Positions 1-64,000 of a stretch of 64,000 nucleotides of DNA are shown here, piece after piece. This DNA comes from an uncultured Bacillota bacterium. GTDB taxonomy: Bacteria > Bacillota_I > Bacilli_A > RF39 > UBA660. A program made the translations under genes and the position numbers. The notes beneath the pieces were generated by a model. That model saw nothing but the letters and a program-made list of their open reading frames with translations, had not been told where the DNA came from and did no database searches. The DNA lies in the NCBI GenBank assembly GCA_946407495.1, contig CAMJOB010000001.1, positions 9,549 through 73,548 of the forward strand, read 5' to 3'. The stretch's first letter is position 1, and the number at the start of each line of letters is the position of its first letter.

Positions 1-64
1 TATACCCATACATATTATAAATCCTAAAACTCCACATAGACGTTTACTGCTGAACTAACCATTT

Positions 65-286
65 TCAGCACTTAGCATTTCTCTAAACCAATTCATTTCT
101 TTTATGAGATATATGATATTTGTTACACACTTTACATAGATAAACTATGTAATCTTTTAAATTCATTTTCTTAATATATTTAAACGCATCTTTTTCAGTT
201 TCAAAAATTATCTTAGTTTTACCACGTTTATTATAATGACAACGTGGTTTCTTATTTTGTAGATTACTTCTTGGAGCTAATTTCAT
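65..286 (-). CDS. small basic Cys/His-rich protein (possible zinc ribbon); standard ORF 83..286 ends in TAG, frame continues 6 codons to TGA at 65-67
   Basis: ORF track 83..286; terminal codon on minus strand is TAG (plus 83-85 = cta); CxxxxH...CxxC..H..H spacing. Confidence 0.3.
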
Positions 287-528
287 AATTATTTCAAATT
301 ATATAATACCAATCATCTCTTTTCTTCTCATTATCTAAATCATATTTAATATAATTGCCATTCTGGAAGTATACACTCTAATTAGCATAGTCCCATTTAA
401 AATAACCAACGTAATTTGGTAATAAGGCTGTTTTTCCTGCTTTAATTAATTTTTCAATTTCGCTGTATTTCATAATTACGATAATAATACATATTTATTT
501 TAAAATAACAAAATTTAACATTTAAAAA

Positions 529-559
529 TTTGATTTTGAAATTTTAAGATATATATTTG
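529..559 (+). promoter_or_regulatory. Bacteroidetes-type promoter candidate (TTTG 529-532, 19-nt spacer, TATATTTG 552-559) upstream of gene 587
   Basis: match to TTTG-N19-21-TAnnTTTG consensus read directly in the AT-rich intergenic 287-586. Confidence 0.35.
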
Positions 560-586
560 ATTATAATTTAAAAATACAATTTATTT

Positions 587-982
587 ATGGACGTAGTTAG
601 TTTATTTAATTTGTTTTTTCCTGATTTCGATAATACAATCGAAAAAGACGGAAAGATTTACCGAGTAAAACTCGAAGAAATCGAAAAAGAAGACACAGTA
701 AACGTAGCTGATATTAAAAAAGATATTGATAGTTACGTTGAAGACATAGATGCAGAAATCTGGAATGATGCAACAGTTATTTTTTCAAGGAAATATAATA
801 TTGCTTATTTCGATAGATTGTTAAAGAAAGATGTTTTAACAAAAGAAGAATTTTCTCAACTTGTAAACGCATTTACTGCTCTTAAAGAGTGTGTAGCAAA
901 TGCAGCACAAGCAAGGATTAATTATTTAACCGACAAATATTTATCAAGTGATGCTTAGACAAAAGCTAAAGTTGAAGACTGA
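587..982 (+). CDS. acidic hypothetical protein; one in-frame TAG (956-958), stop TGA 980-982
   Basis: ORF 587..958 continues in frame through TAG to TGA; acidic, coiled-coil-like composition. Confidence 0.4.
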
Positions 983-1187
983 ATCACTGATTAATGATAT
1001 TAAGGAAGTTAAAAGAATTGCTTTAGAAAATAAATTAACAAATGAACAGTGGTTCATAGACTTTGAAGACCAACTTAATCAATTAAGTGGAATCGAAGTT
1101 ATTAATACCTGTATAGAGTTATTTCCTAAACTCACAGGTACAGCAGAAGAAAGATTAAACAAATGGATTCAATATAAAAACTATTGA
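948..1187 (+). CDS. hypothetical protein (79 aa), overlaps end of previous gene in another frame
   Basis: ORF track; TGA stop. Confidence 0.3.
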   Translation: MMLRQKLKLKTESLINDIKEVKRIALENKLTNEQWFIDFEDQLNQLSGIEVINTCIELFPKLTGTAEERLNKWIQYKNY

Positions 1188-1198
1188 ATCCTTAATAT

Positions 1199-1270
1199 TC
1201 CCTTATGGTGTAATGGTCAGCACAGGAGGCTCTAACCCTCTTAGTCTGCGTTCGAATCGTAGTAGGGGTA
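1199..1270 (+). tRNA. amber suppressor tRNA, anticodon CUA (reads UAG); short variable arm and mismatched 1:72 pair favour a Gln-type identity
   Basis: Manual cloverleaf: acceptor tccctta/taggggt (U1:U72 mismatch, A73), U8, D-stem gtgt/gcac with aatggtca loop (G18G19), anticodon stem ggagg/cctct, loop cTCTAac (U33, CUA, A37), 4-nt variable, T-stem ctgcg/cgtag with TTCGAAT loop; no encoded CCA. Confidence 0.8.
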
Positions 1271-1342
1271 CTTCTTCATACTTTTCACGTCACTAAGGTA
1301 TCGGATGACCTTATTGATTTTTACTGTTTTTAATCATGATAA

Positions 1343-1376
1343 AAGGCGGCTTCGTTGTGAAACGAGGTCGCCTTAA
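1343..1376. terminator. bidirectional rho-independent terminator between tRNA/+ genes and the minus-strand gene
   Basis: 12-bp stem aaggcggcttcg / cgaggtcgcctt (two G-U) with 8-nt loop, followed by aatttattat; also U-rich on the other strand. Confidence 0.55.
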
Positions 1377-1380
1377 TTTA

Positions 1381-2079
1381 TTATACATTTCTTGCAAATT
1401 TAAGTCTACTACCATAATTAGCATATCTTTTATCTGGACGTTCATAACCATCCATTACAACACGTGTTGCTTCTTCAATAGTTTTAGTCTTTTTAAGTTT
1501 TTCTAAAACCTTTGAATATCCATTATTTAATTCATGCCAAACATAATCTAATTGTTGTTTTTTAGATGGAGTATATGTTCCTGTAAAATTGCGAAGACCT
1601 ATTTGTCTATCTTTAGAAGTCCATTGTGCTAATCCATAACCTGTTATTCCATCTATTTTTAAACTACCTCTTTTACCACCTTGAATGATATTATGAATAC
1701 CACCTCCTGATTCGTGTAATAAATTACCAACTAAACCGCGTGCTTGATTATATGTTAGTCCTTTATTAACAAAATAATTAACCATATCATTATTTGAAAA
1801 TTTTTCCTCAACAGATGATTCTCGATTAACTATTTCATTTGGTAAAAACCTATCAAAATAATTAAAGCCTTCGTATTTAGAAATAGGATTATTTTCTTCT
1901 GGTTCTTGAAAAGGATTTTCAGTATTTTGATAACTTTTAAGTTTTAAATTATCTAAATTTAAATTAGGAGAAGATTCCATTAAAGTTGCTTCATTTATTG
2001 GAATATTCTCATATGGCATATTATATTCACCAGCTTCAACAGGATTATAATATACAAAAGGAACATCATTAACATTCAT
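1381..2079 (-). CDS. lysozyme-like peptidoglycan hydrolase domain protein (phage tail-lysozyme-like HESGG / GLAQWT motifs); no TAG codons
   Basis: ORF 232 aa; C-terminal half has GNLLHESGGG...GYGLAQWTSKDR motif block reminiscent of phage tail lysozyme family; only convincing minus-strand gene in window. Confidence 0.45.
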   Translation of the reverse strand: MNVNDVPFVYYNPVEAGEYNMPYENIPINEATLMESSPNLNLDNLKLKSYQNTENPFQEPEENNPISKYEGFNYFDRFLPNEIVNRESSVEEKFSNNDMVNYFVNKGLTYNQARGLVGNLLHESGGGIHNIIQGGKRGSLKIDGITGYGLAQWTSKDRQIGLRNFTGTYTPSKKQQLDYVWHELNNGYSKVLEKLKKTKTIEEATRVVMDGYERPDKRYANYGSRLKFARNV

Positions 2080-2164
2080 AATTTATAATTTTTATTTTTA
2101 ATTTTACTTTTTTACTTGTAGAATGATTCTAATTTGTATTTTAATTTTTATTAAACATTTTTAG

Positions 2165-2210
2165 TTTGATTTTTACAAAAATAAACATATCTTTGAATAT
2201 TACAAAATAT
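2165..2210. promoter_or_regulatory. divergent promoter region: + strand TTTG(2165-2168)-N19-TATCTTTG(2188-2195) and minus strand CAAAaaTA(2176-2183)/CAAA(2203-2206)
   Basis: both orientations of the TTTG / TAnnTTTG motif pair seen in the 2080-2258 intergenic between divergent genes. Confidence 0.3.
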
Positions 2211-2258
2211 TTATAAAATTAAAAATTATTTTAATAAACGTGATAATGTAAATGTTAT

Positions 2259-4172
2259 ATGGAAATTACTAAACAAAACGGAAATATATGTTTCGCAGAA
2301 AAAGAACATATATATTGGGATCAAACAAATCCTAATGCTAAATATGTATCTGTAACTACTTTGATACATAGTTTTACACAACCTTTTGATAAAGAATTTT
2401 GGTCAGCGTATAAAGCATTAGAAAAAATATTAGATGCAGAATCTTGGAAAATTTTAAAGAAAGAATTATTACAAACTAAGAAATTTACTAAAGAAATTCT
2501 TTCAAATTATGATGTTCAAGAAATTGAATTTAATAAAGTACAACAAGATATACTAGATGACTGGCAACAAGAGAATTTTAAATCTTGTGAACGTGGAACT
2601 AAAATACACGCAGAATTAGAAAATTCAATGTATGAAATGGGAGCTAATGTAACTCTTAAAAAATTCGGAGTAGGTGGTACATTTACTTGTGAAAAAAATA
2701 GAACAGCATTAGACTTAGAAAATGGAGTTTATCCAGAATATCTTATTTCATACGAATCTCCAGATGGAATATTAAGAATAGCTGGACAAATTGACTTACT
2801 TGTTAAACGTGGTAACAAAGTTATAATAATGGACTGGAAAGGACTTCCTTTAAACACAAATATTCCTACACCCGATGGATTTAAACTATTAAAAGATTTA
2901 AAAGAAGGAGATATTATTTATGATAAAGATGGAAATTTTACAAAAATTTTACATAAATCAGAAATTCATAATAATCCTTGCTATAAAATAATTTTTGATA
3001 ACGGTGATGAAATAGTCGCAGATCATGAACATCGTTGGGAAATTTCTTTTAAAACTCAACCATCTTCAAAATGGCATGGTGAGTATAGACAAGAAGTTAT
3101 GACTACTGAACAAATTGCTAATTATTTAAAGCAAATTAAAGATAAAAAAACTTCTTATAATATTCCAAAAATATTAAATGCTAAACCTATTAAAACTAAT
3201 AATATAGATTTACCAATTGATCCATATGTTTTAGGTTGTTGGTTAGGAGACGGATCAAAACAATGTGGAATTATAACAAACGAAACAAATAATGTTTTAG
3301 GAGAAATTCAAAGAAGAGGATATACATTAGGAAACGATATTTCTGGAGAAAATAGAACATCTTCTTATACAATATTAGGAATATATTCAGCATTAAAACA
3401 ATTAAATTTAATTAATAACAAACATATTCCAGAACAATATATATTTAAAGCTTCTTATGAACAAAGATTAGATTTACTTAGAGGATTAATGGATACTGAT
3501 GGTTATTATAATCCAAAACGAAAAAGATTTGTAATGGAAACATCGCAAGAATGGCAATGTTACGATTTTATAAAACTTTTAGGAAGTTTAGGAATAAAAG
3601 CTACTAAATTTGATATTATTAAAAAATTAAATGGAAAAGAATTTCATGAATATAGTATTAATTTTAGTACATTATCTTTAAATCCTTTTTTAATGAGAAA
3701 TCAAAATATTGAATTTCCTATTAAAGATAAATGTTCTTTTAGAAATATAGAATCTGTAGAATTATGTGAAACTATTCCTACTCAATGTTTAGAAGTAGAT
3801 AGTCCTAGTCATACATTTTTATGTACTGAAAAATTTATAGTAACACATAATACGAATAAGAAAATTGATTTAAAAGGAGGATTTAATACTCAAACTAAAT
3901 CTACAGCTAAAATGCAATATCCATTAAATACATTAGATGATTGTAATTATATGCATTATACAATGCAATTATCTACATATGCTTGGATGATTAATAAATT
4001 ATTTGGATTTGAAATAGAAGATTTAATTCTTGTGCATTTTGACCATAATGGAAATAAAACGGTATATCATTTAGATTACTTAGAAAAAGAAGTAGAAAAT
4101 ATGCTCAAATTCCACAAAAAGAATTTATTAAAAGAAATACAGAGAAATAAAAGAGTTCCTATAGAATATTAA
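2259..4172 (+). CDS. PD-(D/E)xK (RecB/Cas4/YqaJ-like) nuclease interrupted by an intein; N-extein 2259-2840, C-extein 3852-4172; no TAG codons
   Basis: extein motifs GQIDLL (D), IIMDWK (DxK) and QLSTY (QxxxY) flank a 337-aa Hint+LAGLIDADG insertion; single 637-aa ORF. Confidence 0.65.
   Translation: MEITKQNGNICFAEKEHIYWDQTNPNAKYVSVTTLIHSFTQPFDKEFWSAYKALEKILDAESWKILKKELLQTKKFTKEILSNYDVQEIEFNKVQQDILDDWQQENFKSCERGTKIHAELENSMYEMGANVTLKKFGVGGTFTCEKNRTALDLENGVYPEYLISYESPDGILRIAGQIDLLVKRGNKVIIMDWKGLPLNTNIPTPDGFKLLKDLKEGDIIYDKDGNFTKILHKSEIHNNPCYKIIFDNGDEIVADHEHRWEISFKTQPSSKWHGEYRQEVMTTEQIANYLKQIKDKKTSYNIPKILNAKPIKTNNIDLPIDPYVLGCWLGDGSKQCGIITNETNNVLGEIQRRGYTLGNDISGENRTSSYTILGIYSALKQLNLINNKHIPEQYIFKASYEQRLDLLRGLMDTDGYYNPKRKRFVMETSQEWQCYDFIKLLGSLGIKATKFDIIKKLNGKEFHEYSINFSTLSLNPFLMRNQNIEFPIKDKCSFRNIESVELCETIPTQCLEVDSPSHTFLCTEKFIVTHNTNKKIDLKGGFNTQTKSTAKMQYPLNTLDDCNYMHYTMQLSTYAWMINKLFGFEIEDLILVHFDHNGNKTVYHLDYLEKEVENMLKFHKKNLLKEIQRNKRVPIEY
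2841..3851 (+). mobile_element. intein (Hint domain with LAGLIDADG homing-endonuclease core) inserted in the nuclease DxK motif; atypical Gly at position 1
   Basis: block A-like GLPLNTNIPTPDG...GDIIYDKDG, block B DHEHRW, LAGLIDADG motifs LGCWLGDGS and LRGLMDTDGYY, block F/G ...HTFLCTEKFIVTHN followed by +1 Thr. Confidence 0.75.
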
Positions 4173-4271
4173 TCTGAGTAGATATATCGTAACTTTATAT
4201 TTTAGAGTATTGTAATTTTAAAAATCAAATACTAAAAACAACATTAATTAAAATCGAAAGGATTAATATTT

Positions 4272-4559
4272 ATGGGAATTATAAATCAAAGTAAAAATAT
4301 AATACAAGGACATATAAATGAGTGGTTTAATTTAAGTGAAGACCTTTCAAGTAAAAGAATAGCCATTTGTAAGAAATGTCCATTATACAGACAGAATACT
4401 CCTGGACTTGGTGAAACTTGTGATAGGAGAAAGTGGTTAGATCCAAAAACAAACGATGTGTCTTTAGAAAAGAAAGACGGTTATATTAGAGGATGTGGTT
4501 GTAGATTGCGGGCTAAAACCACACTTCCTGAAACAATGTGTCCCGCATTTAAATGGTAA
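4272..4559 (+). CDS. Cys-rich small protein (CxxC...C...GCGC...C), possible Zn-binding
   Basis: ORF track 95 aa; TAA stop; no TAG. Confidence 0.35.
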   Translation: MGIINQSKNIIQGHINEWFNLSEDLSSKRIAICKKCPLYRQNTPGLGETCDRRKWLDPKTNDVSLEKKDGYIRGCGCRLRAKTTLPETMCPAFKW

Positions 4560-5158
4560 TATGTAATATGAATAATCTTAATAGAACAACTTTAACAGAA
4601 CAAGAAAAATTCGCATTAAACGTAGCAAAAGCAAATGGACTCTCAGGAGACCTTTCAGTAAATAATCAAGACCTTAACGTAATAGTAGATCGTGAAGCTC
4701 GTGCTAAATTCAACGATGAAGTAGATAAATTTAACGAAGCTACTATTGATTATGAGAAAAAGATTCACGAAGCTAATGAAAGGCTTTCTAAAGATATGAA
4801 CAATATTGAGTGTAAACCTTTATTCCAATATATTCATGTTGTACCTTATGATACAAACCCATTCCAGAAATTGGAAAAGAAAGGAAATCTTATAATTCCA
4901 ACTTATGAACCTACACATTTCAGTAATGAAACAGGTAAAGAAGAGAAAGATAAACCTTATATTATTGTAGCTGATGTTGTAGAGATTGGACCTGAGGTTA
5001 AATTTGTAAAGCCAGGTGATGTAGTAATGTATCTTAGAATAAATGAACTCCCAGTTCCTCTTTATAATACAGGAATTAAGTGTGTTCAAGAGCGTAGTGT
5101 TATCGCTGTTATTAATGAAGGATTAAGTGAACGTTTTAAAAATATAACAAACAACTAA
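4553..5158 (+). CDS. GroES-like (Hsp10 fold) protein with N-terminal coiled-coil extension; start among ATGs 4553-4568 uncertain
   Basis: C-terminal ~100 aa follows GroES pattern: KPLFQYIHVV / KKGNLIIP / IIVADVVEIGPE / VKPGDVVMY / ERSVIAVI; no TAG. Confidence 0.4.
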   Translation: MVICNMNNLNRTTLTEQEKFALNVAKANGLSGDLSVNNQDLNVIVDREARAKFNDEVDKFNEATIDYEKKIHEANERLSKDMNNIECKPLFQYIHVVPYDTNPFQKLEKKGNLIIPTYEPTHFSNETGKEEKDKPYIIVADVVEIGPEVKFVKPGDVVMYLRINELPVPLYNTGIKCVQERSVIAVINEGLSERFKNITNN

Positions 5159-5159
5159 T

Positions 5160-5381
5160 ATGGAAGAAAAAATATATTTCATGCCAGGAGACATAGTAAG
5201 CTTGAAGTAGGATATTCCTAACAAGCCTACTATGCTTGTGGTTAAAAAGGAAACCTATATCTTTAAAAATCAAAAAGATAAATAGGATAATGGTTTAATG
5301 GGAATTCGTTGTAGATGGTTCGCAAATGATGGAACTCTACAAGAAGCAATTTTTAATACAAAAGATCTTATAAAACTATGA
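5160..5381 (+). CDS. DUF2158/YodC-like small protein (73 codons, two in-frame TAG at 5208 and 5283)
   Basis: MPGDIVSLK-x-DIPNKPTMLVV ... GIRCRWFANDGTLQEAIFNTKDLIKL matches YodC family pattern; ATG overlaps upstream stop, TGA overlaps next ATG. Confidence 0.55.
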
Positions 5382-7120
5382 TTAACTATTTTCAACAAGG
5401 AGGACAAGTTGCTGATGAAAAGCAACAAATGCAAGAAATGTTTATGCAGTATCTTGCAGAAAAATATCAAACAGAAGATATAAACGCATTAGTTTAGCAA
5501 TTATAGTCAGAACCAGGTGAAACAGGTGAAACTAAATTAGAAGATGAATTAATCTCATTTCAATAGATGTTACAACAAGGTGGACAAGCACCATTAATGG
5601 CAGAAAAAGGAGCAAAATTAGATTATATTAAATCACTTAAAGGATTTTGTCCAGACGGAACACAAGTTGAATATTATAAAAATGGTAAGAAAATTTGTGG
5701 TAAGTGTATTGCTAAACAAGAAAATGGTGCTAAAATGAACCAGAAGAAATTCTTTACTCCAGCTGATGTTCCATCTGCTTGTAAAGGAGGAAAAGCTAAG
5801 AAATCTTGCAATGGTGCTAAACTTACTAAGAAATGTAAAACAGGTGGAACCATAGAATTTTTTCAAAAAGGAGGAACTCCTAAACTTCAAACTATAACTG
5901 TTGATGGTAAACAATATGGTCGTTATAAAGCTGGACAGCAATGGAGAGAAGTAAATAATGGTAAATTAGGTTCTGCTAAATACGATATTCGTAATGGTAA
6001 AGCACAAATCTTATTAACTAAGGCTGCTAAAGAGCGTGAAGCAAATGAATCAACTGTAGTAAAAGCAAGTGGTGCAAATGCTAAAAACGCTAAATATGGT
6101 AAAACATATAGAGGTGGAGTTTATGCAAATGCTGCATCTCAAGCTGAAGCTGAGAAACGTGCTATTAACGATAAAGTACAATATTACGATTATAACGGTA
6201 AAGTTTATAAAACTAAGTGGAATGATACTCCAACTGCACAAGGTGTAATTGATAATAGAGTTGAAATGGCTGGTCTTTACGGAAACGACTTAGGTTGGCG
6301 TAATTCTGGACGTTATAATGCTAAATCTAGACAGCATCGTAATAATGAAAGAATTTCTGCAAACGGAATGTCTGATGCACAATTTAATGCACAAATTGAT
6401 GCACAAAGACAACAACAATTTGCTGATCAACATAACGCAGAACTTGCAGATAGAGATTTAGCAAAACGCGCAATTGCATCTGAACTTATGGATGCTTCTA
6501 CAGCAGGTTTAGCACGTGGATTTAATCCATTCGGATATACAAATGATATAGTTAATGGAAATTATGGTTCACTTGCAGGTAGAGGTGTTGAAGCAGGTCT
6601 TACTCTCGCTGGTGGATCACTTATGCCTAAGATTCCTGGTATGCACAGACTTGGAAGATATTCTGATGTATTAAGACTTAGTTTAAATAAAGGATTTGAC
6701 AAAGTTGATAATTTCTTATGGAATGGTGTTCCTCAAAAAATTGTAAGTTGGGGTGGACGTTATATGCCAAAGAATAATGGTGGCTTTGTTAGAACTTATT
6801 TTGCTGAACCTTCAATGAGAACAGGTTTAGAAAATGCTAATCCTGTTGATTTAACAGTTAATATTGGAGGTAAGATGGCTAAAGGTGCTGTTGAAGGTGC
6901 TAAAAATGCTGGTAGCAAGATTGGAACAAGTCTTTCTGAGTTTGGACAAGATGTTGGTGCATTAGGTAGACAAATTGGACAAGGAGTTAGTAACACTGGT
7001 GCTAAAGTTAAAAACGCTTGGGTTAATCATCCTGATGATGTTATGTTAGGTGCTGGAGTTATAGTTCCTTCAAGTACAGCAGTTGGAATAGCTGGATATA
7101 ACTATTTTAATAATAAATAA
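5378..7120 (+). CDS. hypothetical Gly/Lys-rich protein (580 aa) with three QQGG-type motifs and Cys pairs; 3 TAG in first 80 codons, none after
   Basis: frame 2 continuous from ATG 5378 through TAG 5537, 5546, 5603 into ORF 5567..7120. Confidence 0.5.
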
Positions 7121-7127
7121 TTGAATT

Positions 7128-7712
7128 ATGCAAAAGATCTTTGTATACAATAATGGAACAGGACAAATTGAATTAAACATTCCTGAAATAATTTTAATTG
7201 ATGAATTTCATGCTTTGATGGATAATAAGAGAAATGTTTGTAAAGAAGATCCTGAAGGTATTCAACATTTAAGAGCATTTAGAGAATTTACTTATATTTG
7301 GTTAGCTATTGATTGGTTAAGTTTATATAATGATTATTCTAATCAAGAAAGACACCAAGAAGCATTAAGAGATTCTCAATTAACTGAAGAAGAATTTAAT
7401 GATCCTATATTTAGAGCAGCTTGTAGAAAATATCGTGAATTACAAAACTCAACACGATCAATTAAACTTTTACAAGCTGCTCAATTAACAGTAGATAAAT
7501 TTATTGACTACTTTACTAATATAGACCCAGAAGAAAGAGATCCTCAAACTGGAAAACCTATATTTAAAGTAAAAGACATTATGGCAGAAATGTCTAACCT
7601 TAGTAAAGTGTTAGAAGAATTGAAAATTTTAACTGACCAAGTTAAGAAAGATACACAAGCTGAATCTAAAATTAGAGCAGGAGCAACAGAAGGATATACT
7701 CCTAATTTTTAA
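7128..7712 (+). CDS. hypothetical protein directly upstream of TerL (terminase small subunit candidate by position only)
   Basis: ORF 194 aa, no TAG, TAA stop 2 nt before TerL ATG. Confidence 0.3.
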   Translation: MQKIFVYNNGTGQIELNIPEIILIDEFHALMDNKRNVCKEDPEGIQHLRAFREFTYIWLAIDWLSLYNDYSNQERHQEALRDSQLTEEEFNDPIFRAACRKYRELQNSTRSIKLLQAAQLTVDKFIDYFTNIDPEERDPQTGKPIFKVKDIMAEMSNLSKVLEELKILTDQVKKDTQAESKIRAGATEGYTPNF

Positions 7713-7714
7713 TT

Positions 7715-10117
7715 ATGAGTGAAATTAAATATAATAAAGATGGAAGTATTGCTAAGAAAAGAGGACGTCCTAAAAAGTAGAAACCTGAAATTCCAATAGA
7801 ACTTCCACAAGAAGTACAAGATATAATTAAAAAGGCTACTGAAGAAGTTCCAAAAATTACTGAAGTTCAAGAAGATCCATTAGCTAAAGTAAAAGAAGCT
7901 GTAAGAGATTCTTTTAATGGATGGGATGTTCCTAAAGAAGAACGTATTACACGTTTTGATAAAAGACTTTCTTATGAACTTACTGGATATAAACCAATTA
8001 CTGCAACTAAAAGTTTAGACTTTAGACCAGAATGGTTTACAGAAGCCAGAGATACCTTTTTAAGAACAGGTAAATATTGTAGTTATCCATTTCGTTCTAA
8101 AGCATACGATGACTTTTGGCATGAAGAATATGTAAGATGTAGAGATGGATATACTGTAAATGGTTATACACTTACAGGACCAAACTATTATTATCTTAAC
8201 TATTATCAATTACCTAATATTGATGTAGAGAAAGCGGGTAGTGGACGTTTAGCTGTATTTCCAAAATTCTTAGTATTTCAATATGAGTTCTTTCATTATT
8301 TTGAAATATGTAGAATACTTAAAAAAGATGTATGTTTGATGAAAGCTCGTGGAGTAGGATTTAGTGAGATTAACGCTGCCATTTGTGCTTGTATTTATAA
8401 TTGCTTTAGAGAAAGTAACTGTATGATAACAGCACAACTTAAAAACTATCTTGATAAATCATTAGATAAAGCATGGAACGCTTTATCTTTTACAAACGAT
8501 AATACAAGTGGTGGTATGTTCAAACTTACACAAGTGCATAACACTCAATATTATAAAAAATCATCTTGGTACAAAAAAGAAAACGGACAAGATATTGAAA
8601 CAGGTTGGAAATCACAAATCGTAGGAATTGTAGCAGATACTGATGCTAAGATTCGTGGTGATCGTGTTGACTTACTTGTTTATGAAGAGGCTGGATCAAA
8701 TACAGCTTTACGAAAATCTTATATTAAGGGTAAAGCCTTAATATATATTGGTGGTAAAAAGTTCGGAATAAGAATGTGTGGTGGTACAGGAGGAGACCGC
8801 GGTATTGCACTTGCAGACCTTGCAGATATGTATAATGATCCTGAGTCTTTTGATGTATTACCATTTTATCACAATTATACACCGTCTGGAGATTGGATTG
8901 AAACTGCTTATTTCATTCCTTCTTATATTGGAGCTGTAACAGAATACGGAGAAGATGCTGATGGTGTTAAAAGAAGACTTCTTGATGAAAGAGGTTATTG
9001 TTTTTGGGAAAATTACAAAGAACAATTAGATTACGATAGATCCAAAATTAAAAATCCTAAAGCATTAATTGAACATTGCGCAGAGTATTGTTATACTGCT
9101 GATGAAGCCTTTGCACTTGAGGGTGAAAATAAATTTAATAAAGTTTTATTAACAGAACAATTAATGCGTATTCGTGTTTTAAAACAAGCACCTAAATTTG
9201 ATTATGGTGTACTTAAATTTAAATACGAGTCTGGAAAACAACATACAAGTGAAAACGTAAGAGGTGTAACTTGGCAATCTACCGCTAAAGGTCCAGGAAC
9301 AATCAAGATTCTTGAGCATCCTTTATGGGAATGTCAACCTAAGAAAGATGAATCTGGAATGATAATCTGGAATCCACCTGATAAACAAGCTAATTTATAT
9401 GTAGCTGGTTGTGACGGTATTGACTTAGGTAAACAAGATACATCTGAATATACAAAAGACCCTTCTGATTTTTGTCTTGTTATTTATAAAAGACAATTTG
9501 GATTAAGTGATCCACAGATTGTTGCTATTTATAAAGATAGACCACAAGACATAAGAGAAGCACATGAAACCGCAGTTAAATTAGCAATGTATTATAATTG
9601 TTTAATTAACATAGAGGCTTCACGTATATCGTTAGTCGGATATTGTAGAGACCGTGGATGGTTAAATTATTTAATGAAACGTCCAAGTATGTGTTTTTCT
9701 GATGTTACAAGAAAACATAGAGCAGGTTTACAATATGGTGTTCCTGCTACTGTAGCAAACATTGACCACCATACCGATTTAACAAGAGATTTCATAAATG
9801 ACTATTCACAAGGTATTTGGTTTGAAGAGTTCTTAGTAGAAGCTACCAAATATAGTGATGAAGAAAAACGTAAATTCGATATTATTGCTGCTACAGGTAT
9901 GGCACTTATGGGTAATGAAGAATTAGGTTCATTAGTTCCTAAAACAGTTGCACCTGTAGAAGTAAGACATCAAGATATTGGATATTATACAGATGATAGA
10001 GGAATTAAACGATTTGGTGTTATTCCAGATAAATACGCTGTTAAACTTAAAATAACACCTCCAACTAAAACATATGGATATGGAAGACAAACTAACCCAA
10101 GATATAGAGACTATTAA
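7715..10117 (+). CDS. terL: terminase large subunit (TerL); one TAG at codon 22 (7778-7780)
   Basis: Walker-A-like KARGVGFS, ATPase core DRVDLLVYEEAGS, C-terminal RNaseH-like nuclease region (YVAGCDGIDLG); frame 2 continuous from ATG 7715 into ORF 8336..10117. Confidence 0.85.
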
Positions 10118-10361
10118 ACAAGAAGTTATTGATATAGTTGAAGAATTATATGAATGTAAATTTATAGGTAAATTAAAAGTTACAGCATTAGATCCTGTTG
10201 GATATTCTGTAGCAATTGATTTATTATAGGGTGAAGATCCCATATTTATCACTGCAGAATTTCCTCATGATAAATTCTTAAAATTCTTATGTGAAGAATT
10301 AAGAATGAGAACTTTAGATAGAGTACAATTATTTGGTTTATATAAAGTATTTCCTAAATGA
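10074..10361 (+). CDS. small hypothetical protein (95 aa) overlapping TerL 3' end in another frame; one TAG (10227); TGA overlaps portal ATG
   Basis: frame 0 ORF from ATG 10074 through TAG to TGA 10359-10361; acidic helix-rich. Confidence 0.3.
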
Positions 10362-12553
10362 CTGCTGAAGACGAAAGATTAATAGAATTAACAAACAGAA
10401 CGATTTCTGATTTAGTATACGAAAAGACGGAACTTCAGAAAGCGTATAACATATATAATGGAAAACGCGACAAAGAGTAGTATAAGTATCTTGAAGATAA
10501 TTTCGGAATAGGTACACCTACCTCTGTCGAGTTTACTCCATTAGTAAGAAAGCACGTTGATGCTATGGTAGGTGAGTTTTTAGGAACTCCTATATTACCA
10601 AAAATTACGTGTAAAGATAAAGAAACAATAAGTAATATACAACGTGAAAAGCAACTTAAAATAAATGCTGAAATTGTAGATTATTTAAAGCATCATTTAC
10701 AAAATTAGATTTTAAGATTTATTACAGGAAAAGCAATGGATGATACTTCTGTTAAAAATAAACTTCAACAAATTGTAGAAGATTTAGATGAAGATTTTAT
10801 TTCTGAATATGAAGTTGCTGCTTAGAATGTAATACAATATATTTTACAAAGTAGAAGAACTGATTTATTAACTAAATTAAAGTTAATTTTACTTGATTTA
10901 TTTATATCAGGATATACTTTTTATAGAGCTAAACCTTCTACTGCAAAAACTAATGTTGAAGTAGAAGTTTTAGATCCAAGAAATACATTTATTGATAGAA
11001 ATCCAGAATCTCCTTATGTAAAAGATTCATATAGAGCTGTAGTTAGAAAATGGTTGAGTAGACCAGAAATATTAGCTCGTTATGGAAAAGATTTATCAAA
11101 AGAAGATGTTGATAAATTAAGAGAAGAATTTGAAGGATTAGATCAAGGTGGAAGTTTTTATAGAAGAAGTCTCGAAGGTGTTCCTTCTCCAATGTCAGAA
11201 GGAATACAAGCAAGATTTGAAGGAACAATAGGTCTTGATGCTGAAAGTAATGCAAATTATAGACTAATTCCTGTATATGAAGTAGAATGGATAGAAACCG
11301 ATGAAAATTTTGTAATGCAGAGATATGAAACAATTCGTATTGGAGATAACCAATCAGAAGATAGTTTCTTTATCTTAAAAGGAAAGAATGAAAATGTAGT
11401 TCGTTCTAAAGATGATCCTGCATTTTGTACATTATCAATAAATGGTTTATACTTTTTAAATAGAAACGATGAACCTTATTCTTTAGTTTTAGCTTGCGCG
11501 CATCTTCAAGACAAATATGATATACTTCACTTTTTCAGAGATAATCTTATTGCAAATAGTGGCACTGTTGGTGATTGGATCGATGTCTCGCTTATTCCAA
11601 CATATTTAGGACCAGAACCAACAGAAAGACTGCTTAAATGGATCAGTTACAAAAAATCAGGAATAGGATTAATTGATACAGCTCAAGAAGGTAGAATTGC
11701 TTCAGGACAAGCTCCACTTAATCAAACTTTTAGTGGCTTTGATGATACTATTAAAGCTCAAGCAATTCAATCTATACAATTAGCAATAGAAGATGTTGAA
11801 AATAACTGCTCTTCTATTACAGGTGTATTTAGAGAAAGACTTCAAGGTATAGAACAACGTGATGCTGTTACTAATATTAAACAAGGTGTTCAAAACTCGT
11901 TTATTGTAACTAAGCAATGGTTCCATCAAATGGATACTATTACTGCAGAATTATTAATTGATTCTTTAAATGTTGCTAAAGTTGTTTATAAAAAAGGACT
12001 TACAGGAACAATTATTCTTGGTGATAAAAGACAGAAAATATTTACTGCTTTACCAGAATATTTCACAGTAACTGATTATGATATAAGTGTTGTTACAAGT
12101 TCTGAATTAATTCAAGACTTGGAACAAATAAAAGCAGTAGTTCCAGAATTTATTAAATCTGGACAATTACCTGCTGATATATTATTTGAAATTATAACTT
12201 GTAAGAGTCCATCTGATATTAAAATAAAAATCAGAAAAGCCTTAAAGAAACAAAAAGAAGAAAATAATACAATTCAGCAATTACAACAACAATTACAAGA
12301 AGCTCAACAACAATTACAACAATTACAAAATGAAAATTCTCAGCTTAAATCTAAGGTTGAAGCACTTAATGAAAAGAGACTTCAATTAGATGCTCAGAAA
12401 ATTCAACTTGATAATAAAGTTAATATGTTTAAAGCTCAAACTGATAGAGATTACAAAACAATTGAAGCACAAGTTGATCAAGATAAAGTTAAGATAGAAC
12501 AGGCTCAATTATACGATAATAATCCATATAATGATAAAATTAGAATGTCATGA
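10358..12553 (+). CDS. portal protein (call by size, position after TerL and C-terminal coiled coil); 3 TAG codons
   Basis: frame 2 continuous from ATG 10358 through TAG 10475, 10706, 10823 into ORF 11054..12553; 731 aa. Confidence 0.55.
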
Positions 12554-15500
12554 ATAAAAAGTTATCAAGTTTCGAAAGTATATCTACCTCAGAAATAAAT
12601 GATAGTTCAGTTTATGTATCTGCTGTTTAGAAATTAAAAGATGGTAGTTATAAAAATATTAATATTCCTATTTCTCAACTTTCTGGTTTATGGAATAACG
12701 ATGTTCAACTGGCTATTGCTAATGCAGATTTTGAGGGAGGTGCAATTGATGCTGAAGTAATTCATCAGGCTGCTTTATAGGCAGTAGATGCTGCATTAAC
12801 AGAAGCAAGACAGGCTGTTAATGCAGCTATCGCTGCTGCAAATGATTTTGCAGGAGATGTTGCTACAGGTAATACAGCAACATAGAAAGCAATTGCTGAT
12901 GCTCAACAGCAATTAAATCAAGCTATTCAAGATGGACAATCTGTAGTAGCTTAGATGCAAACTATGTATGCACAATATTTTGGAGATAATGGTGAAGTGC
13001 GTCAAGCATTAAACGAAGCAAATAGAGATTTAAATACATCTAGAGCACTTTTAACTTCAGCACAAGAAGATTTACAAGCATTAGCAAATGGTGAAATTAC
13101 TCCAGAAAGTTTACATGAAATCGAAAGAACTGTAAACGGAATTAAAGAAATGTGGGGAATTGAAGGTACTTATGTTAATTCAGAAGGTACTGTTGCAAAT
13201 AAAGTGTTAGAATATGTAGACATGGCATTAGCACAAAAGAATTTAAAAATGACTAACATTAATGGTGAAACTAATAATGTTACATCATTTGAACAACTTG
13301 TTGATGCTGCTAATGGAATGTACACAACTACATTAAATAGAATGAATACTGCTGAACAAAAAGTTACTCAAATGCAAGAAGAGTGGGATGTAACAAAAGG
13401 TGAAATGTCAGAATATGTAAAAACTTCTGACTTTAGCGATCCTACTAAAGCATCACTTAAATCAGCAGTAAAATCAATGACTGATAGTTTAATTAAACAA
13501 ACAGTTAGAGATACAACTTTAGATGTAATCACAACAATAACTATTCCTATTAACTCACCTCAAGGTTATACAGTGAGAGTTCCAAATATTGAAAAAGAAA
13601 CTTTCTATTATATGTCTTGGGATGATGCAGAAGGTGATAATGCAATTCCTTTAAATTATCAATTTAAAGTAGTTGCAAGTGGTAATGCTGTCCCATCTGC
13701 AGATAATAATAGTTGGAGTCCTTTAACTTTAGATGGAGTTAATTCTCCTACTGTTGTAGCCTATGACAATGAAAATGTTATTCCAGATACTAATGATAGA
13801 TATTTATTCATTCAGTATAATGGATTAGGACCAGCAACTAAACAAATTGATGTAAAAGTATGTATTGAAAAATACTTATCACAAACACAAATATAGCAAA
13901 CAGCTAATGCTATTGTTTTATCTGCAATTAATAGTTTAAAAGAAGGAGGACAATTAGCATCTAGTTTAACTCTTACAGACGACCAAATTAGTACAGCTGT
14001 AAGAAGATATTTTAATAGTATTAATTTCAATGCAACTAGCATAAAACAAACTGCCGATCTTATTCAACAAACAGTATTAAGTTTCTTAGACGAAGGAAAC
14101 AACAATTATAGAACATTACAATCTGTAATTAAATCTGCTAAAGATTCTATTGAACAATCTGTTGAAGATTATACTTTAACTTTATTAGAAGAATTTAAAA
14201 ATAGTGCTCCTAATACTGACCATAAAATAAATACTGATTATAGTATTGATAATAGTGGTTCAAGTATCACATTTAAAAATAGAAGAAGAATTATTTCAAA
14301 TCTTGAACAAGGACATACATATTTTATAAAATGCGTTGCTTTATCAAAAATTTATTATAAGTACGGAACTTATAATTTTGCAAATGTAAACGTAGATGTT
14401 GCTTTCCTTGAAAATGAAAATAACGGATGGACTAAAGTTGTAACTCCAGATTCTATTAAAGTAGATGTTCCTAGTGATGCATCTTGGAGTACAATTACAT
14501 TCTTCATAGAATGTGCAAAGAATAATGCTAATCCACCTCAGTATTTAGCAAATAATGATTTTTCTGTTCAAGTATTTGAAACTGCAACATCAAAAGCTGC
14601 TAATTTCAAAATTACTCCTGAAATGATTAAAGAAACCATTAGTGGTGATACAGGAGCTGATGGAATTATCCATTAGATTTATCAAAGACTTGCTCGTCCA
14701 AGTGGAACTTCAACAACATGGGGAGAAGTAGGTGGTGGATTCTTAAATCAAGCACAAGTTGATGAGAGTGCAGAAGAAATATGTAGAACATTAATGGGAA
14801 TGAGTACAGGAGATGCTTCTACTGATCCTATTGTTAGATCAAGTGAGTTAAAACAATCTTTAGATGAAATAAAATCAGATGTAAGTAAAATTCAGTATTT
14901 AGCTCTTAAAAACGAAGGAGATGATGCTCTTTCATCTGAATATTTCGGAATAAGTAATAAATCTGGATTTAATTATTTAAATGGTATATCACAATATTAG
15001 AAAGGTCCAGAATTTGATATAACTCCAAATGCAGATGCTTTTGGATATTTTAAAATAAAGGTTCCTTATCCAAATACAGACTATACTCTTCTTTTAGTTG
15101 ATTTAGATAAATATAATTTTGGAGAAGTTCACTTTGTAAATGCTGAAACTCTTAATAGCATTACAGAAAATAACTTCAAACAAGATAAATCACATACATC
15201 TTGTGTTTATACACCTGATACTAATTATCCAACTAAAAATAAATTAAATCCATTACATTTTGAAAGTGTAACAACAGGATATTTATCATTTAAAATAATT
15301 AGAGCTGCTGGCAATAACAATACTTTAAATGCTACTTATTTTTAGAACAATCCTGTTCATGTAAAATTAGGTATTCCTACAGATGTTGCTGTTAGTAACA
15401 TTAAACAAACAGCGGATTCTATAACAGAACAAGTAAGTAGTTTAGAAGAAACATGGGGTCCAAATGGAGAAAAAGCTCAATCATTAAATACAGCTTTATA

Positions 15501-18054
15501 GAGTATTACACCAAATGCTATAGAGTCTGTAGTAGCAGAAGAGATTGATGGTAAATTAACTGGTTACTCTACAATAGAACAAACTAAAGATTTTATTGCT
15601 TCTACTGTTGGTGCAGCTGGTGCAGTAACTAATAAATTCCATGATCCTTTATTTAAACATGATTATAGTTATTGGCATAGAAGATATAGTAATTATCCAA
15701 ATTATTCTAATATTGCAAATATAGTTAGTCCAGCTGCTAACGTATATAATAAATATTATGATAATAACAATAATTATTATCAAATAAACTCTTCAAATAT
15801 ATTAGAAAAAGATCTTAAATCATTTATAATATATGATAATAATACTTTAAATATTAACGGTTTAAGTGCTGAAGATAGAAGACATATTTATGGATTATAT
15901 ACAAATTTAAAAGTAATATCTGGTAATAAGTATACAGCATCATTTTATATTAAATTACCTGCAGTTTTTAGTTCAGGATATACATCACTTATCGATGTTC
16001 CTAATTCAAATAACAAATTTAGATGTTCTTTCCAAAATCTTATGTTAAATGTAGGATTTGTAGATGAATTAGCAAAATTAACTCCTAATTTTTATATTAC
16101 TCTTCTTTCTACAGAAAATTCTCTTGAAGATATAGAAAATACAGAATATACTATTGTTGATGGAGAAGAAGTTGAAAATTGGAGTTCAGAAACTCTTTAT
16201 AATACTCAACATAAAAAAGCATATAAGTTTAATAATCAAGGAAATTTAACAGGAAATGGATTTAATAATGGATCAGTTGATCTTGATCAATTTGGATTAT
16301 GGATTAAATTCGGATAGGGTAATTTATTAAATTATTTAAATAAAGCATTTACTATAAGTCTTGGAGATGTTGATAATTCTGGTATAAATATAGAATAGAA
16401 TATAAGATATAGATGGTTTAAAATATGGTTTACATTTACTGCTGATAATAAGCATATTGTTAAAAATTCCGATACTTCATTAACAAATATTGTGGATGAT
16501 CGTGATAGAGCATTTTGTTTTGAACCTTGGACTAATATTTATTCAAATAAATATTCAAGAATATTCTGTGAATTTGCTGCTCCTATGTTAAATTCTGGAA
16601 CTACACCTTTAAAGTTTAGTTCTCAAGAAAAATCTGATGAAGTTTATAGTGTAATTAGTCAAACTAAAAATGCAATTGATTTATCTATAAATAATGTTAG
16701 ACAAGGATTAGAAAAAGTAGGAATAACAATAGATGCTGAACATCCAGAAAAAAGTAAAATAAAACTTAATGCAGATGTATTAGAAGCTGATTTAGCTGAA
16801 GCTACATTTACAGGAAATATTAAAGCAAAAAGTTTTGAAGTACAACCAGAAGGTAGTGATAGTTCTATTTCATTAGTTATTTATAATCCAGACGATACTA
16901 GTTTTGTTCATAAATATATAACTGATCACAATACAACTTTAAAAATAAGTGCGGGAACTCCTGTTTTAGTTTCAACTGTAGGTGAGGATGTATATTTAAT
17001 AAACTTAACTAAGATTAATAAAAATGGAGACATTACATATTATTTTAAAATACGAACAGATATTCCTATTACAATAAAAAATATAGGATATTCTGAAGAA
17101 TCTGGAAGTACTATATCTACATTTAAAATTAAACCAGTAAAATACTTTTTAGATAATGTTTATAATATATATTTAGAGAAATATGTAGCAGAATCAATTG
17201 TAGATACTTAGAATAACACAATAACACTTGGTAATGTTACTTCAAATTCTTTCTATAATAGTCTTAATTGTAGTGGTTTTACTTTTAAGTATTCTACAAA
17301 TGAAGGTGATAAGTCATTAACTTTTGACGGTAATGATAAACCATATATAAAATCTACAGGAGTTTTAAAATACAAATCTATAAATTTAAAACAAGTTGCA
17401 CAAAACATTAGAGATATTAATTATTTTTCTATTAATAGTCCTGTATTTTCATTAGATTATTCAAGGGGCGGCGATATTTATGATATGCCAATATACAGAC
17501 ATAATTTTAGTCAACCAGGTAATTCTGCTTATGATTCAGCTGGAAATCTTCATGTTACAAATGAAGGTTCATTAAGAATGTTTAAAGTATATAAAAACAT
17601 AAATAGTTCAGGAACATTAATTGATTTAACTCACTTTGAAAATAATAAGCGTTCTGATGATAAATATTGTTATGCTATAGAATCTAAAGATCGAACAACA
17701 GGAGAGATTTTCTATCAAATCTTAGGATTTTATAATATTACAACTTATTTTGGAGATCTTACAAATAATAATCGTTATTATGGTGATATTTATGATGTTG
17801 AACAAGGTGATGGTTCAAAATGTTTTTCAATAGCAGAAAATATAATTAATAATTGTTTTGTAATAGGATGTTTTATTAGTAAAAATCTTAATGAAAATAC
17901 ATTAACTGATAATAATAATAGCTATAGAGTATTTTTCAATGAAGATGAATGTACTAGACTTAATGACAGATTATCACGTGGTTATGCAGGAGCAATAGGA
18001 AAAGCTAATAATTCTTGGAATAGTAAAAAAATTATAGTAGATAAGTACAATTAA
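12550..18054 (+). CDS. giant virion-associated protein (1834 aa) read through 12 TAG codons; function unknown (head/tail fibre or decoration-like)
   Basis: single frame (frame 1) with no TAA/TGA for 5.5 kb; joins ORF fragments 12955, 14794, 16042, 16492, 17485; ATG overlaps portal TGA (ATGA). Confidence 0.55.
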
Positions 18055-18064
18055 TAAAATTAAA

Positions 18065-18105
18065 ATGGAAGGGAATGATTCTCTTCCATTTTTTATTTAT
18101 TTATA
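18065..18105 (+). terminator. rho-independent terminator after the 1834-aa ORF
   Basis: 11-bp stem atggaagggaa/ttctcttccat with 3-nt loop followed by ttttttatttatttat. Confidence 0.6.
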
Positions 18106-18168
18106 AAATAAATTTTGAAAATTTAAATATTTAGTTTACTTTTATAAATAATCAATAAATATGTAATT

Positions 18169-18975
18169 ATGAATACATTAATAGACCTTTGTAAAAATCA
18201 AAATTGTGAAATAATAGTTACAGGAAAAGAACTCGATTAGAACTATTATGCTTAGGAATTATCAACAGAAATAGGTTCTTTTCGATATATTGACACAGTA
18301 ACTATTAATGTATTGTATAAAGTTAATTCTAATAATGAAGAAACTTTAAAAACTATGCAAATAGTTCAACATTTACAAGAAAATGTAAACGGAGAGATTA
18401 TAAATAATTTAGATAAAACACAATTTCAATTAGATGAAGACGGATTATATAGAATAGCTCATATTATAATTCCTACAAGAGAGTGGTTTGATCTTATGAT
18501 TTCTAATTATGGAATTGAAAATATTCCTTATGACAATATTTATGTATATGATAATTTAAAGATATATAAATATACAAATAATGAATTTATACAAGTTCCT
18601 TATTCTGAAATATTTGAACATGACTCAGAAGGATCAAATATTGAAAATTCTACATTATCTTTTACGTGTAATGAAACTTTTTCATTTTGTCATACTAAAA
18701 AATGTTATACCAAAATTGCAACAAAGTTATTAAATAAATATTGTCCTTTAGATTGTAACCTTGAATCATTTAGGGAATTAATATATAAAAGGGATTTACT
18801 TTGGATGGTAATGAATGTTATAACTTATTTACTTGAATTAGGAAGTTTCTTAGAAGCACAAAGAATTATAGAACAATTTACACATTGTAATGATTTTTGT
18901 AAAGAAGAATTAAAAAGTAAAGGAGGAGTTAGCTGTGGATGCGATACGAATAATGAAAAACTCGGTCATTTCTGA
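18169..18975 (+). CDS. hypothetical protein with Cys-rich C-terminus; 2 TAG near 5' end
   Basis: ATG 18169, TAG at 18238 and 18250, continues into ORF 18313..18975 (TGA). Confidence 0.4.
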
Positions 18976-19109
18976 TTTTCAAAAATTACTTAAACGATTA
19001 AATGTGGGTTATTAGGACGATTATCAAAAGATATTGACTAAAATAACTTTTATAGAAGTGGCAAGTTAGTTAAAAAATCCTTACTCAATTTATGAAAAAT
19101 TATTAAGTT

Positions 19110-20456
19110 ATGAATGATACTTTTGTAAAAAATTGTTGCGGATCAGGAATATACGGAAGTCCTGGACATTCAATAGATTTTAGTGGGAATGGTGGAAACA
19201 ATAATGGAAATAATGGAGGACAAACTCCTGTTACCATTGATGATTCAAACTATTTTAAAATAACTAAATTATTTTAGGAATTAGATACTGAACTTAAAAA
19301 AAGACAAGCAAGATAGAACTTAGGAATTTTATTAGAAAATTTCGCTACTACTGAAGATTTATTAGAATATTTAAGAATTAGTGATATTGATTTAACTCAG
19401 TTTTTAACACAAGCTGATTTAGAAAATTATATCACAAGAGAAGAATTTGAAAATTCTGAATCACATTCTAATAGTAGATTAAAAATGGAGTGGAGTAATG
19501 ACTTAGGTAAAATGAAAGCCACTCTTGAAGATGGAGACGTTTATGTAAGTAGTGCTTGGGAAAAACTTACAAAACCTCTTTCACCAACTATTGCAAATAG
19601 TTATTTAAATCATACAGTTAATACAGGTAGTGTTAAAATAGTTGTTACAAATAGACAAGTAGGTGCTGCCGTATATTATTCTGTAGATAATGGAGCATAT
19701 CAACCATTAAATAATAATTCTTTTACATTAGATAGTGGATTCCTTAATGATAACACTAATACTGCAAGAACATTTGTTGTAAAAGTTAAATGTTATTATA
19801 ATGGTATACAAAGTGATGAAGCAACTTATCAAATTGTAGTATCTCCTAAGTGTAATGCTGGTGTTATAACAATTAACAAAAATGGAAACGATAACGATTT
19901 CTCAACTAACGCTACTGTTATATTAACACCTTCTAATACAAAATGGGTTAATAATCAATATTCACTCGATGGTGGAGTAACTTGGTTTAACTTTAATAAA
20001 AATCCAAGTGACAACACAGATATTCCATTTGTTGTTCAGAATGTTTCACAATCTCAAAATGCAGGTAAATATCAAATTAGAAGTACATATCCAGGCTATG
20101 AAAGTGCTTCAGTAAGTAGTCCAGCGTTTATATTAAATGCTAAAAAGACTTATTATGGTTGGAGTACTAAAGAAAATATTACTACATTAAATGAAATTGT
20201 AGCATTTGGTACATCTGTTGAAGCATCTGGTTTGCAACCAGGTTCAATTGCTGGAACTTATCCATTAGGAGTTCCTAGTGCTCCATCTTATTTATGGGTA
20301 TTCCAAACAGATTATTTACGTCCTTCTCAATTCTTTACATCTGCCGATGACCAAATAGGTTGGGGTATGATACAAATGGAAAGTGTTGGAGGATATAATT
20401 GTTATCGTAGTGAAGTATTACAGAAAAAAGAAGCTAATAATATTTATATAAAGTAA
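19110..20456 (+). CDS. putative tail fibre/receptor-binding-like protein (448 aa); TAG at codons 65 and 77
   Basis: ATG 19110 frame 0 continuous into ORF 19485..20456; Gly/Asn-rich N-term then beta-rich domain. Confidence 0.4.
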
Positions 20457-20457
20457 T

Positions 20458-22503
20458 ATGGCATACAAATTAACTTAGCAACTAACTAGTGGTATGTATA
20501 ACAGAGGTGTTCTTAATACCACAGATGTAGACGATATAGATTCAAATGGAGTAAGAAGAACACAAAGAGAAATAAATGCCGATATTTATTCTAAACTTCC
20601 AAGTTCAGATACTGCAATAGCAGGTATAACAAAGGCTTTGTTTGATTCTGAAACAAATGAAATTAAATTTACAAACAATGATGATACAGTAATTTGTACT
20701 TTAGATGCTACACCTTTTTTAAATGATATAGCTATTGATGATATAGCTGTAGAAGATGCAGTAATAGACAATGAAACTGTAAAATGTCTTGTTTTTAAAT
20801 TTAATGATGAAAATAAAGAAAATATAAATATTCCTTTAGAAGATTTATACATTCAATTACAACCTCTTCTTACTGAACTTCAGAATGATATAAATAGTTT
20901 AAAGGATAGTCGTTTATTTAGAGAATAGAACGGAGGACTTAAAACATCTGAAGTTCTTAGAGCTTTCGGAAAAGATTCTTTCGCTGAAGGAAAAGGTATT
21001 TACAAAGCATTTGAACTTCGTGAAGATTATATTCCAGAAACTAATTATGTTTTCTTACTTGTAGAAGATAATGTTGGACAAAATATAACAATAGGTTCTA
21101 AATTATATTATCCTAAGAAAGTTGAAACTACAACTATACTTTCAAAATCATTAAAAGAAATTTATGAAGATTCTTTCTTAACATTAGAACTTGAATCTGC
21201 ATTTGTAAAAGATATAAGTGCTGGTGAAAACGTTTATGTAAAGATTGATAATAAATATGTTCCTATTGAAGTTGTAGATGATTATACAGCTGGAGATACA
21301 GAAATTAATGTTAACGAAAATGCTTTCTATAATATAGAAGATGGAGCAACTCTTTATGCAAATGTAACTGACGATCAATACGCTACAAAAATCGTTACTA
21401 ATTTAGAACATTATCATGGAGATAATGATTATGAAGCAATTAAAGTATATTTTGATTCAGCTATAGAATATAATTTAAATACAACTGATACAATTTATAT
21501 TGAATCAGGAATTGCTTCAGGTGAAGGCTCTCACGCAGAAGGACTCGGAAGTATTGCAAAAGGAGATTTCTCTCACGCATCTGGAGTATTCACAAATACT
21601 ACAAATGAAGGAGAATTTGCTTGTGGTAACAGAAATGTATCTACTCCAAATGTAACATTATTCTCAGTAGGAATAGGTGGTCAAGAGCAAAAAAAATGTG
21701 ACCATTTAAATGCTTTTGAAATAAACAAAGATGGAGATTTATATATAAAAGGAACAGGTGGTTACGACGGAACAAATATAACAGGAACAGGAGTTAAATC
21801 AGTACAAGAAGTTCTTTCTGATGTTGGAAACAATGCAGCATTAGAAGCAAGAGTTTCAGCAATAGAAGCAAGATTTGTACAAGAAATTATTGATAAGATT
21901 ACAGGTGGTATCAGTTTCACATTAGGAAACTTATACGCTGGTTATCCTAAAACAGTTACTGCAACAGGTACGATTTCTCTTCCTTCAGAAGTTACAGTTG
22001 ATAAAATTACTTCTATTAAATTAGTAGGTAATGGACAAACTGTAGAAGAGTCAGGTCAAACTTCTGTTAATATTCAAAATAGTGTAACTGCACCTCAAAC
22101 CTATACATTAACTGCAACAATAGCAGCACCATATACTAAAACAATTAGTAAATCTGCTACTATTAATCAAGTTTGTCCTATTTATATAGCACTTGTTGAT
22201 TCTAACATTGATACAGCAGCTAAAGTAATTACAGAAATTGCGAAAGTAGATAATCTTTACTCTCCAAATTCTCCTCTTAGTAATATTAAATCAATTACTA
22301 ATAAAGCATTTACTTATGCAGCTAATCAAAGATTAGCATTTATTTGTGGACAAAGTGGAATAAGAGTTAAACAAGTAGGAGGTTTAGCAGATGATCCTTA
22401 CACAGTTAATGGAGAATCAACTACAATTAATGGAATGACTGCTTATGTATATTTAACAGGTACACAACAAGCAGGAACAAGAAATATAACTTTTAACCCT
22501 TGA
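20458..22503 (+). CDS. tail fibre-like protein with repeated SHAEG motifs (681 aa); TAG at codon 7 and 20926
   Basis: GEGSHAEGLGSIAKGDFSHASG motif block typical of phage fibre/tailspike proteins; frame 1 from ATG 20458 to TGA 22501-22503. Confidence 0.45.
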
Positions 22504-22509
22504 TAAAAT

Positions 22510-24279
22510 ATGAATATAAATAACGGAAAAACAGGAAACGTAAACATCCCTGGAGCACTTCATTCTACAGGTGGCGATGGAGATGGTCAAGTAGGTGGAG
22601 TTGTAGCTTATGCTGGAGATATTTACGATGAAACTCTTGGGAAGAATCAAAAAGAAATTAACCAAACACTTTTAGATGGAAGTGCAGATTCTAATGTTAT
22701 AGTTGTTGCTTTAAATGATTTAAATGAGAAAGTTGAAGAACAAGAAAAAGTTACTTCTGAAGCATTAAATGATTTAAATGAAAAAACAGATAATTTAAAT
22801 AAAGATATTGAAGATTTAGAAAAAACTACATCTTCTTCATTAAACGATTTAAACGATAAATTAAATAATTTAGATAATAATGAAACAATCACATCTATTT
22901 CATTAAATGATTTAAATGAGAAAGTAGATGATTTAAATGATAAAACAAATAATGATGAATTAGTTACAGCATCTGCTTTAACTGATTTAAATGATAAATG
23001 TATACAAAAAGATGAAGATGGAAATGTAATTATTTAGAAAATTAAATTAGATGTATCAAAACCACCTAGACAAATAAATGAAAGAATAAAAATACAATTT
23101 ATAGATGATATAGATTTATTTGTTTCTCAATATATAAAATTACTTAAAATTATATACGAATCTGAAATATCTAATCTACCTGCTGATTAGGTAAATGAAT
23201 TTTGGAATGAACAAGAACAATCAATTCGTGAAAGACAAGAAAATTATAAATTATTTATAATTAATAATGATAAATATAAAAATTTAATAATTTCTGAAAT
23301 TTATGATGCTAATAATAATTTAGTAGAAGAAGTAGAAGGTGAAATTCCAGGATTGATTATGATTCCTAAAGAATCTTCTATTGTAGCTAATACTGATTAT
23401 TATCTTAATAGTTTTCATGTAATTGATGAAGAATTTATAACTATTTTTGATTTAAAAAGATCAGGAAAACTTTATTTACAAGGAGTAGGTAATTATGGAG
23501 AATCTAATTCTAATGAAGAATCAGATGAAGAATCAAGTGAAAATTCTGAAAATCCTAAATCAGTACAAGAAGTAATTTTTGATTTAAAAAATAATTTACA
23601 AAATCTAAATTTAGATTTTAAAAATAATTTAAAAATAGACAGTCAAGGAAATTTAGTTGTTCATGAAATAGGAACTTACGAAAAAGAAACACATGGATCA
23701 TCTGGCTTTCATTTATCAGATGATTATGAAAAAATATATACAGCTTTAACTTATGATCCAGATTCTTCTACTACTCCTCAATTGGATGTTTATACTCAAG
23801 AAGAGTTAAAACAAAAATTAGTACAAGATAATTTAATTAATCCTGATTATTATTATTATGTAGTAGTAAATTATGATGGATCACCATATTTAGCAGGTGA
23901 TAGTTTTTATAATCCAAATAATATTGATGGTTTTTCAAAATTTGTAAGAATAAGAATGAATGACGATTATGTTGAGTTTTCTGATTATATTGAAAAACGT
24001 AATAATGATGATATTATTGCTTATATAGTAATTGGATTAGAAACAGAATTTTCTGGAGATCTTTCAAATGTACTTTTAATGTATGACCATTATCCTAAAT
24101 TTGATAAATATATAAGTAAAATCAATTTAAATGATGGAAAGTTATATTTATCAGGAATAGGTAATTATACACCAACAAATCCTTCTTATAATGGTATTCT
24201 TAGTCTTTAGGAAGTAATTGCAAATTTAACAAGCAGAATTGAAACATTAGAAAATCAATTAAATGGAGGAAATTCTTAA
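22510..24279 (+). CDS. fibre-like protein with coiled-coil LNDLNEK repeats (589 aa); 3 TAG
   Basis: frame 1 continuous through TAG 23035, 23188, 24208 to TAA 24277-24279. Confidence 0.45.
22708..23000 (+). repeat. tandem ~14-codon repeats encoding (S/A)LNDLNEK, six or more copies
   Basis: gcattaaatgatttaaatgaRaaa-type units repeated in frame. Confidence 0.6.
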
Positions 24280-24297
24280 TAAATTTTAACGTATTAT

Positions 24298-24330
24298 TTT
24301 TGTTAGTTAAATTAATAAATTGTATATTTG
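24298..24330 (+). promoter_or_regulatory. Bacteroidetes-type promoter candidate (TTTG 24298-24301, spacer 21, TATATTTG 24323-24330)
   Basis: motif pair about 35 nt upstream of ATG 24364. Confidence 0.35.
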
Positions 24331-24363
24331 TTTATATTTTATTAATTTAATTAACAATGTAAT

Positions 24364-24735
24364 ATGAACGATATACGAAAAACTTTAATGTTATTAAAAA
24401 ACATAAACAAATACGGAATATTCGCATTAACTTTAATATGTATTATATATTGTGGTTTAATGTATTTTGGATATGATTATTTTGGTATCCATTTAGCTTT
24501 ATTCGGATTTGCTTTAGGTTTAAGACTAACTTTATCAAAAGTATTTGGTTTATGTTGGGTACATAGATTATGTATTATTTATATATTTCTTATATCATTT
24601 TGCGTAGCAACATTAAGACATAATATATTTAATATATTAGGCGTAGATATAAAATTAATAGAAGGTTTGTTATTTGGAATAGGACTATTACTTATTCCAT
24701 TAACGTTTTGGAAACTTAAAAACAAAAATTGTTAA
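24364..24735 (+). CDS. small polytopic membrane protein (about 4 TM, 123 aa), GtrA-like flippase candidate
   Basis: hydrophobic segments; KYGIFALTLICIIY ... LSKVFGLCWVHR loosely resembles GtrA-family pattern; size matches. Confidence 0.3.
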   Translation: MNDIRKTLMLLKNINKYGIFALTLICIIYCGLMYFGYDYFGIHLALFGFALGLRLTLSKVFGLCWVHRLCIIYIFLISFCVATLRHNIFNILGVDIKLIEGLLFGIGLLLIPLTFWKLKNKNC

Positions 24736-24738
24736 ATT

Positions 24739-25536
24739 ATGAATAAATATTTAAAACTTTTCGAAACAGAAGACGATTTTAAAAGTTGTCTTGAAGCTAA
24801 AATTGGTGGTGATAATACCGAAATGGGATTTCCAAATGTATCTGTAATAGGAGTAGAAGATAGTAATGGAAATTTTTCAGCAAGTGACGTTTTTTATATT
24901 AAAGATCTTAATAAAGCTGAAGCTGTTCGTGAGTATTTACGTTTAAACGGTAGTCGTTGGATTAATCCTACTGATATAAATATTGTATCATCAGAAGGAC
25001 ACGAGATAAAAACATTAAGTGTAACTATTAATAATCATATGGGTTATAATGGTTATCCTGAAAATTGGGCTGTTGTAAGATTTCAACCATATGATTGGTA
25101 TGATAAAAAAACTAATACTACATATTATGCATTTATAAGTAACGATGCTTATAAAAATATCACATATAGTACTGGAAATATAAATGTTCTTGATGGAAAT
25201 GATATCGCAATAAATCTTGTAAAAGGTTATAATGGATATGGGCCTAATGAACGACTTTCAAGTTATAATCCTCCTGATAATACTGTACCTCCATTTCATG
25301 GAAAAATCATATATGTAAAAGATTTATCAGGACATACAAGTTATAACGATACACTTCATGAAATTTATGAAAGAACATTTAATGTAGATGCACAGAGTAA
25401 TCTTACATTTAATGATGATATAAAACCATTTGAAGCTGATGGTGCTAGTTATCATGGAGTATATTATTCTAATTCTTATAATAATGCAATTGAAGGTTAT
25501 ATTGATTCAGGTTCTGGCTCAGGATCTGGTAATTAA
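24739..25536 (+). CDS. hypothetical protein (265 aa) ending in GSGSGSGN linker
   Basis: ORF track; TAA. Confidence 0.35.
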   Translation: MNKYLKLFETEDDFKSCLEAKIGGDNTEMGFPNVSVIGVEDSNGNFSASDVFYIKDLNKAEAVREYLRLNGSRWINPTDINIVSSEGHEIKTLSVTINNHMGYNGYPENWAVVRFQPYDWYDKKTNTTYYAFISNDAYKNITYSTGNINVLDGNDIAINLVKGYNGYGPNERLSSYNPPDNTVPPFHGKIIYVKDLSGHTSYNDTLHEIYERTFNVDAQSNLTFNDDIKPFEADGASYHGVYYSNSYNNAIEGYIDSGSGSGSGN

Positions 25537-25552
25537 TATTATTAATATAGAT

Positions 25553-25590
25553 AAGTTTGCTAGTATTTCTAGCAAACTTTTTTAATTTTA
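25553..25590 (+). terminator. rho-independent terminator
   Basis: perfect 11-bp stem aagtttgctag/ctagcaaactt, loop tattt, then ttttttaatttta. Confidence 0.55.
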
Positions 25591-25597
25591 TATATTT

Positions 25598-27970
25598 ATG
25601 AAAAATTGTATATTAACAGTAATTAAAAATGAACATGAATATCTTGATGAATGGATACAATATCATTTAAATTTAGGAATAGATTATATTTTCATATTTG
25701 AAGATATAGATAGTGATTCACATAAAGAAATCACAGATAAATACGATAAAGTATTTTTGAAAAACATAACATTCTTATTTAATGAAAAGGAAATTAAAAA
25801 GATAAAGGAATCAAAAATATCAAAAACACAAGGAAATATACAACATATGTATTATAAAAGTGGTATTAGTTATATTAAAAAACAATATAATTTTGATTGG
25901 TGTTTTGTAATAGATGACGATGAATTTATCACGCTTGAAAAAGATAAAAATTTAACTAATGTTTTATCTTTATATAATAATTATGATGCTGTTATATTAC
26001 AATGGAAATGTTATGGTGCAAATAGATATGTAAATAAACCAGATTATAGTAAAGGAACTATTGAAACATTTACAAAAGAAATTACAGGAAAATTACCTGA
26101 CCGATCTAAATCTTTAGTTAAAACTTGTTATAATTTAAATAAATATAAAGAAGGAAATCTTTCATCTCAACATTTACCTTCATTAGATTCTAATTGGTGT
26201 AAAACAGATTTTAGTAAAAATATAGAAATTCCTATTTATAACAATATTTTTATAAGACATTATGTAACAAGGTCTTGGGAAGAATGGATTTGGAAAACAA
26301 AAACAAGAGGAAGTTTTTGGGGAGAAACAAGACATTTAGATACATTCTTTGAAATAAATCCAGATATGGAATATTTAAAAAAGGATTTAATTAATGATTA
26401 TAAAAATAACATAACAAATTGTATTTTTACAATTATTAAGAATGAGCAAGAATATTTAAAAGAATGGATTGATTATCATTTGAATTTAGGTATTAATTAT
26501 ATATTTATATTAGAAGATTTCGATAGTACAAGTCATAAAGAAATTACTGATAAATATTCTAATGTAAAATTAGTTAGAGCTGAAGAATTTCTTACGAAAG
26601 AACAACTTCAAGAAGCAATCGAATTAAAAAAGAAAACAGCTCCTCAAAATTTTTATCTTAAACTTGCTCTTAATCATATTAAAAAATGTCATTCATATAT
26701 AGATTGGTGTTTTATAATTGATAATGATGAGTTTTTAACATTAGAAGAAAATAAAACATTACAAGATATATTTGTAGAATTTCAAAGTTACGATGCTTTT
26801 ATAATGCATTGGGAATGTTACGGAGCAAATAATCTTGTATTTAAACCCGATTATTCTGAAAAAGGAGTTGTTGAAACATATACAAAACCAGCAAGAGGAA
26901 GATTATTAAATGAAGATCGATTAAAAGTTAAAACTTGTTATAATATGAATAAATATAAAGATGGATATTTATTTAATATGCATACTCCATCTAATATTTG
27001 TTCTAATAAATGTAATACAAATCATAAAACTAATTTCTTAAATGAAACATATAAAAATATTTATATTAGACATTATATAACAAGATCTTTAGAAGAATAT
27101 CTTTGGAAAAAAGAATCACGAGGACAACAAGAAAGGCGTGATGATAATTTATCAATGTTTTATTGGATAAATCCAGAAATGAAAGATAAAAAAGAAGAAG
27201 ATTTAAAATTATTAAGACCAGAAACTTTAGTAATTTTACCGTATGTTCAAACAGGAGCACAAGGTAATGAAATTAGATTGTGTTTAAACGCTTGGAAAAA
27301 ATTCTGTACTTTTGAATATAAATTTATTGTAGTAGGAGAATTTTCAGATGATTTAAAAACTGAATATTCTTGGGTTGAATTTATGCATTTCTCTAAAATG
27401 AATGATACTAAAGGAGAATATACTCCACATCTGGATATATTTAATAAAATGTTTATATTAATGAATAAATACTATTCACATCAAAACTTTATTTATATTA
27501 CAGATGATGAATATGCAATTAAACCTTTTACTTTAGAAGATATTACAACTACACATTATTTAACTAAAGAAACAAAAGGAAATCCTAATTCACCTTCAAA
27601 TTATTGGTCTAATAATTTATGGAAAACTAAAAAATATTTATTAGAACATAATCATCCTGTTATTAATTATGTAACTCATTATCCTGTATATTTTAATATT
27701 GATAAATTATTAGAACTTGAAAGAAAAATCAATTTAAAAAAGAATAGTTATGTATTAGAAAACTTATATTTTAACATATTCCCTACAAAAAATATGATAC
27801 AAGTTGATTCTATAAGATTAGGTATTTGGGATAATGATATTTTTAGAGATAAATTTAAAGATGCTATAAATAATCCAAATATTAAATTTGTTTGTAATAG
27901 CGTAAAAGGTTGGAGTAAAGAATTAGAAATTGAATTAAATAAAATAATAAACGATGGAAAAACTAACTGA
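25598..27970 (+). CDS. multidomain glycosyltransferase: two tandem GT92-like (DUF23-type) domains plus a third DDE(Y)-containing C-terminal domain (790 aa)
   Basis: repeats NEHEYLDEWIQYHLNLGIDYIFIFED...DWCFVIDDDEFI and NEQEYLKEWIDYHLNLGINYIFILED...DWCFIIDNDEFL; single ORF without TAG. Confidence 0.5.
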   Translation: MKNCILTVIKNEHEYLDEWIQYHLNLGIDYIFIFEDIDSDSHKEITDKYDKVFLKNITFLFNEKEIKKIKESKISKTQGNIQHMYYKSGISYIKKQYNFDWCFVIDDDEFITLEKDKNLTNVLSLYNNYDAVILQWKCYGANRYVNKPDYSKGTIETFTKEITGKLPDRSKSLVKTCYNLNKYKEGNLSSQHLPSLDSNWCKTDFSKNIEIPIYNNIFIRHYVTRSWEEWIWKTKTRGSFWGETRHLDTFFEINPDMEYLKKDLINDYKNNITNCIFTIIKNEQEYLKEWIDYHLNLGINYIFILEDFDSTSHKEITDKYSNVKLVRAEEFLTKEQLQEAIELKKKTAPQNFYLKLALNHIKKCHSYIDWCFIIDNDEFLTLEENKTLQDIFVEFQSYDAFIMHWECYGANNLVFKPDYSEKGVVETYTKPARGRLLNEDRLKVKTCYNMNKYKDGYLFNMHTPSNICSNKCNTNHKTNFLNETYKNIYIRHYITRSLEEYLWKKESRGQQERRDDNLSMFYWINPEMKDKKEEDLKLLRPETLVILPYVQTGAQGNEIRLCLNAWKKFCTFEYKFIVVGEFSDDLKTEYSWVEFMHFSKMNDTKGEYTPHLDIFNKMFILMNKYYSHQNFIYITDDEYAIKPFTLEDITTTHYLTKETKGNPNSPSNYWSNNLWKTKKYLLEHNHPVINYVTHYPVYFNIDKLLELERKINLKKNSYVLENLYFNIFPTKNMIQVDSIRLGIWDNDIFRDKFKDAINNPNIKFVCNSVKGWSKELEIELNKIINDGKTN

Positions 27971-28175
27971 TAAAGATAAGCTCAAACATTTTGGTGCTTG
28001 TGTATTAATTTCAACTTTACATCCTTATTTAGCAATCGGTGCTTCATTAGGAAAAGAATATGGAGATAAAAATGCTGCTGGTAATCATTGGTGTTGGTTA
28101 GATTTAGCAGCAGACGGAATAGGTACTTTAATTGGAATGATTCCTCATTATATTATTTTTGGCTCATGGATTTAA
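27954..28175 (+). CDS. small hydrophobic/membrane protein (73 aa)
   Basis: ORF track; two hydrophobic stretches. Confidence 0.3.
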   Translation: MEKLTDKDKLKHFGACVLISTLHPYLAIGASLGKEYGDKNAAGNHWCWLDLAADGIGTLIGMIPHYIIFGSWI

Positions 28176-28429
28176 AAAGAATATTAGCACAATATTTAAG
28201 AGAGACTGCTGATAAAATAGAATAGAATACTTGTAGTTTAACTGATTCTGAAATAAAACATTTACTTAGATATATAATGCACGAAGAAATGAATAAGCAA
28301 CAAGCTGCTGATTATTTAAATATATCTACAAGAACATTTGATAGATATATAGAATCTGGTAAATTACCTCAAGGTATTCATGTAAGAGGAAGTAAAAACT
28401 TAATTTGGTATAAAGACGAATTAATATAA
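28166..28429 (+). CDS. helix-turn-helix DNA-binding protein, Xis/AlpA (HTH_17)-like; one TAG at codon 21
   Basis: QQAADYLNISTRTFDRYIESGKLPQGIHVRGSKNLIWYKDEL matches excisionase-type HTH pattern. Confidence 0.5.
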
Positions 28430-28430
28430 T

Positions 28431-28967
28431 ATGTTAGGCTCACATAACTCATTTACATATAAAACTTCAAAATGGTTAATATTTGATTTATTTTCTCATT
28501 TTTGGAGATGTCAAGAAAAAACTCTTGATGAACAATATGATTTAGGAGTAAGATATTTTGACATTAGAGTTAGAAAAATAGAAGATGGTTATCAAATTTG
28601 TCATGGAATAATAGATGTTAAAAAGAAATTTATTTCATTAGATGAAATATGTTATTTCATGGGACTAAATTATCCTAATTCTACATTTAGATTAGTTTTA
28701 GAAAGAGGTGACAAATCTGAATTTTTAAGAGATGTTGAATTTATTAAAAGTTTTAAAAATTTAGATGAAGTAATTATTAAAAAACCTTGGGAAACAATTT
28801 ATAAAAGAAAAGAAGCATTACCTATTATAGAATATTCTTTTGAAGATTGGACTTGGAAGAATCTTTTTAAATGTATTTATAAAAATTTAATAAAGAATAA
28901 AGAAAAAATTTCTATAGAGGATGCTTTAGAAGATAAGTCTACTATTCATCTTATGGATTATGTATAA
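28431..28967 (+). CDS. PLC-like phosphodiesterase (PI-PLC X-domain-like), 178 aa
   Basis: LGSHNSFTY ... LGVRYFDIRVRKIEDGYQICHGI reproduces catalytic His / R-x-F-D-I-R / HG motif arrangement of PI-PLC X domains. Confidence 0.45.
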   Translation: MLGSHNSFTYKTSKWLIFDLFSHFWRCQEKTLDEQYDLGVRYFDIRVRKIEDGYQICHGIIDVKKKFISLDEICYFMGLNYPNSTFRLVLERGDKSEFLRDVEFIKSFKNLDEVIIKKPWETIYKRKEALPIIEYSFEDWTWKNLFKCIYKNLIKNKEKISIEDALEDKSTIHLMDYV

Positions 28968-28973
28968 AATTAA

Positions 28974-29012
28974 AAGCTGAGACCAAATAAGGTTTCAGCT
29001 TTTATTATTTTA
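28974..29012 (+). terminator. rho-independent terminator
   Basis: stem aagctgagacc/ggtttcagctt (one G-U), loop aaataa, then ttattatttt. Confidence 0.55.
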
Positions 29013-29116
29013 AAAAATATGTGTCTAATGATATTGCACTCATATTATTAAATTTATATTTGTATAGATATTTAGATAGCGCGCTAATTATTATTAACCT
29101 TTTAAATTTTTATATT

Positions 29117-29905
29117 ATGAGTGACACAGTAGACAGAATTATAATGCCAGATAGCAATAATGCTGCAGAAACTATGGCATTAATGAATAATAATAACTGG
29201 ATGAATAATCCATTTATGTATTTAATTTGGTTAGCTTTCTTCGGAAACAATGGATTTGGAGGATTCGGCGGAAATGGTCAAGGAATTCAAAATTCAGAGA
29301 TAATGTCTTAGATTAATGCTTTAAGAAGTCAGATTGCTGAAAATCAGAATACAAATGGATTACAAGCAGCAATAGGTTCTAACCATGAAGCATTACATGG
29401 AATCAATAACGGATTAGGTTTAGGATTTGCTAATACTGCATCTAATATAAACAATGCATCTATGGCAAATGTTTTAAGTCAGAAAGATATTCAAGCACAA
29501 CTTGCAGGAAGTTCTTCTAATATAATTGCATCAATACTTGGACAAACTAATGATATACAGGCACAAGTTGCAGCAAATAACGCAGCAAATGCACTACAAG
29601 CTTGTCAAAATAATAGTGCAATACTAAGTAGAATTGATGCTCAAACAAATGCAGTAGAATCTCAACTTGCTCAAATGAGTTATGCTTTAGCAACAGGAAA
29701 AGGTGAAATTGTAAATCAGAATGATAGAAATACAAATGCTATTCTTCAAGGACAATTAGCACAGACACAGACTATTGTTAATACATTAAATAACCATTGG
29801 CAAGAAGAATTAGCTCAGAAATATCAGGATGCTAAATTAGAGCTTTCACAACTTAATCAAAACGCTACATTGATTGCGGCGCTTAAACCTACAACAACTG
29901 CTTAA
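29117..29905 (+). CDS. hypothetical protein with one TM segment and Gln/Ala/Asn-rich helical region (263 aa); 1 TAG
   Basis: ATG 29117, TAG 29309, continues into ORF 29462..29905; upstream TATATTTG at 29055-29062. Confidence 0.4.
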
Positions 29906-29907
29906 TT

Positions 29908-30270
29908 ATGATTATTATTTATAAGAAACCAGATTATTTTTCTAAATACGGAAAACATTTCAATGAAAAACTCTGTAAATATGCTATATCTTTAATGGAA
30001 CATCATAAATAGCCTTTAAATAAAGAATAGATAGATAGAATATTAAATAACAAAATTCCTGAAAATAATAAACTTTGGGATTATGTATTTGTTGCTAATA
30101 TGGCATATAATGATTTTTATAACAGTTCTATTGAAGATGAAAGACATTTAGCATTATATATAAAAGATTATATTGATGATGAAGACGGATATGAAGGATT
30201 ACCATTTTGTAGATGGTACGCAGATATTAAAGCAAAAAATATAGATGTAGATTTAAATGATATGATTTAA
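29908..30270 (+). CDS. hypothetical protein (120 aa); TAG at codons 36 and 41
   Basis: frame 1 from ATG 29908 to TAA 30268-30270. Confidence 0.35.
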
Positions 30271-30276
30271 AAAATT

Positions 30277-30320
30277 AAGTCGGGAAGAATTATCTTCTCG
30301 ACTTTTTTATTTTTATTTAA
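30277..30320 (+). terminator. rho-independent terminator
   Basis: 12-bp stem aagtcgggaaga/tcttctcgactt (one G-U), loop atta, then ttttatttttattt. Confidence 0.6.
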
Positions 30321-30325
30321 AAAAT

Positions 30326-30355
30326 TTTGATTTTAATAAAAATTAACATACATTT
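30326..30355 (+). promoter_or_regulatory. Bacteroidetes-type promoter candidate (TTTG 30326-30329, spacer 18, TACATTTG 30348-30355) for lysis cassette
   Basis: motif pair about 40 nt upstream of holin ATG 30397. Confidence 0.35.
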
Positions 30356-30396
30356 GTACGAATACTAATAAAACATAAATAACTAACAAAATAGAT

Positions 30397-30810
30397 ATGT
30401 TTAAAACATTTGATTTTTCACATTTGTAGGCAGAATCCGGTTGGATTGTTATAATATATATAGCAGTACTTATTGCAATGATTTTGGATTTCATTACTGG
30501 AGTTCATAAAGCAAGTTTAAGAGGAGAAGCTACTACAAGTCGTGGATTTAGACGTACAGCAGAAAAAGCATAGCAATATTTTTTACCTATGATATGTTTA
30601 ACTGCAATTGATGTTATTGCATCAAATTTTTTAGATTATCCGTATTTAACGGCTGTCATAGGTGCTTTTAATATTTATATTGAACTACGTTCTATTTGGG
30701 AAAATACACATAGCGTAGAAGAAACTAAAAAGCAACAACAGCAAGCAGCTCAATTAATAGATTTTATTGAAAAGAATCGTAAAGAATTAAAATTTATATT
30801 AGACAAATGA
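30397..30810 (+). CDS. holin, phage_holin_4_1 (toxin-secretion/phage-lysis holin) family; TAG at codons 11 and 51
   Basis: GWIVIIYIAVLIAMILDFITGVHKASLRGEATTSRGFRRTAEK pattern; TM segments; immediately upstream of endolysin. Confidence 0.65.
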
Positions 30811-31223
30811 ACTTTACAGTAAATGAATTATGTAAAAGTAAAACAGCAACTCGTAAAGGAATTAATAATACACCAACTCCTAAAGTAAAGGAGAATCTTG
30901 AAAAATTAATTAAAAATGTATTACAACCTTTAAGAGATAAATTTGGAGAACCTATTATCGTAGATAGCGGTTATCGTTGTCCAAAATTAAATACGGCTGT
31001 GGGTGGAGCTAAAACTTCACAACATTTATATGGACAAGCTGCTGATATTAGAACAGTATCTGACACAGTTACTGATAATAAAAGATTATTTGATACAGCT
31101 AAAAAGATGATAGACGATAAAGAAATTATCGTAGGGCAGTTAATTAATGAGTATAATTATAACTGGGTTCACATTTCAATTCCAGATGAAAGACATAAAA
31201 ATCAAATTATAGCAATAAAATGA
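30807..31223 (+). CDS. endolysin, peptidase M15 (L-Ala-D-Glu / D-Ala-D-Ala peptidase-like, Peptidase_M15_3)
   Basis: DSGYRCPKLNTAVGGAKTSQHLYGQAADI zinc-binding motif block; start overlaps holin stop. Confidence 0.7.
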   Translation: MNFTVNELCKSKTATRKGINNTPTPKVKENLEKLIKNVLQPLRDKFGEPIIVDSGYRCPKLNTAVGGAKTSQHLYGQAADIRTVSDTVTDNKRLFDTAKKMIDDKEIIVGQLINEYNYNWVHISIPDERHKNQIIAIK

Positions 31224-31519
31224 TGAATTGGGAACCAGGATTTGGAATAACTTATAAAAATGCAAATGGTGGTAGAACCGCCATTATTAATAATACAAAT
31301 AAGTTTAACAAAGAATTGTTACCTACTTTTGATAAAACTCCAATTACAGGTGATGATGTAATTTCTTCGGGAAATCTTAAACGATTTTTAGAAAAACAAA
31401 GTCCTGGCTTTTATTATTATTCTGAAGAAGAAAAAAATAAAGCTAAACAAGGTGACGTAGGACTTTATTTATTACTTGGTGATAAGAGTATATTGAAATT
31501 GGGTAATGATTTTATTTAA
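31220..31519 (+). CDS. hypothetical protein (99 aa) following endolysin
   Basis: ORF track; overlapping start ATGA. Confidence 0.3.
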   Translation: MMNWEPGFGITYKNANGGRTAIINNTNKFNKELLPTFDKTPITGDDVISSGNLKRFLEKQSPGFYYYSEEEKNKAKQGDVGLYLLLGDKSILKLGNDFI

Positions 31520-31531
31520 AATGTAAAGAAA

Positions 31532-32665
31532 ATGGCAATAGGAATTGATGAATTAGACGACGATTTTGAGTTTCAGAATCAAGATCCAAACCCAAATCCA
31601 GATGGCGATGAGGGTGGAAATGGTGGAGAAGGTAATCAACCAGATCCAGATAACAATGATGGAAATGGAGGTGCCGAAGAAAATGAAGGAAATGAAGGAA
31701 ATGAAAATGATGGAGGCGGTAACGAAGATATTGATAACGCCACATATGCTTTCCTAAAAACAAAAGGCATTGATGATCCATCCAAAATTAAGTTTGAAAA
31801 CGAAGATACAGGTGAAATCGAAGAAGTAAGTTGGGAAGATTTATCTGAAAAGGATAAATTAGGTATTCTAAACACTTCTAATGTAGATCCTGATAGAGAA
31901 TTAGAAGATCCAGAGATTGCACTAATTAATAGTATTAGAGAAAGCGGTTTGAGTATTGAAGATTACGTACAGGCTATTAAACAGTCTGGTATCGAAGAAG
32001 CTCGTAAGCAATTTGAAGAAAGTAATCCTCCAACTCAACAGTTTGAAGTAGATAACATTCCTGATGATGAATTATATCTTTTAGATTTACAACATAAATT
32101 AGGAGACAATGCTACCGATGAAGAATTATTAAAGGCTCTTGAGATTGAAAAACAAAATCCTGAATTTTTTGCGAAAAAGGTGAACGGATTACGTCAAGAA
32201 TATAAAGCTCTTGAGGAACAGCAACGTAATTTAATTGCTGAACAAGAAAAACAAGAGTATGAAGCAAAATTTGCTAATTTCCAAAACAATATATTAAATG
32301 AGATTCGTTCATTTAATAAAGTCGGTAATTTAGATATTGAGTTAGATGTTAACGATATGAATGAAATCGCTAACGTAATTTTATCAGATGATCCAGCTGG
32401 TGTAAACTATTTACAGAAAGCATTAAGTAGTCCTGCTAATTTAGTTAAAGTAGCATGGTTCTTAACAAAAGGAGAATCTGCATTTAAAGATATTAATGAT
32501 TACTATGCACAGCAGATTAAAGAGGTTTCTAGAGCACAATACAAGAGAGGCTTAGAAGATGGTAAAACTGGGAAAACTTCTAGTCCTATAAGCAAACCTC
32601 ATGTGGTAAAACAACCATCCCAGAATAATATTGTTAAACCAAAGTCAATTGATGACTTAGATTAA
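31532..32665 (+). CDS. putative scaffolding protein (highly acidic D/E/N/G-rich N-terminus, helical C-terminus) upstream of capsid gene
   Basis: composition and position immediately 5' of the capsid gene; 377 aa. Confidence 0.4.
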   Translation: MAIGIDELDDDFEFQNQDPNPNPDGDEGGNGGEGNQPDPDNNDGNGGAEENEGNEGNENDGGGNEDIDNATYAFLKTKGIDDPSKIKFENEDTGEIEEVSWEDLSEKDKLGILNTSNVDPDRELEDPEIALINSIRESGLSIEDYVQAIKQSGIEEARKQFEESNPPTQQFEVDNIPDDELYLLDLQHKLGDNATDEELLKALEIEKQNPEFFAKKVNGLRQEYKALEEQQRNLIAEQEKQEYEAKFANFQNNILNEIRSFNKVGNLDIELDVNDMNEIANVILSDDPAGVNYLQKALSSPANLVKVAWFLTKGESAFKDINDYYAQQIKEVSRAQYKRGLEDGKTGKTSSPISKPHVVKQPSQNNIVKPKSIDDLD

Positions 32666-32679
32666 AAATTAATTAAATT

Positions 32680-34098
32680 ATGTTAATAGCAGAATTTGTA
32701 ACAAATAAACAAAACATGAGTGAAACACGTACCTACGAAGATTTCTATACTTTCCTTGGTACTAATCCTCATAGAATGGGAGTTATCTCTCGTATGTATC
32801 CACACTTAACAGCTACTTATCTTCTTGAATCACTTAAGAATATTTTCTATCAAGACGTTAAGGGTGCTGAGAAACATCAGTCAATTAATTCAATGTTCTT
32901 CGAGTGGGAAATTGAATCTAATCAAATTAAGAGAATACCTTTCGCAGCTGAACCAATTGGTGATGGTAAAGGTGGATCTGAAATTCAAATGTTCTTTACA
33001 GAACGTTACTACGAACAGAATGATATTTTCAAGGTTGATGAAACCTTCCAGCAATTCTTCGTTGTAACAGAACCTACACGTACTCGTGATAATTACTGGT
33101 GTTATATTGTTCGTCTTATCGACGAAGACTATAAGGGTGAACTTGATCGTTCTGGTACTTATGTTGGTGCTACTACACGTTTCCAATCTAACGCATTCCC
33201 AGAACTATCTGAAAAAGGTTTCACAAAGTATCAGTCAAATATCGCTCGTATGCGTAACTATATGACAACTTTCCGTAATGATATTGATTATTCTTCACTT
33301 TATGCAGCACACGAAGAAAACTTCATTAAGATTTCTAAGGGTGAGGGTAACGGAAAGCTTTCTGAAACCATCTATAAGATGGATAAAGCTAAGAAGGTTC
33401 TTCTTGAGAACCACATGTATGCTAAGAACTCTGGTTATTTATTTAACCGTTCTAACATCGATAAGAATGGTCGTCCTACTATCGTAGATGCACAAGGTCG
33501 TCCTGTTTATATCGGTGCTGGTATAATTCCACAAATTGAGAAGTTTGCATCTAAATATGTTTATAGTAAGTTCACAATTAACGTACTTCGTACTGTTATT
33601 GCTGAAATGAATGATAAGGCTGATTCTCCAACAGGAAACAACTATATGTTCATTGTTTCTGAACCACTTTGGAATCAAATGCAGGGTGTTCTTTCAGCAC
33701 ATCTTGCTGCTTTCCAAACAGATGGAACTTATCTATATTCTAAGGCTGCTAACGATTACGTAAAAGTTGGTGCTACATTCAATTCTTACGAGTTCGGTGG
33801 AAATAAGATTACATTCAAAGTTGATCGTACATTAACTCGTGAATACGGTAGTGAAAAGGGATTCGGTGTATGTATTGACTTAACAGCTGATAAGACAAGT
33901 AACGCTCCTGCTCTTGGTCTATTCACATTTAAGGGTGGTGAGTTCATTCAAGGTACACTTGAAGGTCTTGGAGGACTTGATGGACTTTCTTCAGGTAAGA
34001 TTTCTTCTCCTGTAGCTGGTTCTAAACTTGCTGTAATGAGTTACGGTGGTGTTGCAGTATTTAATCCTTACAAGAGTTACATTATTACACAGGCATAA
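32680..34098 (+). CDS. major capsid protein candidate (472 aa)
   Basis: size, position after scaffold, and marked shift to highly-expressed codon usage (cgt, ggt, ctt, gct) relative to neighbours; hairpin after stop. Confidence 0.55.
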   Translation: MLIAEFVTNKQNMSETRTYEDFYTFLGTNPHRMGVISRMYPHLTATYLLESLKNIFYQDVKGAEKHQSINSMFFEWEIESNQIKRIPFAAEPIGDGKGGSEIQMFFTERYYEQNDIFKVDETFQQFFVVTEPTRTRDNYWCYIVRLIDEDYKGELDRSGTYVGATTRFQSNAFPELSEKGFTKYQSNIARMRNYMTTFRNDIDYSSLYAAHEENFIKISKGEGNGKLSETIYKMDKAKKVLLENHMYAKNSGYLFNRSNIDKNGRPTIVDAQGRPVYIGAGIIPQIEKFASKYVYSKFTINVLRTVIAEMNDKADSPTGNNYMFIVSEPLWNQMQGVLSAHLAAFQTDGTYLYSKAANDYVKVGATFNSYEFGGNKITFKVDRTLTREYGSEKGFGVCIDLTADKTSNAPALGLFTFKGGEFIQGTLEGLGGLDGLSSGKISSPVAGSKLAVMSYGGVAVFNPYKSYIITQA

Positions 34099-34126
34099 TT
34101 CAGATAAATTTTATATACAATAGATT

Positions 34127-34157
34127 GTGAGAGAGCATTAAGACTCTCTCACTTTTA
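34127..34157 (+). terminator. hairpin / partial terminator after capsid gene
   Basis: perfect 9-bp stem gtgagagag/ctctctcac, 8-nt loop, followed by tttt. Confidence 0.45.
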
Positions 34158-34175
34158 AATGATAATACGAAATAA

Positions 34176-35021
34176 ATGGCTAAGGAAATGAATCAATTTG
34201 AAGCAAGTAATAAAATAATACTTCGCTCAGTATACGGAAAAACAGAACAAAAATATTGGATAGCTCCAGTTAAAGATCCTAAAACAAGACGTTATCCAGA
34301 TTGTGTAAAAGAAGTAGATGATCGCGGAAATCTTATAATGACAGATGCAGAAAGAAATTCTGGTAATGTATTTCTAAGTGCTGATGAACCTATTATGGTT
34401 CAAGACGGTAAGATTTTCGATCTAACTAATCCAGTTGATGCAGCAGAATGGGAAGCTATTAAAAATAGTTTTTTAATTGCATCAGATAGATATGCTACAG
34501 ATGAAAACGGAAACTCTATTATAGATGGACATATTGATAGAGTTACTCATATGCCTACTTACGGTAGAGCAGAACTTTATGTTTATAAACCAGGTGAAGC
34601 AGCTAAGAATAAAGTTTCAAGAGCTAAACTTAAGAATACTGCTATAACTTATATTATTGAAGATTCACTTGAACATCAAGTACAAATAGCAAGATTACTT
34701 GGTAAACATATGGAACACGTTCATCACGCAGATTTAGAAAATTATCTTATTGAAACTGCAGAAAGAGATCCACAAAAGATTATCAACCTTTATCGCGGTA
34801 ATGATACAGAACTTAGAATTATGTTCTATGAAGCTGTAGATAGAAAAATTATTGAGATAAAAGATGGAATTTACGTATACGATGGTTCTATTAACTTAGG
34901 CGGAACTGACGACTCTTCTATTTCTTGGCTTAAAGACGCTAAGAATAAAAAGTGGTTAGATCGTATTACTGAAGAGGTTTATCCAGAATTTGCAAAGAAA
35001 AATAAATCAAATAAAGAATAA
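34176..35021 (+). CDS. hypothetical head-module protein (281 aa)
   Basis: ORF track, no TAG. Confidence 0.35.
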   Translation: MAKEMNQFEASNKIILRSVYGKTEQKYWIAPVKDPKTRRYPDCVKEVDDRGNLIMTDAERNSGNVFLSADEPIMVQDGKIFDLTNPVDAAEWEAIKNSFLIASDRYATDENGNSIIDGHIDRVTHMPTYGRAELYVYKPGEAAKNKVSRAKLKNTAITYIIEDSLEHQVQIARLLGKHMEHVHHADLENYLIETAERDPQKIINLYRGNDTELRIMFYEAVDRKIIEIKDGIYVYDGSINLGGTDDSSISWLKDAKNKKWLDRITEEVYPEFAKKNKSNKE

Positions 35022-35028
35022 TTAAAAT

Positions 35029-36339
35029 ATGACTGCACGCTAGATATTTGAAGCTATGTTAGTTGAATTAAATAACACTAGTTCACCTAGCTTGCTTTTA
35101 GACGATTATAACTATTTTATCAATAAGGCTGTTGATATGTATATCAATAAGCGATATGCAAATTATGATACCACCCAACAAACAACTGACGATTTAAGAG
35201 TACTTAAAGCAACTGCAATTTTACCTGTTAATAAAAAGGTATTTAGTGATGAAAACACAGAATTTCATGACGCAAAATTACAGGAACTTGTTGATCTTAT
35301 TAAACAAGACCAATCATTTAATGCTATGGCAGAAGTAATTCTTCCTTCTGATTATATGCATACTCTTAATTGTACTTGTATTTATAAAATAAATAAACAG
35401 TCTGGATGTTACGATGGCGGAGACGTTGCTAAATATGCAGCAAAACGTCTTACTGCGGATTCTTGGAGTATCATAATGAATGATTATTACAATCGTCCTA
35501 CACCAAAAAATCCTTGGTATTATATACACAATATAAATACACAAACTGAACTCCCAACTAATCCATTAAATGATAAAGATGACGGAACAGATCCTTGGGA
35601 TTTAAGAAAATCTTTTACAGAACTTGAAAGACAATACGCTAAATATATTGAAGATAGTATAAAAGCTAATGTTTTAATAGTTTCAACTACAGAAAATGAT
35701 GTTTTAAAAACATCAGATGGTTCTTACTGTAAAGTAGTTAAACTTGAAAATGATGCATACACATATGTACTTGTAAATGATATTGCTTTTGCAACAGTTT
35801 ATAATAAGTATGGAATTTATAATGAATTTGACCTTTATTCTGTTAATTATAGTTCAGATATACAAGGTGTTTATTCAGCAGGAACTAAGATAAAAACAAT
35901 TAAAAAAGAAGACTTCACAAAAGATTTTCCAAGAGAAATTAAAATTGGAAATAAAGTTATAGGAGTTAATAACGTAAATACAAGTGTCGTAGAAAAAACT
36001 GCTGGAGTTCGTTATGGAAATGCATCTAAAGTTCGTATGGAAATTAGATATGGACAGGCAGATGTATTTGAATTAAAGGGAATCGCTATTGATTATATTA
36101 AAGCTCCACAACATATTAGATTAACTAAAAATCAGATGGATTTAACTGAAGATACTTCTCAGATTATTGAATTCCCTGATTATGCATGTCAAGAGATTAT
36201 AAATCAATTGGTTGCACTAGTAATGGCGAACAATGCAGATCCTCGCATACAAACTACTGTACCAATTTCTCAGTCTATTAGTGATCCTAGTCAACAACAA
36301 GCTGCACAAGCTCGTAGACAAGCTCAACAATAGGCTTAA
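35029..36339 (+). CDS. hypothetical head-module protein (436 aa); TAG at codon 5 and two codons before the TAA stop
   Basis: ATG 35029, TAG 35041, continues in frame 1 through ORF 35056..36333 and TAG 36331 to TAA 36337-36339. Confidence 0.45.
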
Positions 36340-36367
36340 TATTAACTTTTTAACAATTATTTAAATT

Positions 36368-37486
36368 ATGTTTAATTTTACAACTAACGTAATTATTAAT
36401 AGTGCTGATCAGATTGCACTTCTTGATGCAACAGGCAATGCTACTACAGCATCAGCAACAGGTGCATCTGCTCCAAAATTATTTAGAATTAAGAGATATC
36501 GCGACTTCAAGATTGGTGATCCAACTGAAGTAGTAAAAGGTGCTTATAAAGCAGTAGGTTACAACAAAGTTCTTTCTAAAGCTACTATCAATGAGGCTGC
36601 TCTTACAGCTCTTGTACCAGCAACAAGCGGTGCAAAGAATCTTGCTCGTCTTAATCTTTATGTAAAACTTCAAGGTTCTAACAATCCTCTATTCGCTAAT
36701 CCATTCGTTCAGAAAGGTAAGCCTTTTGGATTCGAGTTTGTTGTTAAGTATGGTGATACTGCTTCTGATGTTGCTGATAAACTTATTGCTTCATTAAAAA
36801 AAGTTCAATCAATGCTTCTTAATGACGACATTGTAACTATTGCTAAGGTTACTACACCTGGTGCTAATAGTACAACTGTTACTTCTGTTGAAATTACAGC
36901 AGTAAATGAGTTTGAGAAGTTTACAAATGTAGATCTTGAGCTTTATGTTGAAGATCCTACTTTCAAGGATGGTACATTTGAAAATTCTTCATATGTAGAA
37001 AAAGTAACAAACATTGATCCACGTACAGGAACTGTTTCAGCTACAGCGTCTTATTTCAGTGATCGTAATGTAAAAGGTTCTTCTACTATTGCTACTCCTA
37101 AAATTGTTGTAGCACAGGGTATCGAAGGATTTGGTACATTTGAGCATCTAAGAAAAGACTATCGTCTTCCAACTGCTGAAAACGGACGTTGGCTAAGAAT
37201 TGATGAAGATAATTATCCTATTAAGGGTACTATCTACAATCAGTACACAATTAAGGTTGAAACTGATCGTGGTATTACTGGTCAGTCTGTAATTGGACAG
37301 CCTGGTACATCTATCACAACTCACATTTTCTGGGTACCACAGTCTTTAGCATCTACTTTCGAAGCAGGTCTTGGACTACTTGGATGGACAGGTAATGTTG
37401 CTGCTGGTCTTGGAACTAACACTCCAGTTGCTCCATCAACAGACCACATTGCAGATGATACAGAACTAGCTGCAGCAGGTAAGTAA
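36368..37486 (+). CDS. abundant virion structural protein candidate (372 aa; auxiliary capsid/decoration or tube-like)
   Basis: same highly-expressed codon bias as capsid gene; followed by strong terminator. Confidence 0.4.
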   Translation: MFNFTTNVIINSADQIALLDATGNATTASATGASAPKLFRIKRYRDFKIGDPTEVVKGAYKAVGYNKVLSKATINEAALTALVPATSGAKNLARLNLYVKLQGSNNPLFANPFVQKGKPFGFEFVVKYGDTASDVADKLIASLKKVQSMLLNDDIVTIAKVTTPGANSTTVTSVEITAVNEFEKFTNVDLELYVEDPTFKDGTFENSSYVEKVTNIDPRTGTVSATASYFSDRNVKGSSTIATPKIVVAQGIEGFGTFEHLRKDYRLPTAENGRWLRIDEDNYPIKGTIYNQYTIKVETDRGITGQSVIGQPGTSITTHIFWVPQSLASTFEAGLGLLGWTGNVAAGLGTNTPVAPSTDHIADDTELAAAGK

Positions 37487-37505
37487 TTTATTAATAATTA
37501 AATAT

Positions 37506-37538
37506 AAGGCGGAGGGCGCAAAGCCTTTCGCCTTTTTT
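37506..37538 (+). terminator. GC-rich hairpin plus T6 terminator
   Basis: aaggcggagggcgcaaagcctttcgcc followed by tttttt. Confidence 0.6.
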
Positions 37539-37542
37539 GCTT

Positions 37543-38223
37543 ATGGAATTTAATCATTTAGACAAATTAGCATCAGCTATTCGCAATGATATATACAGTG
37601 GATTACAAGGCTATCATACTAATTTATCTTTAAACGTAGAGCAATTAAAAGATGATATTGTTGATGAAAGATTACAAATTATTAAAGAATTTGCTTTAAA
37701 AGGAACTCTTCCTTATAAAGATTTATTAGTTGCTTTAAATTGTGTTCCTGTAGATTGTAAAAATATTGAAAAATGTCGTTGCACATCTGATTACGGAACT
37801 CCAACTGCACATTTTGAAATACCATAGATTGTTAATGATTTTGATGATTTATTAATAGATTATATTGGAACTATTGATAAAGAAACAGAATTTGTTTTAT
37901 ATACATCTTTAAATAATAAAAGACTACATAAATATAAAAGAAGAAATAACATTAAAAAGCCATTTGTTTGGATTGATGTTACTCCAAACGAAAATGGAAT
38001 GTACGATGGATTTATTTTTAATGCTCCATTAATAAAAGTTCTTTCTATAGTTGCTGTATTTAAAGATATTAGATAGTTAGAAAAATATGAGTGTTGTATG
38101 CTTAATGGCGAAAATATATCATTCTTAGATAATGAAATTAAAAAGAGACTTACTCAAAAGAAACTTATGTATTATCGTCAGTATTCTGCACCAATAAGAC
38201 CAAACGATTAGGCATATGAATGA
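37543..38223 (+). CDS. hypothetical protein (226 aa); 3 TAG
   Basis: frame 1 from ATG 37543 through TAG 37828, 38074, 38209 to TGA 38221-38223. Confidence 0.4.
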
Positions 38224-38911
38224 TTTAAGAAACATACACACCGCTCAATATCAAGCTAAATTACTTTACGGCGCTGATATTAAAGATGATGATTTTGAGG
38301 AACTTGCTTTAGTAGCATTACCTCAAATTGGAAATCATCATACTGAATTAAAAAAGATAAGAGTTAAATTAGATGAAAACTTATGTGTTAAACTTCCATG
38401 TGATTGCAAATTGATAGAATCTGTAACATATGATTTTGAAGATCCGTATCTTAGTAGTAATATACATGAAAATGGAGATTATTTTAAGACACATACTGAA
38501 CATTACATAGAAGATCGTAAACACTTTCAAGATGCTTATTATGAAAGAGGAAGATTAGTAAATTACCAACAAATAGGAGATACATTAAAATTTGAAAGAA
38601 ATTACGGACCAATTACAATTGAATATCATGCTGAATTACAGGATGAAGATGGACTACCTTTAGTAAACGATAAAGAAATTAACGCGATAGCTGCATTTTG
38701 TGCATATTACGTTCTTTACAGAAAAGGCTTAACAACAAGTAATCCTAATTTCTTAAAATTATCAGAACAGCCTCATAGAGATTGGATTAATTTCTGTAGT
38801 CAAGCAAGAAATCCAGAATGGCTTAGTCAAAATGATGTTGATAAAATACTTAATAGTAAATCTTCTTTTGATAGAAAAGTATATAATAAAAGTTATAAAC
38901 CTATAAAATGA
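38216..38911 (+). CDS. hypothetical protein (231 aa)
   Basis: ORF track. Confidence 0.35.
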   Translation: MNDLRNIHTAQYQAKLLYGADIKDDDFEELALVALPQIGNHHTELKKIRVKLDENLCVKLPCDCKLIESVTYDFEDPYLSSNIHENGDYFKTHTEHYIEDRKHFQDAYYERGRLVNYQQIGDTLKFERNYGPITIEYHAELQDEDGLPLVNDKEINAIAAFCAYYVLYRKGLTTSNPNFLKLSEQPHRDWINFCSQARNPEWLSQNDVDKILNSKSSFDRKVYNKSYKPIK

Positions 38912-39348
38912 ATTACGCTACAGGTCATTGTTTTAATGTTGATGATATGTTTTATAATTTTGATTATTCAAAATTAAAAATGAATTGTAAAGATTGCGAG
39001 AAAATAAATAACGATCCTCATCGCGATATACTTGTTAAAAAAATTTTTCGAGCTGGAATGAAATATGTTCTCAATGACATAGTTGAAAATAACAATACAT
39101 TTGTATTACCTACAGGAAGTAAACGTGCTGAAATTCACGTTAAAAGAACATCAGGTGAACAATTTAAAAAGTTGAGAATTAACGGTAAATGGCAAGATGT
39201 TGATTTATTTAGTTCTCATTTCTCTGGTAACGAATTAGTATTAGAAATGTACGGATCTGGTCGTTGTCGTACAAAACCAATCTATGTTGATAAAAACATT
39301 AAAGATAAAATTACAGAAAATACTAACAAAGGTATGCAATATTGTTAA
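38908..39348 (+). CDS. hypothetical protein (146 aa)
   Basis: ORF track. Confidence 0.35.
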   Translation: MNYATGHCFNVDDMFYNFDYSKLKMNCKDCEKINNDPHRDILVKKIFRAGMKYVLNDIVENNNTFVLPTGSKRAEIHVKRTSGEQFKKLRINGKWQDVDLFSSHFSGNELVLEMYGSGRCRTKPIYVDKNIKDKITENTNKGMQYC

Positions 39349-39350
39349 TT

Positions 39351-39929
39351 ATGGAAATTAAAAGAAGCTCGAATTATATTGAAGCAATAAATTAGCTATT
39401 TCCTGAAGTTTCTAAAAATGATATAAAAAGAATTATGGAATATGGATGGAAATAGCTATATTTATTAAATAGTTATGGTGGAGATACACTTATTACAAAC
39501 AATGGTTTTTGGATGTATACAGGAGCATTAACACCTGATTCTTTATATTATATGAGATATTATTGCAAAAAATTAGCACGAAAGATACGCATTTTATACA
39601 AAAGAAAGAAAAAAACTTGGGATGGGTATTATTATTTTGCATTAACAACAGCTCAATATGAAGAATATTTAAAGTAGAAGAAAAAGAGAGGTCGCCCTAA
39701 GAAACATTTTAAATATGGAAACATATTTTTATATAAAATAAAAGATGAATGTAAAGTTTCTTAGTGGGGATGCACACATATATTTAGAGTTCCTTATATC
39801 TCAGATTTTGGATATAAAATATATAAAGAAGATTATAATACAGATAATGCGGAACTAATTGAAGAAAGAGAAGTTCCTAAATTTAAAGATATTTTAATAA
39901 CAAACAATAATTACGAAGTACTAAAATGA
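39351..39929 (+). CDS. hypothetical basic protein (192 aa); 4 TAG
   Basis: frame 0 from ATG 39351 through TAG 39393, 39444, 39675, 39759 to TGA 39927-39929. Confidence 0.4.
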
Positions 39930-42900
39930 ATTAGGCACAAAATACATTTGAAAATGGATTACTTATGGATTTTCATCCATTGACTGTTCCTAATACTGCG
40001 GTTACTAATTGTTTAAATGGAACATTTCTAACTTATAATGGAAATGAATTTGTATTACAGAATGATATGGGAAATGGTAAAGTAGAAACAGCAGCTTTAC
40101 CAGCAGGTTATATTCCTTTAGGAACTACTTCTTTTGGAGGAATTATTTACATAGTATCTTATAATCCATTAAAAGATGTATGTCAAATAGGATGTTTTCC
40201 TAGTCCAGAACGTAATTTTTCTTATGAAGAATTAACCGAAGACGGATTTCAAATTCATAGTATAACTAATTCAGACTTTAAAAATGGTGATAATATCATC
40301 AATTTTAAAACTAAAGTTGAATTAACAAAAATAACTTTAAATCCAGGTGATAAGTTTTTAATTACTTCCGATTTAGCAAATAATGCTGATAGAATTACTG
40401 ATTATAAAAGCAGTAGTAGAAGAATAGGCGACAATCCTAAATTCTTAAGATTACACGTTGCAACTAAAGATTCTTCTGGAAGATTAGTTTATCTTGATTC
40501 TTCTTTAAAGTGGTATAAATTTGAACAAAATAAATACTATTATATACCAAAAGATAGCACAATTGAAGATACATTAGTTGCATCTAAATATTCTATATTT
40601 AATAGTAAACTTAGTGGTAATCTTTATTTAATTGCTGAATTAGAAACAATTAGTATGTTTTCATCAACATATACCATTACAGCAGATAATGATGATTATT
40701 ATCTTACATTAAATTTAGAATGGAATAGTGATAATTGGAATGAAACACAGCAAGGTATTGATCCTAAAGCTATATTATTTAATTCTCCAGCAAGTGACCA
40801 ACAAGTTTCTTTAATACCAGTTGGTTCTACTGATGAATCTTCAGAATTTTCTATTGATGTATATAATTCTGAATTAGATACAATTGATGGAACTAAAGAT
40901 GTTTCACAGAGATATAAAGAAAACGGTGGAAACATTAATATAGATTTACAAAATAAGGTAAATACTATTTCTGTTTTATGTGGTAAAATTCCACAACACT
41001 ATATTGATGAAAAAGAAAATATAAATAGAAACTTCAAATTAATTCCAGCAATGGAATTTGGAGCATTGCCAACATTTGAAGTATCACAAAATATAAACTT
41101 TGCACAAATTGGAACAGGAAATACTATAATTGATGAATGGAGATATTTTAAACAAGATGATTCTCTTATTCTTACTTATGGTTTCCAAGATTATCCAAAA
41201 CCTTTCTATAAAACATTTGAAGTATCTTTACACTTTATGTCATTAGACTTAAAAGAGATATTCCAAATAAAGAATATAGGAAAAATATCATACGCTGGAT
41301 CATTTACAACAGAACTTGAATTTGATTCATTATTTGAAGAAAATAATTTATATATTATTAAAATAACAAAGAAATCTGCTTTAGCAAATTCTGAAGATAT
41401 AACAGAAATTCCTGAAGAAGTAATAGGATATAGACTTTTATATACAACAGATTTCTTTAATGAACATTATATATCTGATGTAGAAGATTATTCAACTTTA
41501 AATTTACCTGATGGTATTTTAAGTAGTGGACTTTCAGTATCAAATACAAGTTTATCTGAAACACAAACAAATAAACTTTATAGTGATTCTGATTTACATA
41601 ATGAAACAGAATATTCTTCTGAAAAATGTCTTGTTAGAGCAACAGAAAATACACCTATCTATAATTGTGCTATTTCTAAAAAGACAACAAAATGGATAGG
41701 TATTACAGCAAAAGCAAACATTTCATCAGATTATCCTTTATTCAATACTTTTGAATGTTTATATAAACCATCTGGACCTGTTATTACTAAAAAGAGCGGA
41801 AGCGGAACTTATAATGAATTAACAAGGTCTCTTGAAATGGAAAATACACTTAAATTAGCATGGAACGGATATACAGAAGAAACCGTACAATATCAACATG
41901 GTTTAGTTCCACTAATTTATGAATTACAAGATACAGGATATTATAATTTATCTTTTGATTCTATTCAAAAGCACTTTGTATTCAACAATTTCTCATTCCT
42001 TACAAACTCTGGTGGAATAAGAGAAGGTGGAATTGAATATCATAATGGAACCTTTACAGATGATGATCAATCAGAGAATATTAGTAATTCTCAATATTGG
42101 TTTATGGAACCATTTGTAAAAGATCATGTAAATTATCATAGACACAATGGTAATCAATGTTATCCAGGTTCTGATTTCCAAAAGAATTTCAATGAATATG
42201 CTAAAACAAAAGAAAACTTTATTCCATTAACTTTTGTTAATAGTAATTATGATCCAAGTCACAATGATACTAGTCATAGAGACAGAAATGCAATGGACTG
42301 GATTGATAGTATAACAGGTGCTGATTTCTATTGGAAAGGACATTCTAATGGTGTTCATATTGCAGTAGGTAAAAATGGAGATAAAGGAGATAGTGTAAGA
42401 AAAATGCCAAATGGAAAAGGACGTATGTTATATTCTGATTATATTGGTTTTTATGAAAAAAAGCATGGTATAGAACAAGCTCCGTTCAATTATAAAATTG
42501 AGGCAAGAAGTGATAATGGAAATCCCGTAACAGAAAATAATTTATTTGAAGCTAATGGAAACTTTAAATTCAATAATTCAGCTTATAATTACGATGATAT
42601 TCCTGTTGTAAGTATAATGATGAAAGCTGTTGATAGAAATGGTGATTCATTACACTTATTTACAAATAACTTCTCTTTTATTTCACCATATAAACATTAC
42701 ATACAACCATTACCAACAAATATAGAACTATCTTTTGGTGACTTATTTGGAATGTTTATGATGCAAACATATAAATATGTTACAGAAGATTTAGAAGAAG
42801 ATATGAAATGTCCTGACGGTATAGAAGCAATAGATGATACCGATAAACCATCTAGTTGTATTTTTAATGTTAAATCTGAAGTTAAAATATTAGACTTTAA

Positions 42901-43507
42901 AATTAGGGATAAACAAAGAAGTGATTTAGAAAATACTCTTAAAACATTAGGTATTCCAGTAAATAATATCAAATTTAAATCAGAAACTAATCTTTCTGAA
43001 TATTTAGAGATAAATGATTCTGTTACTTTTAGTACACAAGTTGATAATGTTGTTAGAGAAGGATTAGCATTAAAATCATTCGATAAAAATATTTTAGTTA
43101 AAACTTGTCAAGGTTTGGTTTATACTTTACCTAAAACTAAATCTTTAAATGAATCACATATTTATGGAATTAAGAATAATTCTGAGTATACTGATTTATC
43201 AGCAATCCATTTAAGTAATTATGATGATTATTATAAGATTTTAAATAACTTATCTTATAATGAGCAAAACGGAGTAATTAATTATTCTGGATATTTATCT
43301 GAAAATGGAAATAACAATCTAAGTCCTTCTTATATAGATATATTAAAATTAGATGAAGATAAAACATTAGTAATAGACCTTGATAAATATAGACGTATTG
43401 CAAACAGAAGTTGGGATATTAACAACTGTGGTCGATACAGTGTAACTAGAATACAAGGAATATCTAGTAAGTTCTCATTCTCTAAATTATTAAATGTATT
43501 ACGCTAA
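39926..43507 (+). CDS. large tail-associated structural protein (1193 aa); single TAG at codon 3
   Basis: ATG 39926 overlaps upstream TGA (ATGA); atg aat TAG gca...; continuous with ORF 39965..43507. Confidence 0.5.
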
Positions 43508-46500
43508 TGAATTATAAATAGATATTAAATGAACCATTAAATTTTAAATTCCAAGCTAAGACTTTACCTACTAAGGGAGTCTTAGCATGGGAATATAATC
43601 CATTTAGAAATTATAGACTTACTAAATGTAATAAATTTAAATATAATGATAAATATTATACTCTTGAAGAAATAGAAGATATTCTATCTATAACTATTGG
43701 TGGTGATACTAATCTTAAACCAGAATTTGGATATAATAGAACTAGACATAATGTAGAAAATACCGATCCTCAAAAATGGTATACTTGTGAATTATCGGAA
43801 GATAAAAATCATACTACATTATTAAATGAAGTTCAAGATGTTCTTGATATTGAGTTATATGAAAAAGGACAATTAGTAGATTTTGAAACGGATGAATTAG
43901 AATTTGATTTAAAACATCCTGTTGATATAATCGCTCAAGAGTCTTATGATAATTCAGTAAATCTTATAATTAATGATGGAAAGAATATACCTAGATTAAT
44001 TAATTCTCGTTTTTCTCCTACTGAAAAGAATCATTATCAAATAGTAGATAGAAAAGGAGATAATGATACAAACATATATGATTAGGGAGATCAATTTGAT
44101 ATTGATACTTCTCTTTATAAACGTACTATTAAAATACCAAAACTAAAATTTGATGGTGTTTACCCTGGTGGTAACTTAGGAGTTGGAAACTATCATTTCT
44201 TTTTTAAATATATTGATTCTGATGGTAATGAAACAGATTGGATTGCAGAATCTGGTTTAGTTTCAGTATTCTTAGGTAATACTCCACAAAGTATTGATAG
44301 TGGTTTTGGAAATTAGAATAGTAAAAAATTAATTAAATTTACTTTAACTAATATTGATTCTGCTTATAATTATGTAAAAGTTTATTATAGTAAAGAAACT
44401 TCTGGATTTAATCAAGAAGCACAAACAACTTGTTATGAAATTGAACATAAATATATAGTAGATAAAAACAATACTTGTAATATAACAATATCTGGATTTA
44501 TTAAGGATATTGAAGTTTCAGAAGATGTAATTAATATGCAATATCAACTTGTATCATCTGTTGAAACACAAACAGTTTGTAAAAATATGTTATTTTTAGG
44601 TAACGTTAAAAAACCAGAAATTCCATATAAAGAACTTACTGATTTATCTTTAAGATTTTTACCAAAACGTTCACTTATTGATTATAATTTAAGTATTGAT
44701 TCTCAATATAATATCAATAGTAGTTCAGAAGGATATTATGATCCTGAATACATATATAATTATACAGGTTATTGGAATGATGAAATATATAGACTTGGAA
44801 TAGTTTATATTCTTCCTGATAATTCATTATCTCCAGTATTTAATATAAGAGGTGGATATAATATTGATGAAAATTCAAAATATTCATATGAACCTCTTTA
44901 TAAAAATGGAGTTAGAAATTATTTAACAATATCAGAAGATAATTATTCTATAATTTCGTCTAATAAGAATCCTATTAAGTTAGAAAATGCTAAAGGTGTT
45001 ATAACCTTAAAGACATATGATTCAAATAAAGGACCAAATGAAGAACAGCCTTATAAAATATATGGTATTAAAATAGAAATAGATAAACTACAAAAAGAAG
45101 AAGTTTTAAACGAACTTAAAAAATATACTAAAGGATTTTTCTTTGTAAGACAAAAAAGAATCCCTACAACATTATGTCAAGCTATATCTATTGCAACTGA
45201 TAAGCATAACTATTTACCTGTATTTCCAATTGGAAATAAGAAATCGTTATTTGTTAGTCAACTAACAGGTGTTTCTTACACTCAACCTAAAGAAACAAAA
45301 CTTAGTATATTTAAACAATTAACTGATGTTGGAACTGAAATTATAGATCCATACACAGGAACTACAAAACGTATTGCAGGTTCAGATAAAAACTTGGCTG
45401 AAGTTAGTTTAAAAGAAAATACAGAATATTATCTTGCTGAGTCATTTATTGATTCAAGAGATAGATATATAACAAATGATTTCTTTAGTAGAATTAGACC
45501 TATAGAATCATCTAAAGTAAAAGTTAATGCTGCGCTATGTCCAGAATTTGAACTTGATTAGACATTCTATGCTAATTTATTTACAGGTGACCAATTTGTA
45601 TTAAAGAAATCAGATATGCAACCACAAGGTTCAAGTCTATCTTGGAGTCAAGATGAAGAACGTAATTTCTATGTAGGAAAATACGTATATGCTAATGATA
45701 CAGTAGAATATAAATCTAAAATATTAGCTGTTCCAGATAGTTCTAAATTAATGGCTATTGATAAAGATAATTATAAAGGAACTGCTGGTAATTCAACAGA
45801 TGGTTGGAGATTTGATTATATAGCAAAAGAAAACAAAAAGACAGAAGCAACAAACTTTATTAGAGGTAATTGGGGACCATATTTAGGTGTTCAAAGTGCT
45901 ACTAAAAATAAAGTTTTAACACAATATGATATTAAAATTCCTGGATATAGTAAAAGTAAAATTCAAGAATACTTTAATGTTAGATATAGTGATAATTCTT
46001 CATTCTATCCTATTTCAGATAGATTAGAAATAAATGATTTTGGAGACAATTTTGTTTTATATAGAGGTGACTGTTACATATGTCAATTTACACATAGAAT
46101 GAACCGTAATTTCCAAGATCCAGCTGCACCTACTAATGATGATATTGTAAATCCTAAATGTTGGAAAGAAAACTATTCTGTTAAAGACGGAGTAATTGAA
46201 AAACATAAGTTTGCTAATATTAACATTGGTGATTTAAATGCAGTAAGATTAGGAACATGGGTTACATTTACAGTACGTTCTACTAAGAATTTATGTATAC
46301 GTGGTGTAGATGATAGTCATTCTGATGAAAAAGCATTAATAGGACACGGTCGTGGTTTTTATCCTCGTTATAAAATAAACTTAGATGGTTCTTATAAAAC
46401 ACCAGAATCTTCATACTTTAATAAAGGATTTCAAAAGGAATTTGGTGTTAAAAAATACATAGAAGCTGCTGATGTACCTGCAGAAAAGAATGAATTTTCA

Positions 46501-48777
46501 AGTAGAATTTTATATTCAAACCCTGCATCAAATGATTCTTATACAAATAACTTTAGAGTATTCGAATTAGGACACTTTAAAGATTATTCTAAAGAATATG
46601 GTTCTATTACTAAATTAGTAGAATCAAATGGTTCAATACTTATTGTATTTGAACATGGAATAGGTAGTCTTGCAGTTAATGAAAAAGCATTATTACAAAA
46701 TATTCAAGGTGATGATGTTTATATAGGAGCTAATAAAGTAATTGGTGAACCAAGAATTATTTCTGATAAATTTGGTAGTCAATGGAAAGAAAGTATTGTT
46801 AAAACTCCACATTACATTTATGGTGTTGATACAGTTGCTAAGAAAATATGGAGAGTTGGAATAGATTCTCCAAATGTAGAATGTATTTCTGATAAACGTA
46901 TACAACAATTCTTAAATCAAAATATTATATTAAGTGAACGTGAATTAATTCCTATTATTGGAATTAGAAACGTTAAATCTCACTATAATGGATTTAAAAA
47001 TGATGTATTATTTACATTCTATGATAATCTAAGAGGATTTGAAGAAAAAGTATGGAATATATGTTGGAATGAGATTACTTAGAATTGGACAACTCTTTAT
47101 TCATGGGTTCCTTCTTATTCTGAAAACATATTTAATCAGTTCTTTACTTTTGATAGAAATACATCTAAATGGATTGCTAAATTAGGAATTAGTAATTGTA
47201 ATTCTGATTTTGCTGATGGTATCACTTTAGACAATAATATTATTGATGATAGTTCAGAAAATTACCAAAATTTGGCACTTTACAACAGAGATGGAATCGA
47301 ATCTGAAGAAATCCATGTTGGACTATTAACTTTATCAAATAGGGACTTAGAAGACGATTATATAGTAGAATATACATTAGAAAGAGATCCATTCGGTAAC
47401 TATAAATATTTCGCTGTAGATGATGGTACAATTCACATTATTGACGAAACAGGAAGAAGAATATTAACTGAAGATTATATTGGTGATACTTATGATGAAG
47501 AAACAGGAGATAGTGATTTAATTACAGAACCTGTTGATTTAACACATGGTAAACCTTGGGCAGTTGTTCAAAAATATAAACTACCAGATGATTATCCTTA
47601 TCCTGTAATATTACTTAATATTTCAGCAAAAGTTGTATCTGCTAAAAATGAAAATAAAACATTATTAAATAGCACATTAGTAAAAGAAAATTATTATAAT
47701 AATACTATTGCTATTTGTTTAAAATCTGTTTATGATAATGGAAATACAGTACCTTATGATGAATCTAAACCATCATTAATGAGTGCTTTCTGGAGACATG
47801 GACAAGCTGGCTTACAAGATATTGCTGAAAAAATTAAACCTTGTCATTGGTATGGTAAACAACATCCATTTGAATTTGAATTCTGTGTAAATGAAAACCC
47901 AGAACTTCAAAAAGTATTTGATAACTTACAAATTATATCAAATAATGCAGAGCCTGATTCATTCCATTATGAAATAATAGGAGATGGTATAGAATTTGCT
48001 AATGACAAAAAGAATATGTATATTCGTCAAGAATCTACAAAAGAATTATATCAATATAATGGAAGTGATATTCTTTACAACGATGATTGGAAAGAACTTG
48101 AAAAAGATGGAGTAAAACAAAATCCGAAATCTACAATCTTACCACAAATGTATGAAGCACGTCAAGATACATTTAATGAGATTGAGGATCAATATAAGAA
48201 AATTACTTCATCTAATAAAAACTATGATGAATTAACAGGAACCGAAGTTACTTATGATAAAGTAACTGGAGAATATGGTTTATGGGTTCATAGTAAAGCC
48301 ATTGATGTAAATAGTGGATCTGGAAATAGATTAAGAGGTAATATGCAGTATAGAAATGATAATTGGAAAGTTCAAATCTCTCCTATTAATTTCGTACAAA
48401 AGAACGAAAATGAAGGTTTAGACGAACAAGGAAATATCATAAATTCAACTTGGAAGAATGGTAAAGTACCTATTAGTATTGCTAATATTCCAATTCCTGC
48501 CAATATTACTAATTATGATTTAGATATTCCAGAATCTTTAAAAGATAAAGAAATAGATGTTGATTCTTGGGGAGATTTACCTATAATTCAAAATGTAGAA
48601 CGTAAATCTAATGATGGAAAAACTACTTATACTTATGAAGTTGGAAATCCTGACTCAAAATGTACGAGACAGCAAACTAAAATAAGAGATAAATATGTGC
48701 GAATTAGAATACGTTATTCAGGTGAAAAACTTGCTTTAATTCGTAAAATAATCACTATATATTCACAATCATTATAA
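43507..48777 (+). CDS. giant tail-associated structural protein (1756 aa); TAG at codons 5, 193, 270, 685, 1192
   Basis: frame 1 continuous from ATG 43507 (TAATG overlap) through ORFs 44536, 45616, 47272 to TAA 48775-48777. Confidence 0.5.
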
Positions 48778-48778
48778 T

Positions 48779-51466
48779 ATGAATGATAGATTAAACATAA
48801 ATGGGAGAAATCCTTGGGTTTCTCCCAATTATAACCCTTGGCTTAATTCTGATTATAGTTGGATTGATTTTTAGCAATTTAATGATGTAACTAATAATTT
48901 TGATGCAATCCCAAATTATTCTTCTTATTTTGATGAATTAGAAAAATCTAACGAAATAGGAAATTCAATTGCAAATGTTGGATAGACTATTGCTGATTAT
49001 TTAAAAAAGAATCAAGAAAAGAACACACCTTTAGTTAGTTCTGCACCTAAAATTGATATATCTAAATCTTCATTAAAGAACTTTGATGAAAATAACTTTA
49101 ATGGAGTTAATGATTTTAATAAACGTGCAAATGATAGAGGTGTAGTAAAACAACAATCAGATGTTATTACAAACCCATCAATGTTTAATGTTGGATTTAC
49201 TCCTAATAAAACCGATACTTTTAAACCTAAATTAAGTGGAGGTGATATTAATAAAATGATAGTAAATCCTAAATCAGCAGCACCTATTAATGGAACAATT
49301 AATCAAACTAATAATGGAATAACTGAACAAGTTAATACACAAATTGATTAGGTTGGTCCAAATAAAGGTATGCTTAATGGTAAATATATTGGTGTAGGTC
49401 TTGAAGCAGCTAAAGCAGCAGGAGTATCATTAGGAAATGAAACCGCAGATGGTATTGTTTCTTCTGGTATTAATAACTTAAGTAACGGAATAAACGGAGA
49501 TAGTTTATTAGATACAGGTATAGGAGCTGTAAGTAGTATGCTTGGAACATCTGATAATTCAGTAGTAAGAGCTGGTGGATAGCTTTTAAGTTCTGGTAGA
49601 AGTGCTTTAGAAAGTGTTAAAGCACTTAAAGCTATAAATGCTGCTAAAAAAGCTGGAGATGCTACTAAATTAGCAAATCTTGGTGGTAATATGGCTAAAG
49701 CAAGTAATATTGCTAATATAGGTGGTATAGCCGCTGGTGTTTTTGATACTGCATTATTTGGAAATAGTACACCTTCTGAATATCAAGGTGTAAAAGGTGG
49801 TATTACACAAGGTCTTGATACAGCATATGATGCTATACAAGCAGGTGTTAGTACATTAGGACCAGTTGGTACTATTGTTTCTGCGGCTATGGCTGCATAG
49901 AAATTAGGAGGACACGCACTTAAATCAATAGGTGGTGGTACAGATGGTATGACAACTATTGATGCTATTCTTGGTTCATCTTTCTTACAAGGTACTCCAT
50001 TAGGAGCCATTAATGGATTTGGTGGTAGTTCTACAGCAAGGTTTACTAAAGATTCAGATATATTTAGTAATATAGGTGGATCTTATTTAGGTTCTAATGC
50101 TTTAGCAGATGAAGTTGAGCCTTACGCTGGTAAGAAGTTTGGATTATTCTCAAGAAGTCAAAGAAATAAATGGGAAAATAAAATTCAAGATATTATTGGA
50201 CAACAAAGAATACTTGCGAGTATTTCTAAAGAATCAGAAAGAGCTAAAACATTGCAACAAACAATGTCAGGAGCTGAAGCTCAATCTCTTAATAATTTAC
50301 TTAATGGCGGTTATAGAGATATAGTATTTAGTAAAAAAGGTGGTTTATTAAATTTATTTGGAGATAAATTAAGTAGAGCACATAGAATTATTATACAAAA
50401 GACTATAATAATTGAGCCTAAAGAAGAGAAAAAAGAAAATAAAACTGAAAACGTAATTCCAGAAGGTGCTTTACACGCTAATCTTCATCATATGGATGTA
50501 AAGAACATTACTAAAAAAGGTGTTCCTGTAGTTGATACAGATGGAGAATAGCAAGCAGAAATAGAGCGTGATGAAATTATATTTAGATTAGAAGTAACAA
50601 AATTACTTGAAAAATTAAAAGCGGATGGAAGTGATGAAGCAGCTATTACTGCAGGTAAGCTACTCGCTGAGGAAATATTATATAACACAGAGGATAGAAC
50701 AGGACTTCTTGAAAAGTTTAAACAAGGAGGAGAGATTTAGATTGCTTAGGAAGGAACTAAATTAAATCCTAAATCTATTGTAGATTTCGATTCTTTCCAA
50801 AAATATTTAAAAGAAACGGGACGATTTGCTCCTGATTTCGATTATCAAGGATTTTATGATGATGAAGAATTAAGAGCAAGATGGTTAGAAGAAGAATTAT
50901 CTAATCCTGGTAATGCTCATATGAATGATTATTATAAACTTCCTCAACATCATACTTATTCTAAAGAATCAAAAGGTGGTAAAGATTTTGGTGGAGAATG
51001 GTTAGGAAATGATGAAGTAGGTTGGATGTTTAAAGCATCTCCATTTAATATGGCTCAACATTCATTTGAAGATATGAAGAAATATTGGGATAATAATGAA
51101 CCAGAAGCTGTATTATGGTATGGAAATGATTTTTACAAAGCTAAACCTAAGCAAGAAATAGAAACTCTTGAATTTAAACAAGGAGGTTCTTTAAATGTAA
51201 TACCAGATGGTGCTCTTCATGCAAGATTACACCACATGGATATAGATAATATAACTAAGAAAGGTATTCCAGTTATAGATAATGACAATAATCAACAAGC
51301 TGAAATTGAATTAAATGAAATAATCTTTAGACTTGATGTTACTAAGAAACTTCAAGAACTAAGAGAAAAGAATACGGAAGAAGCAGAGATCGAAGCTGGA
51401 AAATTATTAGTAGATGAAATTTTAAATAATACAGATGATAGAACAGGTTTAATACAAACAATTTAA
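48779..51466 (+). CDS. Gly-rich virion/ejection-like protein (895 aa) with C-terminal tandem GALHAxLHHMD domain repeats; 8 TAG
   Basis: frame 2 continuous through ORFs 49370, 49691, 49949, 50921 to TAA 51464-51466. Confidence 0.5.
50452..51463 (+). repeat. protein-level tandem duplication of a ~95-aa domain (K[KQ]GG.LN.IP[ED]GALHA.LHHMD..NITKKG.PV.D...QAEIE..EIIFRL.VTK...EL......EA.I.AGKLL..EIL.NT.DRTGL)
   Basis: two copies, 50452-50735 and 51170-51463, diverged at DNA level. Confidence 0.55.
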
Positions 51467-51482
51467 TTAAAATTAATAATAA

Positions 51483-51935
51483 ATGGCTAATAAATTAAAA
51501 TTAATTCCAAAAGCATAGAGAGGAGCAGTTATTCCTAATGGAAGAGAAACTTTACCAGCAGGATTAACTTTAGAACAGTATCTTAACGCAAAAGATCAGT
51601 TAATGAAACTTTACGGAGCATCTGAAATGAATCCTATTTATGGTTCTCGTAAAGGTGATGATACTATTGAACAAGCTGTTAACTTTATTGGAAGACAAGC
51701 TCCAGCTGCAGCTCCAACAACACCAACACAGCCATCAGCAACTGTGCAGACTCCACAAAGTAATAGTAATCTTCTTAATTCATTTAAATTAATTGCACCT
51801 AAATTTGCTGAATTAAAAGGAACAGACGCTGCTCCAATTCAAGCAAGACCAGGTGGAAATCAAGAAAATGATATTCAGCGTGAAGCAAGATTAAGAGCAC
51901 AAAATTCTGAACTTGGAAGATTCTTCACTCATTAA
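51483..51935 (+). CDS. hypothetical protein (150 aa); TAG at codon 12
   Basis: ATG 51483 frame 0 continuous into ORF 51603..51935. Confidence 0.4.
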
Positions 51936-51943
51936 TAAAAATT

Positions 51944-52534
51944 ATGATAAACATTAAAATAGGCAATAAATCCTATAAGGTTGAAGAATGTAAAACTGAA
52001 GAGGAAAGAGAAAAAGGTTTACAAAATGTAAAAGAATTACCTGAAGACGAAGGTATGTTATTTTATCACAATCCTCCAGAGGATGTTGCTTATTGGATGG
52101 AAGATACATATATACCACTTGATATAGTTTTTATAAATGATGATCAAGAAGTAATAAGTGTAAAACAAGGTAAACCTCTATCTCTTGATTATATTGAAGA
52201 AAAAGATGTAGCATACGTACTTGAAGTTAATGCAGATTCCGGAATTAAACCAGGAGACGAACTAAAATTTGAAGGAGATGAAGTAGAAGGTATCATGAAA
52301 GTTCTTGCACCAGATGGTTCAGTTCAAATGTGGCTTCAAGGCGGAGAAAGAATCGTATCTCGTAGAGAAACAAAAATTCTTATCAAAAAGGCTAAAAAAG
52401 CTGATAAAAGTAAAGATGACAAGGATTACAAGGCTCTCGGTAGATATATGTTCAAAGTTTTAAAAGGTCAAGATGAAAGACCTATAGAATATGTAGAATC
52501 TAATAACGAAGATGGTAAAAAATCGGAAGAATAA
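51944..52534 (+). CDS. DUF192-family protein
   Basis: GMLFYHNPPEDVAYWMEDTYIPLDIVFINDDQEVISV...AYVLEVNADSG matches DUF192 (COG1430) pattern. Confidence 0.5.
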   Translation: MINIKIGNKSYKVEECKTEEEREKGLQNVKELPEDEGMLFYHNPPEDVAYWMEDTYIPLDIVFINDDQEVISVKQGKPLSLDYIEEKDVAYVLEVNADSGIKPGDELKFEGDEVEGIMKVLAPDGSVQMWLQGGERIVSRRETKILIKKAKKADKSKDDKDYKALGRYMFKVLKGQDERPIEYVESNNEDGKKSEE

Positions 52535-52643
52535 TCTATATATTTTATTATTTAATTTAATTAATTTTATTTTTTGATTTTACTTAAATATTATTTATAT
52601 TTGAGTATTAAAAAATTAAAGTTTAAATTTAAACAAATTTATT

Positions 52644-52973
52644 ATGAAAATATTATTTACAAACGGTAACAAAACTAAGAAATTCCAGCAAGGTGGAGAA
52701 GTTGCACCAGAAGCAGGTGGTGCACCAGTAGGAGCACCAGAAGGAGGAGCACCACAAGGTGGTGGAGAAGATCCAATGATGCAGATTGCTCAAATGGCTT
52801 TACAAGCATTACAAACACAAGATTGTAATGCAGCTATGCAAGTATGTCAAGTATTTGTTCAACTTCTACAGCAAGCACAAGGCGGTGGAGCACCTGAAGA
52901 AGCACCTGCTGAGGAAATGGGAGAACCTGTTTATCGCAGAGGTGGAACATTAGTAAAGAGAATTAAGAAGTAA
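52644..52973 (+). CDS. small protein with N-terminal KFQQGG motif, GGAP low-complexity and Gln-rich helix
   Basis: ORF track 109 aa; followed by terminator. Confidence 0.4.
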   Translation: MKILFTNGNKTKKFQQGGEVAPEAGGAPVGAPEGGAPQGGGEDPMMQIAQMALQALQTQDCNAAMQVCQVFVQLLQQAQGGGAPEEAPAEEMGEPVYRRGGTLVKRIKK

Positions 52974-52981
52974 TTTATTTT

Positions 52982-53015
52982 AGGAGCGCACACTAACAAT
53001 GTGTGCTCCTTTTTC
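52982..53015 (+). terminator. rho-independent terminator
   Basis: 11-bp stem aggagcgcaca/tgtgtgctcct (one G-U), loop ctaacaa, then ttttt. Confidence 0.6.
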
Positions 53016-53022
53016 ATTTAAT

Positions 53023-56000
53023 ATGGCTCAAGTAAAGAAATTTTAGCAAGGTGGTTCCGTTAATTCTAACCTTTTTGACATAGGAGGTAGAAATGTAAAT
53101 AAAAATGATTTTATTTACTTAGCTAAAAAGAATTGGAACACCTTCAAATCAAATTATAATATCTCAGGCGATGATGCTGTTGATGCTGATAATGCTTTTA
53201 ATAAAGTATTACAAAGTATCGAAAGAGGAGATATTAGTTCAATGGGTGAAAATGGAGAATTATTCGATAAGACAGGTACATTATCAAATAATTCAGACCA
53301 GAAAAACTCTTACGGTAAAGCAGCTCAATATTTATGGGAACTTGGCGTAGGAATGGACACCTATCAAGAAGATAATAAAAAGAAAGGACTTAAATACGAA
53401 GATACAAGAGGAGCTTTAGGTAATATCATTAATAATAGTTTTTATGGTGGTAATTATACAGGCTCTGACCAAGATATTAAACTTTGGCTAAATCAAGATG
53501 CTGTTGATGCTAACGGAGTTCGTTCTAGAGTTAATAGAATGAATGCTTTAGCTAATTATTTAGAAAAATTAAAAGCAGATGTAAATACACAAGATATTGA
53601 TTATGAAGGAAGTAAATATAAAGATAAAAATGAAAGACTTTCTCATATTGATAATGCTATATCTCTTCTTAAAAAAGGAGAATATAACGATAATGTATTA
53701 CGTGCTTTAATGGATGTTGGTGATATGACAAGTACTCAAGCAATGTCATGGTTAGCTGATGGTACAGAACAATCAACTCAACAAAATCCAGAAGAACCTG
53801 CTCAACTTTCTGATGATGACAAAATAAAAGTACTTGCTAAACAATTAATGCAAGAAAGACCTGGTGTTTCATTAGAAGATGCTACTTCTTTAGCAACAGC
53901 TAAATTCAATCGTGATAAACAACAATCTCAAGCTCAAATCAGAAAAGAAATTCAAGACATCAACTTTAATAATTGGTTTGATGAAGTTTCTAAAGATTTC
54001 CAAGCAACTAATTTTAGTTTACACGATCCAAAATATAGTTTAAACTATTATAAAAATACTGATGCACCAAATTTCGGAATACACGATACTATCATTGATA
54101 AGTATGAACAATTAATGTCAGGTAAGAATAGATCTTTTATTGACTATTATAAAGTGGCAAATTCAGGTGTTAAACATAGACTTAGAGCATTACTTGATAT
54201 AGAATCTGAACGTGCCGAAAGAGATGGTTTTACAAAAAATCTTAGAAAACTTGGAAACGGTTTATATGCTTTAAGAGGATATACTCGTTATAATAACGGA
54301 TATGCTTGGGTATATAATAGTAGAACAGGTGATTTAAATAAAATACAAACTAAATCAAATCCATATTTGTTTGAAGAAAACGAAAAATGGTGGACTACTA
54401 ATAATGCTAAATATAAGCAAGGTGGTATTCTTTTTGCTCAACAAGGTGCAAGTATTAGAGAAATTCTCGCAGAAGAAACAAAAAATGCTAGACAAGCAAG
54501 ACAAGATAAAATTAAAACTGCATCAAAAGCTCAAAATAGACCAGAAGAAGCAGTAAAGAATGGTTCTAAGAAAGCGAATAGTTTAGGTGAAGCATATGAT
54601 AATATGAACACTGCAAATAAAGTTAGATTCTATTCTGCTGTTGGTGATTTAACAGGTGCTGTTGCTTCTTTTGTACCAGGTTACGGAAATGCAATTTCTT
54701 TAGGTCAAGGTATTATATCTGATGTTGCAAGAGCAGGTGCTGATATTTCAGAAGGATATTCAGCAGGTGATGTAGCTTGGAATTTTGCTAAAGGTTTAGG
54801 AATGACTGCTATTGGAGCTATTCCATTAGTAGGTACAGGAACTAAATTATCAAAAGCATGGAAAGCAACAAGAGCATTTGTTCCTTGGGCACTTAGTATT
54901 GGTGCAACAATGGGTGATGTAAGTGCTGCAGAACAAGCATATAAAAATATAGAATCTGGTAAAGGTACAGTTGATGATTATATGGCTATGGTTAAATTGC
55001 TAACAAGTGTTTCTAATACAACAAAACTTGGAAGTAGTACACTTAAAGCAAGAGCTATTAAAAATGCCACAAAAACTAATAATACTGAAATTACTATTAA
55101 AGGTAAAAAAGGTAACATTAAATTAAATCAACAGCAATTAGACAAATTAAAAACAGCTAAGACTCAAGATGAAATGAACCAAATGATTAAATCAATGGGA
55201 CATAATGATGAAATAGCATTTAGTCGTAATGTATTTGGTGAAAATCTTAAGCCTACAGATGCTGGTCGATTTGGAAAATCAGCTAGAGTAACTAAATCTC
55301 CAGTATATGATTTTAGTTTAGTTGCTAATAATTCAATATATAGAAAAGGTCCTGTTTCAGAAGTCGGAATGATGCAAATGAATGTAAATCGTCCATCTTG
55401 GTTACATTTACCATCAATTGGTTATAAACCTACTACTGTTACAAAATCTGCAACACCTGTTGTAGCACCTAGTGTAACACCTACAAGAGTTGCAGCTTTA
55501 CCTAATTCTCCATTACGTTCTAATACTCCATCACCAATTCCTCCAGCAACACGAATGATAGGAAGAAATAATAAACTAACAATTGGTGGATATAAAAAAG
55601 GAGGACGTATAGAACGTCTAATTGAAAAATATCAAGCAGGTGGTAAAACAGTAAAACAATATGGTTTACCAACAGATGATATTTGGAACGCTGTAATATA
55701 TGATTTAGATAATCGTTATCGTAATAACTTTACAAATGATACTGATTTTGATTATGTAAATCGTAATATTGATGTTACAGATAAAGTAAGTCCTAAAAAC
55801 AATCTTTATGATGTAGAAGGAAATAAACCTTATACAGATCCTAAACAATTAGAACTTTATCATAATCAAGGTAAATTAGTTGAAGATAGAAATAAAAACT
55901 TTTATAAACAATTATTAACAAACCCTGTTCTTGCTGAAAAGTGGGCACGTGATTATTTAAAATATAATCATTCTACTACTCATGGTAAAGAATGGTTTGA

Positions 56001-57423
56001 AAAGAATAACATTATTAAAGACGGCATTTTTAATTTTGGTAATTTTGTAAATGCTAAATATAATGGAAATCGTTTATGGGAAGACCATTTAAATGCAACA
56101 GGACATGATGTTTATAAAGGTAAAGTTTATTATATTGAAGGACAAGATGGTTATTATGGAGATAAATTACCAGAAGGATATAGGATTGATCCTACTGATC
56201 AAGGTATTGATGTTGAAAATGGATTAATAAGAAAGTATAAACTTATTAAAGATCCAACTCAACCACAACCTAATCCACAACCTACTCCACAACCTCAAAA
56301 CAAACAGTCAGTAATAACTCCTCCTACTAAGGAAGAAGTTCAACCTACTACAACAAATCCTTCAGTAGTTCAACCTAAATCTAATTTTGATCCAACTCGT
56401 TTAGGTGCTGATGCACTTGCATTAAGAACAGCACTTGATACTATTAGAACTAATAATTTATTAGCTGATAGAGCTTTAGGAAAACAACTTCCTTTAAAAA
56501 ATCCTAATAGTATGGTTGCTCCAACTGCTGATGTTTATAATATCTTAGCAAATGGACAACAAAACGCTGGACAAATTAATACACAAGGTCGTCAAGCACA
56601 AAATAGTGTTGCTAATACAGAAACAGGTCTTTTAGCAAGACTTCATGCTGCAAGAGATGCTACTAAAGTAAAACAAGAAGCAGGTCTAAAAGCAGATGAA
56701 AAACGTCAAGCATATGCTGATAAGGCTGTTGAAGTTGGAAATTACAATCACGCTCAAGAAGTTGAAACAGGTAATTTTAACAACGGTCAACTTGTTAATA
56801 AAAAGAATATGGACATAGATATTCTTAACGGACGTGATGCAGCTAATTTACAAGTTCGTTCTGCATTAAGTGATAAATATGAATTAGATTTAAGACAAAA
56901 ACTCGCTAAGGCTGAGGCTAAACGAGATATGGAAGAGCAAAAAGCTGAGTTAAAGAAAGAACAAATTGCTGATATGCAAGAACAATGGAATCAAAGACAA
57001 GTTCAATTGTTAACAAATTATCATATGAATGTTGATCCAGCTTATGTAAAAGCACGTAGAGGTTATGAAGAAGCTGTTAAAAATAAAGACACAGCAAATG
57101 CTTCTAAATATAAAGCGGATATGGATGTTATTGCAAATAAGTATAAAGTAGATGCTTATAATCAAATGGGACGATATAGTGCTAATAGATATGGAGTAAA
57201 TTGGAATGATTTACAAATATCTAAAAATCCTTATTCATATTCAATGCCTACTAAGAAAGCAAAAGGTGGAACAATTTATGATAATATATTCAAGGCTCGA
57301 CTTGATGACAATAGAAGATTTGATAAAAGAATTTCAGAATCTATAAAAACTACTTAGAAAGCAATTGGAGATAGCAGTGCTATCACAAAAGCTATTCTTA
57401 ACAAGTTAATGAGTAAGTGGTAA
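53023..57423 (+). CDS. giant virion/cargo-like protein (1466 aa) with N-terminal KFQQGG motif (Q encoded by TAG at codon 8)
   Basis: ATG 53023 frame 1 continuous through TAG 53044 into ORF 53242..57357, through TAG 57355 to TAA 57421-57423. Confidence 0.5.
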
Positions 57424-57424
57424 T

Positions 57425-59332
57425 ATGATAAAATTTTTACAATCTGGAGGTGGTTTACCACCTTTTCAATATTATAGACCAGTAACGGTCACAACTCCTA
57501 GTGGATCAGTAGCACAACCTCAAAGTGCTACTGCATCTACAAAGGAAACAAAATCTGATGCGTTAACTGATAAAGATGTTCTTAAAGCATTAGATAAAAT
57601 AGATGGACTTCCTTCAGATATGTCCGTTCTTAAATCAGGTTTAGTATCTGCATTAGGTACAGATTCTGGTTTTAGTATATTCGGTTCATCTGATAGTCTT
57701 TTTGGTAGTATCAATCAAATTGCAACTCAATATGCTGATACTTTATTAGGAATTAAAATTGCTAATTTTAGTAAAAAGAAATATGATGATATTAAAAAGA
57801 CACTTGACCAAAATGGCGGATTGAATGAAATTGCCGTTACAGATTCTGGAGGAGTATTAGTAACAGATAGGGACGGAGAAATATCTCAAATTTCTATAGA
57901 TACTTATTTATAGAATAAACACAGATACAAGGCTCTTACTAATTCAAATATTCTTTATATGAGAGCCTATAATCCAGACTATGCTAACAATGATGCTTTA
58001 ATGGATATAGCATCAAATGGTATTGGTCTTACTGAAATTAATAAACAAATTAAAGGAGCACTTGGAAGTCTTGGTCACGATGATAATACAAGAGAATCTT
58101 ATACTGTTATAAAAGGTGTAGAAGCACTTAAAGAAATATATAATAAAACAGGTGAAATAAAACCTGAAGGATTATATAAAATTAAAAATGCTACATCTAC
58201 TCAAAGAGATCAAGCACAAGCAGCTATCAATTATATATGGAATATGTTACCTGAAAACTCTAAAGCAGTTCTTAAATTGAAGTCAGGTAGTGAACAAGAT
58301 GCTAAACTTCTTGTTGCTAATTTTGTTGCTTCTGGAACTACAAGCAAACAAGATTATGGAGAAAGCTATATTCTTGATGCTGAGGGTAACAAACCAGGTG
58401 CTAAGAAAGAAGGCGAAGGTGGTGAGAAAAATGAATACAAACCAGGAGTTGTTTCTAATTTCATTAGAGGTAACGGTAAGCCTTCATCTTTTGTAATAAT
58501 GAATGGAACTACAGATGGTTTAGTTGTTCAAGGTATAACTTCATCATTAACAAATAATTCTGGTAAAATATTAGGAGCTTCAAGTTTAGCTACTATTAAT
58601 AAAGGTGGATATAATGGAGTTCTTGATTGGAATAATGTTAGTATGGGTGGAGTACCTATATCAGAAGCACATTTATCTGAATTAATGTGTACTGATGGAC
58701 GTATAACTTCTATTGATTTTCCTATTGATATAGCGGAAAAACAAAAAGGAAATATTGTTCCTAATTATGAAATGTTTGCATTAAAAGAAAAAGCTGATAG
58801 AGAAATAAAGGCTGCAAACTTAGAAGAAAAACAAGATTATGATTCAATTAATGCTATATATGCTAAATACAATCTTCCTACTAAATATGATGCAAGTGGT
58901 AATTTAATTACAACTCATTGGGCAAGATTTGGAGTTATGCAAGGTGTTGCATTAAGTAAAGCATTTGATGATGATCAATCATTTAATGATTTATTAAAAG
59001 AAGTTTCAGATAATGAATTAGAAAGTTACTTAAAGTTATTCAATAATGAAGCACACATTAGCGGTTCACAACAAGAATTAAAAGGAAAAGATATTGAATT
59101 TGATAAATCAAGTTGGTGGGATAAAATGTGGGGTAACGGACAACATTGGTGGTCTACACATGATCAAATGTTTAAAGGTACTATATTTATTCCAATTGTT
59201 GTTGATGAATTTGCTGCTATGGCGGGTGATGATAGTCATACCAAAATAGATGAAAATGAAAGAATAGCTGGTTTACAACAAGATCACGATTTACAAGAAA
59301 CAACTTAGTTACAAGGTCGTCTTGATGAATAA
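57425..59332 (+). CDS. virion/cargo-like protein (635 aa) with N-terminal KFLQSGGG motif; 2 TAG
   Basis: frame 2 through ORFs 57425 and 57959, TAG 57911 and 59306, TAA 59330-59332. Confidence 0.45.
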
Positions 59333-62300
59333 TGGAAAAGAATTATGATTTAATTTTAAATATGACTGCTAATCCTGGACTGTCTTTAGGTAATCTAAAG
59401 ACAGTTGGATTAACAGCTGATAATACTGCTTTAGAAAGTGAAGACAAGTATTTAAATTCATAGAAAATTCAGAATATGAGCATTTTTAAAGATGATGAAG
59501 GAAACTTTAGTAAAAGTAAATTTCATGATTTTTATAAAGTAGCTCAATCAACATATAATATAATGGCTAGTGACGCATATACAGATGACGTCGCTAAGAA
59601 AAGTCGTACCTATCACAGAGATAATATTTTTGCACCTCTTGAACAAAGAAGAAAAGGTCCAGAAATAAATTGGGTAAAACAAAGTAATCCATTTAAATCT
59701 ACACAAAGTATTGTTCGTTTAGGTAAGGTAGAAGATGGAAAATATACATGGGATGAACTTGCACAAAGAGAAAAAGTTCTTGCAAATCCTAGAGAGGCAA
59801 CAAGACCTGATGGAACTATTGATGAATCTAAAGCTATTTGGCAAGATGCACCAAATGATTCTTGGTTTAGTAATTTCTGGGAAACTCGTGTAGCTGCACA
59901 ATGGGATGAAGACGGTGAACATTTAAATCCTGTTACAGGTGAAAAAGAAACACATAAAAAAGGAGATTTAAAACTTAATTCTTCTGGTAATTTCTATTAT
60001 GAAAATCTTGATGGACGTGATGTTTACGGACGTAGAGTTCTTAATAAAATGAACACTTTAACTACTGATGGATCTGAATTTAATAAATATGATTTCTTTG
60101 ATTCTGATGGTAAAGATAAAAGTGTTGGAGGAACTATACTTAAAAATGCAGCCTTAGTTGGTTCTATGTTTATTCCTTATATTGGACCTGTTGTAACAGG
60201 ATTAGGATTAGCATCACAAACTGCTGGTTTACTTGGAACATTAGGTAAAATGGGAGCAAATTTTGCTAATGATAATCTTGGTACTAACATAAACAATTCT
60301 ATATTTTCTGAAATGGAAGGATTTAGTAAATCTGTAGGCAGAAATGCAGTTTCAGAATATTCTCAGCAAAATATGTGGTCTGCTGAAAATTTAATTGGTT
60401 TAATAGGTGATGTAATGGCTCAATTTAAAGAGCAACGTTTCTTATTTGAAAAAGCACCAATTATTTTTAATAATAAATATGGAATTGTAAATAATGGTAA
60501 TTATCAAAGTAAATTAGCTGAATTAGAAAGTCAAATTGCTAAATTTGATAAAACAAGAATTGATGATTTAGTAAAATCAGGAAAAACTATTACTGATATT
60601 CAAAGAGCCGCTAAAGAACTTGCATTAGTAAGACAAGAAAGAGCGGTTACTGAACTTGATTCTTATATTAAAGGATACAATAAGATAGGAGAAATCTTAT
60701 CTAAAACATATATGACAGGTCTTGTTGTAGGTGATACCTATGGTGAGGCTAAATTACAAGGAGCATCTGATAATGAAGCATTATGGCTTACACTTGGATA
60801 TGCTTCAGCCGAAGCCGCATTACTTAATACAGGTGTTGGTGAATGGCTATTTCCAGAACTTCGTTATAATAAACTACATCAAAAAGCTATTGGTGAAGCA
60901 TTAGTTAAAGCTAAAAACGAAACAGCAAAACTCGGTGAAAGTTTAACAAGTTCTGCAATAAAGAAAGGTGAAAAAGAGGCAAAGAAAGATTATGTTAAAA
61001 GACTTTTTAATCTTGGTAAAAAAACTGCTGAAGATTTATATACAGCTAATAAATCAACTGGAGACAAGACTATAAAAGCAGCATTTGCTAATGCTCTTGG
61101 TGAAGGTACTGAAGAAGTAACAGAAGAATTTTTAGCAGATTTCTCTAAATCTTGTTTTAATGCAATAGGATGGTTAAGAGGAGATAATACTCGTTTAGAA
61201 GCATTTGACAATTTTAATTGGCAAGATCTTCTTAGTAGATACTCTATGAACTTCTTAGGAGGTTTTATTGGAGGTGGAGCCGCTGGATTTAGTTTAGATA
61301 ATATGCGTAATATGAAAAAGCTTGACCATATGGAATTCGATCAAGCTATTCAAGAACTTGCATATATTGTTCGTAATGGACAAACTAAGGAGTTCCTAAA
61401 GACTGTTGATGAAATGACTTTAGGCGATAGACGTAAATCTGCAACTCAATTTACTAAAGAAGGTGATAATTATGTTTGGGCACAAGGTACTGATGAAGAT
61501 AACCAAGATCTTGCAGCTAAAAATGCAATTCGTGCACAAATACAATTATTTGAAGATATACTTTCAAGCGAAGGTATTAAAATGAGTGATGATTCATTCT
61601 TATCAAAAAATGTTGATTTACTACCAGATATTAAATTTGGTCTATTAAAACAATCTTCTACAGCAGGTCGTTTCCTACAACAATTTAACTCTTTAAGTAC
61701 AAAATTAATTGAAGCAAATGCTTCATTACTTGCAGCTAAAGGTAAATTGACTGAAAATTCAGAGAATAAAGAAACAGGAAACGCACAAGTTGATATTGCT
61801 GATAATCAAAAACAATTATTACAACAACAAATAGCTCAAATAGAGCAACAATTACAAACTGCATCAACTGAAGAGCAAGTTGCTTTAAAAGAAAGTCTTA
61901 AAAATCTTAAATCTCAATTAGGTAATCAACAAAACGGAGCAAGCGAAGTTCAAAGATTAGAAAGACAATTAAAAGATTTAAGACAACAAAAAGAAGACTT
62001 AATTTCTGGAAAACGTGCTAATGAATTTTTACAAGATTCATTATATGAAATGACTGATGCTATTAATAATAACTTTATTAAACCATCATTTATTCGTTAC
62101 GCAGAATATAAAACTAAAAAGAAGTTTAACGAAATTCCAGAAAATCTTTTAGGTAAACTTCAACAAGAATGGAAAGCATGGGGAGAAATGGACAGAGCAG
62201 AACAAGTACACCAATCTGCTGAGATATTCAAAAATGTACTTGTTAATTCAATGCCTATTTTAACTCAAAATGTTGCAAAATATGAAGAGTTACTTCAATC

Positions 62301-64000
62301 ACAAGATGTTGCTAATTTACAAGAAAACTTTGCTAATTGGTTAAATCTTTATCAAGATATATCTAATGTTAGAAATTCTGATAATTGGATAGAAAAAGTA
62401 TCTGCATCATTATCTAGTTTATATCAAGGAATTGGTTTAGTATTTTCTGATGAAACTTTTAGAAATAACTATAGTAAACTTGTAGAAGATGCTATTAAAT
62501 TAGAACAAAAGTTTAATGAGCAACGTGCTGAAATAAAAGGTAAAATTAATGATGCTAATATTAACACAAGTTTATCTCAAGATGAAAAGACTCAATTAAT
62601 TGATGATCTTAATTTACAATTACAAGCATTAGAAAATAATTATAAAAAGGATTCTAATGAACATAGTAAAAAACTTGATTTTGCAGTGTCTGACCAACTT
62701 GTTAAATCAGTTGAAGATTTAGTTAATCCTTATATCAAACAAGGATTTATTAATTCTGAAGTAAAACACGCTTTAAAAGAAATTTTAACTCAGGCTCAAT
62801 CTGTTTTAAGACAACAATCTAGTCCTTATCATACAACATTAGCAAATCTTAGATGGAAAAAGCGTTCTGATGAGGAAGAGAAACAACTTAAAGAAGCAGA
62901 GGAAAAAATAAAAGAAAGTAACGGTCATAGAGACAGATTTAAAGAAATACAAAAACAATTAGATACTTTAAGTTCTTCACCTATTGAACAAATACTTGAT
63001 CAATTTACTACATCTGTTGGAAGTGATATTAAAGTTTCAGCTTTATTAAAAACAATTAATGATATTTTAGATGGTGTTAAATCTGATGTTACTCAATTCT
63101 CATTAAGTAAACCATTATCAGATCAAATTGTAGAAGCATTAAATCTTATTGATTTATTAGGTTCTGTAATTGAAGCATCTAAAGTAGATGAAGGTAACAT
63201 TGATCATATTTATGGTTATACTAAAGTATTAAATGAAATTAACCATAAAGTTGGTAACTCTAAATGGGTTGATTTAGCAGAACTTAAATCTTCAACAGCT
63301 GATGTGTTAAAACAAGATTTATCAATTATAAGAAATAAACTTAATTTCTTATATAATCTTTATGCTATTTCTTCTGGACAAAAATTTGCTGAACAAAAGA
63401 GAGTTTCTTTAAATACAAATTATTTATTCTATAATAGATTAAATCAATTTGTTGCTGCCATCCCTGATGATAATGAATGGGAAGGTTTAAGTGAATTAAA
63501 GAATAAACTTAATTCATTAGCAACTTTAAGTAAAAATGCTCCAACAAGAAATTTAACACTTAGCACAGAAGACCAAAATAAAATAGACGAAGAGGTAATT
63601 CAAATGGAAGATGCTATTTATGATTTCTTCCAAAAGAATATCGAAAACGTAAAAGATAAACAAAAACTTGCTAATTTACTACATAAAAATGTTAATCTTT
63701 ATCAATTACCTACTGAAACTTTAACAAGTAAACTTGAGGCAATAGATGATAACTCATTTGTTTGGTGGTTAGCAACTCGTGGTGCACTTAAATCTACAGA
63801 CTTCCATAAAGAATATGCTGCTATCATAGACGATAAGATAGCACCTATTCCTACACAAGAAATTGCAACTTATGAGAACTATGCATCCATTGTTAATAAA
63901 GATTTCTTTACTGATTTTTATAATGGATTCAGACAAGCAATTAAAGATGATTGGAGTACTTTAGATGAAGATGGAAGACTTGAAATTATCAATCAACAAA
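59332..64000 (+). CDS. giant coiled-coil-rich protein, 5'-partial in window (more than 1555 codons, runs off the window end); 1 TAG at codon 44
   Basis: ATG 59332 (TAATG overlap); frame 1 has no TAA/TGA to position 64000; not in ORF track because it has no stop within window. Confidence 0.5.

What the first reader, a model, noticed from the sequence alone, without database searches (positions are those of the whole stretch)
1..64000. In-frame TAG codons are read as sense throughout the late/structural genes (amber stop-codon reassignment)
In at least 25 genes a single reading frame continues for hundreds to thousands of codons through TAG, never through TAA or TGA. Examples are TerL 7715-10117 with TAG at 7778, the 1834-aa ORF 12550-18054 with 12 TAGs, 43507-48777 with 5 and 48779-51466 with 8. 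All gene ends I could verify are TAA or TGA. The standard-code ORF track therefore splits real genes into fragments. Together with the CUA tRNA at 1199-1270, TAG is best read as a sense codon, most likely Gln.
Basis: seen in the sequence. Interest (0 to 1): 0.8.

Follow-up and report, generated by a model that had tools for sequence, protein, structure and literature searches.

The report
Amber codon read as glutamine
This is a stretch of a crAss-like gut phage genome in which the stop codon TAG is used as a glutamine codon, decoded by the phage's own suppressor tRNA; the reading is correct, but this kind of recoding is already well documented for these phages.

Summary
With TAA/TGA as the only stops, the + strand tiles into 46 tightly packed genes. 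Of these, 26 carry 69 in-frame TAGs, and coding density rises from 70% to 91%. A frame model trained only on uninterrupted standard-code ORFs finds 43 TAGs flanked by the same best coding frame on both sides. Only 3 TAA/TGA pass that test, and all 3 are ordinary boundaries between same-frame neighbours.

Gln is the decoded residue on several grounds:
- Against the closest relative, window TAGs align with Gln 24 times and TAG 17 times. Gln beats every other amino acid by about 10^27 in likelihood.
- Two of the three portal TAGs fall in columns that are Gln in 119-120 of 120 homologues, and in 29/29 standard-code relatives.
- The tRNA at 1199-1270 (anticodon CUA) has a tRNA-Gln body. It is 94% identical to the CUA tRNA of Crassvirales cr60_1.
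- In the portal family a CUA tRNA occurs at the same position in 20/50 TAG-recoded loci and 0/30 others.

Hallmark genes (Crass_capsid, crAss_MUZ, Ring) place the phage among crAss-like phages, probably the large-genome Zeta-like group.

This matches published work (Yutin 2021; Borges 2021; Peters 2022). Minor additions: TAG use is uneven among genes, and TAGs are concentrated in the first 50 codons.

The parts
1199..1271 (+). Suppressor tRNA with anticodon CUA and a tRNA-Gln-like body. It has a U1.U72 mismatch and discriminator A73, and no encoded CCA.
   Evidence: ARAGORN and Rfam RF00005 at 52.4 bits. It is 94% identical to the tRNA(CUA) of Crassvirales cr60_1, which is annotated tRNA-Gln. 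It shares its D-arm, anticodon stem and variable loop with genuine tRNA-Gln(UUG/CUG).
1343..1374 (+). 14-bp G+C-rich hairpin followed by a T-rich tail, just after the tRNA and just before the end of the convergent - strand gene. It is a likely bidirectional terminator that closes the short 587-951-tRNA unit.
   Evidence: Terminator scan found 3 sites in 1-2400 against 0.5 expected.
587..982 (+). Small gene upstream of the tRNA with a TAG at 956, 8 codons before TGA. The next gene's ATG (951) overlaps this TAG, so the TAG may be the real stop here. This is unresolved.
   Evidence: No homologue was found in relatives.
5160..5381 (+). 73-aa gene with TAGs at 5208 and 5283.
   Evidence: 5208 aligns with TAG in 3 recoded relatives and with Gln in 24/24 standard-code relatives.
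5378..7120 (+). 580-aa gene with TAGs at 5495, 5504 and 5564.
   Evidence: All three align with CAA in the closest relatives.
7715..10117 (+). Large terminase subunit with a TAG at 7778 (codon 22).
   Evidence: phrog_6681, E = 1e-72. The closest relatives have CAA at this position, with 20/21 identical residues before it.
10074..10361 (+). 95-aa gene with a TAG at 10227.
10358..12553 (+). Portal protein with TAGs at 10478, 10706 and 10823.
   Evidence: phrog_6547. Amino acids 41 and 156 lie in invariant Gln columns, while aa 117 is in a variable column.
12550..18054 (+). 1834-aa protein (fibre-like) with 12 TAGs: 12628, 12778, 12883, 12952, 13894, 14674, 14998, 15343, 15499, 16315, 16396, 17209.
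   Evidence: One frame is colinear with the relative's ORF over aa 1-1817. The aligned codons are CAA 6 times (12628, 12883, 13894, 14998, 15499 and one further locus for 12628/12883) and TAG at 3 positions.
18169..18975 (+). 268-aa gene with TAGs at 18238 and 18253.
18953..19117 (+). 54-aa gene with TAGs at 19013 and 19067.
   Evidence: 89% identical ORF in the relative, with CAA at 19013.
19110..20456 (+). 448-aa gene with TAGs at 19275 and 19314.
20458..22503 (+). 681-aa gene with TAGs at 20476 and 20926.
   Evidence: The relative has CAA at 20476.
22510..24279 (+). 589-aa gene with TAGs at 23035, 23188 and 24208.
28166..28429 (+). 87-aa HTH-like gene with a TAG at 28223.
29117..29905 (+). 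262-aa gene with a TAG at 29309.
   Evidence: Split into 64+147 aa in the standard-code ENA call.
29908..30270 (+). 120-aa DUF7841 gene with TAGs at 30010 and 30028.
30397..30810 (+). Holin (Phage_holin_4_1) with TAGs at 30427 (codon 11) and 30571. It lies directly upstream of the TAG-free M15 endolysin at 30807-31223.
   Evidence: Precomputed Pfam annotation. The TAG at 30427 is conserved as TAG in the relative.
35029..36339 (+). 436-aa gene with TAGs at 35041 (codon 5) and 36331.
   Evidence: The relative has TAG at 35041 and CAG at 36331.
37543..38223 (+). 226-aa gene with TAGs at 37825, 38074 and 38209.
   Evidence: The relative has CAG, TAG and CAA at these positions. Split into 94+41 aa in the ENA call.
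39351..39929 (+). 192-aa gene with TAGs at 39393, 39453, 39675 and 39762 (4 TAG against 1 CAA/CAG codon).
39926..43507 (+). 1193-aa gene with a TAG at 39932 (codon 3).
   Evidence: The TAG is conserved in the relative, and the start overlaps the upstream stop.
43507..48777 (+). 1756-aa muzzle protein (crAss_MUZ) with TAGs at 43519, 44083, 44314, 45559 and 47080.
   Evidence: Pfam annotation. The relative has TAG, CAA, CAA, TAG and CAA.
48779..51466 (+). 895-aa gene with 8 TAGs: 48872, 48983, 49349, 49580, 49898, 50549, 50738, 50747.
   Evidence: The relative has CAA 4 times, TAG 3 times and AAT once.
51483..51935 (+). 150-aa gene with a TAG at 51516.
52999..57423 (+). 1474-aa gene with TAGs at 53044 and 57355. 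The first sits in the motif KKF-X-QGG, where paralogous motifs have Q.
57425..59332 (+). 635-aa gene with TAGs at 57911 and 59306. The real stop is TAA at 59330, which overlaps the next ATG (TAATG).
59332..64000 (+). Very large gene that runs off the window, with a TAG at 59461 (codon 44). In a 98%-identical contig the frame stays open for 3088 codons through 7 TAGs.
30807..35021 (+). TAG-free block: M15 endolysin, a 99-aa gene, an acidic 377-aa gene, the major capsid protein (32680-34098, Crass_capsid) and a 281-aa gene. It holds 52 CAA/CAG codons and 0 TAG.
   Evidence: P(0 TAG | window-wide share) = 0.015.

Best explanation
The window is part of a crAss-like phage genome that uses UAG as a glutamine codon (NCBI genetic code 15) in many of its virion, tail and lysis genes.

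Shown here:
- TAG, and only TAG, interrupts otherwise continuous, conserved reading frames.
- TAG positions correspond to Gln or TAG in relatives.
- The phage carries a structurally normal tRNA with anticodon CUA whose body is that of tRNA-Gln.
- In the wider portal family, this tRNA at this genomic position is found only in TAG-recoded members.

Inferred, not shown:
- The tRNA is transcribed from the short standard-code-compatible unit 587-951-tRNA and is charged by the host glutaminyl-tRNA synthetase.
- It then competes with host release factor 1 at UAG, so TAG-bearing genes give full-length protein only once the tRNA has accumulated.

TAG behaves as a rare Gln codon. It makes up 7.8% of TAG+CAA+CAG, about as common as CAG. 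It is avoided in the capsid block and concentrated in the first 50 codons. Both features fit a codon that is decoded inefficiently, or one that gates translation.
For: - Frame-model count of stops flanked by the same best coding frame on both sides: 43 TAG against 3 TAA/TGA, the latter all real gene boundaries.
- Coding density rises from 70% to 91%.
- Gln is favoured by 27 and 19 log10 units in the two directions of the codon alignment to the closest relative.
- Portal aa 41 and 156 lie in invariant Gln columns.
- Standard-code relatives have Gln in 24/24, 29/29 and 29/29 loci at three window TAG positions.
- The tRNA scores 52 bits against the Rfam tRNA model.
- It is 94% identical to the CUA tRNA of Crassvirales cr60_1.
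- Among IMG/VR tRNAs sharing its D/anticodon-stem motif, anticodons are CTA 98, TTG(Gln) 7 and other 2. In bacterial genomes the non-CTA hits are two tRNA-Gln(UUG).
- Relatives show compensatory changes in the acceptor, anticodon and T stems.
- A CUA tRNA lies 8-9.5 kb upstream of the portal gene in 20/50 TAG-recoded loci and in 0/30 standard or TGA loci (Fisher p = 2e-5).
- crAss hallmark domains are present: Crass_capsid, CrAss_Ring_1 and crAss_MUZ.
- Literature: TAG to Gln with suppressor tRNAs in late genes of crAss-like phages (PMC7886860); metaproteomic proof of code 15 in crAss-like phages (PMC9523058); the regulatory model (bioRxiv 10.1101/2021.08.26.457843).
Against: - There is no protein-level evidence for this particular phage.
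- About 30% of window TAGs align with residues other than Gln or TAG in the closest relative. Genuine Gln codons behave similarly (448 of about 600 conserved).
- The tRNA differs from canonical tRNA-Gln at position 72 and at the discriminator (U72 and A73 instead of A72 and G73), so charging by GlnRS is inferred, not shown.
- The closest relative contig shows no tRNA at the syntenic spot.
- Temporal (late-only) use could not be tested, because the replication module lies outside the DNA I could fetch.
- A 697-aa gene on the opposite strand just upstream of the window also carries 19 TAGs.
Confidence: 0.93

Rival explanations
1. TAG is a sense codon but encodes something other than Gln. Candidates are pyrrolysine (ARAGORN's label) or a single-step neighbour of TAG such as Tyr, Lys, Glu, Leu, Ser or Trp.
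For: ARAGORN names the tRNA 'tRNA-Pyl'. Several TAG columns are variable in relatives, with Asn, Ser, Lys and Glu. The tRNA has A73 and U72 rather than the G73 and A72 of the genuine tRNA-Gln aligned here.
Against: - ARAGORN assigns the name from the anticodon alone, and it gives the same label to all CUA tRNAs here.
- The tRNA fits the general tRNA model end to end with a normal D-loop and T-loop.
- No pyl-type genes appear among the precomputed Pfam hits of the region.
- The likelihood from aligned residues puts Gln 27 log10 units above Glu, His, Asn and Lys.
- Wherever a TAG column is conserved, the conserved residue is Gln.
- Most aligned codons are CAA, which is two mutations from TAG. 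That points to constraint at the amino-acid level rather than mutational proximity.
Confidence: 0.03
2. TAG has two meanings in this genome. It is Gln in most genes, but it is still the working stop codon of a few small genes translated before the suppressor tRNA accumulates: 587-958 (+), 286-83 (-) and the next - strand gene.
For: In these three small genes, which flank the tRNA and the divergent intergenic region, the only TAG lies 3-8 codons before the next TAA/TGA. In two of them the downstream gene's ATG sits just before the TAG, giving the short overlap typical of coupled genes. Ten further - strand ORFs upstream of the window have no TAG at all. The published model expects early genes to be compatible with the standard code (bioRxiv 10.1101/2021.08.26.457843).
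Against: There are only three cases. TAGs near the C-terminus of other genes (36331, 38209) align with CAG and CAA in the relative, so they are sense codons. No homologues were found that could settle where 587-982 ends. Enrichment of TAG in the last 10 codons is not significant (p = 0.08).
Confidence: 0.3
3. The interrupted frames are not functional: they are decaying pseudogenes, assembly or sequencing errors, or frames joined by chance.
For: None specific. It is the default reading of interrupted ORFs under code 11.
Against: - Only one of the three stop codons interrupts frames.
- Many TAGs are conserved as TAG in relatives at 75% aa identity (17 positions).
- The same capsid gene, with the same gene layout, sits on at least 20 independently assembled contigs.
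- The interrupted genes include essential ones (TerL, portal, muzzle, holin).
- 50 of 80 portal-family loci show the same TAG-only pattern.
Confidence: 0.01

Closest known systems
TAG-to-Gln recoding (NCBI genetic code 15) in crAss-like phages, Beta, Delta and Zeta groups (Yutin et al. 2021, PMC7886860; metaproteomic validation by Peters et al. 2022, PMC9523058)
   Same: - In-frame TAG, and only TAG, occurs in TerL, portal and tail genes.
- There is a phage-encoded CUA suppressor tRNA, 94% identical to that of Crassvirales cr60_1.
- crAss hallmark genes are present.
- An intein interrupts a core gene.
- Close relatives use TAG, TGA or the standard code, as reported for the Zeta group.
- Relatives have genomes of 170-193 kb.
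   Different: Nothing essential. This lineage is lightly recoded: TAG is 7.8% of Gln-type codons, against about 41% in the heavily recoded relatives. Its TAGs are unusually concentrated near gene starts. Its TerL is only 27% identical to classified Crassvirales, with the best match at 43% to an unannotated gut phage.
Stop-codon recoding as a regulator of late and lysis genes (Borges et al. 2021/2022, bioRxiv 10.1101/2021.08.26.457843; Lak, Agate and other recoded gut phages)
   Same: Recoded codons occur in structural genes and in the holin. The tRNA lies in a short unit that can be read with the standard code. The host is presumably standard-code.
   Different: No phage release factor or aminoacyl-tRNA synthetase was seen in the region examined. 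The endolysin and the major capsid gene are TAG-free. Timing is not tested here.
E. coli supE (glnV44) amber suppressor, a tRNA-Gln with anticodon CUA
   Same: Same principle: a tRNA-Gln body with a CUA anticodon inserts Gln at UAG in competition with RF1. From established knowledge, GlnRS reads U35 and tolerates C34.
   Different: The tRNA is phage-borne. It serves as the routine decoder of dozens of codons rather than as a suppressor of mutations. It also differs at 1-72 and at the discriminator base.
Pyrrolysine decoding of UAG (pylT/pylS)
   Same: UAG is read as sense by a CUA tRNA.
   Different: The tRNA has an ordinary cloverleaf. No pyl genes are seen. The aligned residues are Gln, not Lys-like or Pyl sites.

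Membership tests
TAG-to-Gln (code 15) recoded phage | In-frame TAG, but not TAA or TGA, inside otherwise continuous coding frames | tested here: met
   43 TAG against 3 TAA/TGA (all real gene boundaries) in the frame-model test. There are 69 TAGs in 26 genes.
TAG-to-Gln (code 15) recoded phage | Coding density and ORF length recover when TAG is read as sense | tested here: met
   Density is 69.9% under code 11 and 91.0% with TAG as sense. The TGA-sense control gives 70.8%.
TAG-to-Gln (code 15) recoded phage | TAG positions correspond to glutamine in homologues | tested here: met
   Likelihood favours Gln over Glu by 27 log10 units. Portal columns 41 and 156 are Gln in 119-120 of 120 homologues. 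Standard-code relatives have Gln in 24/24, 29/29 and 29/29 loci.
TAG-to-Gln (code 15) recoded phage | Suppressor tRNA with anticodon CUA (common in such phages but not universal) | tested here: met
   A CUA tRNA at this position is associated with TAG recoding across the family, in 20/50 recoded loci against 0/30 others.
TAG-to-Gln (code 15) recoded phage | Gln is actually incorporated at UAG in the protein | not testable with these tools
   This needs LC-MS/MS. It has been shown for other crAss-like phages (PMC9523058).
TAG-to-Gln (code 15) recoded phage | Recoding is confined to late genes, with early and replication genes in the standard code | tested here: inconclusive
   The exonuclease block 2259-5158 and 10 upstream - strand ORFs lack TAG. 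However, a 697-aa upstream - strand ORF has 19 TAGs, and the replication module was not retrievable.
crAss-like phages (Crassvirales and relatives) | Hallmark virion genes: crAss-type major capsid, ring and muzzle proteins, with related TerL and portal | tested here: met
   PF23898 Crass_capsid, PF24228 CrAss_Ring_1 and PF25731 crAss_MUZ on contigs carrying the identical genes. TerL tblastn hits are dominated by Crassvirales at 24-30% identity.
Zeta-like large-genome crAss group (Yutin 2021) | Genome of 145-192 kb, inteins or introns in core genes, and mixed codes among close branches | tested here: inconclusive
   The identical capsid gene lies on a 181-kb contig but also on 102-103-kb contigs. 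Portal relatives lie on 170-193-kb contigs. There is an intein in the exonuclease. Codes among 80 relatives are TAG 50, standard 29 and TGA 1. No phylogeny against named Zeta genomes was made.
Pyrrolysine system | Atypical tRNA-Pyl architecture together with pylS/pylBCD genes | tested here: not met
   The tRNA fits the general tRNA model at full length and has a tRNA-Gln-like body. No pyl domains appear among the precomputed Pfam hits. The rest of the genome was not examined.

The most novel reading that the evidence does not exclude
In this lightly recoded lineage, TAG codons are not placed at random. They are held near the 5' ends of long late genes (12 of 47 within the first 50 codons, against about 3 expected) and kept out of the capsid block. 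Without the suppressor tRNA, ribosomes would therefore stop after a few codons. TAG would then act as a cheap translational gate, or as a codon whose failure cost is minimised, rather than as just another Gln codon.

The bias weakens as recoding becomes heavier. It is 4-5x in the window, 1.4-1.7x in lightly recoded relatives and 1.1-1.25x in heavily recoded ones. That trend suggests an evolutionary path from gating to wholesale code change.
Probability: 0.25. Interest if true: 0.45.

Novelty: already known. Interest (0 to 1): 0.2.

Why it matters
For annotation, it matters a lot. Under the standard bacterial code, about a fifth of the coding sequence in this window is lost. TerL, the portal, the muzzle protein, tail proteins and the holin are all cut into fragments. 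Public ENA calls for the same genome are fragmented in exactly this way.

For biology, this is one more example of a documented strategy of gut phages. It fits the picture that closely related crAss-like phages switch between TAG recoding, TGA recoding and the standard code. The only modestly new points are the uneven use of TAG between genes and its concentration near gene starts. Both bear on whether recoding regulates expression.

Tried and rejected
- Megablast of 20 kb against GenBank phages (INPHARED) found nothing. Relatives had to be reached through proteins.
- PHROGs and Pfam searches cannot take DNA references that contain TAG. Proteins were entered with X at the TAG positions instead.
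- ARAGORN's 'tRNA-Pyl' label was rejected as a naming convention based on the anticodon.
- The minimum-free-energy fold of the tRNA is not a cloverleaf and is no better than shuffles (z = -0.8). This was disregarded, because the covariance model and the compensatory changes in relatives are the relevant tests.
- No tRNA was found in the first six related loci. It was found later at the syntenic position in 20 more distant TAG-recoded relatives.
- I tried to decide whether the TAG at 956 is a stop by finding homologues of gene 587-982. None exist in the fetched loci.
- The 5' enrichment of TAG was tested in 107 unrelated crAss-like loci around suppressor tRNAs. It was weak (codons 1-20 only, p about 0.04), and start-codon over-extension could explain it. 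I therefore do not claim it as a general rule.
- I looked for a phage release factor or GlnRS among the precomputed Pfam hits of the region and saw none.
- I compared the window with the 2026 preprint on an amber-reassigned Crassvirales genus. That phage is different (36% GC, no CUA tRNA).

Full report
**What the window is.** The 64-kb window has 29% G+C. Almost all its genes are on the + strand.

Identified genes:
- Large terminase, 7715-10117 (phrog_6681).
- Portal, 10358-12553 (phrog_6547).
- Major capsid protein, 32680-34098.
- M15 endolysin, 30807-31223.

Contigs that carry the identical capsid gene have precomputed Pfam hits to Crass_capsid, CrAss_Ring_1, crAss_MUZ, Phage_holin_4_1 and Peptidase_M15_3. 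TerL finds mainly Crassvirales, at 24-30% identity. Its best match, at 43%, is an unannotated human-gut phage. This is therefore a crAss-like phage.

The same capsid gene sits on at least 20 public contigs, including ones of 102-103 kb and one of 181 kb. Portal relatives at 53-60% identity lie on contigs of 170-193 kb. This resembles the large-genome Zeta group of Yutin et al. (PMC7886860). I did not build a phylogeny to prove that placement.

**Checking the observation.** With TAA and TGA as the only stops, the + strand tiles into 46 genes with minimal gaps or short overlaps. Of these, 26 contain 69 in-frame TAGs. The annotated stops are TAA 31 and TGA 14, and one gene is cut off by the window end.

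ORFs defined this way cannot contain TAA or TGA, so I made a test that does not assume the answer:
- A codon model was trained only on ORFs of at least 250 aa that are uninterrupted under the standard code. Stop codons were scored as neutral.
- I then asked which stop codons lie in the frame that is the best of all six over the 40 codons on each side.
- The result is 43 TAG, 1 TGA and 2 TAA.
- The three non-TAG cases (22501, 22504, 31517) are true boundaries between adjacent genes that share a frame.

Coding density is 69.9% under code 11, 91.0% with TAG as sense and 70.8% with TGA as sense. Public gene calls illustrate the practical effect. ENA standard-code calls split the genes, while Logan calls read through TAG. 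The Logan portal protein carries Q at all three TAG positions.

**Which amino acid.** IMG/VR holds a 76-kb relative, UViG_3300037400_001273, and more distant ones.

*Closest relative.* The codon alignment covers 16,629 codons at 75% aa identity. Window TAGs align with TAG 17 times, Gln 24 times (almost all CAA, two mutations from TAG) and other residues 19 times. Using the substitution frequencies observed in the same alignments, Gln is favoured over the runner-up (Glu) by 27 log10 units. For the relative's TAGs against window residues it is favoured by 19.

*Portal homologues.* Among 120 portal homologues, the columns of TAGs 10478 and 10823 are Gln in 119 and 120. This includes all 57 sequences also held by ENA/NCBI. 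The third TAG (10706) lies in a variable Ser/Gln column.

*Standard-code relatives.* To avoid any circularity from code-15 translations, I used 29 portal-family loci that are not recoded and translated them with the standard code. Window TAGs 5208, 10478 and 10823 align with Gln in 24/24, 29/29 and 29/29 loci. The other nine aligned TAGs sit in variable columns.

*Further hints.* A 697-aa ORF just upstream of the window becomes typically Gln-rich if its 19 TAGs are read as Q. The TAG at 53044 falls in a recurrent KKF-Q-QGG motif.

**The tRNA.** The gene at 1199-1270 matches the Rfam tRNA model over its full length at 52 bits and has anticodon CUA. 'Pyl' is only ARAGORN's name for that anticodon.

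- *Nearest annotated relatives.* These are the CUA tRNAs of Crassvirales cr60_1 (94% identity) and cr7_1, both annotated tRNA-Gln. Next comes the genuine tRNA-Gln(CUG) of Mycobacterium phage Wildcat at 79%.
- *Motif search.* I searched with its D-stem, anticodon-stem and variable-loop motif, leaving the anticodon free. IMG/VR gave CTA 98, TTG (Gln) 7, TCT 1 and CCA 1. In one genome per bacterial species, the only non-CTA hits were two tRNA-Gln(UUG).
- *Covariation.* Relatives show compensatory changes in all the stems examined.
- *Difference from canonical tRNA-Gln.* The window copy has U1.U72 and A73, where the genuine tRNA-Gln have U1-A72 and G73. Charging by GlnRS is therefore an inference.
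- *Association with recoding.* Of 80 portal-family loci, 50 are TAG-recoded, 29 standard and 1 TGA-recoded. A CUA tRNA lies 8-9.5 kb upstream of the portal, as in the window, in 20 of the 50 and in none of the other 30 (Fisher p = 2e-5). It is the only tRNA found in these loci.

**How it most likely works.** Several steps are shown. UAG is a sense codon in this genome, it corresponds to Gln, and a matching phage tRNA exists and is tied to recoding across the family.

The rest is inferred from the published model (bioRxiv 10.1101/2021.08.26.457843; PMC7886860) and from the local anatomy:
- The tRNA follows two small genes after a 300-bp AT-rich divergent region, and it is followed by a strong hairpin at 1343-1374.
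- Once made and charged by the host GlnRS, it competes with RF1, so TAG-bearing genes yield full-length protein.

TAG is a minor Gln codon here, at 7.8% of TAG+CAA+CAG. Its use is uneven between genes (permutation p < 5e-5):
- It is absent from the endolysin-to-capsid block (52 Gln codons, P = 0.015) and from the exonuclease block.
- It is frequent in tail, fibre-like and small genes.
- It is present in the holin at codon 11.

**Position within genes.** TAGs are concentrated near gene starts. In the first 50 codons there are 25 TAGs, against 11-14 expected when TAGs are shuffled within each gene. In genes of at least 300 codons there are 12 of 47, against 2.5-3.2 expected (p < 2e-4).

All early TAGs lie in N-terminal stretches that align with relatives from residue 1-14 (all but three from residue 1-4), and most starts abut the upstream stop. 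Misplaced start codons are therefore unlikely to explain the bias.

Relatives show the same direction, but weaker:
- Lightly recoded relatives: 35 against 20-26 expected.
- Heavily recoded relatives: 144 against 116-129 expected.
- Unrelated crAss-like loci: only marginal.

I could not find this point in the Borges preprint by text search. It would fit either gating of translation or selection to reduce the cost of failed suppression. I regard it as a lead, not a result.

**Open points.**
- Two small genes in the window, and one just upstream, all next to the tRNA and the divergent region, have their only TAG 3-8 codons before the next TAA/TGA. For two of them the downstream start codon sits just before the TAG. 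TAG may therefore still be their stop. No homologues were available to decide.
- The replication module was not retrievable, so 'late genes only' remains untested.
- Downstream of the window, the gene starting at 59332 stays open for 3088 codons through 7 TAGs in a 98%-identical contig. There the public call stops at the first TAG.

**Comparison with what is known, and verdict.** TAG-to-Gln recoding with suppressor tRNAs, mostly in late genes, is described for crAss-like phages. That description includes frequent code switches between close branches and inteins or introns in core genes (PMC7886860). Recoding is surveyed across gut phages (bioRxiv 10.1101/2021.08.26.457843). It is confirmed by metaproteomics (PMC9523058) and built into annotation tools (PMC11210395; bioRxiv 10.1101/2022.06.29.495998).

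The window meets every testable defining feature of that class. The interest lies mainly in correct annotation and in the side observation on TAG placement.

Noticed in passing
window 2259-4172 (+): A PD-(D/E)XK-type exonuclease (phrog_298) is interrupted by an intein-like insert of about 340 aa (roughly aa 195-535). The insert matches intein-bearing TerL and helicase-loader PHROGs. Relatives (L002 3033-3938, L121, L122) encode an uninterrupted 300-301-aa version.
   Followed up: partly
L002 about 6237-9758 and L006 about 7590-10879 (relative UViG_3300037400_001273): In the closest IMG/VR relative, TerL and the major capsid gene are each split by insertions of about 1.1 kb and 1.9 kb that the window lacks. 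These are probably an intein or introns, as reported for crAss-like phages.
   Followed up: no
window 25598-27970 (+): The 790-aa TAG-free protein has an internal duplication of its first 270 aa or so (aa 1-270 against about 273-540). The relative matches only aa 272-790, so the extra copy may be specific to this lineage. No PHROG hit.
   Followed up: no
window 5390, 5570, 50717, 51173, 52683, 53041, 54412, 55630, 57437: A recurrent (K)F-Q/K-QGG motif occurs in five proteins (5378, 48779, 52644, 52999, 57425), often within the first 20 residues. It may be a shared targeting or processing signal of internal or ejected proteins. One copy has TAG at the Q position.
   Followed up: partly
window, all TAG-bearing genes (for example 39932, 43519, 35041, 20476, 51516, 53044, 7778, 59461): TAG codons are concentrated in the first 50 codons: 25 observed against 11-14 expected, and in long genes 12 of 47 against about 3. 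The bias is weaker but in the same direction in TAG-recoded relatives.
   Followed up: yes
window 956-958 (+), 83-85 (-); L121 8913-9146 (-): Three small genes around the tRNA and the divergent region have their only TAG 3-8 codons before the next TAA/TGA. For two of them the downstream ATG sits just ahead of the TAG. TAG may still be their real stop.
   Followed up: partly
L121 6839-8932 (- strand, just upstream of the window start): A 697-aa ORF on the opposite strand carries 19 TAGs, clustered in the N-terminus. This region reads as a Gln-rich stretch (TAQQKAQQNQAAQQAQ) if TAG is Gln. Ten neighbouring - strand ORFs have none.
   Followed up: partly
L171 103-192 and L172 303-391: Two CUA tRNAs of TAG-recoded relatives are 89-90 nt long, with an extra insert of about 17 nt after the anticodon arm. 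This could be a long variable arm or an intron-like insert.
   Followed up: no
L135-L212 (80 portal-family loci): Within one portal family (53-60% identity), 50 loci are TAG-recoded, 29 use the standard code and 1 is TGA-recoded. TAG accounts for 11% to over 40% of Gln-type codons. The window, at 7.8%, is at the light end.
   Followed up: yes
window 48779-51466 (+): The 895-aa protein contains two copies of a conserved module of about 90 aa (NVIPEGALHAxLHHMD...KKGxPVxD...QAEIExxEIIFRLxVTK), at about aa 560-650 and 805-895.
   Followed up: no

What the first reader, a model, noticed from the sequence alone, without database searches (positions are those of the whole stretch)
1199..1270. Phage-encoded amber suppressor tRNA (anticodon CUA)
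A 72-nt sequence folds into a canonical cloverleaf: 7-bp acceptor stem, U8, G18G19, TTCGAAT T-loop. The anticodon loop is cUCUAac, so the anticodon is CUA, which pairs with UAG. The short (4-nt) variable arm excludes Ser/Leu/Tyr-type bacterial tRNAs. The unpaired 1:72 position (U:U) resembles the weak first pair of Gln tRNAs. This is the likely agent that decodes the in-frame TAGs.
Basis: seen in the sequence. Interest (0 to 1): 0.75.

Follow-up and report, generated by a model that had tools for sequence, protein, structure and literature searches.

The report
Phage amber-suppressor tRNA reading TAG as glutamine
This is a real, working-looking tRNA gene in a crAss-like gut phage that reads the stop codon TAG as glutamine, so the phage's virion and lysis genes can be translated; this kind of tRNA is already well documented for this phage group.

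Summary
ARAGORN and Rfam both call a 72-nt tRNA at 1199-1270 (+) with anticodon CUA (52.4 bits, E=2e-8). It is the only tRNA in the window.

The interpretation also holds. The window (29% GC) is the structural and lysis module of a divergent crAss-like phage. It carries the large terminase (TerL), portal, Crass_capsid, CrAss_Ring_1, crAss_MUZ and a holin.
- 25 of 42 tiled ORFs carry in-frame TAGs (65 in all). None needs TAG as a stop.
- In codon-level alignments with related phage contigs, window TAGs face CAA/CAG in 22 of 35 sense cases, against a 3.7% background (p~3e-23). The reverse comparison gives 38 of 72 (p~8e-34).
- 25 distinct homologous CUA tRNAs keep the cloverleaf, with compensatory changes in 10 of 21 pairs. 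U1 is invariant and 1:72 is always weak or unpaired.
- RefSeq crAss genomes (cr60_1, cr53_1, cr7_1, cr124_1) carry 87-94% identical copies annotated tRNA-Gln.

The system is published (Yutin 2021; Borges 2021; Peters 2022), so it is already known and interest is low.

Side observations:
- A position-locked hairpin lies 2-8 nt upstream of solo tRNAs in these phages.
- The tRNA tree disagrees with the TerL tree.
- Sister lineages instead use TGA with a UCA tRNA.

The parts
1199..1270 (+). Amber-suppressor tRNA, 72 nt, class I. U1.U72 mismatch, discriminator A73 at 1270, no encoded CCA.
   Evidence: ARAGORN; Rfam RF00005 at 52.4 bits, E=2e-8; family covariation; 87-94% identical to the RefSeq 'tRNA-Gln' of cr60_1, cr53_1, cr7_1 and cr124_1.
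1232..1234 (+). Anticodon CTA (CUA), flanked by U33 and A37 in the loop C-U-C-U-A-A-C.
   Evidence: Columns 32-37 are invariant in 25 distinct homologues.
1165..1191 (+). Leader hairpin: 10-bp stem, 7-nt loop TAAAAAC. It ends 7 nt before tRNA position 1 and overlaps the TGA stop (1185-1187) of ORF 948-1187. Its role is inferred: attenuator/terminator, or a 3'-end stabiliser of the upstream mRNA after RNase P cleavage.
   Evidence: Terminator-like site. A hairpin of at least 6 bp ending 2-8 nt before +1 is present at 34 of 39 solo CUA tRNAs and 29 of 48 other solo tRNAs, against 20% of random positions. Stem sequences differ between lineages.
1343..1374 (+). Strong terminator-like hairpin (14 pairs, 7 G-C) 73 nt downstream of the tRNA, between the tRNA and the convergent lysozyme-like gene.
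   Evidence: The same GGCGGCTTCGTTGTGAAAC... sequence follows the tRNA in relative L012.
587..1187 (+). Two small co-oriented ORFs (587-958/982 and 948-1187) that form a short + strand unit ending in the tRNA. The first has a TAG at 956-958, which is either its stop or a sense codon 8 codons before a TGA.
   Evidence: The same genes are called in contigs of the same phage.
7715..10117 (+). Large terminase subunit (TerL), one in-frame TAG (codon 22). A client of the suppressor.
   Evidence: phrog_6681, 1.2e-72; TAG list.
10358..12553 (+). Portal protein with three in-frame TAGs (10478-10480, 10706-10708, 10823-10825). All three face CAA/CAG in the TGA-using relatives L014-L016.
   Evidence: phrog_6547; codon alignments.
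12550..18054 (+). 1834-aa virion-module ORF with 12 in-frame TAGs. It is open only if TAG is sense.
   Evidence: It aligns over 1848 columns with L012; five of its TAGs face CAA.
30397..30810 (+). Holin (Phage_holin_4_1) with two in-frame TAGs, followed by a TAG-free M15 endolysin at 30807-31223.
   Evidence: L142 7717-8130 is the same 137-aa product, PF05105.
43507..51466 (+). Two large tail/muzzle-module ORFs: 43507-48777 (crAss_MUZ, 5 TAGs) and 48779-51466 (8 TAGs).
32680..34098 (+). Major capsid protein (Crass_capsid), TAG-free. It shows that TAG use is gene-specific and not uniform.

Best explanation
The 72-nt gene at 1199-1270 encodes a functional, phage-borne amber-suppressor tRNA of the glutamine type.

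Proposed mechanism:
1. It is transcribed as the last element of a short + strand unit: two small ORFs, a leader hairpin, the tRNA, then a strong terminator.
2. RNase P matures the 5' end (U at -1). The host CCA-adding enzyme finishes the 3' end, because no CCA is encoded.
3. The host glutaminylation machinery, most likely GlnRS, charges it with glutamine. The basis would be U35, C34, G10 and the unpaired U1.U72 end.
4. On the ribosome, anticodon CUA pairs with UAG and competes with host release factor 1.
5. The 65 in-frame TAGs in 25 virion, packaging and lysis genes of this crAss-like phage are therefore read as Gln (genetic code 15). TAA and TGA remain the stops.
6. Full-length terminase, portal, tail proteins and holin can only be made once the tRNA has accumulated, so the tRNA couples late-gene expression and lysis to its own expression.

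Shown here: tRNA structure and anticodon, conservation with covariation, TAG in frame in essential genes, and TAG equivalent to Gln codons.

Inferred: charging by the host enzyme, competition with RF1, and timing.
For: - tRNA calls: ARAGORN and Rfam at 52.4 bits.
- Family conservation: 94 of 103 viral-contig matches to the tRNA body with a free anticodon carry CTA. There are 30 distinct CUA tRNA sequences.
- Cloverleaf covariation: 97.1% paired, 10 of 21 pairs with double changes, 0 of 500 shuffles, and slid controls at 43-57% paired. The anticodon loop is invariant.
- TAG is sense: coverage by ORFs of at least 100 aa rises from 0.67-0.86 to 0.93-1.0 in several 4-kb bins when TAG is read through. 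25 of 42 ORFs have TAGs. Stops are TAA 30 and TGA 11.
- TAG means Gln: of 41 well-aligned window TAG positions, relatives show Gln 22, TAG 15, Asn 4, Ser 3, Glu 2, others 4. That is 63% Gln among sense codons, against a 3.7% background (p=3e-23). Relatives' TAGs face window Gln at 38 of 72 unique positions, against 4.0% (p=8e-34).
- All three portal TAGs face CAA/CAG in the clade that does not use TAG.
- Homologous tRNAs (87-94% identical) in RefSeq Suoliviridae genomes are annotated tRNA-Gln and have anticodon CTA.
- U1 is invariant and 1:72 is U.U, U.G or U:A in all 25 distinct sequences.
[quoted passage not shown] Metaproteomics confirmed Gln at TAG in a 191-kb and a 94-kb crAss-like phage (PMC9523058). 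Host GlnRS is proposed to charge such suppressors (bioRxiv 10.1101/2021.08.26.457843).
Against: - No direct evidence of expression, aminoacylation or the inserted amino acid for this phage.
- The tRNA lacks several elements of the E. coli GlnRS identity set (named from established knowledge, not tested with the real host). It has C2:G71 and C3:G70 instead of G2:C71 and G3:C70, A73 instead of G73, C38 instead of U38, and A36.
- By overall body similarity, the nearest non-CUA tRNAs in my biased sample were Glu(UUC) 77%, Arg(UCU) 75% and Gln(UUG) 72%, which is not decisive.
- A scan of 185,579 species genomes for a YUG tRNA with the same D-arm found no convincing host tRNA-Gln. It found only 19 hits, mostly eukaryote-like tRNA arrays in MAG contigs.
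- About a third of aligned sense codons opposite TAG are not Gln (Asn, Ser, Glu, Lys). Ordinary divergence explains this, but it does not exclude some ambiguity.
- No release-factor or aaRS gene was seen in the window, so how competition with RF1 is won is unknown.
Confidence: 0.9

Rival explanations
1. The tRNA is a functional amber suppressor but inserts an amino acid other than glutamine (for example Glu, Ser, Asn, Lys, Trp or Tyr), or decodes ambiguously.
For: - The body is about as similar to phage tRNA-Glu(UUC) (77%) and tRNA-Arg(UCU) (75%) as to tRNA-Gln(UUG) (72%).
- Several E. coli GlnRS identity elements are absent (read).
- 13 of 35 sense codons opposite window TAGs are not Gln: Asn 4, Ser 3, Glu 2, others 4.
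- Some related ~160-170-kb contigs carry a second CUA tRNA with a long variable arm next to the Gln-like one.
Against: - Gln is enriched about 17-fold over background in both directions. No other residue exceeds 11%.
- TAG and CAG differ by one transition. CAA/CAG face every portal TAG in the clade that does not use TAG.
- Proteomics on crAss-like phages found Gln at TAG (PMC9523058).
- The 4-nt variable loop excludes bacterial Ser, Leu and Tyr architecture.
Confidence: 0.06
2. The main role of the tRNA is offensive, with decoding of phage genes secondary. It would cause read-through of host TAG stop codons to cripple host proteins, including defence proteins. Yutin et al. suggested this as an anti-defence strategy.
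For: - The idea is stated in PMC7886860.
- Suppressors are sometimes present in phages with no detectable recoding ('pre-emergent' suppressors).
- The tRNA body is nearly identical across very distant crAss-like lineages: 93% to the cr60_1 type, where TerL is 27.6% identical. That fits a portable module.
Against: In this phage, 65 in-frame TAGs sit in essential genes (TerL, portal, tail, holin), so decoding the phage's own genes is obligatory. The two roles are not exclusive. Nothing here measures an effect on the host.
Confidence: 0.1
3. The tRNA is pyrrolysine tRNA, as ARAGORN labels it, or another non-canonical tRNA.
For: ARAGORN prints 'tRNA-Pyl' for the CUA anticodon.
Against: The tRNA has a canonical 8-nt D loop with G18G19, a 5-bp anticodon stem, a 4-nt variable loop and a UUCGAAU T loop. 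tRNA-Pyl is defined by the opposite features. No Pyl-system gene appeared in the PHROG scans, and TAG positions align with Gln.
Confidence: 0.005
4. The tRNA gene is a relic or bystander, and TAG read-through depends on a host-encoded or other unidentified factor.
For: Published surveys find suppressor tRNAs in only about 40% of TAG-recoded phage genomes, so other routes may exist.
Against: - The gene is intact, scores as a full tRNA and evolves by compensatory substitutions. Examples are G2:C71 to C2:G71 against cr60_1, and U6:A67 to C6:G67 and G28:C42 to A28:U42 against L012.
- It is syntenic in the 88%-TerL relative L012.
- It is present in all three contigs of the same phage that were examined.
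Confidence: 0.03

Closest known systems
Suppressor tRNA(CUA) of crAss-like phages (Crassvirales, Delta group / Suoliviridae: cr60_1 NC_055891, cr53_1 NC_055889, cr7_1 NC_055895, cr124_1 NC_055899), annotated tRNA-Gln; code-15 recoding described by Yutin et al. 2021 (PMC7886860)
   Same: - The same tRNA family: 87-94% nucleotide identity, with the 8 nt before position 1 also matching cr60_1.
- Anticodon CUA, U1 with a weak 1:72 pair, A73, and the same D-arm and T-loop.
- It sits upstream of the terminase/portal structural block, behind a leader hairpin.
- TAG is in frame in late genes.
   Different: - The host genome is a much more divergent crAss-like phage. TerL is about 27% identical to Suoliviridae, and relatives and same-phage contigs are 128-181 kb, which is Zeta-group-like.
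- The window tRNA has C2:G71 instead of G2:C71 and encodes no CCA, whereas most relatives encode CCA.
E. coli supE (glnV44) amber suppressor, tRNA-Gln(CUA)
   Same: It is a Gln-type tRNA whose anticodon is CUA instead of CUG. It reads UAG as Gln in competition with RF1 and is charged by the resident GlnRS despite A36. The weak first pair (U1:A72 in E. coli) is conceptually the same. This comparison rests on established knowledge and was not tested here.
   Different: - supE is a laboratory point mutant of a host tRNA with partial suppression. This one is a natural phage gene on which the phage proteome depends.
- The body sequence is unrelated to E. coli tRNA-Gln. The E. coli identity elements G2:C71, G3:C70, G73 and U38 are absent.
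TAG-recoded Lak megaphages and other 'alternatively coded' gut phages (Borges et al., bioRxiv 10.1101/2021.08.26.457843; Peters et al. 2022, PMC9523058)
   Same: - The same logic: a low-GC phage of a standard-code Bacteroidota host, a phage-encoded CUA tRNA, TAG to Gln in structural and lysis genes, and a holin carrying recoded stops. The proposed role is timing late expression and lysis.
- Gln at TAG was confirmed by metaproteomics in a 191-kb and a 94-kb crAss-like phage.
   Different: No release factor 2 or aaRS gene was seen in this 64-kb window, whereas some Lak and Agate phages encode RF2. The phage lineage differs from Lak.
TGA-to-Trp recoding with tRNA(UCA) in sister crAss-like lineages
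   Same: Relatives L014-L016 (TerL 41% identical) have the same gene order and use a phage suppressor tRNA for in-frame stops in TerL and portal.
   Different: A different stop codon (TGA), a different tRNA (anticodon UCA) and a different amino acid class. Their TGAs face window Trp x3, Tyr x4 and Phe x1.

Membership tests
Canonical class I elongator tRNA (Rfam RF00005) | Cloverleaf with 7/4/5/5-bp stems scoring above the family's gathering threshold | tested here: met
   52.4 bits against a gathering score of 29, full-length match 1-71/71. ARAGORN also calls it. Only 1:72 is unpaired.
Canonical class I elongator tRNA (Rfam RF00005) | Conserved tertiary nucleotides: U8, G18G19, T54-Psi55-C56 (TTC), purine 37, U33; short variable loop | tested here: met
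   Read: U8, GG in the D loop, UUCGAAU T loop, U33, A37, 4-nt variable loop UAGU.
Canonical class I elongator tRNA (Rfam RF00005) | Structure maintained by compensatory substitutions among homologues | tested here: met
   25 distinct sequences: 97.1% of cells paired, 10 of 21 pairs changed on both sides, 0 of 500 shuffles reach this, slid controls at most 57% paired.
Amber (UAG) suppressor tRNA | Anticodon 5'-CUA-3' at positions 34-36 | tested here: met
   It is invariant in the family.
Amber (UAG) suppressor tRNA | In-frame UAG codons in genes that must be read through | tested here: met
   65 in-frame TAGs in 25 of 42 ORFs, including TerL, portal, holin and the muzzle protein. TAG positions lie inside conserved alignments.
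Amber (UAG) suppressor tRNA | Demonstrated read-through in vivo or in vitro | not testable with these tools
   This needs proteomics or reporter assays. Relatives have metaproteomic support (PMC9523058).
Glutamine-accepting tRNA (tRNA-Gln type) | The decoded codon corresponds to Gln in homologous proteins | tested here: met
   22 of 35 (63%) against a 3.7% background, p=3e-23. The reverse comparison gives 38 of 72 against 4.0%, p=8e-34.
Glutamine-accepting tRNA (tRNA-Gln type) | U1 with a weak or disrupted 1:72 pair | tested here: met
   U1.U72 in the window. Across 25 homologues U1 is invariant and 1:72 is U.U 10, U.G 8, U:A 7.
Glutamine-accepting tRNA (tRNA-Gln type) | E. coli GlnRS identity set: G2:C71, G3:C70, G10, G73, U35, G36, A37, U38 (from established knowledge) | tested here: not met
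   Present: G10, U35, A37. Absent: C2:G71, C3:G70, A73, A36 (necessarily, since the anticodon is CUA) and C38. The relevant host is presumably Bacteroidales, not E. coli, and its identity set is not known to me.
Glutamine-accepting tRNA (tRNA-Gln type) | Close sequence similarity to a host or phage tRNA-Gln(YUG) | tested here: inconclusive
   Nearest Gln(UUG) is 72%, while Glu(UUC) is 77% and Arg(UCU) 75%, in a sample biased by the search pattern. The genome scan found no host match. Database annotators call the 87-94% homologues tRNA-Gln.
Glutamine-accepting tRNA (tRNA-Gln type) | Aminoacylation with Gln (GlnRS, or GluRS plus GatCAB) | not testable with these tools
   Needs biochemistry.
tRNA-Pyl | Compact D loop without G18G19, 6-bp anticodon stem, 3-nt variable loop, no TTC T loop; pylS and pylBCD nearby | tested here: not met
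   8-nt D loop with GG, 5-bp anticodon stem, 4-nt variable loop, UUCGAAU T loop. No Pyl genes appeared among the PHROG hits.
Code-15 (TAG to Gln) crAss-like phage | crAss-like virion gene set | tested here: met
   Crass_capsid, CrAss_Ring_1 and crAss_MUZ on contigs with identical proteins. TerL hits only crAss-like phages.
Code-15 (TAG to Gln) crAss-like phage | Recoding confined to late genes, with early genes in the standard code | tested here: inconclusive
   The window is almost entirely the late module. In contigs of the same phage, the block to the left holds many small TAG-free ORFs but also a 553-aa ORF with 17-18 TAGs.

The most novel reading that the evidence does not exclude
The conserved hairpin that ends 2-8 nt before the 5' end of the suppressor tRNA is a dedicated control element. 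It is at window 1165-1191 and its stem sequence differs between lineages. It could act as an attenuator or terminator that gates when the tRNA is transcribed. It could instead act as a punctuation signal that couples RNase P release of the tRNA to stabilising the upstream mRNA. Either way it would set the timing of the switch from the standard code to code 15. The hairpin-tRNA cassette would also move laterally between distant crAss-like families: the window tRNA is 93% identical to the Suoliviridae type but only 69% identical to that of a closer TerL relative.
Probability: 0.2. Interest if true: 0.5.

Novelty: already known. Interest (0 to 1): 0.22.

Why it matters
For annotation, it matters a good deal. 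With the standard code, the virion and lysis genes of this phage break into fragments. With TAG read as Gln they form a continuous, interpretable module. For biology, this instance adds little to what Yutin 2021, Borges 2021 and Peters 2022 established: crAss-like phages carry CUA tRNAs and read TAG as Gln in late genes. Three modest additions may be worth a specialist's glance. First, the same tRNA family is shared almost unchanged between crAss-like lineages whose terminases are only ~27% identical, while a closer lineage has a clearly different CUA tRNA. Second, a position-locked leader hairpin precedes most stand-alone tRNAs in these phages. Third, the holin carries TAGs while the major capsid protein and the M15 endolysin do not, which fits the published lysis-timing idea.

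Tried and rejected
1. Search for the host's tRNA-Gln. I scanned genome contigs for a YUG-anticodon tRNA with the same D-arm. It gave 19 hits. Most sit in dense tRNA arrays with eukaryote-type anticodons (AAG, ACG, AGG, AAT) on short MAG contigs and are probably contamination.
2. Isotype by body similarity. It was undecided between Glu, Arg and Gln, so I relied on codon alignments.
3. Single-sequence MFE folding. It gave a non-cloverleaf structure with z=-0.88, which is uninformative for tRNA. I used covariation instead.
4. PHROG annotation. Most ORFs had no family. Pfam marks from the look-up of encoding contigs were more useful.
5. Megablast of window 1-12000 against GenBank phages. Only the tRNA matches, so the phage itself has no close relative in that collection.
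6. Sigma-70 promoter scan. Counts were not above the shuffles (23 against 18.7). The consensus probably does not apply to Bacteroidota or to the phage polymerase, so no promoter is assigned.
7. Literature search for a described hairpin-tRNA element in crAss phages. It returned only irrelevant papers.
8. Idea that near-C-terminal TAGs are residual stops. Rejected for 35029-36339 (codon 435) and 37543-38223 (codon 223), which face CAG and CAA in the relative. It remains undecided for 587-958/982.
9. Apparent oddity of TGA facing Tyr in L014-L016. Resolved: the eight positions are Trp x3, Tyr x4 and Phe x1, all aromatic, which is consistent with TGA read as Trp.
Full report
**1. The observation**

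ARAGORN finds exactly one tRNA in the 64-kb window, at 1199-1271 (+), with anticodon cta at position 34. Its 'tRNA-Pyl' label only reflects the CUA anticodon. Rfam's tRNA model RF00005 matches 1199-1270 (+) end to end at 52.4 bits (gathering score 29), E=2.2e-8.

Reading the sequence against the Rfam alignment gives these features:
- Acceptor stem UCCCUUA/UAGGGGU, with six pairs and a U1.U72 mismatch.
- U8 and G10, a 4-bp D stem, and a D loop AAUGGUCA with G18G19.
- A 5-bp anticodon stem and the loop C-U-CUA-A-C. The anticodon is at 1232-1234.
- A 4-nt variable loop, a 5-bp T stem, the T loop UUCGAAU, and discriminator A at 1270.
- No encoded CCA.

A single-sequence MFE fold does not give the cloverleaf (z=-0.88), which is normal for tRNA genes and not informative.

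**2. What the window is**

The window is 29% GC and almost all genes are on the + strand. PHROG scans identify:
- a large terminase (TerL), 7715-10117, phrog_6681, 1e-72;
- a portal, 10358-12553;
- a weak major-head match, 32680-34098;
- an M15 endolysin, 30807-31223;
- a lysozyme-like gene on the - strand, 1381-2079;
- an exonuclease interrupted by an intein-like insert, 2259-4172.

The exact capsid protein is found on at least 20 public contigs, one of them 181,348 bp long. The precomputed Pfam marks there are Crass_capsid, CrAss_Ring_1, crAss_MUZ, Phage_holin_4_1 and Peptidase_M15_3.

TerL hits only crAss-like phages. It is about 27% identical to Suoliviridae and 43% identical to two unannotated faecal scaffolds. 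IMG/VR relatives sit on contigs of 128-175 kb.

I did not place the phage in that group by phylogeny.

**3. TAG is a sense codon**

- Treating TAG as sense raises coverage by long ORFs from 0.67-0.86 to 0.93-1.0 in several 4-kb bins.
- It gives a clean tiling of 42 ORFs. Of these, 25 contain 65 in-frame TAGs, and all complete ones end in TAA (30) or TGA (11). One ORF runs off the window end.
- The 1834-aa ORF 12550-18054 has 12 TAGs, 48779-51466 has 8, and the crAss_MUZ gene has 5.
- TerL has 1, the portal has 3 and the holin has 2.
- The capsid gene, ring protein and M15 endolysin have none.
- TAG (65) is nearly as frequent as CAG (89). CAA (720) dominates.

**4. Which amino acid**

I translated related contigs in six frames with TAG and TGA masked and aligned them to the window proteins. 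I then read the codons opposite each TAG where the local alignment was good.
- Of 41 window TAG positions, relatives show Gln 22, TAG 15, Asn 4, Ser 3, Glu 2 and single others. That is 63% Gln among sense codons, against 3.7% Gln at ordinary aligned positions (binomial p=3e-23).
- In the other direction, 38 of 72 unique window positions that face a TAG in a relative are Gln, against 4.0% (p=8e-34).
- The three portal TAGs all face CAA/CAG in the L014-L016 clade, which does not use TAG as a sense codon.
- Two TAGs a few codons before the annotated stop also face CAG and CAA, so they are sense codons and not leftover stops.

This matches code 15. The result agrees with proteomics on two other crAss-like phages (PMC9523058).

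**5. The tRNA family**

Megablast of window 1-12000 against GenBank phages hits nothing except the tRNA. It is 94% identical to cr60_1, 92% to cr53_1 and 87% to cr7_1 and cr124_1. All four are Crassvirales/Suoliviridae RefSeq genomes where the gene is annotated tRNA-Gln. ARAGORN gives anticodon CTA in all of them.

A viral-contig scan for the D-arm and anticodon stem with a free anticodon found 103 matches, 94 of them CTA. In all I collected 110 CUA tRNAs representing 30 distinct sequences.

On 25 distinct ~72-nt sequences, the cloverleaf is kept in 97.1% of cells and 10 of 21 pairs change on both sides. No shuffle of 500 reaches the observed values, and slid controls fall to 43-57% paired.
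- Against cr60_1, the window tRNA shows a clean G2:C71 to C2:G71 flip.
- Against L012, it shows U6:A67 to C6:G67 and G28:C42 to A28:U42.
- U1 is invariant, and 1:72 is U.U (10), U.G (8) or U:A (7).

A weak or open first pair with U1 is the classic tRNA-Gln trait (established knowledge).

Several E. coli GlnRS identity elements are missing (G2:C71, G3:C70, G73, U38). Body similarity does not separate Gln from Glu or Arg. I also could not find a host tRNA-Gln with this body. Gln identity therefore rests on the codon alignments and on published proteomics, not on the tRNA sequence itself. The features that would define tRNA-Pyl are absent.

**6. Local anatomy and likely expression**

The tRNA is the last element of a short + strand unit made of ORF 587-958/982 and ORF 948-1187.
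- A 10-bp hairpin at 1165-1191 overlaps the stop codon of the second ORF and ends 7 nt before tRNA position 1.
- A 14-bp terminator-like hairpin follows at 1343-1374, facing the end of the convergent lysozyme-like gene.
- The structural block starts at 2259.

In contigs of the same phage, the DNA to the left of the window is a block on the opposite strand. It holds many small TAG-free ORFs, tRNA-Lys(UUU) and possibly tRNA-Ala, and a 553-aa ORF with 17-18 TAGs. The tRNA therefore sits between two divergent sets of TAG-using genes.

Steps I infer but have not shown:
- RNase P matures the 5' end (U at -1).
- The host enzyme adds CCA.
- Host GlnRS charges the tRNA, as proposed by Borges et al..
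- The tRNA competes with RF1, so full-length late proteins and the holin appear only after the tRNA accumulates.

**7. Comparison with what is known**

This is the system described by Yutin et al. 2021. They report TAG to Gln or TGA to Trp in late genes of Beta, Delta and Zeta crAss-like phages, with suppressor tRNAs and switches between codes at short phylogenetic distances. Borges et al. describe the evolutionary route and the lysis-timing hypothesis. Peters et al. 2022 supply the proteomic proof.

My data reproduce the code switching. The 41%-TerL relatives L014-L016 carry a UCA tRNA and in-frame TGAs that face Trp x3, Tyr x4 and Phe x1 in the window. The finding is correct but already known.

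**8. Things that may be new, all outside the finding proper**

(a) A leader hairpin is position-locked.
- A hairpin of at least 6 bp ending 2-8 nt before tRNA +1 is present at 34 of 39 distinct stand-alone CUA tRNAs and 29 of 48 other stand-alone tRNAs in these contigs. The figure for random positions is 20%.
- Stem sequences differ between lineages, and some close pairs show paired changes. One example is GTGGA/TCCAC against GTGTA/TACAC.
- Its role is unknown. It could be an attenuator, an RNase P punctuation or stability element, or a promoter element.

(b) The tRNA tree disagrees with the TerL tree.

| Compared with the window | tRNA identity | TerL identity |
|---|---|---|
| Suoliviridae (cr60_1) type | 93.1% | 27.6% |
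| L012 | 88.9% | 88% |
| Clade B (L008, L013, L018) | 68-69% | 62% |

The pattern suggests lateral exchange or replacement of the suppressor.

(c) Some contigs of 161-170 kb carry a second 88-91-nt CUA tRNA with a long variable region directly after the Gln-like one.

**9. Verdict**

The novelty class is 'already known' and interest is about 0.2.

Noticed in passing
window 1165-1191; also L002, L003, L005-L008, L012, L043-L054, L067, L073, L083, L091, L094, L100, L110, L128 just upstream of their tRNAs: A hairpin ends 2-8 nt before position 1 of the tRNA. It is present at 34 of 39 distinct stand-alone CUA tRNAs and 29 of 48 other stand-alone tRNAs, against 20% of random positions. Stem sequences differ between lineages, with some paired changes; loops often contain TAAAA(G)AA; there is no clear U-tract. 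It could be an attenuator, a 3'-end stabiliser after RNase P cleavage, or a promoter element.
   Followed up: partly
tRNA at window 1199-1270 compared with L001/L042 (cr60_1 type), L012, L008/L013/L018: The tRNA and the terminase (TerL) give different relationships. tRNA identity to the window is 93.1% for the Suoliviridae type (TerL 27.6%), 88.9% for L012 (TerL 88%) and 68-69% for clade B (TerL 62%). The 8 nt before position 1 also match cr60_1. This suggests lateral exchange or replacement of the suppressor gene among crAss-like lineages.
   Followed up: partly
L056 356-443 (-), L058 1066-1153 (+); also L041, L097, L099, L129: Some contigs, including three of 161-170 kb (L056, L058, L099), carry a second CUA tRNA of 88-91 nt directly after the Gln-like one. 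It has a ~20-nt variable region, U1:A72 and the same T arm (Rfam 57.7 bits). A class-II-like amber suppressor beside a class-I one raises the question of whether both insert the same amino acid.
   Followed up: partly
L014 2648-2721 (+); L014-L016 TerL and portal genes: The 41%-TerL relatives carry a tRNA with anticodon UCA instead of CUA. They have in-frame TGAs in TerL and portal at eight positions, where the window has Trp x3, Tyr x4 and Phe x1. So a sister lineage uses TGA recoding, presumably to Trp.
   Followed up: yes
window 2259-4172 (+): The PD-(D/E)XK exonuclease gene is 637 aa here but 300 aa (PDDEXK_1) in other contigs of the same phage (L146-L148). The extra middle part matches the intein-containing regions of terminase and helicase-loader PHROGs. 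This looks like a strain-specific intein insertion.
   Followed up: partly
just left of the window start, - strand; L146 12198-13859 (+ in the locus): A 553-aa ORF of unknown function carries 17-18 in-frame TAGs, about 3% of its codons. Ten of them are clustered in a Gln-rich N-terminal stretch. It is by far the most TAG-dense gene seen. Further left lie many small TAG-free ORFs, tRNA-Lys(UUU) and a possible tRNA-Ala.
   Followed up: partly
window 30397-31223 and 32680-34098: TAG use is gene-specific. The holin has 2 TAGs in 137 codons. The adjacent M15 endolysin, the major capsid protein, the ring protein and several neighbouring genes have none. This fits the published idea that recoding gates lysis, and that highly expressed genes avoid the suppressed codon.
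   Followed up: partly
window 956-958 (ORF 587-958/982): The first ORF of the tRNA's own transcription unit has a TAG 8 codons before a TGA, and the next ORF starts at 948/951. It is undecided whether this TAG acts as a stop (a standard-code 'early' gene) or as Gln.
   Followed up: no
window 1270-1273 compared with relatives (alignment A1): Most homologous phage tRNAs encode the 3' CCA, but the window tRNA (ACTT) and L012 (ACAA) do not. These two depend on the host CCA-adding enzyme.
   Followed up: no
L022, L023, L025, L033 and others (genome-contig hits): Short contigs in bacterial MAGs from many phyla carry dense tRNA arrays with eukaryote-type anticodons (AAG, ACG, AGG, AAT) and a eukaryote-like tRNA-Gln D-arm. 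They look like eukaryotic contamination of the MAGs.
   Followed up: no

What the first reader, a model, noticed from the sequence alone, without database searches (positions are those of the whole stretch)
2841..3851. Intein with LAGLIDADG endonuclease inserted in the DxK catalytic motif of a PD-(D/E)xK nuclease; atypical class-3-like features
A 337-aa insertion splits the nuclease exactly between IIMDWK and TNKK. RecB/Cas4-family proteins normally have D-[YW]-K-T there, so this is the active-site Lys. The insert has Hint block A (GLPLNTNIPTPDG...GDIIYDKDG), block B (DHEHRW), two LAGLIDADG motifs (LGCWLGDGS, LRGLMDTDGYY) and a C-terminal ...FLCTEKFIVTHN followed by Thr+1. Position 1 is Gly, not Cys/Ser, and block B has Asp where Thr is usual. 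There is a Trp two residues after the block-B His, a Cys in block F and a Thr before the terminal His-Asn. These are the WCT hallmarks of class 3 inteins, which splice with a non-nucleophilic residue 1. Alternatively it is a splicing-defective intein and the nuclease is expressed split.
Basis: partly seen in the sequence, partly recalled or inferred. Interest (0 to 1): 0.75.

Follow-up and report, generated by a model that had tools for sequence, protein, structure and literature searches.

The report
Class 3 intein in phage nuclease
A self-splicing, mobile protein insert (an intein carrying its own homing endonuclease) sits right after the catalytic lysine of a phage DNA nuclease; it is real and almost certainly functional, but it belongs to a kind of intein already described at this same nuclease motif in other phages.

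Summary
Gene 2259-4172 (+) encodes a 637-aa precursor. Codons 195-531 (nt 2841-3851, 1011 nt) are absent from phage contigs that are otherwise 98% identical, and those contigs read IIIDYK|TNKK across the site. The insert has every class 3 intein hallmark: Gly1, His64 (B10), Trp66 (B12), Cys316 (F4), Thr335-His336-Asn337 and Thr+1. Its best solved-structure matches are the class 3 mycobacterial DnaB inteins (E=3e-14). It models at pLDDT 96 as a HINT domain plus a LAGLIDADG domain. All key residues, Gly1 and both LAGLIDADG aspartates are invariant or nearly so in more than 100 homologues that are only about 48% identical, and dN/dS is about 0.15. The kind is already known. Class 3 LAGLIDADG inteins at motif III (ExK|T) of RecB/Cas4-like exonucleases are described in actinobacteriophages (Catera gp206 type). 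Asp at B7 is normal for class 3, and Gly1 is standard for this large metagenomic clade (99 of 106 representatives). It is a new member of a known kind. The minor new points are a gut-phage Gly1 clade that Pfam and NCBIfam HINT models miss, and a conserved Cys47 equivalent to the redox-partner Cys48 of Msm DnaBi1.

The parts
2259..4172 (+). Precursor gene: 637 aa, 74.3 kDa, TAA stop; no in-frame TAG
2259..2840 (+). N-extein (aa 1-194) of a PD-(D/E)xK nuclease. It contains GTKIHAELE (2595-2621), motif II GQIDLLV (2784-2804) and motif III D192-W-K194 (2832-2840).
   Evidence: PDDEXK_1 25.1 bits (cutoff 22) and phrog_298 exonuclease E=2.4e-24 on the spliced sequence. The motif residues are nearly invariant in alignment A1.
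2841..3851 (+). Intein, 337 aa, 39.0 kDa (Gly1 ... Asn337)
   Evidence: Exactly this segment is missing from the 98%-identical contigs L001-L004. PDB phmmer hits class 3 DnaB inteins at E=3e-14. AF2 pLDDT 96.2. Foldseek hits PI-SceI, class 3 DnaB inteins and I-DmoI.
2841..2879 (+). Block A, GLPLNTNIPTPDG. Gly1 is non-nucleophilic.
   Evidence: Gly1 in 105 of 105 homologues with this position present and in 99 of 106 [DE]xK-site representatives.
2979..2981 (+). Cys47, equivalent to Cys48 of Msm DnaBi1, which is essential for splicing and is the disulfide partner of the catalytic Cys
   Evidence: Alignment; conserved in 94 of 99 representatives; role in Msm DnaBi1 from PMC6195587.
3003..3038 (+). 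Block B, GDEIVADHEHRW: Asp61 (B7), His64 (B10), Trp66 (B12, the W of WCT)
   Evidence: 111 of 111 invariant for each; aligned to ADAAHQW of MchDnaB1.
3231..3257 (+). First LAGLIDADG motif, LGCWLGDGS (catalytic Asp137)
   Evidence: Asp in 118 of 119; helix 128-137 in the model.
3477..3509 (+). Second LAGLIDADG motif, LRGLMDTDGYY (catalytic Asp220)
   Evidence: Pfam LAGLIDADG_3 25.7 bits, cutoff 22.5; Asp in 115 of 119.
3774..3821 (+). Block F, IPTQCLEVDSPSHTFL. Cys316 (F4, nt 3786-3788) is the predicted initiating nucleophile.
   Evidence: Aligned to VPVRCVEVDNPAHLYL of MchDnaB1; Cys in 114 of 114.
3831..3854 (+). Block G, KFIVTHN, plus Thr+1: Thr335 (G5), His336, Asn337, Thr532
   Evidence: T in 113 of 115, H in 114 of 114, N in 113 of 114, +1 T in 112 of 114.
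3852..4172 (+). C-extein (aa 532-637 plus stop), with the Q/Y motif YTMQLSTYAW (3957-3986)
   Evidence: Nearly invariant Y, Q and Y columns in A1.

Best explanation
This is a functional, mobile class 3 intein with a LAGLIDADG homing endonuclease, sitting between Lys194 and Thr195 of motif III (D-x-K|T) of a phage PD-(D/E)xK exonuclease.

Inferred mechanism, by homology to characterised class 3 inteins:
1. The 74-kDa precursor folds.
2. The thiol of Cys316 (F4) attacks the Lys194-Gly195 peptide bond. It is positioned in a Cys-His64-Thr335 triad with Trp66. The N-extein is moved onto Cys316 as a branched thioester.
3. Thr+1 takes over the N-extein by transesterification.
4. Asn337 cyclises, assisted by His336, and releases the 39-kDa intein.
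5. An O-to-N shift rebuilds the Lys-Thr bond, giving the active 35.3-kDa nuclease.

The nuclease cannot be active before splicing, because 337 residues separate its catalytic Lys from the downstream Thr and Q/Y motif.

The freed intein, or the precursor, is predicted to cut intein-free alleles (...ATAGACTATAAA|ACAAATAAG...) in co-infecting related phages. Repair from the intein-bearing copy then spreads the element.

Shown here: the exact insertion, the homology, the fold, the residue conservation, the purifying selection and the presence/absence polymorphism. Inferred: the splicing chemistry, the endonuclease activity and its target.
For: Exact insertion:
- A 1011-nt insertion relative to 98%-identical contigs, whose gene product is 99% identical to the spliced extein.

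Homology and fold:
- phmmer against the PDB finds, as best hits, the class 3 MchDnaB1 (6rix/6riy, E=3e-14) and Msm DnaBi1 (6bs8). Both HINT lobes align, and H-x-W, Cys F4 and T-H-N are in register.
- The AF2 model has pLDDT 96.2 and pTM 0.93.
- Foldseek matches PI-SceI (TMq 0.74-0.77), the class 3 DnaB mini-inteins (TM on target 0.79-0.82) and I-DmoI for the endonuclease lobe.

Conservation and selection:
- In an alignment made without imposing motifs, G1, D61, H64, W66 and C316 are invariant. T335, H336, N337, T+1 and both LAGLIDADG Asp are 97-100% conserved. The 120 homologues have a median identity of 48%.
- The same holds in 99 representatives of 50% clusters.
- dN/dS against the nearest intein (L015) is 0.16 for the HINT N-lobe, 0.15 for the endonuclease and 0.11 for the HINT C-lobe.

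Mobility:
- Only 1 of the 120 closest extein clusters carries an intein; 115 read D[WYHF]K|TN uninterrupted.
- Four of the nucleotide differences from the intein-free allele lie within 12 nt of the junction (Poisson P about 1e-3).
- Intein carriers have exteins only 26% identical (median) but inteins 49% identical.

Precedent:
- Class 3 LAGLIDADG inteins at the PD-(D/E)xK motif of RecB/Cas4-like exonucleases are described in actinophages (PMC5050341; bioRxiv 10.1101/2025.01.02.630785).
- CharlieB gp205 reads VELK|SLACSTPILT...CITV...FVPTHN|TQ and is 31.5% identical to this intein.
Against: - No experiment has been done. Splicing, the Cys316 branch and endonuclease cleavage are all inferred.
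- Pfam and NCBIfam HINT/intein models give no hit at E<=1.
- In another class 3 intein (AceL NrdHF), an A1G substitution abolished trans-splicing (PMC7891396). Gly at position 1 is therefore not automatically compatible with class 3 chemistry.
- The nearest relative of this intein (L015, 86% identical over the part compared) is interrupted by a frameshift at a poly-A run. Decaying copies may therefore exist, unless that is an assembly error.
- dS is close to saturation (0.8-1.1), so the dN/dS values are approximate.
- The exact precursor sequence is not on record elsewhere.
Confidence: 0.85

Rival explanations
1. The intein is splicing-defective or decaying. The precursor stays unspliced or only cleaves, and the phage either does without this nuclease or has it complemented by relatives or the host.
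For: Gly1 lacks a nucleophile, and A1G killed splicing in AceL NrdHF. A Gly1 intein with degenerate motifs (Arsp-FB24) was shown to be a pseudogene (PMC3196547). The nearest intein copy (L015) carries a frameshift. A relative (P0139) has a 212-aa version without LAGLIDADG motifs, showing that decay occurs at this site.
Against: The ORF is intact over 637 codons. Every residue needed for class 3 splicing is present and invariant across more than 100 diverged carriers, including Gly1 itself. dN/dS is 0.11-0.16 in both HINT lobes. Unlike Arsp-FB24, it keeps His B10 and Cys F4.
Confidence: 0.08
2. The intein splices, but not by the class 3 route. For example, Thr+1 attacks the N-terminal scissile bond directly (class 2-like), and Cys316 has only a structural or redox role.
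For: The mechanism is assigned purely by homology. Residue 1 is non-nucleophilic in class 2 inteins as well.
Against: Class 2 inteins (KlbA) lack the WCT triplet, whereas here W66, C316 and T335 are invariant. The closest solved relatives are biochemically verified class 3 inteins in which the equivalent Cys is obligatory (PMC6195587 C118A; PMC2807308). Thr+1 is the usual class 3 partner.
Confidence: 0.04
3. The 337-aa segment is a native accessory domain of this nuclease family and not a removable element.
For: More than 100 homologous nucleases carry the segment at the same place.
Against: A 99%-identical allele lacks it precisely. 115 of the 120 closest extein clusters lack it. The same domain occurs after P-loop lysines of terminases, helicases and other proteins. 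It has a HINT plus LAGLIDADG fold.
Confidence: 0.01

Closest known systems
Class 3 inteins of actinobacteriophage RecB/Cas4-like exonucleases (MP-Catera gp206 type; 40 in cluster C1 per Kelley et al. 2016, 138 Cas4-exonuclease inteins in the 2025 PhagesDB survey)
   Same: Class 3 WCT signature, a canonical LAGLIDADG endonuclease, and insertion directly after the Lys of motif III with Thr+1 (CharlieB: VELK|S...THN|T; SDD: EFK|T). The host is a phage PD-(D/E)xK nuclease. The full-length intein alignment is 31.5% identical.
   Different: Residue 1 is Ser in CharlieB gp205 and Gly here. The exteins show no pairwise similarity (BLASTP E=7); both only touch the same stretch of the PDDEXK_1 profile. 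The host phage here is a 29% GC, TAG-recoded gut-type phage and not an actinophage.
Mycobacterial DnaB-1 class 3 mini-inteins (Msm DnaBi1, PDB 6BS8; MchDnaB1, 6RIX/6RIY)
   Same: They are the best solved-structure matches (E=3e-14 to 3e-13). Shared residues are Asp B7, His B10, Trp B12, Cys F4, T-H-N, and the extra Cys (Cys48 there, Cys47 here).
   Different: They are mini-inteins without an endonuclease, have Ala1, are inserted after the P-loop Lys of a helicase, and are bacterial.
Mycobacteriophage Bethlehem DnaB intein (prototype of class 3)
   Same: Non-nucleophilic residue 1, the WCT triplet, Thr+1, a LAGLIDADG domain, about 340 aa, and a phage host.
   Different: It has Pro1 and a helicase P-loop insertion site. 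Tori et al. (2010) noted that all inteins then known to lack an N-terminal nucleophile (apart from KlbA) were in helicase-like or ATPase proteins.
PI-SceI (VMA1 intein)
   Same: It is the best overall fold match (TMq 0.74-0.77), with the same two-domain architecture of a HINT domain plus a LAGLIDADG endonuclease.
   Different: It is a class 1 intein (Cys1), is only 12-14% identical, and has an additional DNA-recognition region.
AceL NrdHF split class 3 intein
   Same: Class 3 chemistry in a probable phage gene found in metagenomic data.
   Different: It is split, lacks an endonuclease, and has Ala1. Its A1G mutant is inactive, whereas Gly1 is the invariant natural residue here.

Membership tests
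Class 3 intein | No Cys/Ser/Thr nucleophile at intein residue 1 | tested here: met
   Gly1. The boundary is fixed by the intein-free allele. Gly is found in 105 of 105 homologues.
Class 3 intein | Trp at block B:12, two residues after His B:10 | tested here: met
   H64-R-W66, aligned to H-Q-W of MchDnaB1; 111 of 111.
Class 3 intein | Cys at block F:4 | tested here: met
   Cys316 is aligned to the catalytic Cys of 6rix/6bs8; 114 of 114.
Class 3 intein | Thr at block G:5, followed by His-Asn | tested here: met
   T335-H336-N337.
Class 3 intein | Ser or Thr as first C-extein residue | tested here: met
   Thr532; 112 of 114 Thr.
Class 3 intein | HINT fold | tested here: met
   AF2 pLDDT 96. Foldseek against 6bs8/6rix gives TM on target 0.79-0.82, E about 1e-7. 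Pfam and NCBIfam HINT profiles do not hit.
Class 3 intein | Splicing through a branched thioester on Cys F:4 | not testable with these tools
   Needs expression and C316A, N337A and T+1A mutants.
LAGLIDADG homing endonuclease (intein-embedded, two-motif monomer) | Two LAGLIDADG helices, each ending in an acidic residue | tested here: met
   LGCWLGD137G and LRGLMDTD220G. Pfam LAGLIDADG_3 is above cutoff. Asp is found in 118 of 119 and 115 of 119. The fold matches I-DmoI and PI-SceI.
LAGLIDADG homing endonuclease (intein-embedded, two-motif monomer) | Site-specific cleavage of the intein-free allele | not testable with these tools
   Indirect evidence only: sporadic distribution, a cluster of substitutions at the junction, and dN/dS of 0.15 in this domain.
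PD-(D/E)xK nuclease superfamily (host protein) | Profile match plus the D ... (D/E)xK core | tested here: met
   On the spliced sequence: PDDEXK_1 25.1 bits against cutoff 22 (17.5 when unspliced), and phrog_298 exonuclease E=2.4e-24. D178, D192 and K194 are conserved.
Cas4 (TIGR00372 equivalog) | Score at or above the curated cutoff | tested here: not met
   21.9 bits against a cutoff of 65. Treat the host protein as a RecB/Cas4-like superfamily member only.
Allelic with the actinophage Cas4-exonuclease intein insertion site | Same position in homologous exteins | tested here: inconclusive
   Both follow the Lys of (D/E)xK and precede Thr, and both exteins match PDDEXK_1 profile positions of about 120-170. 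However, the exteins show no pairwise similarity, and the CharlieB match is below the Pfam cutoff.

The most novel reading that the evidence does not exclude
The invariant-Gly1 clade is the dominant intein at the PD-(D/E)xK motif III lysine outside actinophages. It may activate the N-terminal scissile bond differently from Ala1 or Pro1 class 3 inteins, given that A1G inactivates AceL NrdHF. With its conserved Cys47/Cys316 pair, equivalent to the Cys48-Cys118 redox trap of Msm DnaBi1, it could make maturation of the phage nuclease conditional on a reducing cytoplasm, in phages that probably infect gut anaerobes.
Probability: 0.2. Interest if true: 0.45.

Novelty: new member of a known kind. Interest (0 to 1): 0.25.

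Why it matters
For annotation: standard HINT profiles miss this intein. The gene looks like a 637-aa hypothetical protein with a stray LAGLIDADG domain, and the nuclease profile only passes its threshold once the intein is removed. Relatives are very numerous: 16,549 representatives of 50% clusters at E<=1e-3 and 2,393 at E<=1e-30.

For intein biology: the class 3, motif III nuclease niche is known from actinophages. This case extends it to AT-rich, TAG-recoded gut-type phages. It also provides a natural series of Gly1 class 3 inteins, which could be useful for asking how the N-scissile bond is strained without a residue-1 side chain. Such inteins might also serve as protein-engineering parts.

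None of this overturns current understanding.

Tried and rejected
- Pfam and NCBIfam scans for HINT/intein models on the precursor and on the insert found only LAGLIDADG_3 and a weak Hom_end hit. I rejected this as evidence against an intein because direct PDB sequence and fold searches are clearly positive.
- My first conservation count used regular expressions that required G1 and HN. I discarded it as circular and repeated it on an unconstrained whole-protein alignment.
- A megablast of 12 kb of the window against GenBank phages found only a tRNA match, so there is no close cultured relative.
- An exact look-up of the precursor protein found nothing on record.
- Tori & Perler 2011 (PMC3133030) and the supplementary tables of Tori 2010 are not held. 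The published frequency of Gly1 among class 3 inteins could therefore not be checked. I estimated it from the 150 best representatives instead.
- Pairwise BLASTP of this extein against the CharlieB gp205 extein showed no similarity, so strict allelism with the actinophage site remains unproven.
- I first read the higher identity of inteins than exteins among carriers as recent horizontal transfer. The dS values are only modestly lower in the intein (0.8-1.1 against 1.1-1.5), so stronger constraint explains much of it. The firm evidence for mobility is the presence/absence polymorphism between 98%-identical phages.
- A scan of all six frames of the window with a family HMM found no second intein of this family.
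Full report
OBSERVATION

Window 2259-4172 (+) is a single 637-codon ORF ending in TAA.

The insert boundaries are confirmed from outside the window. A search with the conceptually spliced 300-aa protein found P0121, a 300-aa protein that is 99% identical. Its four contigs (L001-L004) align with the window at about 98% identity over 1-2835 and 3847-8786 and lack the 1011 nt in between. The apparent 5-nt offset from 2841/3851 arises because BLAST slides across mismatches next to the junction. Codon by codon, the free allele reads ATA ATA ATA GAC TAT AAA | ACA AAT AAG (IIIDYK|TNK). The window reads ATA ATA ATG GAC TGG AAA [1011 nt] ACG AAT AAG. The insert is therefore Gly195-Asn531, preceded by the motif III Lys and followed by Thr.

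WHAT IT IS

Profile libraries:
- Pfam recognises only a LAGLIDADG_3 domain in the insert.
- It scores the PD-(D/E)xK profile above threshold only after the insert is removed (25.1 against 17.5 bits; cutoff 22).
- NCBIfam intein models are silent.
- PHROGs matches the insert to intein-bearing terminase families, and the spliced extein to phrog_298 'exonuclease' (E=2.4e-24).

Solved structures:
- A direct phmmer search of PDB sequences gives the class 3 inteins as best hits. These are Mycobacterium chimaera DnaB1 (6rix/6riy, E=3e-14) and M. smegmatis DnaBi1 (6bs8).
- Both HINT lobes align. The query ADHEHRW matches ADAAHQW, and IPTQCLEVDSPSHTFL...IVTHN matches VPVRCVEVDNPAHLYL...MVPTHN.
- This places Asp61, His64, Trp66, Cys316, Thr335, His336 and Asn337 at blocks B7, B10, B12, F4, G5, G6 and G7.

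Predicted structure:
- An AlphaFold2 model built on 91 sequences has mean pLDDT 96.2 and pTM 0.93.
- Foldseek against the PDB returns PI-SceI (TMq 0.74-0.77) for the whole two-domain architecture.
- It returns the class 3 DnaB mini-inteins (TM normalised on target 0.79-0.82) for the splicing domain, and I-DmoI for the endonuclease lobe.

IS IT ALIVE?

- The intein query finds 352 clusters at 90% identity. The top 120 are all nucleases carrying it at the same D-x-K|T site.
- The alignment was made without imposing any motif, and median identity to the window is 48%.
- Where the position is present, these residues are invariant: Gly1 (105/105), Asp61, His64 and Trp66 (111/111 each), Cys316 (114/114) and His336 (114/114).
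- Thr335 is found in 113/115, Asn337 in 113/114 and Thr+1 in 112/114.
- The two LAGLIDADG aspartates are found in 118/119 and 115/119.
- Against the nearest available intein DNA (L015), Nei-Gojobori dN/dS is 0.16 for the HINT N-lobe, 0.15 for the endonuclease and 0.11 for the HINT C-lobe. dS is near saturation, so these values are approximate.
- Both the splicing and the homing functions therefore appear to be maintained by selection.
- The calculated products are a 74.3-kDa precursor, a 35.3-kDa spliced nuclease and a 39.0-kDa intein.

MOBILITY

- Among the 120 closest extein clusters, 115 read D[WYHF]K|TN uninterrupted and only one (P0139) carries an intein.
- The window differs from the intein-free L001 at 1.8% of flanking positions. 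Four of those differences fall within 12 nt of the junction (Poisson P about 1e-3). This is what a short co-conversion tract at a homing or recombination site would leave.
- The nearest inteins (78-86% identical) sit in syntenic phages whose exteins are only 57-63% identical.
- Whether the window lineage gained the intein or L001 lost it by recombination cannot be decided from these data.

MECHANISM (INFERRED BY HOMOLOGY)

In verified class 3 inteins, the F4 cysteine attacks the N-terminal scissile bond and forms a branched thioester. The +1 Ser/Thr then takes the N-extein, the terminal Asn cyclises, and an acyl shift restores the peptide bond (PMC2807308; PMC7891396). The MchDnaB1 structure shows a protease-like Cys-His-Thr triad made of F4, B10 and G5, with the B12 Trp alongside (PMC7664689). 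The same four residues are present and invariant here. Splicing is required to bring Lys194 next to Thr195 and the downstream Q/Y motif, so the intein gates nuclease activity.

COMPARISON WITH WHAT IS KNOWN

- Kelley et al. [quoted passage not shown]
- A 2025 survey counts 138 inteins in actinophage Cas4 exonucleases. It describes insertion at EFK|T and proposes switching between terminase and nuclease sites.
- I retrieved one example, CharlieB gp205. It reads ...VIPVELK|SLACSTPILTTNG...TDAEHLW...VRCITV...FVPTHN|TQNS and is 31.5% identical to the window intein over its full length.
- The architecture, the class and the motif-level insertion site are therefore already described.
- The exteins themselves are not detectably similar pairwise. 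Both only touch the same region of the PDDEXK_1 profile. Strict allelism is therefore unproven.

THE 'ATYPICAL' FEATURES

Asp at B7:
- It is shared with MchDnaB1, Msm DnaBi1 and CharlieB.
- It is present in 99/99 nuclease-site relatives and 44/65 other relatives.
- It is reported as one of the usual residues in functional class 3 inteins.

Gly1:
- An exhaustive HMMER search of 1.84 billion representatives gives 16,549 hits at E<=1e-3 and 2,393 at E<=1e-30.
- Among the best 150, 99 of 106 inteins following a [DE]xK have Gly1. The others have Ala, Pro or Asp.
- Inteins at P-loop and other sites mostly have Ala or Pro, but five have Gly.
- Eight class 3 relatives sampled from cultured phages have Ala1 (six), Ser1 or Glu1. 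The exception is an unannotated gut-phage record from the same Gly1 clade.
- Gly1 is thus the norm for this clade and falls within the class 3 definition.
- It is mildly interesting because A1G abolished splicing in AceL NrdHF. The one Gly1 intein discussed in the early literature (Arsp-FB24) is a pseudogene lacking His B10 and Cys F4.
- I could not obtain published residue-1 statistics.

CONTEXT

- The window is a 29% GC phage segment with no close relative in GenBank phages.
- Upstream on the minus strand is a lysozyme-like gene. Downstream are small ORFs of unknown function, then the terminase large subunit and the portal.
- No second intein of this family is present in the window.

VERDICT

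The residual novelty lies in three points: a very large Gly1 clade in non-actinobacterial, gut-type phages that I found described in no held paper; the blindness of standard HINT profiles to it; and the conserved Cys47 that matches the redox-partner Cys48 of Msm DnaBi1.

Noticed in passing
window 1199-1271 (+); 7706-10117; 10358-12553: There is a tRNA with anticodon CUA (an amber suppressor; ARAGORN labels it tRNA-Pyl). It is 92-94% identical to the 'tRNA-Gln' of crAss-like phages cr60_1 and cr53_1. Reading TAG as sense lengthens many + strand ORFs. The terminase's only upstream ATG lies beyond an in-frame TAG at 7778, and its PHROG score rises from 181 to 246 bits. The portal spans three in-frame TAGs and rises from 89 to 144 bits. 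This points to TAG-to-Gln recoding of late genes, a known phenomenon. The intein-bearing gene has no in-frame TAG.
   Followed up: partly
P0139 (512 aa, NCBI, 158-kb contig); same site as window 2841-3851: A nuclease whose extein is 74% identical carries a 212-aa intein at the same DWK|T site. It keeps blocks A, B, F and G (including W, C and THN) but has no LAGLIDADG motifs. It looks like an endonuclease-decayed mini-intein stage of the homing cycle.
   Followed up: partly
L015 2923-4877 (Logan SRR12177865 contig, syntenic with the window): The closest intein relative (86% identical over the part compared) is split into two called genes. A frameshift at the A-run corresponding to window ~3140-3150 (GATAAAAAAACT), between the HINT N-lobe and the endonuclease, causes the split. 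It is either an assembly indel or a recently inactivated copy.
   Followed up: partly
window 2979-2981 (intein Cys47): Cys47 aligns with Cys48 of Msm DnaBi1. That residue is essential for splicing and forms a disulfide with the catalytic Cys under oxidative stress. Kelley et al. 2018 call it non-conserved, but it is present in 94 of 99 nuclease-site relatives and 38 of 65 other class 3 relatives.
   Followed up: partly
P0245, P0250, P0263, P0273, P0325, P0334-P0336, P0348, P0370 (representatives): These are very long proteins (1100-1900 aa) carrying two to five separate matches to this intein. The matches follow GxGK, GE, DxK and other sites, with Ala1, Pro1 or Gly1. They are multi-intein hosts related to this family.
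   Followed up: no
window 2259-4172, and Pfam/NCBIfam generally: Curated HINT and intein profiles (Pfam Intein_splicing, Hint, Hint_2; the NCBIfam intein N- and C-terminal models) give no hit at E<=1 on this high-confidence intein. The host PDDEXK_1 match falls below threshold while the intein is in place. This is an annotation blind spot for a clade with thousands of representatives.
   Followed up: yes
P0122 (437 aa, ENA): This is an intein-free homologue with an internal tandem duplication of about 137 aa (IGGKFECIKDY...TVYHLP occurs twice). It is probably an assembly artefact and not a real variant.
   Followed up: no
window 4272-4559 (+): This is a 95-aa Cys-rich ORF (CKKCP...CDRRKW...GCGCR...CPAFKW) immediately downstream of the nuclease. 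It is conserved in the intein-free relatives and in L015, and matches only phrog_13558, which has unknown function.
   Followed up: no

What the first reader, a model, noticed from the sequence alone, without database searches (positions are those of the whole stretch)
5160..59500. TAG codons are concentrated in the first few dozen codons of late genes (possible translational gate)
First in-frame TAG positions are: codon 3 (39926 gene), 5 (43507 and 35029), 7 (20458), 8 (53023), 11 (holin 30397), 12 (51483), 15 (39351), 17 (5160), 21 (HTH 28166), 22 (TerL), 24 (18169), 27 (12550), 30 (48779), 40 (portal), 44 (59332). Several long genes have only one TAG, and it is at the 5' end: TerL (800 codons) and 39926-43507 (1193 codons, TAG at codon 3). 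The 5378 gene has three TAGs in its first 80 codons and none in the next 500. This placement is what would be expected if TAG read-through by the suppressor tRNA licenses translation initiation and elongation of late genes, rather than being a neutral codon choice.
Basis: partly seen in the sequence, partly recalled or inferred. Interest (0 to 1): 0.7.

Follow-up and report, generated by a model that had tools for sequence, protein, structure and literature searches.

The report
Recoded TAG codons crowd gene starts
In this gut phage, which reads the stop codon TAG as glutamine, the few TAG codons sit four to five times more often in the first 50 codons of genes than further in, and this skew fades in related phages that use TAG more heavily, which suggests that TAG is tolerated where failed read-through costs least rather than placed as a designed switch.

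Summary
With TAG read as sense, the window is one + strand late-gene block of a crAss-like phage: terminase, portal, major head protein, a holin-like protein and an endolysin. A tRNA-CUA lies just upstream.

My 42-44 gene models hold 66-67 in-frame TAGs in about 20,000 codons. Twenty-three of them lie in codons 2-50. In-gene shuffles predict 9.0-9.5, and shuffles among Gln codons predict 11.2-11.7; none of 2,000-5,000 shuffles reached 23.

Homologues show that 20 of the 23 early TAGs lie in conserved coding sequence. Most align with Gln or TAG, including in a standard-code relative, so start-codon artefacts are excluded.

The "gate" reading is only partly supported:
- The decline is graded and continues past codon 50.
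- Early TAGs are Poisson-distributed among genes.
- 18 of 42 genes, including the major head protein and the endolysin, have no TAG.
- TAG sites turn over about as fast as CAG sites.

Across about 50 dereplicated relatives the 5' skew falls as TAG use rises. Observed/expected is about 2.0-2.3 at 1.1% TAG or less, and about 1.2 (1.06-1.10 against Gln codons) above 1.1%. It is absent in phAss-1.

Best reading: position-dependent selection against an imperfectly suppressed codon. I found no earlier report of this positional pattern in the papers I read.

The parts
1199..1271 (+). suppressor tRNA, anticodon CUA (reads TAG)
   Evidence: ARAGORN. The syntenic slot holds tRNA-CUA in L005 and tRNA-UCA in the TGA-recoded relative L007. 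Decoding as Gln is inferred from alignments: opposite window TAGs, the standard-code relative has Q 15 times, with the next residue at 5.
5160..5381 (+). small gene, 73 codons; TAG at codon 17 (5208-5210) and codon 42 (5283-5285)
   Evidence: Codon 17 is TAG in all TAG-using relatives and Q in L007 and MT835470.
5378..7120 (+). 580-codon gene with an N-terminal FQQGG motif; TAG at codons 40, 43 and 63 (5495-5497, 5504-5506, 5564-5566), none afterwards
   Evidence: The N-terminus is conserved in L004/L005 and MT835470.
7715..10117 (+). terminase large subunit, 800 codons; single TAG at codon 22 (7778-7780)
   Evidence: phrog_6681, E = 1e-72. There is no alternative start for 185 codons. The RGRPKK motif upstream of the TAG is conserved. 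The homologous codon is Q in L004/L005 and K or V in others.
10358..12553 (+). portal protein, 731 codons; TAG at codons 41 (10478-10480), 117 and 156
   Evidence: tblastn matches annotated crAss-like portal proteins. Codon 41 is TAG in the L001-type relatives and Q in L004/5/7 and MT835470. A TAG at about codon 40 recurs in the portals of most TAG-recoded lineages examined.
12550..18054 (+). 1834-codon structural gene with 12 TAGs; the first four are at codons 27, 77, 112 and 135
   Evidence: Codon 27 aligns with Q in L004/L005.
18169..18975 (+). 268-codon gene; TAG at codons 24 and 29 (18238-18240, 18253-18255)
   Evidence: The N-terminus is conserved from M1 in L005.
20458..22503 (+). 681-codon gene; TAG at codon 7 (20476-20478) and codon 157
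   Evidence: The start was not validated by a homologue; there is an alternative ATG at codon 13.
28166..28429 (+).
   Evidence: The N-terminus is conserved in L012; the homologous residue there is N.
30397..30810 (+). holin-like membrane protein; TAG at codon 11 (30427-30429) and codon 59
   Evidence: phrog_199 holin, E = 1e-7. The codon-11 TAG is conserved in the 76-kb relative.
30807..31223 (+). endolysin, TAG-free
   Evidence: phrog_894, E = 2e-36.
32680..34098 (+). major head protein, TAG-free
   Evidence: phrog_11589, E = 8e-16. It has the highest share of C/G-ending codons of any gene.
35029..36339 (+). 436-codon gene; TAG at codon 5 (35041-35043) and codon 435
   Evidence: MTAR#IFEA aligns with MTAR#MFEA in L012 and MTARQVYEG in MT835470. 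Codon 435 aligns with Q.
39351..39929 (+). 192-codon gene; TAG at codons 15, 35, 109 and 138
   Evidence: Codons 35 and 109 are conserved as TAG in the relative; codon 35 is Q in MT835470.
39926..43507 (+). 1193-codon structural gene; single TAG at codon 3 (39932-39934)
   Evidence: MN#AQNTF is conserved in L012, L016, L098 and L099. Standard-code homologues begin MKQEATNTF or MSKQETVNTF.
43507..48777 (+). 1756-codon gene; TAG at codon 5 (43519-43521), then at 193, 270, 685 and 1192
   Evidence: M(N/S)YK#ILNEPLNF is conserved in L012 and L098. The next ATG is 343 codons downstream.
48779..51466 (+). 895-codon gene with 8 TAGs, the first at codon 32 (48872-48874)
   Evidence: The relative has its TAG one codon later, within the same QQ pair.
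51483..51935 (+). 150-codon gene; TAG at codon 12 (51516-51518)
   Evidence: The relative has Q at this site.
53023..57423 (+). gene of about 1466 codons; TAG at codon 8 (53044-53046), inside the N-terminal KKF#QGG motif, and one TAG near the 3' end
   Evidence: MAQVKKF#QGGS is identical in the relative. The paralogous motif KKFQQGG in 52644 uses CAG CAA.
59332..64000 (+). giant ORF running off the window (more than 1550 codons); single TAG at codon 44 (59461-59463)
   Evidence: The N-terminus aligns from residue 1 with the MT835470 homologue.

Best explanation
What the region is. The window is the late (packaging, head, tail and lysis) module of a crAss-like gut phage, consistent with the large 'Zeta' group. 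The phage decodes TAG as glutamine with its own tRNA-CUA but uses TAG sparingly: about 0.33% of codons and about 8% of Gln codons.

Proposed mechanism. TAGs crowd the 5' ends because read-through is probably incomplete, with the suppressor tRNA competing with host release factor 1. Each TAG then carries a cost that grows with its distance from the start codon, through wasted synthesis and truncated structural proteins. Selection removes TAGs from gene bodies and from the most expressed genes, but leaves them near neutral in the first few dozen codons. The result is a graded 5'-to-3' decline, not a dedicated gate. Any gating effect of an early TAG is then a cheap by-product.

Shown:
- the skew itself;
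- that the early TAGs are real Gln codons;
- the graded shape of the decline;
- the inverse relation with TAG usage across relatives.

Inferred:
- incomplete suppression;
- the selective cause.
For: 1. The skew is significant against in-gene and Gln-synonymous shuffles. It holds in long genes alone.

2. The decline is graded. Density is 1.1-1.2% in codons 2-50, 0.4% in 51-200 and 0.12-0.20% beyond. Past codon 50 in long genes, 14 TAGs lie in 51-200 against 6.1 expected, z 3.7. In sparse recoders the last 50 codons are depleted: 7 vs 15.0 and 33 vs 46.5.

3. TAG makes up 23-26% of Gln codons in the first 50 codons but 3-5% after codon 200. Dense recoders show mostly about 20-70% in the larger position bins. 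So the 5' ends here move toward, but do not exceed, the level seen where TAG appears freely used.

4. Dose-response across dereplicated relatives with homology-validated starts. Observed/expected in the first 50 codons:
- 2.27 (uniform) and 1.74 (Gln-synonymous) at 0.15-0.6% TAG;
- 2.00 and 1.73 at 0.6-1.1% (12 loci; 17 of 20 informative gene families have observed above expected);
- 1.23 and 1.10 at 1.1-1.7% (families 18 vs 16);
- 1.23 and 1.06 at 1.7-5% (families 15 vs 19).
phAss-1, an unrelated code-15 phage, shows 9 observed against 9.3 expected.

5. Early TAGs are Poisson-distributed among genes. TAG sites are retained like CAG sites.

6. The major head protein and other genes with the most C/G-ending codons (possibly the most expressed; expression was not measured) have no TAG.

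7. The +4 base after TAG is enriched for A and depleted for T. From my memory of E. coli work, this context favours suppression.

8. The theory is established. Selection against nonsense errors is weakest at the 5' end and scales with expression (PMC13271495).
Against: - No measurement of read-through efficiency exists for this phage or its relatives.
- Five of the six testable TAGs at codon 12 or earlier are retained in the nearest relative, against about 21% for later TAGs. That could mean positive maintenance, that is, a gate.
- Only two genomes represent the sparsest class.
- The clade-wide trend shares ancestral sites (portal codon ~40, 5160 codon 17), so its z-scores are inflated.
- A few relatives have mis-started portal genes.
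- Expression levels are inferred, not measured.
Confidence: 0.5

Rival explanations
1. Adaptive translational gate. TAGs are positively selected at the extreme 5' ends of late genes. Before the suppressor tRNA accumulates, ribosomes abort after a few codons. In tightly packed, overlapping genes this could also block downstream translation by loss of coupling, or through Rho-type polarity.
For: - The tRNA-CUA lies immediately upstream of the late block.
- The holin-like gene has a TAG at codon 11.
- The three largest structural genes and 35029 have TAGs at codons 3-8. These are conserved as TAG in the 76-kb relative, and overall 5 of 6 TAGs at codon 12 or earlier are retained.
- TerL, 39926 and 59332 each carry a single TAG, which is early.
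- Many gene junctions overlap by 1-8 nt, which would allow coupling.
- Borges et al. propose recoding as a late or lysis regulator.
Against: - 18 of 42 genes, including the major head protein and the endolysin, lack TAG.
- Early TAGs are distributed among genes as a Poisson process.
- The gradient continues to codon 200.
- The TerL and portal 'gates' are not conserved in the nearest relative.
- The excess of 5' TAGs per locus over the Gln-synonymous expectation falls from about 3.3 to about 0.8 as TAG density rises, rather than staying constant (derived).
- The +4 context favours read-through.
- Against a neutral expectation of about 0.5, retention of 5 of 6 is not significant.
Confidence: 0.3
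2. By-product of N-terminal sequence properties. N-terminal segments may be more variable, Gln-rich or compositionally different (for example AT-rich to avoid mRNA structure), so new TAGs arise or survive there irrespective of decoding efficiency.
For: - The TerL N-terminus is a K/E/Q-rich linker, and TerL contributes much of the excess in relatives.
- An N-terminal FQQGG motif puts Gln near several starts.
- GC at first codon positions is low in codons 2-10.
Against: - The Gln-synonymous shuffle still rejects: 23 observed vs 11.2-11.7 expected.
- N-terminal bins are not less conserved than the rest.
- Window TAG sites face Q in the standard-code relative more often than CAA/CAG sites do (28% vs 17%).
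- GC3 is higher, not lower, at 5' ends, and the CAG share shows no clear 5' excess.
- The excess survives removal of the three top-contributing families: ratio 1.51, z 3.7.
- Dense recoders with the same proteins show no skew.
Confidence: 0.1
3. Artefact or chance. The 5' TAGs lie upstream of the true starts, because ORFs were over-extended when TAG stopped counting as a stop. Alternatively, the pattern is a lineage-specific accident carried by descent.
For: - Three of the 23 early TAGs (20458 codon 7; 29908 codons 35 and 41) have no homologue support.
- Some very early TAGs are followed by an in-frame ATG within 5-11 codons (39926, 35029, 20458).
- The window and the 76-kb contig share about 14 TAG sites by descent.
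Against: - 20 of 23 early TAGs sit inside conserved N-terminal protein sequence, including against a standard-code genome.
- The control caller error is 8 in 253 genes.
- TerL, 43507 and 53023 have no alternative start nearby.
- The independent 0.6-1.1% lineages show the same skew in 17 of 20 gene families.
Confidence: 0.05

Closest known systems
Stop-codon recoding (genetic code 15, TAG to Gln) in late genes of crAss-like and other gut phages (Ivanova 2014; Yutin 2021, PMC7886860; Borges 2021/2022; Peters 2022, PMC9523058)
   Same: - A phage-encoded tRNA-CUA.
- In-frame TAG in terminase, portal, tail and lysis genes that aligns with Gln in homologues.
- Related lineages switch between TAG recoding, TGA recoding and the standard code, as Yutin et al. 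describe for the Zeta group.
   Different: Those papers treat which genes carry recoded stops. None of the texts I searched analyses where in a gene the recoded stops lie. Here TAG is sparse and strongly 5'-skewed, and the skew depends on how far recoding has gone.
Position-dependent selection against nonsense errors, and 5' codon-usage gradients (Gilchrist and co-workers, PMC13271495)
   Same: Error-prone codons are predicted to be commonest near the start and rarest in highly expressed genes. Both patterns are seen for TAG here.
   Different: The known effect concerns ordinary sense codons with tiny drop-off rates and weak gradients. Here the 'error' would be release-factor termination at a reassigned stop codon, and the gradient is four- to five-fold.
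Incipient code change in crAss-like phages (Yutin 2021: suppressor tRNA acquired, TAG 'starting to accumulate' in TerL of OFRY01000050)
   Same: A sparse-recoding state with one suppressor tRNA and few TAGs in conserved genes such as TerL.
   Different: No positional statement is made there. I could not retrieve that genome to test it.
Context-dependent stop or sense decoding in ciliates such as Condylostoma (Swart 2016; Heaphy 2016; recalled from memory, not checked here)
   Same: Reassigned stop codons show a positional distribution along ORFs that is tied to how termination is distinguished from sense reading.
   Different: There the depletion is just upstream of true stops and depends on mRNA 3'-end proximity. 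Here the effect is anchored at the 5' end, no 3' enrichment is seen, and TAA and TGA remain the only stops.

Membership tests
Code-15 (TAG to Gln) recoded phage | In-frame TAG inside conserved, otherwise intact genes | tested here: met
   There are 66-67 in-frame TAGs. ORF coding rises from 14.3k to 19.8k aa. TerL and portal are interrupted only by TAG.
Code-15 (TAG to Gln) recoded phage | TAG aligns with glutamine in homologues | tested here: met
   Opposite window TAGs, the standard-code relative has Q 15 times, with the next residue at 5. In the close relative the partners are TAG 9, CAA 8 and CAG 2 of 32.
Code-15 (TAG to Gln) recoded phage | Suppressor tRNA with anticodon CUA encoded by the phage | tested here: met
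   tRNA at 1199-1271. Its amino-acid identity was not determined.
Code-15 (TAG to Gln) recoded phage | Early or replication genes avoid in-frame TAG and use the standard code | not testable with these tools
   The window holds almost only the late block. The few upstream ORFs are uninformative.
crAss-like phages, Zeta group | Portal, TerL and major head protein homologous to crAss-like phages | tested here: met
   The portal matches annotated crAss-like portal proteins at 21-28% identity. TerL and major head protein have PHROG hits.
crAss-like phages, Zeta group | [quoted passage not shown] | tested here: inconclusive
   Relatives' contigs are 128-190 kb. There is an intein-like insert in 2259 and insertions in the relatives' TerL and major head protein genes. 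The size of the window's own genome is unknown.
Suppressor-tRNA translational gate on late or lysis genes (Borges model) | Lysis and late genes carry recoded stops | tested here: met
   The holin-like gene, TerL, portal and large structural genes carry TAG.
Suppressor-tRNA translational gate on late or lysis genes (Borges model) | Gated genes consistently carry, and conserve, at least one recoded stop | tested here: not met
   - 18 of 42 genes are TAG-free, including the major head protein and the endolysin.
- Early TAG counts per gene are Poisson.
- The TerL TAG is absent from the relative.
- Site retention equals that of CAG.
Suppressor-tRNA translational gate on late or lysis genes (Borges model) | The tRNA is expressed before, and is required for, late protein synthesis | not testable with these tools
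   Needs infection time-course data.
Nonsense-error cost gradient | Frequency of the error-prone codon falls with distance from the start | tested here: met
Nonsense-error cost gradient | Codon avoided in highly expressed genes | tested here: inconclusive
   The major head protein and other genes with strongly biased codon usage lack TAG. Expression was not measured.
Nonsense-error cost gradient | TAG is read through at less than 100% efficiency | not testable with these tools
   This is inferred only from the dose-response with TAG density.

The most novel reading that the evidence does not exclude
The 5' skew is the genomic footprint of the ambiguous-decoding stage of a stop-codon reassignment. 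When a phage has just acquired a suppressor tRNA and TAG is read partly as stop, TAG can first settle only at gene starts. As suppression becomes efficient it spreads evenly. If so, the skew would be a sequence-only read-out of suppression efficiency and of how far a lineage has travelled along the code change. The conserved TAGs at codons 3-11 of the holin-like gene and the largest structural genes could additionally be true cheap gates.
Probability: 0.4. Interest if true: 0.75.

Novelty: new variant of a known kind. Interest (0 to 1): 0.6.

Why it matters
Stop-codon recoding in gut phages is well documented, but how it evolves and whether it regulates anything remain open. A positional signature that weakens as recoding deepens gives both questions a handle from sequence alone.

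- It predicts lower read-through efficiency in sparse recoders.
- It separates 'tolerated where cheap' from 'placed as a switch'.
- It shows that gene callers and annotators should expect recoded stops within the first few codons of otherwise ordinary genes. Examples here are TAG at codon 3 of a 1193-codon gene and at codon 5 of a 1756-codon gene. The first of these would be silently truncated, and the second badly fragmented, under code 11.

Tried and rejected
- 3' enrichment (a U-shaped distribution). Several TAGs lie near gene ends, but there is no excess, and they align with Q rather than with ancestral stops.
- AT-rich 5' ends as the driver. Rejected: GC3 is higher at 5' ends, and the CAG share shows no clear 5' excess.
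- Faster-evolving N-termini. Rejected.
- My first impression that 'rare codons in general' ramp at 5' ends. I dropped this argument because C/G-ending codons are most frequent in the major head protein and may be the preferred codons.
- An early conclusion that the skew does not generalise. It rested on nine dense recoders plus phAss-1. I revised it after the portal-based scan supplied intermediate-density lineages.
- MT835470.1 turned out to be standard-code, with 0 in-frame TAGs in 46 of 48 called genes (the 7 TAGs sit in two short terminal ORFs). It was useful only as an outgroup.
- L005 looked TGA-recoded from crude ORF totals. It is not; those are 3' read-through artefacts.
- The metagenome scan returned only fragments of the same 76-kb lineage.
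- OFRY01000050, the 'incipient recoding' genome, is not retrievable.
- A tRNA scan of relatives' loci, meant to compare suppressor copy number, was uninformative because the loci do not reach the tRNA region.
- PHROG searches left most structural genes unnamed.

Full report
**What the window is.**
- The sequence is 29% G+C. It carries one tRNA, with anticodon CUA, at 1199-1271.
- Counting TAG as sense raises ORF coding from 14.3k to 19.8k aa, almost all on the + strand. The result is a tightly packed series of 42-44 genes.
- Named genes: terminase large subunit (7715-10117), endolysin (30807-31223), major head protein (32680-34098), an exonuclease with an intein-like insert (2259-4172), a holin-like protein (30397-30810), and a portal (10358-12553) that matches annotated crAss-like portal proteins at 21-28% identity.
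- Relatives sit on 128-190 kb viral contigs and carry intron- or intein-like insertions.
- Within the clade some lineages use the standard code (MT835470.1), some read TGA as sense with a tRNA-UCA in the same genomic slot (L007), and some read TAG as sense. This matches the description of the Zeta group of crAss-like phages (PMC7886860).

**Checking the observation.**
Three small corrections apply: 28166 is codon 20; 48779 is codon 32; and the true portal is 10358, with first TAG at codon 41.
- 'First TAG position' is a biased statistic, so I tested all TAGs. My gene set has 66-67 in-frame TAGs in about 20,000 codons.
- Twenty-three TAGs lie in codons 2-50. Shuffling within genes predicts 9.0-9.5. 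Shuffling only among the Gln codons TAG/CAA/CAG predicts 11.2-11.7. None of 2,000-5,000 shuffles reached 23.
- Density falls from 1.1-1.2% (codons 2-50) to 0.4% (51-200) and 0.12-0.20% beyond. In genes of 400 codons or more it runs 1.44%, 0.55%, 0.12% and 0.20%.
- TAG is the most 5'-enriched of all codons, at 4.6-fold.
- There is no excess near 3' ends.

**Is it a start-codon artefact?** When TAG no longer counts as a stop, ORFs can be over-extended upstream, which would fake exactly this pattern. Three results exclude that.
- Twenty of the 23 early TAGs lie inside N-terminal protein sequence conserved in relatives. These include the standard-code genome MT835470.1, where gene starts are unambiguous. 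Examples: MTAR#IFEA vs MTARQVYEG; MN#AQNTF vs MKQEATNTF; and 5160 codon 17, portal codon 41 and 39351 codon 35 all facing Q.
- TerL, 43507 and 53023 have no alternative start nearby.
- The same gene caller applied to 17 standard-code loci produced 8 false early TAGs in 253 genes, against 23 in 42 genes here.
- Opposite window TAGs the standard-code relative has Q 15 times, with the next residue at 5. TAG therefore encodes Gln.

**Alternative causes tested and not supported.**
- N-terminal regions are not less conserved than the rest.
- TAG sites face a conserved Q more often than CAA/CAG sites do: 28% vs 17%.
- 5' ends are not more AT-rich at third codon positions, and the CAG share shows no clear 5' excess.
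- The Gln-synonymous null already controls for Gln-rich N-terminal motifs.

**Gate or tolerance?** Several features argue against a designed gate.
- Eighteen of 42 genes have no TAG, among them the major head protein and the endolysin.
- The number of early TAGs per gene is Poisson: 24, 13 and 5 genes have 0, 1 and 2, with mean 0.55 and variance 0.50.
- The decline does not stop after 'a few dozen codons'. In long genes, TAGs beyond codon 50 are still concentrated in 51-200: 14 observed vs 6.1 expected, z 3.7.
- Between the window and its nearest relative (a 76-kb contig, 70-90% protein identity), TAG sites are kept as TAG in 9 of 32 cases and CAG sites as CAG in 12 of 46.
- The TerL codon-22 and portal codon-41 TAGs are ordinary Gln codons in that relative.
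- The base after TAG is A in 35 of 66 cases, against 31% after CAA/CAG (p = 8e-4). From my memory of E. coli work, that context favours suppression.

In favour of a gate:
- Five of six testable TAGs at codon 12 or earlier are conserved as TAG. The five are 39926 codon 3, 35029 codon 5, 43507 codon 5, 53023 codon 8 and holin-like codon 11. From my manual tally of the alignments, later TAGs are retained in about 21% of cases.
- Given incomplete synonymous saturation between the two genomes, this is suggestive but not significant.

**Relatives give a dose-response.**
- Nine densely recoded crAss-like relatives (1.2-2.2% TAG), the L001 group (about 2%) and the unrelated code-15 phage phAss-1 (1.5% in its late region) show little or no skew.
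- A portal-based scan added lineages of intermediate density.
- I restricted the analysis to genes whose N-termini align within six residues with a homologue of under 85% identity from another locus. I then dereplicated loci. Results for the first 50 codons:

| TAG density | Loci | Obs/exp, uniform | Obs/exp, Gln-synonymous | z |
|---|---|---|---|---|
| 0.15-0.6% (window lineage) | 4 | 2.27 | 1.74 | 6.0 / 5.0 |
| 0.6-1.1% | 12 | 2.00 | 1.73 | 7.9 / 7.3 |
| 1.1-1.7% | 22 | 1.23 | 1.10 | 3.5 / 2.2 |
| 1.7-5% | 13 | 1.23 | 1.06 | 3.2 / 1.4 |

- The last 50 codons are depleted in the sparse classes: 7 vs 15.0 and 33 vs 46.5.
- By gene family, 17 of 20 informative families show an excess in the 0.6-1.1% class, against 18 vs 16 and 15 vs 19 in the denser classes. 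The excess survives removal of the three largest contributors: ratio 1.51, z 3.7.
- Caveats: shared ancestral TAG sites inflate the z-scores; a few portals in relatives are mis-started; and the sparsest class is only two genomes.

**Interpretation.**
- The best-supported reading is position-dependent purifying selection against a codon that is read through imperfectly. Failure at an early TAG wastes little. Failure deep in a long structural gene wastes much and may yield harmful fragments.
- This is the logic established for nonsense errors at ordinary codons (PMC13271495), here in an extreme form.
- It explains the graded decline, the random spread among genes, the absence of TAG from the major head protein, the 3' depletion, and the fading of the skew where TAG supplies roughly a fifth to two-thirds of Gln codons in the larger position bins.
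The data do not require it, and 'licensing initiation' has no support.

**Novelty.** Stop-codon recoding of late genes in crAss-like phages, and the idea that it regulates late or lysis genes, are known. In the papers I searched and read I found no analysis of where within genes the recoded stops lie. I rate this a new variant of a known kind, of moderate-to-good interest.

Noticed in passing
window 5378-5410, 51483-51530, 52644-52700, 53023-53060, 57425-57455: Several otherwise unrelated late proteins begin with an F-Q-Q-G-G-like motif: MINYFQQGGQ, KKFQQGGE, MAQVKKF#QGGS and MIKFLQSGGG, plus the weaker match KA#RGAV. The standard-code relative MT835470.1 has the motif too (MATKFQQGGQ, ARFMQQGGAAP). 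It may be a shared packaging or processing signal.
   Followed up: no
window 2259-4172 (residues ~209-526): The exonuclease gene carries an insert of about 318 aa that is absent from all relatives. The insert matches intein-bearing terminase PHROGs and ends in ...THN, so it is probably an intein.
   Followed up: partly
L004, L005, L010 (TerL) and L012 8529-10879 (major head protein): Relatives have an insertion of about 1.1 kb splitting TerL and insertions of about 0.9 kb in the major head protein gene. These are probably self-splicing introns or inteins, as reported for Zeta crAss-like phages.
   Followed up: no
window 1199-1271; L005 2298-2370; L007 2648-2721: The same genomic slot, upstream of the exonuclease gene, holds a tRNA-CUA in TAG-recoding genomes and a tRNA-UCA in a TGA-recoding relative.
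   Followed up: partly
window 48869-48877 vs the 76-kb relative (merged L012+L016, ~25650): Within a conserved Gln-Gln pair the TAG sits on the first codon in the window (F#QF) and on the second in the relative (LQ#F). The TAG was kept locally but not at the same codon.
   Followed up: no
window 25598-27970: The 790-aa TAG-free protein contains an internal duplication: residues 1-258 resemble residues 272-530. The relative has only one copy.
   Followed up: no
window, all in-frame TAGs: The nucleotide after TAG is A in 35 of 66 cases and T in 5, against 31% A and 20% T after CAA/CAG (chi-square p = 8e-4). This suggests a context preference for read-through.
   Followed up: partly
window 5564-5569 and 12952-12957: In two genes a TAG is immediately followed by an in-frame ATG (5378 codons 63/64; 12550 codons 135/136). 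Under the standard code a new ORF would therefore start right after the TAG, and in 5378 that ORF begins MLQQGG, repeating the N-terminal motif.
   Followed up: no
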